A stretch of DNA of 60,313 bases from Macrostomum lignano (lineage: Eukaryota), in contig NIVC01001910.1 in assembly GCA_002269645.1 (NCBI GenBank), forward strand, positions 1 to 60,313, read 5' to 3'. Of the stretch, positions 1-60,313 are shown in pieces (the first letter of the stretch is position 1; every line of letters starts with the position of its first letter). The position numbers were made by a program, and so were the translations under genes. The notes beneath the pieces are model-generated. The model had not been told where the DNA came from. It was given only the letters and a program-made list of their open reading frames with translations, and ran no database searches.

Positions 1-1506
1 ATATTGACACTCTATGGTCGGGCACTCAAAATCTACAATCAATATTGACAGATCAAGCTTCAATTTGACAAACTCTGGTTCAATTTTGACAATACACATT
101 TAGTCAACTTCTCCTGGGAAAAATCGATAACAAAGTAATCCAATGAAAGCCTGAACGGGGCGAAAGTTATCTGTGCAAATCAGCTCATTCTGACCTTGCT
201 TTTGGATCTACAAGTATTGATAAAAAATTTTCTCCATCCTCTTACACACAGAGACTAAAATAGCCTGACTAGTTGGCCGCAAAATCCGATTCTATTTTGA
301 CAGAGTTGCTTCAAAACTGACACTCTATGGTTTGTGTACCCCGAAAGTCCGCTTCATTTTTGACAACTCCTAATCAATATTGAACAGTTTACAATCAGTT
401 TTGACTGCTACCTTATTACATCTGTTCTTGGTTGTGTATGTTTCAGAAAAAAGCCGTAAACAAGTAGCATTGTTAATGATTCAAAAGAAGTATTGTACTC
501 ATATTTTTAAAAAGCACACATTTGTTAGATTTCTAGGTTAGGTTAGATATCTGGACATGGGCGGCGGGAGCTTGCGACCCCCTGCACGATTTCATGTGCC
601 GTGGGCCTCCTCCTCTTTATCCCCAACTGATTCGCCAGGTGCACAAAGTCATCTCGGTTCTCATGAGCAGAAATCAGGCGCTGTCGGTCCTGGGAGGACA
701 CAGACCGATTTTTGCGGCGGCCATGCTGTTTCTGCTCCTCTTCAAAAAACCTTAAATAGCGTCGCTATCAATCATCCTGACTAAATTAGTTCTTCAGATT
801 AGCGATTAAAAGTGAAAAACACGAGCAGAGCGAGAACTGCTTTCCTGCTCTTTTGAATTCCTCCGTGACAAGATGCGCATTCGTTGGTCTGACCAACCAT
901 CTATGATAAAACTGAAGCAGTAGCCAATTAGATTCGAGGCGCAGGCTGCCTCAAGACATAGACAAAAAACAAACTGCCTATCAGCGTTCAAAGCGTTCTG
1001 AACACTGATACTGCCATAGACAAAAGACTGCCTCGAAATTTCTAAGCTTAACGATTCTTAGTTAGAATTGTCAAAATCTTAGGCAAAAAGTCTATTAGTC
1101 AAAACTGATTGTAAACTGTTCAATATTGATTAGGAGTTGTCAAAAATGAAGCGGACTTTGGGGTACACAAACCATAGAGTGTCAGTTTTGAAGCAACTCT
1201 GTCAAAATAGAATCGGATTTTGCGGCCCAACCAGTCAGGCTATTTTAGTCTCTGTGTGTAAGAGGATGGAGAAAATTTTTTTATCAATACTTGTAGATCC
1301 CAAAAGCAAGGTCAGAATGAGCTGATTTTGCACAGATAACTTTCGCCCCGTTCAGGCTTTCATTGGATTACTTTGTTATCGATTTTTCCCAGGAGAAGTT
1401 GACTAAATGTGTATTGTCAAAATTGAACCAGAGTTTGTCAAAATTGAAGCTTGATCTGTCAATATTGATTGTAGATTTTGAGTGCCCGACCATAGAGTGT
1501 CAATAT
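1..1506. repeat. Long inverted repeat, arms 1-406 and 1097-1506, ~690-bp spacer (foldback/MITE-like; left arm runs off the window)
   Basis: 1-27 atattgacactctatggtcgggcactc is the reverse complement of 1480-1506. The match continues with few mismatches to cagttttgact (396-406) / agtcaaaactg (1097-1107). Confidence 0.92.
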
Positions 1507-2586
1507 TGAAGAGGAGTTTGTCGGTTTCGAAGTTCTCCTTGTTCAAAATCGAGGGTAAAATGGTGTAGCTACAGCTTAGGTATACGTGCAATATTCAGAT
1601 GAAATTTAATAAAGTCAAATAATCTCACTAACCCAAACTGTAGGAATAATACGCATCTATTGGGGATTGAGACAGAATATCCTGCGTCGAAATATTTTGA
1701 GCCGCGGCAAACGCGTCCGAATTTCGCGTCCCGACTCCTGGTTGGATTCTGTGCGCTGCCACATTAATTTGGGGCTTGTGCAGTCACGAAAATTGGCCCA
1801 GCTGTTGTCGTGAGATTCACAGCCATGAGGGCCAGCCCCCAAGGCGCGGAGAGAGTGCACATGCCTGACGATCAGACAGTCAGAGCCGCTGTACACCCTG
1901 TGTGAGCGTGTGCATGAGTGCGTGCGTGCGTACAGTATCGGTATGCTTGCATGTGCTTAGGAGTCAGCGGAATGGTCAGACTGAAACGCCTAAATCCCAC
2001 TTACGGTACACGAGTTTATTGATCGTAGCACACGTAATTTTTATCAGCTTCTCTGCCCCGGGGTAGTCCCAGAATGGTTTAATACAGAAACCGTGTCAGT
2101 GAAGTCCGTTATTTAGAACGATACTCGTATTGAATAGTTCCGACGGAAGTGTACAAGCTTATTAATAAATTATTGATGCAACTAACAAGCGCAACTGTAT
2201 GCATGCACAAATTAACCAGAACCCACGCTAGTGTTTTAGCCTACAAGCGTAACAGCCATTTGATAGCTACGACGATATTGATTTGTAAATGTCCATGTCC
2301 AGAAAAGAATCCAGCTGGAGACGAAATAACAGAGGCCGTTCTATATACTAGCTAGTTTAAAATTTATTGGAGAGCAAGGTAAAGCATAGCCGGGGTATGA
2401 CTTGAATTTGTAACCATACATGCCGTGTAATGTCCTGCTATGCATTATTTTAAGCGATCGAAACGTCGTTAGTCTGTACTGACGTCATTATAGTTTTATG
2501 GCTCTTAAGAAAGCTTTTAAACGGCTCAACTTTTAGATGCTCAGTTTCAAGACGAGATAACAGGGCGAGGAGTCCGAGAGCTGCAA

Positions 2587-3816
2587 ATGGCCGATAAAAA
2601 CCTAAATAGATTCGATCGCAGTCGCAATCAGGAATGGAGCATCCGGGTGCTACTGTGCGGACCTGTCGACTGCGCGATATCATTTGGGCCCTACAAAGGC
2701 CATTGGATTGGCAGTCCTGAAAAGTTGGAATACTTCACTAGAAGAGGCTGGATCGGTGTGCCGCTGTTCGATCGCTCAAACGATGAAGAGGTGCTTCAGC
2801 GCATCCGTCAGAATCTGCAGTGCATGTCTAGCGACGCCGTTAGGTGTCAAGCAATTTGGACTGAGAAAGAAAAGAAGGAGAGTCGCTTCAACATGAGTCT
2901 TGAAATCGGAGATTTGTACTTCTTTGACAACAGCTTCGACTTCAGTCGCGTTCCCGGTCCGCGCTTGGGAGACTTCAACAGGCTCCTTGACACGGGCACC
3001 TTCTCGGAGGTGCGACGCCTTCTTGAGAGCTACTTCACACTGAGAGTCAACCAAGACAAAATGTTTTTCTCTTCAACTTTCACGCCAAAAAATATTTGCG
3101 TCAGTCGCGACACGATTGAGGCATTCCTTCAAACGAAAGGCTTCGAAATCAATCAGAACGAGGAGCGCAGTCTGACCACAAGCCTCGAAGGTGCCAACCA
3201 AAAATTTGAGCTATTTTTCAATCCTGCGAATCTTCAACTGCGAGACATCAAAATGGTAACCCAGAAGTGGAACCTGGACTTCGTCACTCCGAAGGGCAAA
3301 GACTACAGCGGCTCGTTTAGCGAGGCCGCTGACTTTCGACTTCAGTTCGACACTTCCTGTACAAGCGACTCTGGCAAAATCGTTACCGATAGTCTCATCG
3401 CGGAAGGATTCGTTTTGAAAGAGCTGAAGCAATTGTTCGAGAGAGTTAATAAGGCACAGAGAGACGTAGTGGATGCCTCTGATGATGCAGAGCTGTGGGA
3501 AGGCGCAGATCGTTGCTACCGACTCAAACTGCCACGCCTGCTAGATCGACTAGAAGAACCGAGTCAGCAGCTCAGTAGGTCCTTCGTTCGACGCCATGAC
3601 CGATGGCCTTTCGTTGTTAAGCTACTCAAGATTCGCGTTTTCGAATTGGACGAATCAGCGGGAATATTCGTGCAGCAGAGTGTGCAGTTCCGGGTTACAG
3701 CAGGTCTGGACTGCTCCCTGGACCCGGAGGTCCTTGGCGATTCGGAGTTCGGAAGCTACTTGTGGGAGTGCTGCCAGCTCATGCAGGACATGTTGGCCTC
3801 TACCTTGAAGTCCTGA
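2587..3816 (+). CDS. Intronless 409-aa protein of unknown function
   Basis: Long non-repetitive ORF with globular composition in AT-rich flanks. Possible acceptor (ttttag, ~2537) upstream of the ATG. No family recognised with confidence. Confidence 0.75.
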   Translation: MADKNLNRFDRSRNQEWSIRVLLCGPVDCAISFGPYKGHWIGSPEKLEYFTRRGWIGVPLFDRSNDEEVLQRIRQNLQCMSSDAVRCQAIWTEKEKKESRFNMSLEIGDLYFFDNSFDFSRVPGPRLGDFNRLLDTGTFSEVRRLLESYFTLRVNQDKMFFSSTFTPKNICVSRDTIEAFLQTKGFEINQNEERSLTTSLEGANQKFELFFNPANLQLRDIKMVTQKWNLDFVTPKGKDYSGSFSEAADFRLQFDTSCTSDSGKIVTDSLIAEGFVLKELKQLFERVNKAQRDVVDASDDAELWEGADRCYRLKLPRLLDRLEEPSQQLSRSFVRRHDRWPFVVKLLKIRVFELDESAGIFVQQSVQFRVTAGLDCSLDPEVLGDSEFGSYLWECCQLMQDMLASTLKS

Positions 3817-4072
3817 TGGACAGAGTCAGAGATGATTTACTTTGACAGTCAGTTTATTTCACAAACGTTTTTTTCAGCGATGGACAATATATAGTCAGTA
3901 ATTTCCTATTTAACCCCTAATCATCTCTTTTTGTTTTTCTTCTTTTCTTGTACTGATTTTACGTATATTCAACGTAATTAATATTCTGATTTTTTCAGCC
4001 TCTTTTTCCATTGTTTTGCTGAACTACGAGTTCTACGAGAACTACGAGCGGCTGAATTTCGTGAAACAAGAG

Positions 4073-4168
4073 GGGTGCAGCCTAGTAGTTAGGGCGTCCG
4101 ACACACGAATTGAAGGTCAGGGGTTAAATTCCCCATCCCACTGGAACAATTTGTGTCCTTGTGCAAGA
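4073..4168 (+). mobile_element. Degenerate tRNA-derived SINE head
   Basis: gcagcctagtagttagggcgtccgac...ggttaaattcc...ggaacaatttgtgtccttgtgcaagac matches the copy at 14152. A-box and decayed B-box. Confidence 0.65.
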
Positions 4169-4971
4169 CAGTTAAGGCAGGTGCAATAAATTATTTTTCT
4201 TAGAAGTGCTGAATATTTTCTATAGTTTCACGTTTAAATTTTGTGTGCCTAAACTTTTTGCGTTATTCTTCGGCCGTTAAACAAAACGATTATCTTAACA
4301 GATCGATTTTTATCAATTTATGCTAATTAACAATTCAAAAAGAGTATGTACTGCTTCGATGGTTCTACATGTATCAGAAATTGGCCCAGAAGTTGCTGCG
4401 ACTGGCATCCTGCACAATAAAAAGAGTACATTAGAGTTTGTCATGTTTTGTCCACTGTCTTAGCCAAAAGATGTGTACAAAAACGCTTAACGTTTGGACT
4501 GAAATGGCTAAGATAGTTTACGCGCGCGGCTGAATTTCGTTAAAACCAAGTGAGCTGTGGTGTTGAGTCGGTCCGTCCAAGACTTGCAATAGACAATAAG
4601 ACCTACGATAGAGCACTACTACGAGTAACACGACAGACATAAAAATTCGGTATAAGCTTTTCAGCACAAGAAGCATACGAGCTATCTGAGTTGCCATGCC
4701 TGCATTATCGTAGACTATACTGTTCAATGAAGCAGTATTTTTTCGTTACTACATTCGTTCAATCTCTCTGAGCACCAAGGCAGTGAAAAGAGAGAGAGAA
4801 AAGAGGTACGAAATAGCCGAGAGTTACAGTACTCATTATGTACGTTTCTTAGTTTTTGTTTTTCAAATCTTAGGTAGGGGGAGGGCGTTGAACCTTTAAA
4901 TTGCAACGAAAACTTCTAAGAGTTGCTCAATTTTTTCTTGTCCAAAGCTGTTTCGAGGTTTCTATAGAGCA

Positions 4972-5652
4972 ATGATAAAGCGGTTAATTATTAAAACCAG
5001 CAGCCACAAATGCCTACTTCTAATAGCAGCCGTTATTCTGGCAATTTTCGCCAACACATCTGGCGCAATTTCACGGAGCTGTTCAAGAGGCTCCTACTTC
5101 AACAGCTTGAGCGGCATGTGCGACCCCTGCCCAACAGAATGCTTGACGAGTCCCCAGTCACCAAACGTGACCGATTACATGCGACGGAAGTGCCAGAAGC
5201 TGGCAGACCAGTGTTCACCAAATCTAGCGACTAGCAAGTCCGGTTCAACCTCATCAACGCCAACATCTGACAGTCCAGTGAGTAAGAGTCCAAAAAACTC
5301 TGAAGCCGGAGTCAACAATGAAGACAGGCAAGCACCGCCAGACGATCGCTATGGTCATAAGGCTGCTGGTGGGATTGTTGGAGCTGCTATTCTACTGCTT
5401 ATTTTTGTCCCAGTCGGTAAAAAGCTGCGATCAATAATAATTCGAAATAGAAGACCTGGAGAAAGCAACATACCGATGCAGAACATCAAGGAAAACTCAG
5501 ATGCAGCTTCAGCCACCCTGCTCTCTGGCTCGAATAATACTCAAGAACCGAACGGTTTTCAAATTAATGAGGAAGCAACTGCCGACGACAAAGTTACCAG
5601 CCAGCCTGACAATCCACCTGAAGACCCTCCAGCAGTACCTAATGTTGAGTAA
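4972..5652 (+). CDS. Single-CRD TNFR-like (BCMA/TACI-type) type-I membrane protein, paralog 1, 226 aa
   Basis: Signal peptide; CSRGSYFNSLSGMCDPCPTEC...C...C; Ser/Thr/Pro stalk; TM GGIVGAAILLLIFVPV then basic residues; acidic tail. Confidence 0.75.
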   Translation: MIKRLIIKTSSHKCLLLIAAVILAIFANTSGAISRSCSRGSYFNSLSGMCDPCPTECLTSPQSPNVTDYMRRKCQKLADQCSPNLATSKSGSTSSTPTSDSPVSKSPKNSEAGVNNEDRQAPPDDRYGHKAAGGIVGAAILLLIFVPVGKKLRSIIIRNRRPGESNIPMQNIKENSDAASATLLSGSNNTQEPNGFQINEEATADDKVTSQPDNPPEDPPAVPNVE

Positions 5653-6374
5653 GCATGCACGCATCCAGTCACTTATCATTTAGGCATGGTGAACCAATTG
5701 ACTAATGATGGAGATGTTACTACCATAACGAACGACGCATAATGGGCTTGAGAAAATACACAAGTAGCTAATGTAGCTTATGCGTACTTAAATTTCGTAG
5801 CATAGGACACAACTTGTGCCATAGACGAAACAGGCGTGATGACACCGCGGCATTAAAAATCGGCTTCAACTTTTCGTCTTTATTGGCCCTCTGTGTACAA
5901 GTACTCTGGTAGCGTCCTTCTAAAGGTACTCCGATCCAGTTTTCACTGCATCTAGTAAATGTTGGATTGGCAAAGCTTGAACCTAACGTTTTATACTTAG
6001 TACTGCAATCTGTGAACAAAATGTATTATTTAAATTGTACATGTTTTACTGTGATTACTACTGAATTCAGCTCGTATGCAACAGCATTAATATAAAGTAC
6101 ATTCTAGTTCATAATATTGCAATCAATCTATTTACCCCATTCAATTGTCAATTCGTCAGTAAACGTTGCGTAGTTCTAAAACATTGGCTTGTCATTTGAA
6201 AATATCTGAAAGTAACTGTTGTTTATAGTAAACACTAACACAATTCTAACACTAATTAATTGAATGTATAATATATAGTCAGTTGAGTCAGTTAAGTAAT
6301 GTACTGTGTAGTATATTCCGTAGTGTGTAGCAAACAGAAAAATACTGTTATTGCTGTTAGTCTTCATTTTCCGC

Positions 6375-7169
<795 letters not shown>

Positions 7170-7670
7170 GCCATCAATATTTGGCAGGTAATCATTCGCT
7201 ACGATGTTTGGTAGTCTCTAATAAAATATTACCAGTCTACTAGGTACTACTTCCAAAAATGCAGTCGCTAACACCTAAAAAAGGAAAAACCAAAGGCCCA
7301 ATAGTACGTCTGCCAGCAAAGTTCCCTTTTTCGCTGTACAGAGCTATGCTGTACATTTATCAGCTCTGTCTTCGCAGTTCTGTCCAAGCGTAAATGTACA
7401 CTTACGCCTAAACTATGTAGGCGTTGACTGGCTCTGCACAAGTGAGTGGCAGAGGACTAGCTCGCATCTGGCTTGGGTAAAGTCTAAAAATAGATCTTAT
7501 TTACGCTTCAAGAGAACCCCAATCCCGACAGTTTACAACCTGTACAATCTGGCAAGCTCTAAATGTACGTAGCAAGCTTTCAAAGAGGAATGACTGCACA
7601 CAGAAAATATGGGCTTGACTACTTGTTATTTCTTTTATAATTTTTGACTGTTGACGAATAAAAGTTTAAT

Positions 7671-8288
7671 ATGGCTATCAATCTGCGCGCACAGTCAGGG
7701 ATATTGTGGGCTTTTGTATGCCTGTACATAGTCTCGAGGGCTTCGGCAGTTCCAGCGGTGACGAGATGTCGCGCAGACCAGTACTACAACAGTTTGAGCC
7801 AAATATGCGAATCGTGTCCAGAGGAATGCCTGCTCGGAACAGTTAGAACAGCTTGCACTGGCATGGCTAGCCAATGCCAACCGCTGACAACAACTACTCT
7901 GACCGTTGTGACGACGCATGAAGTGACGACAACAAGTCAGAACTCGTCGGGCGCTGACGTGGAGAACTCGTGGATCATCATTGTCCTAACAACGATTGGC
8001 ATCCTACTGTTCTGTTTGTTAGTCTTTTTATTTTGTAGATTCTTTGCTTTTAAAAGAATGGATAAATATTTGAGACTAAAGCTGCACCGAGCTGGAGAGG
8101 CTACAGTGCCAGCACCGGAGACAGCTGGGCCTGAAGAGTCGGAGCCTTTGGCAAAGGCAGCATCGGCATCATCCTGTCAAGAACGTGCAGAACAACACGA
8201 AGTCAGTGCGCAGGCTAGCGCTGGCCAACACGCTAAAACCATTTCTGCACCAAAAATTCCAGGACTCGATGCAGATGATCGTTATTAA
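7671..8288 (+). CDS. Single-CRD TNFR-like type-I membrane protein, paralog 2, 205 aa
   Basis: Signal peptide; CRADQYYNSLSQICESCPEEC...C...C; Thr-rich stalk; TM WIIIVLTTIGILLFCLLVFLFC; cytoplasmic tail. Confidence 0.78.
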   Translation: MAINLRAQSGILWAFVCLYIVSRASAVPAVTRCRADQYYNSLSQICESCPEECLLGTVRTACTGMASQCQPLTTTTLTVVTTHEVTTTSQNSSGADVENSWIIIVLTTIGILLFCLLVFLFCRFFAFKRMDKYLRLKLHRAGEATVPAPETAGPEESEPLAKAASASSCQERAEQHEVSAQASAGQHAKTISAPKIPGLDADDRY

Positions 8289-8667
8289 AAAATAGCAATT
8301 CTCATGTTGCGAATGGCCATGTTGAAAAAAAAACTTTCCAAACTGACTCTTATCCATTGCCTTGTTATTTCTTATCGTTCGATCACTTTTTCGTTCGATC
8401 AATTTGATCACTTTTTCTTTGAATATTTGTACTTTTCTGTAATACCACAGCTATATTCTACAGAGGCAAAATGCAATGTACTGCATGCAAGCTACGAATC
8501 AAAATAAACATCTTGCACGTCGACAAACAACTGTAAATAGCAGTTACCCCTTCATTCCTCTTAAACGTCATATGCGTGCTGTACAGAAATTAATAAATCT
8601 GTTTTTCCTCAACAAAAGTTGTCTATGGCGAAAACCCCATTCAGCACTTATGCATTCTCTATAGAGC

Positions 8668-8792
8668 ATACTGAATGCACTGGCATTCAGTATACGTATA
8701 AGATATTCTATGGGTTTGAGTTCGGTATGTGATTAAGTCCCGAGAGCCGAAGGAAGTGAAATATCGACCGAAAAACCCATAGAATATCTTAT
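8668..8792. repeat. Two adjacent small hairpins (11-bp arms 8668-8693; 20-bp perfect arms 8698-8717/8773-8792), MITE-like
   Basis: atactgaatgc/gcattcagtat and ataagatattctatgggttt/aaacccatagaatatcttat. Confidence 0.7.
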
Positions 8793-9251
8793 TTAAACGA
8801 CTTTAATTTTGCGGGATGTATTCAGATAAATCCCGGAGCCATACTTGTATGTCTATGGTTGAAGTTGGGGATGGGGGTGTGGAGGCGAAGCCCCTGCTGG
8901 GGGTGTGGGGGCGAAGCCCCCACATTCTTACCATAGACAAAATTTCATTAAGAAATTTCTCGAGTCACGAAGGAAGAGAAGAGAGAAGCTCGCTTATTTA
9001 GATACACACAATAATCCTTGCAACATGTCCGGGAAAGTGATCGATTTAATCCCGCAAAATAAAATCTATGTCAATAACCTCACTGAAAGTGAGCTTTAAA
9101 GTGGTTTAAACGTTCCTTACCGACCTCCAACTCATTTCTAAGAAAATCGAATGCAGCGTTCTGCTTAATTTGACCATGTAAATCGGTTAGTTACCAGGAT
9201 AGCACCACGAGCGACGGCACTTTTGCATGCTCACGAGTAGTTCCATCATGC

Positions 9252-9590
9252 CTACTGACAAAAGTGACATTCTGACATCCTGACTGTACTGACAAAAGTG
9301 ACATTCTGACATCCTGACTACTGACAAAAGTGACATTCTGACATCCTGACTGTACTGACAAAAGTGACATTCTGACATCCTGACTGTACTGACAAAAGTG
9401 ACATTCTGACATCCTGACTGTACTGACAAAAGCGACATTCTGACATCCTGACTGTACTGACAAAAGCGACATTCTGACATCCTGACTCTACTGACAAAAA
9501 TGACATTCTGACATCCTGACTCTACTGAAAATAGTGACATTCTGACATCCTGACTGTACTGACAATTATAGTGCATGACTTCCTGACATA
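9252..9590. repeat. 34-bp minisatellite (ctgacaaaagtgacattctgacatcctgactgta)
   Basis: Directly visible. Confidence 0.97.
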
Positions 9591-9729
9591 CTGACTGTTA
9601 CTGACAATAGTGAAATTCTGACATAATGATTATATTGAAAATTTTTAGTAAGAAACAGGGTTCTGTGTGCACCCTGGCGCACTTTAGGCTACATGTACAT
9701 TGTCACACAACCAACGAGAGGAATTTCTG

Positions 9730-9826
9730 CTCATTCCGCCGACTCCCCTGAGCAGGCACACACTCACAGGAGTGTACAGCGGGCCATAAATTTATTTTCG
9801 AGCGTATTGTTAGGCATGTGCACTTC
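9730..9826 (+). repeat. Short dispersed repeat (gcaggcacacactcacaggagtgtacagcgg...aggcatgtgcact)
   Basis: Related copies at ~1855-1935(-), 14327-14447(+), 27063-27105(-), 27447-27490(-), 42575-42660(+). Confidence 0.75.
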
Positions 9827-10017
9827 ATGTTGACATCCTGATTATACTGGTAGTCTACGAGCGTATGACTAGCAGAACCAAAGCTGACTAGCTAACAAAA
9901 ATGTTAAAGTTTCTTGATTAATTGATTCGATACTTTAAAATATACATCATGTTTATTTGTAAGATTTAATATTCACATGGCTGTCTGAGCCAGGCATCAG
10001 ATGACAGTCTTTTTTAA

Positions 10018-10683
10018 TCAAAGTACACTTGGCGCAGATGCGTTACCAACGATTCGCTCAATAGAAGCCGAAAAACTTGTTGTCTCGGCTAACACATATT
10101 TTCCGTTGTCTTTGTCGCCTGGGGTCTTGGTTGGCACAGCAGCACCGGTCACCAGAGAATGACTCTCGCCTTTTTCCGCGCTTCTGGCTGCTTTTTGTTT
10201 CGTCGACTTCTTATTTTGAAGCACTACAGCCAAGATTGTAGCAAAAGTCCACAAAATTAATAAAACTGTAACCAGTATAATAACTTTATGCCAGGTAGCG
10301 AAGACCGGCTTTGATGAAGAAGTTTTTCCAAAACTGTTCAGCTTTTGAGGATCACTGATTGACCTCTCGGACAATGCGGCGATTCCACGTGCACTGCTGG
10401 TGTAAACAGCTGTTGTTGTCAACCACAAGCAGTAGCCAGCTCTCCACAGCTTCTTGCACCGCAGCGACCAAGAGGGGCTGTGAATTTCATTGCAGTGCGG
10501 GTTGAGGCACTGCGCAGGGCACGACTCGCAGGTTCCAGACAATTCGCTGTAGTAACTGGCTGGAGGACACACCGCGGCCTGAAGCATGTACGATCTGATC
10601 CGCATTGTCATGCATTGTGTCAAACTCACCGATGCCATCAGCAAAACTATGAGCCTTAGGCTAAGTTGACAGCTTACAAACAT
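10018..10683 (-). CDS. Single-CRD TNFR-like type-I membrane protein, paralog 3, 221 aa
   Basis: Signal peptide; CPPASYYSELSGTCESCPAQC...C...C...C; stalk; TM VIILVTVLLILWTFATILAVVL followed by QNKKSTKQK. Confidence 0.75.
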   Translation of the reverse strand: MFVSCQLSLRLIVLLMASVSLTQCMTMRIRSYMLQAAVCPPASYYSELSGTCESCPAQCLNPHCNEIHSPSWSLRCKKLWRAGYCLWLTTTAVYTSSARGIAALSERSISDPQKLNSFGKTSSSKPVFATWHKVIILVTVLLILWTFATILAVVLQNKKSTKQKAARSAEKGESHSLVTGAAVPTKTPGDKDNGKYVLAETTSFSASIERIVGNASAPSVL

Positions 10684-11245
10684 TGTGCTTATTCTATTTT
10701 TTTAAAGTTGATAAAGTTTCGAATATTAACCGGATTTTGGATTCGTCTTGCAAAATCTTTGCTCCGTGTTGCAAAATAAATGATTCTAAAACACTGTACT
10801 AGCGTATGTGCTTTTGATTGTACTTAAAAATAGCATGCCGAAGTTCCACAATGCTCATTGCACAAAAGGAGGGCTTTTATACTCGTATTGTTGCCAAAGC
10901 CATACTGTAGTGCTCAGTACTGTACATATCCAATGCGCACATTGATTTTAATTTATATTACAGATAAAACTTCAGATATACTTTTAGCTAAAAAGCATCC
11001 GTGTTCATATCTTATCTGTACTTTATTGATGAGCCTGTACAAGCTTTTTTCGCCATTTACTGAAATGTGGTTGCTATTTTGATAAACTAAACGCATCGAA
11101 GCGAAAAACATACGAAACAGAAAGGACTGAACAAACAACTCGATTAGAGAATTATTTTTCAATTTATTTTTATTAAACCGAGTTGCGTTAGCACTTGCAT
11201 TAATTTTCATTATGTCAATAATAGTTTTATCCACGACAGCTGAAA

Positions 11246-12655
11246 ATTTCATCGTCCATCACAGCTTCATCATCTCCATCGTCCATCACAGCTCCATCAT
11301 CTTCATGGTCCATCACAGCTCCATCATCTTCATGGTCCATCACAGCTCCATCATCTTCATGGTCCATCACAGCTCCATCATCTCCATCGCCCATCACAGC
11401 CCCATCATCTTCATGGTCCATCACAACTTCATCATCTCCATCGTCCATCACAGCTCCATCATCTTCATGGTCCATCACAGCCCCATCATCTTCATCGTCC
11501 ATCACAGCTCCATCATCTCTAACGTCCTTCACAGCTCCATCATCTTCATCGTCCACCACAGCTCCATCATCTCATCGTTCATCACAGCTCCATCATCTCC
11601 ATCGTCCATCACAGCTCCATCATCTTCATCGTCCATCACAGCTCCATCATCTCATCGTCCATCACAGCTCCATCATCTCATCGTCCATCACAGCTCCATC
11701 ATCTCCATCGCCCATCACAGCCCCATCATTTTCATGGTCCATCACAGCTTCATCATCTCCATCGTCCATCACAGCTCCATCATCTTCATGGTCCATCACA
11801 GCCCCATCATCTTCATCGTCCATCACAGCTCCATCATCTCTAACGTCCTTCACAGCTCCATCATCTTCATCGTCCACCACAGCTCCATCATCTCATCGTT
11901 CATCACAGCTCCATCATCTCCATCGTCCATCACAGCTCCATCATCTTCATCGTCCATCACAGCTCCATCATCTTCATCGTCCACCACAGCTCCATCATCT
12001 CATCGTTCATCACAGCTCCATCATCTCCATCGTCCATCACAGCTCCATCATCTTCATCGTCCATCACAGCTCCATCATCTTCATCGTCCACCACAGCTCC
12101 ATCATCTCATCGTTCATCACAGCTCCATCATCTCCATCGTCCATCACAGCTCCATCATCTTCATCGTCCATCACAGCTCCATCATCTTCATCGTCCACCA
12201 CAGCTCCATCATCTCATCGTTCATCACAGCTCCATCATCTCCATCGTCCATCACAGCTCCATCATCTTCATCGTCCATCACAGCTCCATCATCTCATCGT
12301 CCATCACAGCTCCATCATCTCATCGTCCATCACAGCTCCATCATCTCCATCGTCCATCACAGCTCCATCATCTCCATCGTCCATCAAAGCTCAAGCATCT
12401 CATCGTCCATCACAGCTCCACCATCTCCATCGTCCATCACAGCTCCATCATCTCCATCGTCCATCAAAGCTCAAGTATCTCATCGTCCATCACAGCTCAA
12501 GCATCTCATCGTCCATCACAGCTCAAGCATCTCATCGTCCATCACAGCTCAAGCATCTCATCGTCCATCACAGCTCAAGCATCTCATCGTCCATCACAGC
12601 TCAAGCATCTCATCGTCCATCACAGCTCAAGCATCTTATCGTCCATCACAGCTTA
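11246..12655. repeat. 24-27-bp minisatellite (catcgtccatcacagctccatcatctt)
   Basis: Directly visible; units vary in length. Confidence 0.97.
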
Positions 12656-12834
12656 ATTCTTGCAACTGTCATTTTGCAAGAGGATTGGACGAGAGCTACG
12701 GAGATCAGGCAGCTGCAGTATGGTTCAACTACTATATGTGTGTGCGAAAGAGAATATTTTAGTTTAACTTTGTTTTTTTATAGTATGCAGCACACTATAC
12801 AAGCGCATTGGTATATAATCTTTGGTAGGACATC

Positions 12835-13615
12835 ACCCCCTGACCGAAGACATCACCCTGACCAAATACATCAACCTCTGACTGAAGATATCAACCTCTG
12901 ACTGAAGATATCAACCTCTGACTGAAAATATAAACCCTCTGACTGAAGACATCACCCTGACCAAATACATCAACCTCTGACTGAAGGCATCAACCTCTGA
13001 CTGAAGATATCAACCCTCTGACTGAAGACATCAACTCCTTGACTGTCGACATCAGCCCCTGGCTGATGACACCAGCCCCTGACTGAAGACATCAACCTCT
13101 GACTGAAGACATCAACCTCTGACTGAAGACATCAACCTCTGACTGAAGACATCAACCTCTGACTGAAGACATCAACCTCTGACTGAAGACATCAACCTCT
13201 GACTGAAGACATCACCCTGACTGAAGACATCACCCTGACTGAAGACATCACCCTGACTGAAGACATTACCCACTGACTGAAGACATCAACCTCTGACTGA
13301 AGACATCAACCTCTGACTGAAGACATCAACCTCTGACTGAAGACATCAACCTCTGACTGAAGACATCAACCTCTGACTGAAGACATCAACCTCTGACTGA
13401 AGACATCACCCTGACTGAAGACATCACCCTGACTGAAGACATCACCCTGACTGAAGACATTACCCACTGACTGAAGACATCAACCTCTGACTGAAGACAT
13501 CAACCTCTGACTGAAGACATCAACCTCTGACTGAAGACATCAACCTCTGACTGAAGACATCACCCTGACTGAAGACATCACCCTGACTGAAGACATCAAA
13601 CCCTGACAAAAGACA
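12835..13615. repeat. 18/20-bp minisatellite (ctgactgaagacatcaacct)
   Basis: Directly visible. Confidence 0.97.
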
Positions 13616-14151
13616 TGACCTCCTAAGTAAAGATAGCTACCCCTGACATGATCTGCTTCACCGACCTTTCAGCGACACTGATGTCGAACCACCCGACGTT
13701 CCGGAAGCAAAAATTAATTCTTTAAATATTGCTCTATTGTCACATTGCTAATGCTTTCAGTTCTTTTCTATGCTCACTATGTATTTTTTCGAGTAAAGAT
13801 GTATGTTATGTTTTTATTAGATGTATGTTATTAGTCTTAGATATCAGTTTGACTAGTTTTAAATTAATCAAATATACTTGAAGAGGTTGAAAAAGTAAAA
13901 ACTATTAACATAGCTATCAATAAAGAAAAGAAAATGATACTATCTGTTAACTGTCATTATGATAATGATTTTCTGTCACTGTTTAATTGATGAACTAAGA
14001 TATTAGTTTAGAATGATTACGAGTCAAGTTTATTCGCGTAAAAATCCAGTAGACCTTTGGCCAAGTCTTGAGCTGTCGCGTTTCGTTGAGCTGTCTAAAA
14101 CAAACATTTAACACCAGCGTTATAAAGTAGCTCTGATTATCTGATTAGAGA

Positions 14152-14447
14152 GGTTGCAGCCTAGTGATTAGAGCATCGGACTCGCGACTGAAAGGTCGAG
14201 GGTTCGATTCTCGACCCACTCGGAACAATTTGTGTTCTTGAGCAAGACACACTTAACTCTGCATTGCTTCAGTTCTCCCCGCTGTGAAATGGGTGCCAGC
14301 ATTAGCTTTAAGCGACACCCATTCCGCCCACTCCCGTGAGCAGGCACACAAGCGCGCGGATACGTACGCAGTCATACGCACAGGCACACACTCACACAGG
14401 AGTGTACAGCGGCCCTGACTTTATTTACCAATTAGGCATGTACACTT
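14152..14447 (+). mobile_element. tRNA-derived SINE, followed by the dispersed gcaggcac...gtgtacagc repeat
   Basis: A-box-like tagtgattagag; B-box ggttcgattc (14201-14210); tRNA-unrelated body gtgttcttgagcaagacacac...ctgtgaaatgggtgccagc. Confidence 0.75.
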
Positions 14448-14590
14448 AGGCATGCCCTCAAGGCCGTTAATTGCACGAGCAGAGCCAAGCCGAGATTCCT
14501 GCAATTTCGCCCCAAACTACTGTGACTGCACTTGGAATCGAGCTGGTACAGCAGAGGGCAACAGCAGTAACTTGATATTAAAAATCGCAG

Positions 14591-17500
14591 TCATCGCAGT
14601 GACGAACGCAGACTTACCAGACGCTTCATCGCTTTGGCCTTTTCCTCTCGCAGAGCTGCGCTGTTCAGCACCATCTGCTGGTTTTCTTCAACAATTCGAT
14701 TGACAATATTCGCTGCCGGGCAGTAGAGCAGCGCCATCAGCACCTGCTGGGCATCGGGAGATTCTGACGGCTTCAGCAGCTCAGTGAACCAGCTGACATC
14801 CCCGCCAGCACCGGAGATCAGCTCAAACTGGAGACATTTCAACAAACAGTCAAAGTTCATAAAGAACACTCCAGAACTTCTGTCCAACTCTAAAGGAAAA
14901 TTTGCTTGCAGAGATGGCGGCAGAAATTCTAGTCGAATTTGTTGATGCTGGGAAAACTTGAAGCAAAACTTCCAGGCGCAGTCGCTGGTGACCAGGTATT
15001 GCTCCACGAGGCGGTTGGCTCTAGCTTGGTTCGATGCCAGATCGTCCGACCTCCATTGGGGATATTTAATGCCACTGTGAGATCGGAATTTGTGACTTCT
15101 GATGGCTTGGACTGCCGCGGCTCTGTCACCTTCTCTGAGATGCGTCAGCACTCGAAGCGATGCGGCTGTGGTTCTGGCGCACGCCGGCAAGTCATTAATC
15201 AATTTCAAATGCTGCGCCAAGCTGCAGCTGTTTCCAGGCGTTGCCAGGTTGACCAGCAACTGCCTGACTAAATCGTACAATTGATGGTACTCCTGAACCA
15301 AGTTGGTGCTGTCTGGACTTTGAGCATCGAACTCTTGGCACAGTTGCAGGTCCGGCATGACTAGAAAAGTTTGATAGTAAAACACCTGACAGGCAGGTCT
15401 CAGAGGTTCTGAGCAATATTGCTCCAGTTGATTTGTCAGATCCTGCCGCACCGCCTCGATGGCATCGAAGATCTGCTGCCGATCGGAGTGGTTTGGTTCG
15501 AGTCTGACGTGAACCGTCGGACAGAAAATATCAGGGATCAGCGCGGCAGTGCCATCCGAACTAGCTAGGAGACGGTTCTGCAAAGTGCGCAGTGACTGGC
15601 GAGTCAGCTTGAGCACATTCTCCGGGCGCCATTCTCCACTTGGAGTCGAATGAAGCATTTGAAATAGAAGCAACTTTGCCAGATTGTCCGGTAAACCATC
15701 AACTAAACGAGTCAGTAGTCGACCGATGATGTACTTTAATAGAACAAAAACCTGACCCTGAACAGTGCTCAGACAGCGTAATAGTCTTTGCTTAAGGAAT
15801 TGCGTACAAAACTGAAATAGACTGGATGGTGTAGCATCTCGACAGCGTTCGGCGTAGCACCTTGAACTACTCAACTCTTCCTTTAGCTGACTGATTACGT
15901 CATCAGTGAGTTTGGTCTCTGAATTCTGCAGCAGGCTTACCGGAGGATGACGGCAGCACTCCAGCACAGGTGAGTGGCTGATTGCTGGAATCTTGGCTTG
16001 GACAGATCCGACAGACTTGGATGGCGACAGTTCATCTGCAGTTAGAGGGGAAATGTTAGCGGCTTGATTCCCAGTTTAAATAAGGCCTTCACTGCCCCTG
16101 CTCTTCCCAAAAACTGCTATAGTGCTGCCGCTGCTATCGTTGTCGTGCTAAAGCCCCTTGGTGCTAAAGCCCCTTGGTGCTAAAGCCCCTTGGTGGTAAA
16201 GCCCCTTGGTGCTAAAGCCCCTTGGTGCTAAAGCCCCTTGGTGCTAAAGCCCCTTGGTGCTAAAGCCCCTTGGTGCTAAAGCCCCTTGGTGCTAAAGCCC
16301 CTTGGTGCTAAAGCCCCTTGGTGCTAAAGCCCCTTGGTGCTAAAGCCCCTTGGTGCTAAAGCCCCTTGGTGCTAAAGCCCCTTGGTGCTAAAGCCCCTTG
16401 GTGCTAAAGCCCCTTGGTGCTAAAGCCCCTTGGTGCTAAAGCCCCTTGGTGCTAAAGCCCCTTGGTGCTAAAGCCCCTTGGTGCTAAAGCCCCTTGGTGC
16501 TAAAGCCCCTTGGTGCTAAAGCCCCTTGGTGCTAAAGCCCCTTGGTGCTAAAGCCCCACGATGGCACTCCCAAAGGTAAGCCCCCAAAGCAAAAGTCCTG
16601 GCTACATACCCAAGCAGTCTCCTCTGTAGCTCAAGCGGCCGTCTTCGCGCAGCTCCAGCTGCTCTCCGTTGCTCCTGGAAGCAGAGCTCTGCCGCTGCCG
16701 CACCGACAGACGCCGCGAACGTGCAGCACCCGACCGGGCACCGGCAGAACCAGCTTCACTTCGACATCGTCAGCTTCAAATTCGCCGTTAGCGCAGGCAA
16801 GTTGGGCACCCCAGCAGTCGGCAAAAGTTCCCGAAAAGCGCATTCGAAGTTCCTCGAAGTTGTTTTCATCGTCGCCACGATGGCACAGCCTGGTCAAACG
16901 AGCTCGACAGATGGCCTCGGTGGCGTCAACCGTGGCGGCATGCAGACAGGCAGTCAGCTGGTGAAATCCGGCTGCCAGCAGGTTGCGATGGAGGCTGACG
17001 CTGAGATCGGAGTCTGAGAGCAGCGGCCTGGGTATGGAGAGAAGGTCACACTTATGTCTAACAGTCTAACAGGTGACACAATCCTGTCTAATAGTCCAAC
17101 AGGTGTCACACTCCTGTCTAACAGTCTAACAGGTGTCACACTGCTGTCTAACAGTCTAACAGGTGTCACACTGCTGTCTAATAGTCTAACAGGTGTCACA
17201 CTGCTGTCTAATAGTCTAACAGGTGTCACACTGCTGTCTAACAGTCTAACAGGTGTCACACTGCTGTCTAATAGTCTAACAGGTGTCACACTGCTGTCTA
17301 ACAGTCTAACAGGTGTCACACTGCTGTCTAACAGTCTAACAGGTGTCACACTGCTGTCTAATAGTCTAACAGGTGTCACACTGCTGTCTAATAGTCTAAC
17401 AGGTGTCACACTGCTGTCTAACAGTCTAACAGGTGTCACACTGCTGTCTAATAGTCTAACAGGTGTCACACTGCTGTCTAATAGTCTAACAGGTGTCACA

Positions 17501-20500
17501 CTGCTGTCTAACAGTCTAACAGGTGTCACACTGCTGTCTAACAGTCCAACAGGTGTCACACTGCTGTCTAACAGTCTAACAGGTGTCACACTGCTGTCTA
17601 ACAGTCTAACAGGTGTCACACTGCTGTCTAATAGTCTAACAGGTGTCACACTGCTGTCTAACAGTCTAACAGGTGTCACACTGCTGTCTAATAGTCTAAC
17701 AGGTGTCACACTGCTGTCTAACAGTCTAACAGGTGTCACACTGCTGTCTAATAGTCTAACAGGTGTCACACTGCTGTCTAACAGTCTAACAGGTGTCACA
17801 CTGCTGTCTAATAGTCTAACAGGTGTCACACTGCTGTCTAACAGTCTAACAGGTGTCACACTGCTGTCTAATAGTCTAACAGGTGTCACACTGCTGTCTA
17901 ATAGTCTAACAGGTGTCACACTGCTGTCTAACAGTCCAACAGGTGTCACACTGCTGTCTAACAGTCCAACAGGTGTCACACTGCTGTCTAATAGTCTAAC
18001 AGGTGTCACACTGCTGTCTAACAGTCTAACAGGTGTCACACTCATGTCTAACAGTCTAGCAGATGACTCCAGAACCTTATGCACCAGACGATCACCTTTC
18101 CGGATCCGTAGCAGCTAATGCATCAATTTCGCCTGTTACTTCTCGAAGCTCGCTAGCCAGGGTCACGTGACCTCGCCGCTGTGCCGCCTGCCAAGCGGCG
18201 TCGCCACGAAAATCTCGCGCCGTCGGGTCGGCGCCCCCGGTGCCACCAACAAGCAGGCGGGCGATTCGAACGTCGCCAACTCGAGCTGCCAAATGCAGCA
18301 CCGTCTCGCCGGTGTCTCCGCGTCGAAGATTGGCGTCGGCGCCGGCGTGCAGTAGCTGTCGAACGGCGCCCAGCTGGCGCCGAAGCGCCGCAGTGTGTAG
18401 CGGAGTGGCGCCGCTAGCAGCGGTGCGGCAATCGATGGGGGCGCCAATGACGGAGGCGGCCAGGCACCTGCGGAGTCGATTTGGAAAATCCTTACTCTCG
18501 ATTTTCACCTACTCTACCGAGTCTTACTCTACCGAGTCTACTCTACCGAGTCTACTCTACCGAGTCTACTCTACCGAGTCTACTCTACCGAGTCTACTCT
18601 ACCGAGTCTACTCTACCGAGTCTACTCTACCGAGTCTACTCTACCGAGTCTACTCTACCGAGTCTACTCTACCGAGTCTACTCTACCGAGTCTACTCTAC
18701 CGAGTCTACTCTACCGAGTCTACTCTACCGAGTCTACTCTACCGAGTCTACTCTACCGAGTCTACTCTACCGAGTCTACTCTACCGAGTCTTACTCTACC
18801 GAGTCTACTCTACCGAGTCTACTCTACCGAGTCTACTCTACCGAGTCTACTCTACCGAGTCTACTCTACCGAGTCTACTCTACCGAGTCTTACTCTACCG
18901 AGTCTTACTCACCGAGTCTACTCTACCGAATCTATTAAAAAACTCTACCAAATCAATTCCTCCCACCTGACAACTCTCGAATAGCCCCTCTGAGCAGCCA
19001 CAAACATCGGCGAGAATCCACCGGGCGCCGTCAGACCCGGGTCGGCCAGCCCAACCGACACCAGCAGCTCAACTGAGGCCGTCTGGCCGCCCTGAGCCGC
19101 CAAGTACACCGGAGTGGCGCCCCCGCGCGTCTGTCGATCAACGTCAGCCTGCATAGCAACCAGCAGGGCAAGCACCTCAGGGCGACCTCGCCGTGCGGCC
19201 AGGTGCATCGGCAGGGCAACTTCCGGACTCGCCTGCGCCGCCAGCAGCGCCGACACCGTCCCGACGTGCCCCGCCTCGGCCGCCAGCGACATCGGCGTCG
19301 AGCCGCAATCCGCCATCGCATCGACGTCGGCTCCGGCCACCGCCAGCCGCGTCACCATGGCAACTCGACCGGCCCTGGCGGCCAGGTGCATCGGTGAATA
19401 ACCACCGGCTGCCGTCCTCGAGTCCAGACCAGCCTGAGCGCGGATCAGCTCCGCGAGACAGTTGGCACGGTTCGCGGCCACCGCCAGATGAGCCGCCGAC
19501 GCGCCGTCGTGACGCCGAGCGTCGGGATCGGCGCCGCAGTGGAGCAGCAGCCGAATCTGCTCTGGTTGAGAGCTGGCTACTGAAAGTAGTAGCGCCGTCT
19601 CGCCAGAGCGTCCCGACACAGCGTTCGGATCGGCGCCAGCTCTGAGCAGCTGTCCGACTGTCGAGAGGCAACCCCGGCGTGCAGCTCGACATAGCGCCGT
19701 TGTGTCACCGTCGTCTGCGGCATCATCGAGAGTGTCGACATTCATGTCGGTAAATGCTTCTTCGTCGGCAAGTGCTAATGCAGAATCGACATTGAGCGGC
19801 GCTTGAGCTTGGTACAGCCTCGAGAGGACATTCGGGTCGAGCGGGGAGTGGCTGTAATATTCAGTGGCGATGTTGTTCACATCCGCTTGGGCTCTGATTA
19901 GCTCGTCCATTGCCGCGTAGCGCTGGAATCGGGCCGACAGGCTGAGTGGCAGCAGTGCTGAGCTGCCGCACAGGTTGGGATTTGCCTGGGAGGCAGTTGA
20001 ATTGGTTGGCTAAATTAGTAACCTACTCTAAGTAGGTTAGTTCAGTGAGATGCCACCCAGAAATCTAACCAATTCATTCTACCCAATCTACCCAAACTAA
20101 CTCTACCCAACCTATCTAATCTACCCAACCTAATTCTACCCAACCTACCAATCTACCCAATCTACCCAACCTAACTCTACCTAACCTATCTAATCTACCC
20201 AACCTAATTCTACCCAACCTACCAATCTACCCAATCTACCCAACCTAACTCTACCAAATCTACCCAATGCATTACTGATGCTCCATGGCCACATACAGGC
20301 CCCATTAAACCACTTCAGGAAGCAATCTTTGGCCACCTGTGCATCCAGCAGGAGTCGGACCAGATCTAGACGTCCCGACATCGAGGCAATCGCCAGAGGT
20401 GACATCAGAGCGCCGTACTCGCAGCCGCCTTGGTCCGGATCGGCGCCGGCCTGCAGCAGCAGCAGCCTCGCAGTGCCAACGTGTCCACCGCGGCAGGCAG

Positions 20501-21089
20501 CAGCCAGTGGTGATTCAACAGCAGCATCAGCGGCAGCAGCCGTATCAACTACTTGCAGTAGTTGCCTGATAACAGAATCCCGGCCGAGTGCAGCCGCAGC
20601 GGCCATCGGTGTGGCATCAGCGTGGTTTTCCTCGCCGTAGTTGGCATCGGCCCCGATGTCCAGCAGGGCAGCCAGCAGACGTTCGGAATCGTCGGGATGT
20701 TCAGCAGTGCAGGCGATGCGCCACCACGGCCTGGGGTCGGCACCGCCTTGGATCAGCAAGCAGCCAATCGAGGCAGTTGCTACCGTCAGAATGTTCTCCG
20801 GATTGGCTGCACTTTTCAACAGCAACAGCTCCACCGTTGATTGATGACCGAACCGAGCCGCGGCGCCGAGGGGCGACTCGCCGAACAGATCCGCGGTGTC
20901 CACTTGAGCCATCCGGCTGATCAGCAGCCACGCCAGGGAATCCCGACCTTCCGCCGCCGCGTGCCACAACGCCGACCGGCCCAGGCTGTCTGCGGCATCG
21001 ACTGCAACCGACTGGCTGTCGAGCAGCCTTCGCACGTCGGCCACGTCGCCAAGTCTGGATACCGCGATGAGTTCGGCGGCTTCAGCCAT
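14591..21089 (-). CDS. Ankyrin-repeat / Mab-21 (cGAS-like receptor, cGLR) fusion, ~1325-1335 aa. Exons 21089-20337, 19985-18967, 18467-18096, 17027-16610, 16035-14591. One frame break in exon 4 (~16675-16705).
   Basis: GT-AG junctions with matching phases (0,2,2,1) that complete ankyrin repeats (LLLDAQ|ANPN; SRVVR|CLAA). NTase-like FSGTFAD...EADDVEV. Mab-21 C-lobe signature LSTVQGQVFVLLKYII...LAKLLLFQMLHSTPSGEWRPENV...LIPDIFCP. Confidence 0.8.
16144..16556. repeat. 16-bp minisatellite (gtgctaaagccccttg) in cGLR intron 4
   Basis: Directly visible. Confidence 0.98.
17055..18060. repeat. 30-bp minisatellite (aacaggtgtcacactgctgtctaacagtct) filling cGLR intron 3
   Basis: Directly visible; very homogeneous. 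Confidence 0.98.
18505..18930. repeat. 14-bp minisatellite (ctactctaccgagt) filling cGLR intron 2
   Basis: Directly visible. Confidence 0.98.
20060..20270. repeat. Degenerate ctacccaa(t/c)ct repeat in cGLR intron 1
   Basis: Directly visible. Confidence 0.85.
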
Positions 21090-21668
21090 TTGGGCCGGAA
21101 GTCCAGGCTGAGTAGTGAGTCACAGCCGATGCATTTCATTAATTGGCTAATTTTCCTTTTATTACCTTTTTGGAGTCGGCTCTGCGCCATTTTCTCTGTT
21201 ATGAATGAACGAGCTTGAGAGGGGGAGAGAGGGTTTGTTAATAAGAAGTTGAGGGTTAGAGAGTGCACTGCTCAGTGTGCTTGAGCTACCTGTGCAAACT
21301 CGAAAATATGTACGATAGTAATTCTTAAAATAACAGAGTCGAGGAGAGGAGAGAGAGGAGAGAGAGTGTGTGTGTATGCATAGCTTTCGAACGTTCGACT
21401 TCATTTGTGAGTTGGAGTTTTTTTTTTCAAACCGAAAAATCTGCCTTAAAATTTTCTCTTTCATGCAATTGTTACAATGGCTATCATTGTGCAAAAATTT
21501 GCGCAGTTCAAAAAAACGGTGGGTACATATAGAGGCTAATTCAAGCCACTGAGGGCATAGGTGTAGCATTATAAACAGCTGATTAATGCAGCTTATCTCT
21601 CTGTATTTCGTACCTTTCTCATTTGTGGTGGGCAGTCTTGATCAAAGCAGTCATTATCGCAATCAAAG

Positions 21669-22105
21669 CCATGACCATAAACTATCGCCATGATCAGAGT
21701 CATAGCCCTGACCATAAACTATCGCCATGATTATAGTCATAGCCCTGACCATAAACTATCGCCATGATTATAGTCATAGCCATGACCATAAACTATCGTC
21801 ATGATCAGAGTCATAGCCATGACCATAAACTATCGCCATGATCAGAATCATAGCCATGACTATAAACTATCACCATGATTATAGTCATAGCCATGACCAT
21901 AAACTATCGACATGATCAGAGTCATAGCCCTGACCATAAACTATCGCCATGATTATAGTCATAGCCATGACCATAAACTATCGCCATGATTATAGTCATA
22001 GACATGACCATAAACTATCGCCATGATTATAGTCATAGCCCTGACCATAAACTATCGACATGATCAGAGTCATAGCCATGACCAGTAAACTATCGCCATG
22101 ATCAT
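21669..22105. repeat. 37-bp minisatellite between the divergent cGLR and TRIM start codons
   Basis: Unit catgaccataaactatcgccatgatcagagtcatagc, period 37. Confidence 0.96.
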
Positions 22106-22567
22106 ACTTCGCAGTCGCAAAACTATGAAACAACTATGACACTTGGCGAGAGTTCGCAGCATAATTTACCGTCATGACAGCAACTCTTTTCTACCGTTAA
22201 CTGTGCTTGTATACAGGTGAAGACTGAAGAGAAGTGTTTTCAAGTACACCAGTCCTGTGCAGCCGACTCATATGAAAACAATAATATATACTTGGCTGCA
22301 ACTATTATAAATAAATGCATTATATGCTTCAGCTAGTGCTATTTTTATCCATTTCGCAATGCTTCATGGCCGGAGTGTACAGTCAGTGTCTGCTGCTCTG
22401 TAACAAGGAACTATTCAATGTACAATTAGGTGTACATCGGTTAACAGTTTTATGACCCCTTATTTAAACGTTTAGAAGCCTCTCTCGTAGGGTTAAAGAA
22501 TACAAGATTTCCTAGAAATCTCACTGAGCAGCATTTTGAATATTGCCAGAGACATTGTCAAAAACAC

Positions 22568-25500
22568 ATGGCAACATCTGCTGCAGAGCCTGGAGCTTCT
22601 AGAAGCGAACAAGAGCTCATTGCCGATTGCACCTGCCCGGTGTGTCAGGAGCTGTTCCAGCATCCCCAGAGGCTGACAGCCTGCAGGCACACATTCTGCA
22701 AGAAGTGCGCCAAAAAGATGGCCGCAAAGACTTCGAATCCGATGGAGGAAGCTGCCGAAATGTCATTTGGCTTGTTCGGGATGTTTCACCACCGGGAGCG
22801 TCAAACTTCGGCGAAGGAGAAGCCGGGCAGCGTCTGCTGTCCCATCTGCAGGGAGACTAGCGAGAAGTTCGAGCCGGATGAGACCATCGAGTACTTGGTT
22901 AAGGTGAGCTAGGTAGGGTGAGTGGACTGATTAGGCTTAGAGTAGGTTTGGGGTAGGTTTAGAAAAGATTTGGAGTAGCTTAAGTAGATTTGAAGCAGGT
23001 TGAGTAAGACTTGGAGTAGATTGAGTACGTTTAAAGTAGATTTAAAGTAAATTGAGTAAATTTTGAGTAGGTTTAGAGTAGATTTGAAGTAGGTTGATTA
23101 GATTTGGAGTAGGTTGATTAGATTTCAGGTAGGTGGAGTAGATTTTGAGTAAAATTGAGTAGATTTGGAGTAGGTTGAGTAGATTTAAGGTAGGTTTAGA
23201 GTAGATTTAGAGTAGGTTGAATAGACTTGGAGTAGGTTGAGTAGATTTGAAGTTGACTGAGTAGATTTCAGGTAGGTTTAGTAGATTTGGAGTGGGTTGA
23301 GTAGATTTGGAGTTGGCTACGTTGAGTAGACTGTCTCCCCCAAAAACTGCCGCAGGTGCTCCAGGAGATGCGACATCAGAGCCGTTGCTCTGGCGCCGAG
23401 TCCTGCCTGACCGAAGCCACGCTGCAGTGCCCCTGCTGCGACAAGCGCTTCTGTCAGTCGCACCATGCAGCCCAGCTTACCGCCCTCAAAGACTCCGGAA
23501 CCGCTCTGCTCAAAGACCTGGACTCTTTGCTCTTTGAACCGGACCAAAATGGCGACGAGAAGCTGAAGCAGCTGCAATCAGCGATGTCGGAGTCTGTAGA
23601 AATTGAGTCGTTGCTAGCCGAACAGCTTCATCGGAAATTTGCCGATTTTCGCGAACAGATCGGGCTGTGCCAATCCCAGCTGCAGTCTCCCCTTGTCCCA
23701 GATGAGGCCGAGCGGTCGGTGCTGCTCCTGGACAGAGCGGTGCTGAGACAGCTCACCTCCAACGGGGCCAGCGCCAGGCTTGCCCGTCTGCTACCGGAAG
23801 CAAAATCCCGAGCAAAACGCGCTCAGGAGCGTTGGCCTGAGAGGCGGTTGGCTTTGCAGTTTGACGCGGTGAAAATGCAATACGATTTCGAAGGCTTGCT
23901 GGCTCAGCACGCCAGCTCGGCGGTTTTCCAGTCGCCTTACGAGGGCCTGCCGCCCATGCTGACACGAGTGCGGCAGCAGAATCTCTCGCAGAAGCCCTGG
24001 GATATCGGCATCCTGTCCAATCTGGAGGGCATTGTCTGCTGCGATGGGGCCATCAAGCTGCGATCCAGTGTTGGCGATTCGGCCGGATCGGCTAAAGAGT
24101 TGACTGGGCCCCTGCTGGTGATCAATGCTCAGTGCTTTCCCACCAAAATGCTGCACGTTACCGACCTGGAGGTGAGATGGTGATTGCTGGACTGGGTCAT
24201 TGTGAGCTGGACTGGGTCATTGTGATCTGGACTGGGTCATTGTGATCTGGACTGGGTCATTGTAATCTGGACTGGGTCATTGTGAGCTGGACTGGGTTAT
24301 TGTGAGCTGGACTGGGTCATTGTGAGTTGGACTGGGTCATTGTGGGCTGGACTGGGTCATTGTGAGATTGACTGGATTATTGTGAGATTGACTGGGTTAT
24401 TGGGAGCTGGACTGGGTCATTGTGAGCTGGACTCGGTCATTGGGAGCTGGACTGGGTCATTGCTAGCTGGACTGGGTGATTGTGAGCTGGACTGGGTCAT
24501 TGTGATCTGGACTGGGTCATTGTGATCTGGACAGGGTCATTGTGATCTGAACTGGGTCATTGTGAGCTGGACTGGGTTATTGTGAGCTGGACTGGGTCAT
24601 TGTGAGTTGGACTGGGTCATTGTGGGCTGGACAGGGTCATTGTGAGCTGGACTGGGTCATTTTGAGCTGGACTGGGTCATTGTGAGCTGGACTGGGTCAT
24701 TGTGAGCTGGACTGGGTCATTTTGAGCTGGACTGGGTCATTGTGAGCTGGACTGGGTCATTGTGAGCTGGACTGGGTCATTGTGAGCTGGACTGGGTCAT
24801 TTTGAGCTGGACTGGGTCATTGTGAGCTGGACTGGGTCATTGTGAGCTGGACTGGGTCATTTTGAGCTGGACTGGGTCATTGTGAGCTGGACTGGGTCAT
24901 TGTGAGCTGGACTGGGTCATTGTGAGCTGGACTGGGTCATTTTGAGCTGCACTTGGTCATTATGAGCTGCACTTGGTCATTATGAGCTGCACTTGGTCAT
25001 TGTAAGCTGGACTGGGTCATTGCGAGCTGGACTGGGTGATTGTGAGCTGCACTTGGTCATTGTGAGCTGGACTTGGTCATTGTGAGCTGGACTGGGTCAT
25101 TGTGAGCTGGACTGGGTCATTGTGAGCTGGACTGGGTCATTGCTAGCTGGACTGGGTGATTGTGAGCTGGACTGGGTCATTGTGAGCTGGACTTGGTCAT
25201 TTTGAGCTGGACTGGGTCATTGTGAGCTGGACTGGGTCATTGTGAGCTGGACTGGGTCATTGTGAGCTGGACTGGGTCATTGTGAGCTGGACTGGGTCAT
25301 TGTGAGCTGGACTGGGTCATTGTGAGCTGGACTTGGTCATTATGAGCTGCACTTGGTCATTATGAGCTGCACTTGGTCATTATGAGCTGCACTTGGTCAT
25401 TGTAAGCTGGACTGGGTCATTGCGAGCTGGACTGGGTGATTGTGAGCTGCACTTGGTCATTGTGAGCTGGACTTGGTCATTGTGAGCTGGACTGGGTCAT

Positions 25501-28016
25501 TGTGAGCTGGACTGGGTCATTGTGAGCTGGACTGGGTCATTTTGAACTGGACTGGGTCATTGTGAGCTGGACTGGGTCATTGTGAGCTGGACTGGGTCAT
25601 TTTGAACTGGACTGGGTCATTGTGAGCTGGACTGGGTCATTGTGAGCTGGACTTGGTCATTATGAGCTGCACTTGGTCATTATGAGCTGCACTTGGTCAT
25701 TGTAAGCTGGACTGGGTCATTGCGAGCTGGACTGGGTGATTGTGAGCTGCACTTGGTCATTGTGAGCTGGACTTGGTCATTGTGAGCTGGACTTGGTCAT
25801 TACAAGCTAAATAAACCATACATTAACAGCCCTGCTATCTGCACAATCCAATTTAAACCCAACCTTCCAGGTGAAGCAGGTGGCTACAATAACTCCCAAG
25901 TTCAATGGCGAGGGCATGCCTGGCAGGATGCACATCTACAACCAGCGCCAGCTAATCCTTACCTCAGACGCTTCCAGGCACCGAGTCACCGTGTTCAACC
26001 TGGAGGGTCGCACTGTGACCAGCTTCGGCGAGAAAGGCTCAGAACCTCGCCAGTTTCACAGTCCTCTCGGCCTCAGCGCATTTGGCGGTCAAATGTTCGT
26101 TGTGGATGCCAAGAATTTGAGGGTGCAGGTGAGTTGTGAATTAGTGCGCCTGCCCGAATCTTGTCTTCTACTCTGGCAGCATTGAAGTTAAGAATAACTA
26201 GAATATCTCTATATCTAAATCTAAATATCTCTATATCTCTATATCTAAATATCTATATCTATATCTAAATCTATATCTAATCTATATCTAATCTATATCT
26301 ATCTATATCTATCTATCTATATCTATATCTATATCTATCTATATCTATATCTATATCTATATCTATATCTATATCTATATCTATCTATATCTATATCTAT
26401 AATCTATAATCTATAATCTAATCTAATCTATATCTATATCTAATCTATATCTAATCTATATCTATATCTAATATCTATATCTAAATATCTCTATAATGTT
26501 CATTTCCAGCCTCTCCTTCTCTCCCCTTCTCTCCCCTTCTCTCCCCTTCTCTTCCTTCTCTTCCTTCTCTCCCCTTCTCTCCCCTTCTCTTCCTTCTCTC
26601 CCCTTCTCTCCCCTTCTCTTCCTTCTCTCCCCTTCTCTCCCCTTCTCTCACCTTCTCTCCTTCTCTCTCCTTCTCTTTCCTTCTCTCCCCTTCTCTCCCC
26701 TTCTCTCCCCTTCTCTCCCCTTCTCTCCCTTCTCTCCCTTTCTCTCACTTTCTCTCCCCTTCTCTCCCTTCTCTCCCCTTCTCTTTCCTTCTCTCACTTT
26801 CTCTCCCCTTCTCTCCCTTCTCTCCCCTTCTCTCCTCTTCTATCCCCTTCTCTCTCCTTCTCTCCTCTTCTCTCCGCTTCTCTCCCCTTCTCTCTCCTTT
26901 CTTTCCCCATCTCTCCTCTTCTCTCCCCTTCCTCTCACCTACTCTCCCCTTCTCTCCCCTTCTCTTTCCTTCTCTCCCCTTCTCTCCCCTTCTCTCCCCT
27001 CCTCTCCCCTTCTCTCCCCTTCTCTCCCCTTCTCTCCCCTCCTCTCCCCTTCTCTCCCCTGAAGTCAGGGTTGCTGTACTTGTACACCCTGTTTGAGCGT
27101 GTATATAGTATTGGCTCAGAACCTCGCCAGTTTCACAGTCCTCTCGGCCTCAGCGCATTTGGCGGTCAAATGTTCGTTGTGGATGCCAAGAATTTGAGGG
27201 TGCAGGTGAGTTGTGAATTAGTGCGCCTGCCCGAATCTTTTCTTCTACTCTGGCAGCATTGAAGTTAAGAATAACTAGAATTTAAATCTAAATATCTCTA
27301 TAATGTTCATTTCCAGCCTCTCTCCCCTTCTCTCTCCTTCTCTCCCCTTCTCTTCCTTCTCTCCCCTTCTCTCCCCTTCTCTCCCCTTCTCTCCCCTTCT
27401 CTTCCTTCTCTCCCCTTCTCTCCCCTCCTCTCCCCTTCTCTCCCCTGAAGTCCGGGTTGCTGTACTTGTACACCCTGTTTGAGCGTGTATATAGTATTGG
27501 CTCAGGAAGTTGTGTGAGCGTTGCAAACCGCAGGTATTCGACATGGACAATGACTACAGCTGCTTGGCATTGATCAAACACGATGGATTTTCCAATGGAC
27601 TGCAGTCAGTCCTTGCCACCGACAGTTCCGTATTCGTAGTTGATCGCGAAAATTCGAAGATGTTCGTCTTCAACAAAGCCAACAGGCAGTCGGTGGCGCC
27701 GCCATTGAAACTCGAATGCCAACCGTTCGATGTGGTGGCAGATGACCATGGCAACGCATTGGTGACGCTCGTCCGAGAGGCCAAAGTGCTGGCAGTGAAC
27801 AGGTGCGGAACAAAGCTGAAGACATTCGAATTCAAGGAGACAGCCGAAGGCAGGCAGCAGATGCCGGACGACTTTCCGATGATGATGATGATGCCGATGC
27901 TCATGGCGAATGGCTGCCCGCCCAGGATGTTCCACGGGTTGGCGTTTGAGTCGGGCAGCAGACGGCTGTACATTGCGGACTTGATGCGGAGCTGCGTTGT
28001 GGTGGCGCAGCTCTGA
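22568..28016 (+). CDS. TRIM-NHL protein (RING, B-box-like, coiled coil, NHL propeller), ~630 aa. Exons 22568-22903, 23356-24171, 25871-26128, 27534-28016.
   Basis: CPVC..CRHTFCKKC..CPIC RING; C/H cluster CPCCDKRFCQSHH; NHL repeats (FGEKGSEPRQFHSPLGL, MFVVDAKNLRVQVFD, LYIAD). All three introns are GT-AG phase 0. Confidence 0.9.
22920..23325. repeat. Degenerate gagtagattt/gagtaggtt repeat in TRIM intron 1
   Basis: Directly visible. Confidence 0.85.
24186..25800. repeat. 20-bp minisatellite (tgtgagctggactgggtcat) filling TRIM intron 2
   Basis: Directly visible. Confidence 0.98.
26200..27060. repeat. (CTATAT)-type and (ttctctcccc)-type simple repeats in TRIM intron 3
   Basis: Directly visible. 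Confidence 0.95.
27113..27505 (+). repeat. Tandem duplicate of 26036-27119 (3' half of TRIM exon 3, its donor and intron) with contracted simple repeats
   Basis: ggctcagaacctcgccag...gtgcaggtgagttg recurs. GGCTCAG is present at all three junctions (26036, 27113, 27499). Confidence 0.92.
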
Positions 28017-28223
28017 CGGCACTGACTGGCTGCGGTCACACATCTGTGCACTGCTTACGCCAAATTTTTGCTGAAATTTTCATTTTGCAAGTTGTACAAC
28101 CGGATCAGTTTATTTAATGTATCCACCGCTTATTAGCTGTGTGCTCTCGTGTAGCTTGCATTGCAGGCTGGCTGTCTGGCTCAGGAACCACCGGGGCGCG
28201 AAACCAGCTAGTCGGCTCTGCTG

Positions 28224-28265
28224 ACAGACAGACAGACAGACACAGACAGACAGACAGACAGACAC

Positions 28266-28356
<91 letters not shown>

Positions 28357-28412
28357 CACAGACAGACAGACAGATAGACAGACAGACACTCTGACAGACA
28401 GACAGACAGTCT

Positions 28413-28468
<56 letters not shown>

Positions 28469-28477
28469 CACAGACAC

Positions 28478-28528
<51 letters not shown>

Positions 28529-28560
28529 CAGACAGACAGACAGACAGACTGACTGACATA
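28224..28560. repeat. (GACA)n microsatellite
   Basis: Directly visible. Confidence 0.98.
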
Positions 28561-29314
28561 TAGGGGGAAGGCAGACAGACAGGCAGACAGTCAGGCAGGC
28601 CGGCAGACAGACAAGCAGACGGGCTGTAAGCTTGGAAAATAATGACAAATGCTATAAATTTTCCTGATTTTCGGAAGCTTTCAAACCTAACGCTAAGTAG
28701 CTTTTCAAAAATTTTGTCGGCAGTTAAGATTTTTACGATGGGTGTATGAAAAGTAAATACGAGTAAATTTCGTTTTAAACTTTTGTCTGAATTAACTTAT
28801 GTACTTTATATTTTCATCGGATAGTTTTACACGTATTGACAACTAAACCAAATTTTGAGCTTCATCTAACAGACTTCTTGAATTTTTCGGGTCTTTATTC
28901 GTGAGTTTTTATTGTTGGTACTTTTTATTAAATAATCTTTGTGTTTTTTTGTTTAGATTTGACACTTTTCAACTGTTCAGAAAGCGGCTGAAAATATCAC
29001 GTGAAATTGTGACAAATTTGCACTCTAAAAACATTTCATTTACTGTATCAGGTAATTAATTACCTATCGCTTGTTGAACAGTTATTAAATATTCTGATTC
29101 AACATTAAAGCCACTGTTTTATCCAGATAATATTAAGTTTTTGTTTTAATGAGCCCAAGCGTTTTATCTTATTCAATTAAACTTTTTTTAAAAGGACAAA
29201 ACTCCGTTTTGCTGTGAATACTCGACTCCCTGCTTAGAATGACGTACGCTCGAACAAGGGGAACTTCGCATGCCAAGCAGGCCAAAATATGCCCCGTTAT
29301 AAGGTACTAAACTG

Positions 29315-30330
29315 TGGGTGTGGCGCCGATTGTATCTGTGGGTTGTGGCGCCAATTGTATCTGTGGGTTGTGGCGCCGATTATATCTGTGGGTTGTGGCG
29401 CCGATTGTGTCTGTGGGTTGTGGCGCCGATGGTATTTGTGGGTTGTGGCGCCGATTGTGTCTGTGGGTTGTGGCGCCGATGGTATTTGTGGGTGTGGCGC
29501 CGATTGTGTCTGTGGGTTGTGGCGCCGATGGTATTTGTGGGTGTGGCGCCGATTGTATCTGTGGGTTGTGGCGCCGATTGTATTTGTGGGTTGTGGCGCC
29601 GATTGTATCTGTGGGTTGTGGCGCCGATTGTATCTGTGGGTTGTGGCGCCGATTGTATCTGTGGGTTGTGGCGCCGATGGTATTTGTGGGTTTTGGCGCC
29701 GATTGTGTTTGCGGGTTGTGGCGCCGATTGTATCTGTGGGTTGTGGCGCCGATTGTATCTGTGGGTTGTGGCGCCGATTGTATCTGTGGGTTGTGGCGCC
29801 GATTGTATCTGTGGGTTGTGGCGCCGATTGTATCTGTGGGTTTTGGCGCCGATTGTATCTGTAGGTTGTGGCGCCGATTGTATCTGTAGGTTGTGGCGCC
29901 GATTGTATCTGTGGGTTGTAGCGCCGATTGTATCTGTGGGTTGTGGCGCCAATTGTATCTGTGGGTTGTGGCGCCAATTGTATCTGTGGGTTGTGGCGCC
30001 GATGGTATTTGTGGGTTGTGGCGCCGATGGTATTTGCGGGTTGTGGCGCCGATTGTATCTGTGGGTTGTGTCGCCGATTGTGTCTGTGGGTTGTGGCGCC
30101 GATGGTATTTGTGGGTTGTGGCGCCGATTGTGTTTGCGGGTTGTGGCGCCGATTGCATTTTTGGGTTGTGGCGCTGATTGTGCTTGGGTTGTGGCGTCGA
30201 TTGTGTTTTTGGGTTGTGGCGCCGATTATGTTTTTTAGGTTGTGTGGCGCCGATTGTATTTGTAGGTTGTGGCGCCGATTGTATTTGTAGGTTGTGGCGC
30301 CAATTGTGTTAGCGGGTTTTGGCGCCGATT
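29315..30330. repeat. 25-bp minisatellite (tgtggcgccgattgtatctgtgggt)
   Basis: Directly visible. Confidence 0.97.
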
Positions 30331-30857
30331 TCAATGCCACACATTAGAGAAAGAAAAAACTCTGGCTTAAAAGATTTTTTGATCTACTTATAGTAGCTAA
30401 AGAGCGCCAAAGTCAATAATAGCTGGCCTTACTGCAAGCCGACTACTCGTATGTTGTCCTCTTAATCATTGTTTTACTTAGTCGAGTCTGACGACTTTTT
30501 AGGGTGCTGGAGTTCCTATCAGTTAATTGCTGTAATATTGAGGAGTCTTGTAGCAAATTGCAGGCTTCTCAACAGCCTCTGTTACAGTTTTCACCTGTGT
30601 TCTCAGTTGTGCTTTCAAGAAACATTCATAACTTTGTTTGTACAGCGCATCTTAATGCTGGAACAGGATTAAAACAAAAACGGTATAACAAAACTTATTT
30701 TGAATGAAAAATTTTATTTGAATTTTGTTCCTGTTTATCACGATAGTCTCAACAAATTACTGATAGTAGAAATTCTCGTGCAATGCTTTCTCTGATTGTA
30801 TTATAAAATTATTAAAAAAATGAGCCTTTGTGCTCAGTTTCTACTTTTAGCATGTGT

Positions 30858-31230
30858 TTAGAATGTGCTCGATGTCTTCTTTAGAATGTGCTCAATGTCT
30901 ACCTTAGAGAATGTGCTCAATGTCTACCTTAGAGAATGTGCTCAATGTCTACCTTAGAATATGCTTGATGTCTACTTTAGAGAATGTGCTCAATGTCTAC
31001 CTTAGAGAATGTGCTCAATGTCTACCTTAGAATATGCTTGATGTCTACTTTAGAGAATGTGCTCAATGTCTACCTTGAATGTGCTCGATGTCTACCTTAG
31101 AGAATGTGCTCAATGTCTACCTTAGAGAATGTGCTCAATGTCTACCTTAGAGAATGTGCTCAATGTCTACCTTAGAGAATGTGTTCAGTGTCTACCTTAG
31201 AGAATGTGTTCAATGTCTACCTTAGAATGT
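30858..31230. repeat. 25-bp minisatellite (gaatgtgctcaatgtctaccttaga)
   Basis: Directly visible. Confidence 0.95.
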
Positions 31231-31714
31231 GCTCACGGTGTGCTCAAATTTCCCTCTATCAGACTCTGTTACCCCACAGTGTGTGAGCAGGATCTGACGG
31301 ATGAGGTGTCTTCAAGTACGCTCGTACTTCCAATATTTGCTTGTAAAGAAGAACTCCAAACACAACTGTAAGCGCATTAAAGCTGACAACAAAGGCCTGA
31401 GGCTAGAGATTTAAGAATTCTTAAAATCATATTTTTTCGAAAAACAGCAGCAAGATCTCTTGGCCATGTCCTCACATATCCGTTATCTCCTTTATTTCAT
31501 TGCTTCCGATTAGTTTGTTTTCAAAGGCCTTATTCAGAGGGAGGAGCAACGTTCTTCACTGCTCATTTAAGCAGCTTAAGAAATTTACATTTTTAACTCT
31601 GACTTGAATTGTTATAAAGGGGGGCATTTGTAATCCTCTTTTCAGTGAAGCTCAAGATTTCACACTGCTGTGCACTTTTAAACTGTTCACAAATTTCACC
31701 CTTCGCCCTTCCTG

Positions 31715-32150
31715 GGATCCCATCCTGAGATCCCATCCTGAGCTCCCATCCTGAGATCCCATCCTGAGATCTCATCCTGAGATCCTATCCATCCTGAGCT
31801 CCCATCTTGAGATACCATCCTGAGATCCCATCCTGAGATCCCATCCTGAGATCCCATCCTGATATCCCATCCTGAGATCCCATCCTGAGATCTCATCCTG
31901 AGATCTTGTCCTGAGATCCCATCCTGATATCCCATCCTTAGATCTCATCCTGAGACCCTATCCTGAGATTCTAGAATTAGATTTCATCCTGAGATCCCAT
32001 CATGAGATCTCACCCTGAGATCCCATCCTTAGATCTCATCCTGAGACCCTATCCTGAGATTCTAGAATGAGATTCCATAATGAGACCCCATCCTGAGACC
32101 CTATCCTGAGATTCTAGAATGAGATTCCATAATGAGACCCCTTCCTGAGG
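31715..32150. repeat. 13-bp minisatellite (gagatcccatcct)
   Basis: Directly visible. Confidence 0.93.
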
Positions 32151-33153
32151 CTATAATCTGAGATGCCCCAGCAGAAAATCCAGGGGGCGAACAAGTCTGT
32201 CTCACTAATAACTATAACTACCCGAATAACAATATCATGCCCCACTGGCCCTGAACTTGCAGACAACGCGTGTTGCATTGCGCCTCATCAGGAGCTCGGA
32301 AACTCGCCCAGCCTCCGGCACAGTCAGCCTGCTTCCTTCCCCTTGTGCCGCGGTCATTATCACTGACCCGCTGCGCCGCATGGCCTGAGACAGCTCGCAC
32401 AAATATGACGGCGAGAGCTCAGCCGAGCTCTCAGCTTAACTTCGGATTGCGTGCCAGGCTGGGAAAGAGGGAAATAGGGGAGAGAGGAGGAGACGGGGAG
32501 GAGGGGGGAGACAGCGCAGTGGGTGGCCTCGCTAATGCGTGTGTTTTCTCTCTAACCGACCCCTTCAACGACTGCCACTCCCCCCCCCCGAGAGCTAGAG
32601 AGAGAGCTTCCCGGATAAGAAGATGGTACGTGGGGGCGCGGGTGACGACGGCTAGATGGCTTCCCAGAAATCCCCAAAAACCACCTATAGCTTTAGTGTC
32701 TATCTGCCTGCCTCTCGCTTTTTCACTCCCTCTTGGCCCTGAGCAGAAGAAGCTTCTCAATCAAGAAAGAAAAAAATCAGCGCTGAGGAAGAGAAGAGAG
32801 AGAGAGGGAGGGTGGGACGGTCGACTGTGGAAGGGCGGTTTGTGGAACGAAAGAGTGGTGAGACGTGAGCTGTTCGACATCCTCCGGCGGCGCCCGCCAC
32901 CTCCCGCCGGCGGGGGGGGGGCGGGGTTGGCTGAGGCTGACGTGCTGAAGCCTGAAGCTGCCGGCGCTTCCTATTTGGAGTGATTAAAAGAGCGCGCGGC
33001 CAAGGCTGACAGAATGCAGTGATTTCATGTTTTTGTTTCAGTTATTAAAAAAGTCAGTCTGCTACTCGTAATCTCTCGAGAAAAGCCCGTAGTGCGCAAG
33101 GCTTTACCAAACCGACTCCTTTTTCAAGCCAGCAGACAGACAGCGGGTCAGTC

Positions 33154-42504
<9,351 letters not shown>

Positions 42505-43402
42505 GGTAATTAGGGGTATTATAGAACAGTATAGCTGGGACCGATTCGCATTATCAGGAAATGAACTAGCGCGCAACTGTACGCAGGCAAGCACTCAAAC
42601 ACACGCTCACACAAGGTGTACAGCCGCCCCTGACTTTCTGATGGTCAGGCATGTGCACTGTCTGTGCTTTGGGGGTTGCCACCGACCTCAATTAAATTTA
42701 CAAACCGAAAACACGCACTCAATGTCAGAGTATAGTATAATAAAATGTTTAATAACTGCAATTATAACTTGATAACCAACATGTTTCCCTGGTTTCTTGT
42801 TTCCTCATGCATAAATACGTTTGTGCACACCGATGAATATACACTGCGTTGGTACATTTGACATGTATAGTGAATAATTTATGTTTTATTATGCAATATT
42901 TTTAATTTTAATAGTTGAGTTCGTTAGTTAAGTTAAGTATGTATCTTTCGATCATAGCTAGTGACTTCATACTGTAACCGTAATCTTCATACTTACTGCG
43001 GAAAAAGCTATCGTTTGGAACAAAAGTTAATCTAAAGTTTTCAAGCCTTTTACCTTTTTAATAGTGGCTCTTTAGGCAGAAAAATGCACCAATGTTTTTT
43101 TATATTTTTATAACAATTGATATTTTTATCGCAAGTTTAAAATCTCCCGGGCTTCGGCCCAGCTACTCTACTGTACTTTTCAATAGGGTACTTGTTCCAA
43201 CTGGACTATTTTAAAGCTGTAAAATGGATTGAAATTATGTTATATATATACTGATATGATATATCTACCAGGTGACTCAAAATAAACAATATAATATAGT
43301 GTAGATATAGCTAATGTTAGTCATCACTGCAGTATGTATTGTAACTTGCCTATGCAATGTTCATTCCCTCCATATATTAATTTACAAATATCTACTTATT
43401 TA

Positions 43403-43556
43403 GGCACTCATTGTCGCGCCGCAGACACTCATTGTGGCGCAGCAGACACTCATTGTGGCGCCGCAGACACTCATTGTGGCGCCGCAGGCACTCATTGTGG
43501 CGCCGCAGGCACTCATTTTGGCGCCGCAGGCACTCATTGTGGCGCCGCAGGCACTC
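43403..43556. repeat. 21-bp minisatellite (ggcgccgcagacactcattgt), same family as 56750-57370
   Basis: Directly visible. Confidence 0.9.
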
Positions 43557-43862
43557 TTTTTTTCACCGCAGGCGCTATATTTTGTCGCCCTGAAGCAAAA
43601 TTATTGACTTCCATAAATGGTCACAATGTTAGATGATGGGGGCATTGGCATGTCCCCCACCATAGCTTTTACTGGGGGGGGGGGGTCATGTCCCACTTGC
43701 CCCCCCAATGGCGACGAGTAAAAACGATACTCGTTACGATTCAGTTTTTAATAGTTACCATTCATTTTCACATCTTCACCGCACATCTTCTATAGCTTTA
43801 TGAATACGAGCTAGCATTCCACTCCAGCTCAAATGCAGATCAAAATGGCAGGTCCAAGAGCA

Positions 43863-46854
43863 GGGTACCTCTCATTTCGCTGATTCTCGTTTCGCCGAAT
43901 CTCATTTCGCCGATTCTCGGTTCGCCGACATTCTCATTTCGCCGATTCTCGTTTCGCCGATTCTCGTTTCGCCGAATCTCATTTCGCCGATTCTCGGTTC
44001 GCCGACATTCTCATTTCGCCGATTCTCATTTCGCCGACATTCTCATTTCGCCGATTCTCATTTCGCCGACATTCTCATTTCGCCGATTCTCGTTTCGCCG
44101 ACATTCTCATTTCGCCGATTCTCGTTTCGCCGACATTCTCATTTCGCCGATTCTCGGTTCGCCGAAATTAGTTTCATAACCATCTGGACATTAGACCATA
44201 GACAACTACACTAATGCAAGTGTGATTTAGATGTCTATGGCTTGAAAAATAAAGTTAAAATTAGGAATTCTTCCTTCTGTATAGTCTATGGTAATCCTTC
44301 TGCATAGTCTATGGTAAAAAGTCTATAGCCAGTGGTATATATGTATGGTAGGAGGTTGAGGAATAACATCCAACTTTCAAGCAAACGCACCATGGCTCAA
44401 GCAGCACTACAATTAGCTACTTTTTGTCCCAAGTTCGCGTGGAGGGCAGCTGCTTCACATTATGGGATATTTGTACCGGCTCGATAAGAAGACTGAAGCA
44501 AAAGCATTTTACAAGTGTCGCCGCGAAGGTTGCAATGCCAGGGCCATCGTCGAGGGTGGATATGTGTCGCACACGAGTGGAGAGCATCGTCATGCAATTG
44601 ATGAAACTGAAGCCCAGAGGATGAAGTTTGTGCAGCATATCAAGAACGAGTGTACCAACAACAACGCTCCAATGCCTCAAGTATACCGGCAGGCCATTGC
44701 TATGGACGCCTTTCAAACAAACCCGGCAACATTGCCGACATTCGGTAGTATCAAGGATGCAGCATACCGTGCTTGGCACAAAAACTTGCCCCCTCTTCCT
44801 GCCACTCGAGCTGATTATATCGTTGATCCAGAGACTCAACAAACTCTGCGGGTTTTCGACATCAATGGAGGCACACCGAATCGCATCGTTGGGTTTTCAT
44901 CGAACCAGCTGATCCGCGCACTCGCAGAAACTGATCGCCTTCAAATCGACTTTCAATTGTGTTCCGAATATACTTGAGATGCTGACAATTATCCATGGCA
45001 AGGTGCTTGGAGCGTGGGAACCCCTGGCTTTTTTCTCATGCCCAACAAGCAGCAAGTCACCTACGAAGCAATGTGGCACTACTTGCATGATGCCTGCAGA
45101 CAACTGACTGGCCACTACCCAATGTGCAACCACTTCTTGGCCGATTTTGAGCTCGCCAGTATTTCAGCCATATCAGGACGATGGCCAGTTCACCCGCCAC
45201 CGACAATCAAAGGCTGTCTCTTTCACTTCAACCAAGCTGTCTTGCGAAACACTCAGCGTCTTGGACTGCAGATAGCTTACCAGCAAGATCCAGATGTTCA
45301 GAAAATGGTTCGCAGACTGATGGCGCTTCCGTTGGTTCAACTTGATCACCTGGATGAGGCCTTCACTGATGTGATTATGGCCGACATGCCTGAACCCGGG
45401 CATGCTGCTCATCAAAACTGCCATGCGTTGTTAGACTACTTCCTGACCACTTGGTTGCAGCCAAACGCTCGCTATAACCGATAAATGTGGAACCATTTTA
45501 ATGAAGATGCAGACAGAACTATCAATGCCGCGGAGAGCCGACACCATGCGCTAAATTCAATAAGTCGCAACCATCGGCTCAATGTCCACGAATTCGTCAA
45601 GGAGCTGCGAGTTGAAATTGTCGATGCAGAGACGCGCATTCAGCAGCGAGCCGCGGGGACTGTACCACCGCAGCCGAGGCTCCGAACCCTGCAACTAGCG
45701 AATGCTCTAGCGACCTTCAAAGGGCAGTTTCTCAACGGCCAAAGAAATCTACGGGACTACGTGGATGCTTGCAGCTACACTTTGCACGACGCGGTTGTCT
45801 GAGTTTCAATTGAACTGAACTCGTAACGATATTAACAGTTTAAATTTTGTTGAAATGTCTGCTTCTGTGGTCTGTTATTCGACTTCTTACTGTTTGTGTT
45901 AGGTCCAGTATGAATGAAAAATAGAAATAAAATTGATTGCGAATGTGAAATACAAAAATGCCGATTGAAATCGTTTCTGGTGGCTTTTCTGGTGAAATAA
46001 ATAAGTGGTTTTATTGCATTTGACTTCTGAATTGAATATGAGTTAAAACTACGCTCGTAATGCTGGTAAGCTAACGAAATTAAGCTGCAAAGAGGCTATG
46101 GTAGGTAACTACTCGCGCAATATATAGCTCGTATATTACCAATACAATACTTTATTTTCCAAGCCATAGACATCTAAATCACACTTGCATTAGTGTAGTT
46201 GTCTATGGTCTAATGTCCAGATGGTTATGAAACTAATTTCGGCGAAACGAGAATCGGCGAAATGAGAATGTCAGCGAAACGAGAATCGGCGAAATGAGAA
46301 TGTCGGCGAAACGAGAATCGGCGAAATGAGAATGTCGGCGAAACGAGAATCGGCGAAATGAGAATGTCGGCGAAACGAGAATCGGCGAAATGAGAATGTC
46401 GGCGAACCGAGAATCGGCGAAATGAGATTCGGCGAAACGAGAATCGGCGAAATGAGAATCGGCGAAATGAGAATCGGCGAAACGAGAATCGGCGAAACGA
46501 GAATCGGCGAAACGAGAATCGGCGAAACGAGAATCGGCGAAACGAGAATCGGCGAAACGAGAATCGGCGAAACGAGAATCGGCGAAACGAGAATCGGCGA
46601 AATGAGAATCGGCGAACCGAGAATCGGCGAAACGAGAATCGGCGAAACGAGAATCGGCGAAACGAGAATCGGCGAAACGAGAATCGGCGAAACGAGAATC
46701 GGCGAAACGAGAATCGGCGAAATGAGAATCGGCGAAACGAGAATCGGCGAAACGAGAATCGGCGAAACGAGAATCGGCGAAACGAGAATCGGCGAAATGA
46801 GAATCGGCGAAACGAGAATCGGCGAAACGAGAATCGGCGAAATGAGATGTACCC
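43863..46854 (+). mobile_element. Foldback-type Mutator (MULE) DNA transposon with tandem-repeat TIRs
   Basis: Ends gggtacctctcatttcg / cgaaatgagatgtaccc. 15/17-bp inverted arrays (43870-44165; 46245-46848) plus a ~90-bp unique inverted segment. Flanks ccaagagca / ccaagcaagagca (imperfect 9-bp TSD). Confidence 0.88.
44392..45802 (+). pseudogene. Disrupted FLYWCH-type + MULE transposase
   Basis: GYLY...FYKC...C.A...EHRH; damaged DGTF motif; DFELA; KGCLFHFNQAV; YF..TW; RTIN..ESRH. Frameshifts near 44420, 44950 and 45030, and a TAA at 45482-45484. Confidence 0.88.
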
Positions 46855-47156
46855 CCAAGCAAGAGCATCTTAAGAACAGTCTACTTGAGAAGTCCTTGGA
46901 CAGGTCATTTAGTACAGGCCATCCTGCGCCCTCTGTTAATTCGAGAACCGTTGTCGCTGGAAGCTTATGAAAACCTGAAGAGCTCACGTTCTCTCATGCT
47001 ACTCTTAGTAATATCGTCACCCACAGCCATGGTTACAGCAGGTTCCCAGCAAACACTCTAGCTCAAAGCTCAAACACCCAAAAAAACAAAAAACGGAGCC
47101 AAGAGTGAGTGAAGCATCAGAGTAGTCAAGGCGACAGGCACTGCTCATGGTTGTGC

Positions 47157-48210
47157 TGTACGAGCGTGGTTTTGAGAATGAGTAACCAAAACGCGTGAGG
47201 CTCGCCTCACTGCGCATGTTCATATATTTTGAGCCAAAACGGAGTGGTGGTCACACCGACCCCAACATGCACGCAATAACAAACAACCCCTCTAACAGTG
47301 CCCACGCACTAACAAGTCGACTACACCACTTTTCCCCTAGAAGCAAAAGTAAGAGTCACGCAAATCTCGCCATGTAAAAGTCGGGCGGCCGCCGCTCTCT
47401 CGCTGACCGTCGTGGACCATTGCCCAGCTCCGCTGGAACAGCCGGCTCTGGCTCCTTGGGCACCTGTGGCTCCTCAGGCACCTGTGGCTCCTCAGGCACC
47501 TGTGGCTCCTCAGGCACCTGTGGATCCTCAGGCACCTGTGGCTCCTCAGGCACCTCTGGCTCCTCAGGCACCTCTGGCTCCTCAGGCACCTCTGGCTCCT
47601 CGGGCACCTCTGGCTCCTCAGGCACCTGTGGCTCCTCAGGCACCTCTGGCTCCTCAGGCACCTCTGGCTCCTCAGGCACCTCTGGCTCCTCGGGCACCTC
47701 TGGCTCCTCAGGCACCTCTGGCTCCTCGGGCACCTCTGGCTCCTCGGGGACCTCTGGCACCGGGTCCGATTGCAAATTTTACCGGTATGCGACACTCGTC
47801 CGAGACCACCAGCACGCGAGCAGGCAGGATGGCGGTCGACTTGACGACGTCCTCAGACGGCTCGAATACCCCTTGCTCGCCAGTGGAATCCACCTTGAGC
47901 CACACCAGTTTCTCGCTGCGTGCGGGCAGCTCCTTGGTTGCCAGGGCCGGTGCTGGCCCAAGGCTGCCGACCCTCAGGCTGACGCCTGTCCCTATCGGAT
48001 GAGCCCACTGAAGCCGGAGTCGCATGGCCCATCAGCTCGAGTCACGCAGCTCGGTCGACGATGCCTGCCAGAGAGCACGAGTCAGCGTCCTTGTCCTTCA
48101 GCAGCGCAGCTCTCACGGCCGCTGGGAGGAGGAAGCTTTACATCCTTTTCTCGGGCTGCAATAACAAACAACACCTCTAACAGTGCCAGAGCACTAACAA
48201 GCCGACTACA
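47157..48210 (-). mobile_element. Internally deleted Ty3/gypsy-like LTR retrotransposon remnant
   Basis: Two copies start TGTAGTC (48210 and 47325, ~55 bp shared). PPT aggggaaaagtgg abuts the 47325 copy. Putative 169-bp LTR ends GTACA. GTGC on both flanks (47153-56, 48211-14). Pol-linker-like LPARSEKLV..PARVLV..IPVK and tail RRSARERRPPDFY. Confidence 0.62.
47450..47760. repeat. 18-bp minisatellite (ggctcctcaggcacctct) inside the gypsy remnant
   Basis: Directly visible. Confidence 0.95.
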
Positions 48211-48857
48211 GTGCTAAGAGCTGTATCATCAGACGCCTCAGTGTATCCACAGCCTCCCTGTCAGTCTATTTAGGTGTTTTAATGCATTGTTTCTTAATCC
48301 ATGATAAAGCATTTATTAAACAATGAGAAACCTCGTGCTTGCAAGACGTCACAGAATGCTCACTGCTTGCCCAGTGATTGGCAGGTGCCCTTAGCTACTG
48401 TATATTTGAATTGTCAAACAGCACTTACAACTTAAATGTGATCAGTTTCCCTATCTTAAATCTGCAGATAAGACTAATTGCTAAATATAGTTACATACCT
48501 GTGAAGAGAATTTGCAATTCTAAAAAAACATTCGCTGGTACAGAAGAAGCACATTGATTTAATGCTTACAGAAGCCTAACTGTATAATACAGCTGTTTAT
48601 GAAGAGCAAAGGAGATTAGACAGGGTCTAAAAACAAAAAGGTATCCTGACAGAGTCGCATGTCCCTCAGCAGAAAAGCTACGAGCCCGGTGCTTAAACAT
48701 GCAGTAATTCCTCATTGGCATTTTTATAGGCGCTTGCAGTTGTCCAATCACGGGAGCATGACCTGTTGTGAAAAAGATAAACAGTGAATGAGTGAGCTGA
48801 CCTTGCAACACTTTCACTGCAGGTTCCACCTGACTTGATGCAGACTTTCTAAAGAGA

Positions 48858-49272
48858 CACTCCGACACTGAGACACTCACTGAGACACTGAGACACTGAG
48901 ACACTGAGACACTCAGACACTGAGACAGTGAGACACTGAGACACTGAGACACTGAGACACTGAGACACTGAGACAGTGAGACACTCAGACACTGAGACAC
49001 TGAGACACTGAGACACTGAGACACTGAGACACTGAGACACTGAGACACTGAGACTGTGAGACACTGAGACACTGAGACTGTGAGACAATGAGACAATGAG
49101 ACAATGAGACAATGAGACACAGAGACACTGAGACACTGAGACTCTGAGACTCTGAGACACTGAGACACTGAGACACTCAGACACTGAGACAATGAGACAA
49201 TGAGACACTGAGACACTGAGACACTGAGACTCTGAGACACTGAGACACTGAGACACTGAGACACTGAGACAC
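48858..49272. repeat. 8-bp satellite (gagacact)
   Basis: Directly visible. Confidence 0.97.
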
Positions 49273-49337
49273 AGTGCTGAGACCGAGACTAATGGGTCTA
49301 CAAGTATAAAAAGGCCACTCACTTGGCTTGCGGAAAC

Positions 49338-51536
49338 TCAGTCCTGCAATCGGTGATAGGTGTACACAGAGGCGAATGAGTCGTTGTCGGCTCCACAGGT
49401 CTGTGTGTAGCTTCCTCCACAACGGCGATTGCAATAGTGATCATCCATTTTTGTCCCTCGGTTAAGCAGTTTAGTGTCTCTACAGTAACAGTATTCTCCT
49501 TTACTTAAGCCGAATGCAGTTTTGTCCCTTACATATGCTGTGCACAGATAAGCGCAGTGCTCGACCGTCATGTCCTTAGACTTTTGGCCCTCTCTTAGGA
49601 ACTTGCCGTGCCCGTAAAAGCAGCCAACATATTTCGCTGTAAAAAAGAATTAATAGCAAGAAAAAAATTTGAGCACAAAGTCTCATTGACAACAGTTATG
49701 CATGGTTTAGTGAGACAGCGAAGCAGTGACACAGAGAGATGGTGGGGCAGTGAGATGCGAGACAAAAAGAAAGGAGGCACCCCACTGTTGCTATGGACAG
49801 AGTAGTCAATGAAAATTATGAAAAATCGTTCACTTACGTTTGGAGTAAAGAGATAGTGGTGAAGCTCTCTCTTCTTTCTCTGAAATTTGACGAGCGGTTC
49901 TTGCTGAAGTGACTGCATGCAGAGGGGCTGCAGAGGGGCTGCAGAGGGGCTGCAGAGGGGCTGCAGAGGGGCTGCAGAGGGGCTGCAGAGGGGCTGCAGA
50001 GGGGCTGCAGAGGGGCTGCAGAGGGGCTGCAGAGGGGCTGCAGAGGGGCTGCAGAGGGGCTGCAGAGGGGCTGCAGAGGGGCTGCAGAGGGGCTGCAGAG
50101 GGGCTGCAGAGGGGCTGCAGAGGGGCTGCAGAGGGGCTGCAGAGGGGCTGCAGAGGGGCTGCAGAGGGGCTGCAGAGGGGCTGCAGAGGGGCTGCAGAGG
50201 AGCTGCAGAGGGGCTGCAGAGTGGCTGCAGAGTGGCTGCAGAGGGGCTGCAGAGGGGCTGCAGAGGAGCTGCAGAGGGGCTGCAGAGGAGCTGCAGAGGG
50301 GCTGCAGAAGGGCTGCAGAGGGGCTGCAGAGGGGCTGCAGAGGGGCTGCAGAGGGGCTGCAGAGGGGCTGCAGAGGAGCTGCAGAGGGGCTGCAGAAGGG
50401 CTGCAGAGGGGCTGCAGAGGGGCTGCAGAGGGGCTGCAGAGGGGCTGCAGAGGGGCTGCAGAGGAGCTGCAGAGGGGCTGCAGAAGGGCTGCAGAGGGGC
50501 TGCAGAGGGGCTGCAGAGGGGCTGCAGAGGAGCTGCAGAGGGGCTGCAGAGGAGCTGCAGAGGGGCTGCAGAAGGGCTGCAGAGGGGCTGCAGAGGGGCT
50601 GCAGAGGGGCTGCAGAGGGGCTGCAGAGGGGCTGCAGAGGAGCTGCAGAGGGGCTGCAGAAGGGCTGCAGAGGGGCTGCAGAGGGGCTGCAGAGGGGCTG
50701 CAGAGGGGCTGCAGAGGGGCTGCAGAGGGGCTGCAGAGGGGCTGCAGAGGGGCTGCAGAGGGGCTGCAGAGGGGCTGCAGAGGGGCTGCAGAGGGGCTGC
50801 AGAGGGGCTGCAGAAGGGCTGCAGAGGGGCTGCAGAGGGGCTGCAGAGGGGCTGCAGAGGGGCTGCAGAGGGGCTGCAGAGGGGCTGCAGAGGGGCTGCA
50901 GAGGGGCTGCAGAGGGGCTGCAGAGGGGCTGCAGAAGGGCTGCAGAGGGGCTGCAGAGGGCTGCAGAGGGGCTGCAGAGGGGCTGCAGAGGGGCTGCAGA
51001 GGGGCTGCAGAGGGGCTGCAGAGGGGCTGCAGAGGGGCTGCAGAGTGGCTGCAGAGTGGCTGCAGAGGGCTGCAGAGGGGCTGCAGAGGGGCTGCAGAGG
51101 GGCTGCAGAGGGGCTGCAGAGGGGCTGCAGAGGGGCTGCAGAGGGGCTGCAGAGGGGCTGCAGAGGGGCTGCAGAGGGGCTGCAGAGGGGCTGCAGAGGG
51201 GCTGCAGAGGGGCTGCAGAGGGGCTGCAGAGGGGCTGCAGAGGGGCTGCAGAGGGGCTGCAGAGGGGCTGGAAAGACGGGGAGATGAGAGGTCGAATAAA
51301 TGGGGCAATTAGGTTATAAGAACACAATGGGAATTTATCTTGGGTCAGGCGGCAGGCCGTGTGAGTTGGAGCAGGTGTGGGCAATGCGGGGAGTTAACAT
51401 GGAGTAAGCAGACAGGCGGTGGATTCGAGTTGAATCGAATTGACTTACTTTTCTTGGCAGATGAGCAGCCCAGCCCGCAGAGCAGTGTTGCAGCAAGACA
51501 GCTCAGAAGCAGCAGACGTCTGACAGACATTTCCAA
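49338..51536 (-). CDS. Secreted single-WSC-domain protein, ~142 aa. Exons 51536-51449, 49879-49838, 49636-49338.
   Basis: Signal peptide; phase 1-1 GT-AG junctions; YVGCF...MTVEHC..LC...FGLSKGEYCYC...CNRRCGG...TCG...VY. Confidence 0.85.
49917..51270. repeat. 11-bp satellite (ctgcagagggg), ~120 units, filling WSC intron 1
   Basis: Directly visible. Confidence 0.98.
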
Positions 51537-51979
51537 TGCAGAAAAAGCAGCAGAATCCCTTTGTACTCAAAGCTTGAGATGTCGAATTCGACTTACAGTA
51601 AACTCTTCTGTTAAGTGGACCTTCGCTCCGAGGGTGAAAAAACGATTGCGAGCCTCTCAGCTGCTGAGCTGCAGCCACAGACAGTTCTGTACAAAGCGAT
51701 TCCTGTCTCACTGGCAGCGTCTGAGGGCCGCGATTGTCTATGGCTAACACCAGCTATATGGGCATGCGGAGCCGTGCACTTTTATTGGAGTGCAAGGGGA
51801 ACCCGTTCTCAAATTTACCAGCTTTTTAATGAGCGTCGTCGTAGTGAGCGTGTTGTTAAACACTGCAGTCTAACAGTGGTTTAATGGTAGATTGTGTAGT
51901 ATGATTTTCCTTTACTAAAGGCTCTTTAAAGGGTCTGTTTTCTAAGGCAAGACCAGAGGATTTTCACGCTCGTCTTAAA

Positions 51980-53315
51980 ATGGCTTTGATCAATTGGAAA
52001 CATCTTCCCTGCGAATCGTTAGATGGAGTTAGCGACAGTGAACTGAGCTTTATTACTGCGCTAAGTTATACTGATCACCATGGCGACACCGATCTGCAGA
52101 ATATTATTGGCTTCCTCACGGATCTGCAGGCTAACTCGGAAGATGATGTTTCCGGAGTCAAATTGCCAGAATTACCTGAGTCTGTGGCTGCCGACATGGA
52201 CCAAGGCGAGTTAGACTCGCTACCGCGCTCCACCCAAGAACAAATGATGCAACAGGGAAGTCGATTCATTGCCTTCATGCGCAAGCATACGACCAAAGAA
52301 GTACAAAGCATGACTAACGAGAAGCTAGGAGAGTATCTTCGTTTCTATTATTTTGGACTAAAGAAATCTGATGGAAGTCTGTATTCGCCTGCTACCCTTG
52401 TATGCATTCGAGCTAGTGTGCAGCGTTACCAAAGAAAGATACTCAAAGATGCAGACAGACATTATGAATGGGCCAGAGTTTGAAGCGGCGAACAGAATGC
52501 TTCGAGTGAAAGTTCGTCATTTCAGCGTTGAGGGTGCAGGAGTTGTTCAACAGTTTCAGCCTATTGAGGACGGAGACCTTCGAAAAATCAGGCAGCATTT
52601 TGACAGATCGACCGCAGAAGAACTTCAAGATGAGGTAGTTTTTGTCATTTTCTATACTCTAGGAGAGAGGCCAGGAGCATTTGGAGTCGATTCGAAAACG
52701 TGGGGCACGGATGGGCACAGCTACCTGAAGCTTCCGCCTTTGCCAACTAAAAACCAGTCTTCGGATCCGACCAAGTGCAAGGGCAACGTTGCAAAGCAGA
52801 GTCGCATCTATGGAGCTGAGAGAGATCTTATTCTTCACTACCAGTTATTGTTGCCAGAAGGAGACAATTTCTTTCCACGACCACTCGCTAATGCTTCTAA
52901 TGGAGTCTTGAGGTTTTCTAGTCGCCAAGTGCGTGGCGTCAACTGGTTGTGCTCATTCATGGGACATCTCAGTGAAGTGTGTTCGCTTTCGCAGCGATAC
53001 ACGAACCATTGCATTCGCGTCACGCGCATCTCGGACCTATTTGTCAGCGGTCACAGCATGGACGAGATAATGGCCGTTACCGGACAACGTAGTGAAGCTA
53101 CGGATGTGAAAAGTCTGTCAGCTGCAAGTGACAGCACGCTGGATAGTTCGTTGACTACACCATTCAACAATTTAGCAGGTACTTCGTTTATTACTTCACC
53201 AGCCGGTAGCACAGTGGCCGTTTCAGTAGCGCAACAACAATTGGATGTGAGTACAGCAGTGCGTAAGCCGATGTTTGCCAACTGTAGCTTTTCTAATTGT
53301 ACTTTTAATTTATAA
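51980..53315 (+). pseudogene. Degenerate Crypton (CryptonA/DUF3504-like) tyrosine recombinase
   Basis: FYYFGLKKSDGSLYSPATL..IRASVQRY, frameshift ~52440, then DIMNGPEFEAAN; YTNHCIRVT; MAVTGQRSE; C-terminal FANCSFSNCTFN. No catalytic Tyr after TG(H>Q)RS. Confidence 0.8.
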
Positions 53316-53779
53316 TAAGTTAGGCTTCGACATCAGATTAATAGACACTTCGTATTTGGACAGTGACAAAGTTTGCTTTTGAGACCCTTTTTTCTTTTGC
53401 ATGATTTGTTTGTCAATGCTTAATCCCGATCCGAATCTTCTAATTTCTTAAAATCTTAATCTTCTAATAATGTTAGAAATCCCAATCTTCCAATGCTAGG
53501 AATCCAAATCTCCTACTACTAGGAATCCCACTCTCCAAATTCTAGTAGTCACAATCTCCCAATCACTTTAATCACACCCTCCTTTAATCAAATTTATTTC
53601 AAAATACAAAATTTACGCATAGTTTGCTTTATTATATCATTGTTTGTTGTACCTGTACGCATATTTCATATCTATTTATGCCATTCTCAATTGCCTAGTG
53701 TATCTATCGTCATTTTTGTTAAATAAACTGTTAACTGATTATTCAGCAAGTTTTGTCTATGGTTGAAATTCGCTTTGGA

Positions 53780-55760
53780 AGTCTGAAATAATGGCGTTTT
53801 TTGGACAATCATTAAGACTCGGGTGGGCCATAGAACAATGGAGTCTTGGGGGTGTTGAGGACGTCCTTTGGGACATCGACGGCGGGCATGTAGATCGGAG
53901 CCGCCATGCGAGGGCGGTGATTGGCCAGCGCCGGCCATCCGGAGTCTGGAGGTCGAAGCTTACAAGATCCGCGGTGACAGGGCGCCTGGACTCTGCATGA
54001 AGGTAGAGGCTGCAATCGTAAGCTTCCTGGCGGCCTTGAGACCAAGCTTGCGAGCGAGAGTAGAGAGTAGGCGTGAGAGTCCTTTGGGTTGACGGCCATT
54101 GGGGCGGAGGGTCGCCATGATGGTCGGAACGAGGCCTCCGTTCGCTAAGGCAGAGACGAGAGAGTGGACTGTTCCATTGGAGTTTGCATTTCCAACGGCA
54201 GCGTTAAGGTGGGCGTTTGAACGAGGAATCGACGAACGTTGATTGGAACTCGCAAAGGTGGCTTCTGGAGATTAGTGTGGTGCAGCCCATCGCACTCGTG
54301 GCATCGTCGGGTGTCACGGCAGTCTCGAGTGTGGTGTCGGCGGAGGCAGTTGCGGCAGAGATTTTTCTTTCGGACAATCTTGAGGCGATCATGGGGCTTC
54401 CGCACCTCGCTGCAGGACATGGCGATGTGGTCGGAGCTGCTGGCGGTCGGTGGGCGCTTGTGCTACGAGTGGATGGTGGCCGGGACGCAGCGTTGCTCGG
54501 AAGACTGGCGGAGGCAAATGCGCAGCTGGCACTGTGCTGAGGCGGCTCTGAGGGTCTTAAGCTTGCAGTCAAGATGGTCCTGGAGCTCTGCCATGATGGG
54601 CATGAGAGGCTACCTGTTAGAAGCGCGAAGATTGCGGATCTCGCTTTGTAATTCAAGCGGCAGGCGGCTCCAGAGCGCGTAGACGTCGCTGTCGAGGGTG
54701 CAGGCAAGCTCGCCGAGTCGAAGAAGCTGGCCAGTGGCCAGGCGGAGGGCATCCGTGAATTCCTCGAGCTCACCAAAGTTGGAAGCAGAACTGCAGTGAA
54801 GGGCGAGGAGACGCTGGAAGGAGGCGTTCTTTTGCTCCTACGTGTTGGAGTAGTTGGCCTGGAGGACACGGCAGGCCTCAGCGTAGTCGTTCGGCTGGTA
54901 GCCGTCGAAAGCACCGAGCTTCTTGAGAGCGGAGCCGGAGAGCAGACAGCGGAGTGCCTCGTATTTGTCGACGTCGTTAAGGCTGGAGCGGTCGACGCGG
55001 TATACGAAAGCGTCCCAGAAGCCCAGAATTGCAGCAGGGTCGGGCAATGCGTTCTTGAGAATGGTGGAGCGGATGAGCCCGGCCGGATCGTGAGCATCTG
55101 ATGCGGGCGTTGAGGCAACTGGTGTCGAGGCAGGACGGATGGTGGTAGCGAGCTGTTGCATGGGCTGCTGGTTCTGCTGCATCATCGCGGTCATGGAGGC
55201 GAGGAGGGCTGGTCACGCCGGGTGTAGCAGGAGAGGCGGCAGAGATCGGTGCAGCGGCCTGAGCAGCAGGAAGAGCCATTGCTCCGGCTGAAGGAGTGGT
55301 GACGGGCCACTGAGGTGGAAAGGCGATTGCTGGTTTCCCTCAATTGGCCACGCTGATTGCTGTTCCCACTGACGGCGTGGAAGGCTTCTGTGGCGGACTG
55401 TGCAGAGTCATCTTCAAGCAGACCTCCTCGAGGAAAAGTGCGGCTGCGAGGACCATCCTAGGGATCAGACCCTGGCGATGCATCTGGTCACACAGGGAGC
55501 CGCGGCCTTCGATTGGTATCATAGCAGAGATGGCTGCGGAATTCGATGTTAGCACATCGAGTCTTCCTGGGCTCGCAGTAGGTGCTGAAAGAGGGCCTTG
55601 GAGACGGTGCCAGCAGGCATAAAGGCGGAGTCTAGACAGGGACGGCGGAGATGACGCAGCAGGCAGTGCATCGGAAGAGTTCGGAGCTGTGCATCTGGCG
55701 AGAGACATTTGCGCAGATAATATAGAGTCGTCGATGAAGATAGTTTTCGTAGTGGTAGTC
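53780..55760 (-). mobile_element. BEL/Pao LTR retrotransposon gag-protease remnant
   Basis: FWDAF...VD.S.L.DVDK..L..LL.GSA (DUF1759-like); zinc knuckles LCRNCLRRHHTRDC..RRCHECDGLHHTNL; protease-like LVPTIMA...LARKLGLK. Multiple frameshifts; no RT/IN visible. Confidence 0.8.
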
Positions 55761-56159
55761 ACTCTCTGCTGTGAAGATCGTTGTGGTGAATCTTTTAAGA
55801 CGGGCTGGTTGGCAGGTTCTTAACCACGCTCTACTCCCAAATTGGCCAAGTGCTGATAGGACGACAAGTAACGAAGAATGAGCTAACTCTTGGCAGAGGC
55901 TATATTTAGCAACAGGCGGGCAGTGAAAGACCAGGCTTAAATTTAAAGGTAACAAAACTGGACCTCTTCGTGTGGCACGCGCACGGAGAGGCCTAAAATA
56001 TCGATCGTGAAACTATTATACTGTACGGACCGCTCTAAATACGCGCACAACAAGCACAAGGTAAAACGACCCAATTGGGGGCCACACCAAACGCAAAAAT
56101 ACACGGAGAAGAAAGGAAATAATACGAATTTTGTCAGTTTATAGGCGTAAATCTGACAT

Positions 56160-56305
56160 GTGGACACACCCTATAGACACTCACCCTATGGACACTCACC
56201 CTACGGACACTCAAATTATGGACACTCTACGGACGCTCAAATTATGGACACTCACCCTACGGACACTCACCATATGGACACTCATCCTATGGACACTCAC
56301 CTATA
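56160..56305. repeat. Short ggacactcaccctat-type repeat
   Basis: Directly visible. Confidence 0.8.
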
Positions 56306-56749
56306 GTGTTCCATCCTATGTATTCATTTAATAATATATTGTACAAGTATTTACCTACTCAGTTTATCAAATTGTCGGCAGAAAGAAAATCAAAAAAATG
56401 ATATTAAAATATAAAAACTCATAAAGGTTTCCAGCTATGAGCTATTCGCGTACTAAAGACTTGTTTATTTGACTTCCAAAAAGTTGAACTTTTTAGAAAT
56501 TTTTAATAGCTACTACTGAAGAAACAGCTTTTTAAGAGCCTGGCTAAAATATGTACTTAGGAAAATAACTTGATCCAAAAATCCATATTTTTGGCGTTAT
56601 AACTGCTATAACTCGCGACCAGCTATACCGGGTAGCTTCAGTTAGCGAGAAGAGGCGTCGCCATGGATTTTATGGTAGAGGGACAAAGCCAAGAATTCAA
56701 CATGTACATGCACATTATGTTCAGCATCGGTGTTGTCACCGCTCACTTG

Positions 56750-57372
56750 GCGCCGCAGACTCATTTAGTGCCACAGATACTTATTTTGGCGCCACAGCCA
56801 CTCATTTCAGCGCAGCAGGCACTCATTTTGTTGTGCAGTCGCGCATTTTGGTGTCAATGGCACTTAGTTTAGCACCACAGACACTCATATTGGCGCTACG
56901 GACACTCATTTTGGCGCCACAGACATTCATTTTAGCGCCGAAGACTCTCGTTTTAATGCCAGAGACACTCATTTTGGTGCCGAGGGCACTTATTTTGGTG
57001 CCGCAGACACTCACTTTAGCGCCAGACACTCACTTTAGCGCCACAGACACTCAATTTAGCGCCACAGACACTCACTTTAGCGCCACAGACACTCACTTTA
57101 GCGCCACAGACACTCACTTTAGCGCCACAGACACTCACTTTAGCGCCACAGACACTCACTTTAGCGCCACAGACACTCAATTTAGCGCCACAGACACTCA
57201 CTTTAGCGCCACAGACACTCACTTTAGCGCCACAGACACTCACTTTAGCGCCACAGACACTCACTTTAGCGCCACAGACACTCACTTTAGCGCCACAGAC
57301 ACTCACTTTAGCGCCACAGACACTCATTTTCGCGCTTGCCGCGGACACTCATTTTGGTACCGCAGACACTCG
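56750..57372. repeat. 21-bp minisatellite (gcgccacagacactcacttta)
   Basis: Directly visible. Confidence 0.95.
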
Positions 57373-57384
57373 TTCAATATTTTA

Positions 57385-60313
57385 TAATCCATGATAAAGC
57401 ATTTATTAAACAATGAGAAACCTCGTGCTTGCAAGACGTCACAGAATGCTCACTGCTTGCACAGTGATTGGCAGGTGCTCTTAGCTACTGTATATTTGAA
57501 TTGTCAAACAGCACTTACAACTTAAATGTGATCAGTTTCCCTATCTTAAATCTGCAGATAAGACTAATTGCTAAATATAGTTACATACCTGTGATGAGAA
57601 TTTGCAATCCTGCTACAGAAGAAGCACATTGATTTAATGCTTACAGAAGCCTAACTGTATAATACAGCTGTTTATGAAGAGCAAAGGAGATTAGACCAGG
57701 GTCTAAAAACAAAAAGGTATCCTGACAGTGTCGCATGTCCCTCAGCAGAAAAGCTACGAGCCCGGTGCTTAAACATGCAGTGATTCCTCATTGGCATTTT
57801 TATAGGCGCTTGCAGTTGTCCAATCACGGGAGCATGACCTGTTGTGAAAAAGATAAACAGTGAATGAGTGAGCTGACCTTGCAACACTTTCACTGCAGGT
57901 TCCACCTGACTTGATGCAGACTTTCTAAAGAGACACTCCGACACTGAGACACTGAGACACTGAGACACTGAGACACTGATACACTGAGACACTGAGACAC
58001 TCAGACACTGAGACACTGAGACACTGAGACAGTGAGACACTCAGACACTGAGACACAGAGACACTGAGACACTGAGACACTCAGACACTGAGACACTGAG
58101 ACACTGAGACACTGAGACACTCCGACACTGAGACACTGAGACTGTGAGACACTCCGACACTGAGACACTGAGACACTGAGACACTGAGACACTCAGACAC
58201 TCAGACACTGAGACACCGAGACACTGAGACTGTGAGACACTGAGACACTGAGACTGTGAGACAATGAGACAATGAGACAATGAGACAATGAGACAATGAG
58301 ACACAGAGACACTGAGACACTGAGACTCTGAGACACTGAGACACTGAGACACTGAGACACTGAGACACTGAGACACTGAGACACTGAGACACTGAGACAC
58401 TGAGACACTGAGACACTCCGACACTGAGACACTGAGACACTCCGACACTGAGACACTGAGACACTGAGACACTGAGACACTCAGACACTGAGACACTGAG
58501 ACTGTGAGACACTGAGACACTGAGACTGTGAGACAATGAGACAATGAGACAATGAGACAATGAGACACAGAGACACTGAGACACTGAGACTCTGAGACAC
58601 TGAGACACTCAGACACTGAGACACTGAGACTGTGAGACACTGAGACACTGAGACTGTGAGACAATGAGACAATGAGACGATGAGACACTGAGACACTGAG
58701 ACACTCGACACTGAGACACTGAGACACTGAGACACTGAGACACTGAGACACTGAGACACTGAGACACTGAGACACTGAGACACTCAGACACTGAGACACT
58801 GAGACACTAAGACACTCAGACACTGAGACACTGAGATACTGAGACACTGAGACACTGAGACAGTGAGACACTCAGACACTGAGACAGTGAGACAGTGAGA
58901 CACTCAGACACTGAGACAGTGAGACAGTGAGACACTCAGACACTGAGACACTGAGACAGTGAGACACTGAGACACTGAGACACTGAGACACTGAGACACT
59001 CAGACACTGAGACACTGAGACAGTGAGACACTGAGACACTGAGACACTGAGACTGCGAGACACTGAGACACTGAGACTGTGAGACAATGAGACAATGAGA
59101 CGATGAGACACTGAGACACTGAGACACTGAGACACTGAAACACTGAGACACTGAGACAGTGAGACACTGAGACAGTGAGACACTGAGACACTGAGACTGT
59201 GAGACAATGAGACAATGAGACAATGAGACACTGAGACACTGAGACACTGAGACTGTGAGACAATGAGACAATGAGACGATGAGACACTGAGACACTGAGA
59301 CACTCCGACACTGAGACACTGAGACACTGAGACACTGAGACACTGAGACACTGAGACACTGAGACACTGAGACACTCAGACACTGAGACACTGAGACACT
59401 GAGACACTGAGACACTGAGACACTGAGACACTCAGACACTGAGACACTGAGACACTAAGACACTCAGACACTGAGACACTGAGACACTGAGACAGTGAGA
59501 CACTGAGACACTGAGACACTGAGACACTGAGACACTGAGACACTGAGACACTGAGACAGGGAGACACTGAGACACTGAGACTGTGAGACAATGAGACAAT
59601 GAGACAATGAGACAATGAGACAATGAGACACTGAGACACTGAGACTGTGAGACAATGAGACAATGAGACGATGAGACACTGAGACACTGAGACACTCCGA
59701 CACTGAGACACTGAGACACTGAGACACTGAGACACTGAGACTGTGAGACACTGAGACACTGAGACTGTGAGACAATGAGACAATGAGACAATGAGACAAT
59801 GAGACACAGAGACACTGAGACACTGAGACTCTGAGACACTGAGACACTGAGACACTGAGACACTGAGACACAGTGCTGAGACCGAGACTAATGGGTCTAC
59901 AAGTATAAAAAGGCACTCACTTGGCTTGCGGAAACTCAGTCCTGCAATCGGTGATAGGTGTACACAGAGGCGAATGAGTCGTTGTCGGCTCCACAGGTCT
60001 GTGTGTAGCTTCCTCCACAACGGCGATTGCAATAGTGATCATCCATTTTTTGTCCCTCGGTTAAGCAGTTTTAGTGTCTCTACACGAGTAACAGTCTATT
60101 TCCTTTACTTAAAGCCGAATGCAGTTTTGTCCCTTACATATGCTGTGCACAGATAAGCGCAGTGCTCGACCGTCATGTCCTTAGACTTTTGGCCCTCTCT
60201 TAGGAACTTGCCGTGCCCGTAAAGCAGCCAACATATTTCGCTGTAAAAAAGAATTAATAGCAAGAAAAAAATTTGAGCACAAAGTCTCATTGACAACAGT
60301 TATGCATGGTTTA
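57385..60313. repeat. Segmental duplicate of 48295-49709, with the gagacact satellite expanded to ~57920-59870
   Basis: Both copies begin taatccatgataaagc and stay colinear to the window end. Confidence 0.95.
59936..60240 (-). pseudogene. Second copy of the WSC exon with several indels (pseudogene or low-quality consensus)
   Basis: Versus 49338-49636: one A lost (cccgtaaag), extra T/A in runs, and cacgag/agtctatt changes that break the frame. Confidence 0.7.

Follow-up and report, generated by a model that had tools for sequence, protein, structure and literature searches.

Five neighbouring Macrostomum lignano genes of TNFR-like, ANK-Mab21 and RING-NHL type: immune module or chance adjacency?

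Positions 4972-28016 of a 60,313-nucleotide contig from the flatworm M. lignano (NIVC01001910.1, the window hereafter) are occupied by five neighbouring protein-coding genes that fit this span exactly. Do they constitute a module of innate immunity, made of surface receptors, a sensor and a ligase, or did members of lineage-expanded families simply become neighbours? Both possibilities had been raised in a sequence-only reading of the locus. Its claim of five consecutive genes in 23 kb was borne out at these coordinates by ORFs and gene models. The family labels that it proposed were broadly correct, but the TNFR and TRIM assignments proved weaker and the cGLR-like protein falls short of two catalytic-motif residues. 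What the analysis shows (how the genes are built and which domains they carry, which motifs are lost, how the ANK-Mab21 family has expanded and what the duplicate copies conserve) would be best explained by an ordinary stretch of the M. lignano genome in which three unrelated kinds of gene lie side by side. These would be a tandem trio, a probably non-catalytic ANK-Mab21 member and a RING-NHL ligase (probability about 0.6). The features on which the analysis relied are the following, with the basis of each in brackets.

4972-5652, plus strand: TNFR-like gene 1 (ORF, paralog alignment, strict motif match)
7671-8288, plus strand: TNFR-like gene 2 (ORF, alignment, UniRef name of the homeolog)
10018-10683, minus strand: TNFR-like gene 3 (ORF, alignment, motif)
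14591-16035, minus strand: ANK-Mab21 exon 5 (third-Asp position, Mab-21_C-like helical domain, C-terminal region)
16610-17027, minus strand: ANK-Mab21 exon 4, nucleotidyltransferase-core region (alignments to P0002 and 34 family members)
16666-16667, minus strand: frame-shifting 1-nt deletion, GGG to GG (extra G in both L001 and L002)
21089-20337, 19922-18967 and 18467-18096, minus strand: ANK-Mab21 exons 1-3 (GT-AG junctions, phases)
21090-22567, no strand: head-to-head intergenic region (gene models)
22568-28016, plus strand: RING-NHL gene, exons 22568-22903, 23356-24171, 25871-26128 and 27534-28016 (gene model)
27113-27302, plus strand: partial duplicate of the 3' end of RING-NHL exon 3 and the start of the next intron (blastn, 94%, 200 bp)
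49341-49649, minus strand: WSC-domain exon (Pfam WSC, E 3.2e-11, 43.7 bits)

Two other copies of the locus were compared with the window throughout: L001, a near-identical copy (99% identity), and L002, a homeologous copy (86-96% identity).

The TNFR-like trio

The three TNFR-like genes consist of a single exon each and code for 226, 205 and 221 aa (genes 1, 2 and 3, respectively), the third being placed on the strand opposite to the first two. The product of gene 1 displays, in this order, a signal-peptide-like N-terminus, one six-Cys domain (CSRGSYFNSLSGMCDPCPTECL...C...C), a Ser/Thr-rich stalk, one TM segment and a short tail, and the same architecture was found in genes 2 and 3. Inspection of the sequences was consistent with a type-I topology for all three, with a hydrophobic N-terminus and, past the Ser/Thr-rich stalk, only one further hydrophobic segment, some 20 residues long. 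Their tails are ~60-80 aa long and little conserved between paralogs, and a Pfam search for a death domain in the three proteins returned none. Gene 1 has the same ORF in L001; in L002 its ORF is intact and its CRD conserved. Likewise, every Cys of gene 3 is kept in L002. Values of dN/dS were 0.40 for gene 2 (against L002) and 0.35-0.43 for gene 3 (against L002 and L001).

The six-Cys motif of these genes occurred exactly three times in the window. A loosened TNFR CRD Cys-spacing pattern matched 3 of the 3 ORFs, against 0.04 matches per shuffle, and the canonical TNFR CRD was best approached by the spacing of gene 2 (C-x4-Y-x7-C-x2-C-x3-C-x8-C-x6-C). The homeolog of gene 2 (P0004) bears the UniRef name 'TNFR-Cys domain-containing'. 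When a profile of the domain was run against PDB (177,635 sequences), BCMA was the top match, at a non-significant E of 2.2. A Foldseek search (350,542 chains) with the modelled ectodomain of gene 2 gave BCMA or Fn14 as 13 of the 13 top matches, again non-significant (E 1.1-3.5, probability <=0.47). The AF2 model used there, with a pLDDT of 64, displays a hairpin and two short helices, an arrangement that we take to resemble the BCMA fold.

According to these data, the trio would be small type-I membrane proteins arrayed locally in tandem, with a single CRD of the BCMA/Fn14 type in each. They would most likely serve in binding at the cell surface, their tails being short and free of a death domain. 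A tentative alternative, possible but less probable, is that they form a lineage-specific Cys-rich surface family in which TNFR-like spacing arose by convergence. It agrees with the low pLDDT, with the non-significance of both the profile and the Foldseek matches, and with the outcome of Pfam searches, where the three proteins showed no TNFR_c6, BCMA or TACI match even at E<=10. It also agrees with the scarcity of database relatives, only two having been found, both of them copies of the same genes. Against convergence, three independent weak lines (the UniRef/PROSITE-type name, the PDB profile and Foldseek) point to one and the same tiny subfamily, and the predicted hairpin with two short helices resembles the BCMA fold. 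The sequence-only label of three TNFR-like genes is weaker than proposed: it rests on a motif, a name and top matches that were non-significant, and Pfam found no TNFR domain.

In the TNF receptors BCMA (TNFRSF17), TACI, BAFF-R and Fn14 (TNFRSF12A) the CRD is single or partial. Like them, the members of the trio are small and of type-I topology, with one putative CRD each. Their motif C-x4-Y-[YF]-x-x-L-x-x-x-C-x2-C aligns with the 'CSQNEYFDSLLHACIPC' hairpin of BCMA, the match being non-significant. Unlike in BCMA-type receptors, however, the ligand-binding Asp of DxL is replaced by Asn or Ser, and the domain contains six Cys, its second half being longer. Neither a TRAF-binding nor a death domain was recognised in the trio, short TRAF motifs being of a kind that cannot be judged from sequence. 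If confirmed, BCMA/Fn14-like single-CRD proteins in a flatworm would extend the minimal TNFR architecture outside vertebrates.

The ANK-Mab21 gene and its active site

The fourth gene, on the minus strand, comprises 5 exons and codes for an ankyrin and Mab21-superfamily protein of ~1314 aa. Exons 1-3 supply ~690 aa of ankyrin repeats (Pfam Ank families, E 1e-15 to 1e-38), and the exon 2/3 and 3/4 junctions are consistent with the annotated protein P0001. At its C-terminus, exon 5 encodes a family-specific region of ~270 aa (AWKFCF...LEFLP...NFD).

Pfam and PDB sequence searches with the Mab21-like region of the window protein alone gave no match, and the same searches were blank for a 409-aa upstream ORF. 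Its family, on the other hand, was clearly connected: hhalign of the family alignment, window protein first, against 49 Mab-21 proteins reached a probability of 100% (E 2.4e-40) over 304 columns that include the NTase core, and Pfam Mab-21_C was found in 30 of 34 relatives, which carry ANK and Mab-21_C. Profile comparison, through the family only, confirmed the region C-terminal to the ankyrin repeats as belonging to the Mab-21/cGLR superfamily. Since AF2 on P0001 (from a 2-sequence alignment) yielded an unusable model (pLDDT 33), the Mab21 fold was predicted from profiles only.

This family is large, with 196, 90 and 68 representatives at E<=1e-3, 1e-10 and 1e-30, respectively. Among 20 clusters sampled, all 19 that were named by organism belong to M. 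lignano. Judged from these searches, the family is a large expansion specific to M. lignano, and the window gene is one divergent member. A homolog search with a 12-sequence family profile retrieved P0001 only. The catalytic triad is intact in other members, one of which is fused to a caspase p20 domain, so that the family as a whole may well be related to immunity or cell death. Five of its M. lignano proteins were chosen for the biochemical cGLR screen of Li et al. 2023 (PMC9980059). The screen table leaves the Note column blank for these five entries, with neither name nor activity, and the species table of that study does not list M. lignano. A literature search with the gene identifiers, and with Macrostomum combined with Mab-21, cGAS or STING, gave nothing relevant beyond Li et al.

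The active site of the window protein is degenerate. It reads S-G-T-F-A-D-C-W-G where 33 of 34 aligned family members display G-S (the remaining one is N-terminally truncated), and G-S is also present in P0002, a 29%-identical paralog. D-V-E stands in place of the family D-I-D, directly after a one-residue deletion, and the third catalytic Asp, embedded in a near-invariant RPAxD, is replaced by Ser in 'IPAISH', a Ser also found in L001 and L002. The interval expected for the third acidic residue does hold other acidic residues, but none at the homologous position. Overall, the almost invariant GS / SDIDV / RPAxD of the family became GT / D-DVEV / IPAISH, in the two other copies as well as in the window. 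The criteria used by Li et al. 2023 (PMC9980059) to recognise cGLRs combine G[S/G] with [E/D]h[E/D]X50-90[E/D]. Fold homology, at the level of profiles only, and the [E/D]h[E/D] dyad were recovered in the window protein, whereas G[S/G] and the third acidic residue are missing. With the Ser of its G-S loop gone, and likewise the third of the metal-binding Asp residues, it is probably no enzyme and would most likely act as a non-catalytic scaffold or regulator rather than as a nucleotide-signal synthase. The proposed ANK-cGLR sensor retains its ankyrin repeats and its place in the Mab-21/cGLR superfamily, but an enzymatic cGAS-like sensor is unlikely with such an active site.

Like the ANK-cGLRs of Li et al. 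2023 (PMC9980059), the window protein has its ANK repeats at the N-terminus, ahead of an NTase core of the Mab21/cGAS type and a helical Mab-21_C. Screened M. lignano ANK-cGLRs of the same family carry the signature AGF...GSFAEGWGNSL...SDIDV...RPAxD, from which the window member departs by G-T for G-S, the one-residue deletion before D-V-E and Ser for the third Asp. Compared with ANK-cGLRs, the window protein and its family possess the extra conserved C-terminal region of ~270 aa, which had no Pfam or PDB match. A second comparison is offered by MAB21L1 and MAB21L2, which have a cGAS fold and no known nucleotide product; as for them, second-messenger synthesis would not be expected of the window protein. 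Mab21L1-type proteins have developmental roles. There is no close sequence relation with them, and Pfam Mab-21 models miss the window protein. It also differs by its ANK repeats and long C-terminal extension, and by its origin in a lineage-specific expansion with other members that carry the catalytic triad.

Could the gene be a decaying pseudogene, its frameshift real and the loss of catalytic residues part of the decay? Its raw translation in the window stops at aa 825 owing to the 1-nt deletion in exon 4, which neither of the other copies shares, and L001 has a frameshift of its own in exon 5 (a 1-nt deletion in a different G-run, equivalent to window position 14803). Together with the degenerate motif, these are the points in its favour, and we consider it unlikely. 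Indels in short G-runs, at different sites of 99%-identical copies, form a pattern typical of long-read assembly error. As a deletion of 1 nt, likewise in a G-run, also affects L001 at its own site, the frameshift of the window is probably such an error. L002 is intact at both indel sites. The motif changes are common to all three copies and hence older than the duplication, yet the ORF was kept open. Finally, dN/dS against the L002 homeolog ranged from 0.09 to 0.44 across the Mab21 exons (0.44 for exon 5), from which the gene is judged to be still under purifying selection. A short intron was also considered behind the frame change in exon 4 and was rejected: no phase-correct donor/acceptor pair was found, the sole candidate measured 29 nt, and alignment with L001 and L002 pointed to a 1-nt deletion. 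Purifying selection on a member without catalytic residues suggests non-enzymatic roles in expanded cGLR repertoires.

The RING-NHL gene

The fifth gene has four phase-0 exons coding for 630 aa, with a RING that contains a long insert, a Cys/His finger, a helical region and NHL repeats. The L001 annotation gives a 580-aa product for the same span. Pfam recognised the RING (zf-RING_UBOX at 34-40 bits, zf-C3HC4 and zf-C3HC4_2 above cut-offs) as well as NHL (27.5 bits for a cut-off of 20). With phmmer, NHL domains of PDB were matched in 2-3 stretches each, namely those of Thin (4.1e-23), TRIM71 (9.5e-20), TRIM2 (1.1e-15) and Brat (2.4e-10).

RING and NHL, the two ends of the proposed TRIM-NHL protein, were accordingly confirmed, but a B-box was detected neither by Pfam (no zf-B_box at E<=10) nor among PDB matches to residues ~105-220, which included no B-box structure. 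A post-RING Cys/His cluster, C-x5-C-x7-C-x-C-C-x4-C-x2-H-H, may be a degenerate B-box. Residues ~150-300 appear helical and charged by eye. The protein would be an E3 ubiquitin ligase of the TRIM-NHL type and, like class VII members (TRIM2, TRIM3, TRIM32/Thin, TRIM71/LIN-41, Brat), it combines an N-terminal RING, a central, apparently helical region and a C-terminal NHL. It is distinguished from them by its undetectable B-box, the finger after the RING being best matched by a MetAP1-type zinc finger (non-significant), by an insert of ~40 residues between the RING halves and by the absence of a filamin domain. Its closest solved NHL relatives, Thin/TRIM32, TRIM71, TRIM2/3 and Brat, are mainly developmental and post-transcriptional regulators and not classical immune TRIMs.

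The partial duplicate in the list lies within intron 3 of this gene. Its source is 26036-26235, and the duplicated peptide is still visible.

Module or chance adjacency

Linkage of the five genes recurred in L001 and L002 only, with gene order kept in both. Recurrence was examined in these two, which are copies of one locus and recent duplicates, so that the kept order is not independent evidence. The ANK-Mab21 gene (start 21089, minus strand) and the RING-NHL gene (start 22568, plus strand) are arranged head to head with 1.48 kb between them. This arrangement would make co-regulation possible and, by its coordinates, the intergenic region could be a shared promoter.

A functional innate-immune module would join sensor, E3 ligase and surface receptors under co-regulation, for instance through this head-to-head promoter, with RING-NHL modifying ANK-Mab21 or its partners and the TNFR-like proteins acting upstream or downstream. 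All five products have domains with immune members, the order is retained in the duplicates, ANK-cGLR fusions are an acknowledged part of animal immunity (Li et al. 2023, PMC9980059), and the family provided both the screened proteins and a caspase p20 fusion. We nevertheless regard such a module as quite improbable. The retained order is that of recent duplicates and carries no independent weight, the Mab21 protein has neither the serine of G-S nor the third Asp of the catalytic motif, and by its solved NHL relatives the ligase is closest to Thin, TRIM71, TRIM2/3 and Brat, not to immune SPRY-type TRIMs. For the TNFR assignment no match was significant, and Pfam found no death domain. Furthermore, chance neighbours are to be expected with an ANK-Mab21 family so expanded. 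The least probable proposal, a co-regulated immune locus in which a catalytically dead ANK-cGLR and RING-NHL share a bidirectional promoter beside the BCMA-like trio, the pseudo-cGLR being a ubiquitination-controlled ligand-binding adaptor or decoy, is highly speculative.

The adjacency of the five genes is most likely neutral, as a default rather than as a result. Chance adjacency of lineage-expanded families, which the sequence-only reading had itself offered as an alternative, is favoured by the 196 family representatives and by named clusters that all belong to M. lignano. If the adjacency is neutral, the locus still provides a clean annotation of five poorly annotated genes in an animal where RNAi and transgenesis are feasible. 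It also carries a caution: once a single family has grown into dozens of diverged lineages, neighbours that are 'immune-looking' are to be expected.

Beyond the five genes, an RGS gene, a FLYWCH-MULE relic and a retroelement gag are unrelated neighbours. The WSC protein reported downstream does contain a genuine WSC domain, but it is 21 kb away, past the RGS gene and transposon relics and outside the span of the five genes. A second, partial WSC copy was found at 60108-60299 as a duplicate peptide.

Five genes and two further copies of their locus

Window DNA is eukaryotic, with introns and an extremely high minisatellite content. When the putative Mab21-like region was used as a protein query, two proteins were retrieved, both from Macrostomum lignano: P0001 (BOX15_Mlig030837g1), 97% identical to the region, and the distant paralog P0002 (Mab-21 domain-containing protein), with 29% identity. 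The locus of P0001 (L001, contig NIVC01001096.1, assembly GCA_002269645.1) was ~99% identical to window positions 4779-28525, and a second locus (L002, contig NIVC01000732.1) was collinear with positions ~2000-20161 at 86-96% identity. L001 and L002 are copies of a single locus, either allelic or homeologous. The genes under study are the following.

Genes of the five-gene cluster (window coordinates)
4972-5652, plus strand: TNFR-like gene 1, single-exon ORF
7671-8288, plus strand: TNFR-like gene 2, single-exon ORF
10018-10683, minus strand: TNFR-like gene 3, single-exon ORF
21089-20337, 19922-18967, 18467-18096, 17027-16610, 16035-14591, minus strand: ANK-Mab21 gene, five exons
22568-22903, 23356-24171, 25871-26128, 27534-28016: RING-NHL gene, four exons, all phase 0

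The ANK-Mab21 reading frame, as written in the window, ends at aa 825, and one G of a GGG run (16666-16667) is missing relative to both L001 and L002. L001 (12621-14060) carries a separate 1-nt deletion in a GGGG run, equivalent to window position 14803, which cuts short the annotated protein P0001 ('...GAGGMSAGSLSC'). Neither site is disrupted in L002. Since these homopolymer indels differ between near-identical copies, they are more probably assembly errors than signs of pseudogenisation, and database protein P0001 is probably wrong at its C-terminus. Identity between window and L001 was 99-100% over most of the length and only 91-95% at 9831-11284, around TNFR-like gene 3, a mosaic suggesting gene conversion, haplotype mixing or chimeric assembly.

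A Mab-21 relative with a degenerate active site

The ANK-Mab21 exons displayed canonical splice sites throughout and consistent phases, and two exon junctions agreed with P0001. Exons 1-3 encode ankyrin repeats (Pfam E to 1e-38), while the remainder of the protein, searched alone, gave no Pfam or PDB sequence match. An exhaustive HMMER search of the family collected 196 representatives at E<=1e-3 (90 at E<=1e-10, 68 at E<=1e-30). Ankyrin repeats plus Mab-21_C were present in 30 of 34 strong relatives, and the weak outer matches were bona fide Mab-21 proteins, 47 of 49 with Mab-21_C and 35 of 49 with the Mab-21 NTase domain. Judging from profile-profile comparison of the family with these bona fide proteins (probability 100%, E 2.4e-40, 304 columns including the NTase core), membership of the Mab-21 superfamily is secure. 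Twenty family clusters were sampled and all 19 with a named organism came from M. lignano; the family is therefore a lineage-specific expansion.

Li et al. (PMC9980059) selected cGLRs on fold together with the motifs G[S/G] and [E/D]h[E/D]X50-90[E/D]; five M. lignano proteins with the ANK-Mab21 family signature occur in their biochemical screen, and the Note column of the screen table is blank for these five. Within the family, GS, SDIDV and RPAxD are nearly invariant. At the same positions the window protein displays GT, D-DVEV (a one-residue deletion) and IPAIS. The 'ANK-cGLR' label of the sequence-only reading holds for the ankyrin repeats and the superfamily, and two of the residues that define the cGLR motifs are missing. 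Both L001 and L002 carry the same residues, and the change is therefore older than the duplication. The Mab21 exons showed dN/dS values of 0.09-0.44 against L002. We infer from these comparisons a maintained, non-catalytic paralog.

After Mab-21_C, members of the M. lignano ANK-Mab21 family have in common a conserved C-terminal stretch of ~270 aa (window 14591-15400, minus strand; family alignments A4 and A6) with motifs AWKFCF, LEFLP, FP..L and NFD. Sequence searches of Pfam and PDB gave no match for this stretch, which may represent an undescribed domain. A caspase p20 fusion (Pfam Peptidase_C14, E 2.7e-25) is annotated in at least one branch of the Mab21 family (M. lignano proteins P0062/P0169); another member, with EGF/DSL domains, may be a merged gene model.

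TNFR-like and RING-NHL genes

The three TNFR-like proteins (205-226 aa) share one layout, in which a hydrophobic N-terminus precedes a single six-Cys domain; a stalk rich in Ser and Thr, one hydrophobic segment and a short tail follow. In the six-frame translation of the window, the strict motif C-x4-Y-[YF]-x2-L-S-x2-C-x2-C-P-x2-C-L was present exactly three times, in these ORFs, and a loosened TNFR CRD cysteine-spacing pattern matched all three, against 0.04 matches per shuffled window. The genes are real, since their ORFs are intact in L002 with every Cys kept and genes 2 and 3 display dN/dS values of 0.35-0.43. Gene 1 reached 2.16 against its L002 homeolog (41.8 non-synonymous and 6.2 synonymous differences), with changes clustered in signal peptide and cytoplasmic tail and a nearly invariant CRD.

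Three weak, mutually independent pointers to TNFR concurred: the UniRef name of the gene 2 homeolog ('TNFR-Cys domain-containing'), the top PDB match of a profile of the three proteins (BCMA, E 2.2, across the C..Y[YF]..L...C..C hairpin), and Foldseek, where all of the top 13 matches to an AF2 model of the gene 2 ectodomain (pLDDT 64, a hairpin and two short helices) were BCMA or Fn14 (E 1.1-3.5). No TNFR model was found by Pfam search, even at E<=10. The initial call of three TNFR-like genes stands as to the genes; with moderate confidence they encode TNFR-like proteins of minimal BCMA/Fn14 type, putative members of the TNFR superfamily.

The RING-NHL model encodes 630 aa, and the L001 annotation, with a 580-aa product across this span, is compatible with it. 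RING and NHL exceeded Pfam thresholds, in line with the original 'TRIM-NHL' assignment. A B-box was undetectable by Pfam and PDB search; strictly, the product is therefore a RING-NHL protein of TRIM-NHL type. Among solved NHL domains, its NHL region matched Thin (4e-23), TRIM71 (1e-19), TRIM2/3 (1e-15 to 3e-12) and Brat (2e-10). The last part of exon 3 recurs within intron 3 as a partial copy of 200 bp.

Adjacency and surroundings

Neutral adjacency of the five genes is favoured (probability about 0.6) because the Mab21 family is large, the active site is degenerate here and the closest NHL relatives are of non-immune character. In vertebrates, TRIM32 reportedly ubiquitinates STING. A true functional module is improbable. 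The sole structural feature hinting at coupling is that ANK-Mab21 and RING-NHL lie head to head, their start codons 1.48 kb apart; such arrangements are common in genomes. The comparison of gene order covered L001 and L002; the order recurred in both, which is uninformative since both are copies of the same locus. The observation of five such genes is partly confirmed, and its reading as a novel innate-immune sensor-ligase-receptor module is unsupported and of low probability. The components belong to already known kinds; what is new is these particular members.

Directly upstream lies an unannotated 409-aa ORF, intact in L002 (97.5% identity, dN/dS 0.14) and without family match in Pfam or PDB, probably a real gene. 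The WSC protein announced further downstream was recovered as a WSC-domain exon, beyond an RGS gene and the relic of a FLYWCH-MULE transposase; the downstream stretch also holds a gag-like ORF of a retroelement.

Features flanking the cluster
2587-3816, plus strand: 409-aa ORF
37748-38017 and 42301-42501, plus strand: two halves of an RGS domain on two exons (Pfam E 3.6e-16 and 6.1e-11)
44417-45800, plus strand: consecutive frames with a FLYWCH zinc finger (E 1.1e-10) and, after it, part of a MULE transposase (E 2e-4)
49341-49649, minus strand: WSC-domain exon
54148-55212, minus strand: gag-like ORF (DUF1759, E 4e-4)
60108-60299, minus strand: second, partial WSC-exon copy at the window end

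Given its split domain, the RGS gene covers at least 37.7-42.5 kb. The FLYWCH-MULE element is a decayed DNA transposon or domesticated transposase relic. Close to the gag-like ORF is a frame with a CCHC-like 'CRNCLRRHHTRDC' motif, and adjoining ORFs (51905-53312, plus strand) had no family match. The WSC exon and its flanking 'SVSQCL' minisatellite are present twice, ~10.7 kb apart, which indicates that the WSC gene underwent a local segmental duplication. Introns and intergenic DNA are filled with very dense minisatellite arrays, of periods between roughly 12 and 60 bp, that give long spurious ORFs on both strands.

Minisatellite arrays
6176-7243, 11212-13100, 16145-16560, 16954-18084, 18500-18940, 24186-25808
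26250-27100, 28110-28650, 29290-30340, 38854-39903, 40171-41035, 46233-46987
47337-47800, 48566-49322, 49830-51384, 56833-57387, 57672-60032
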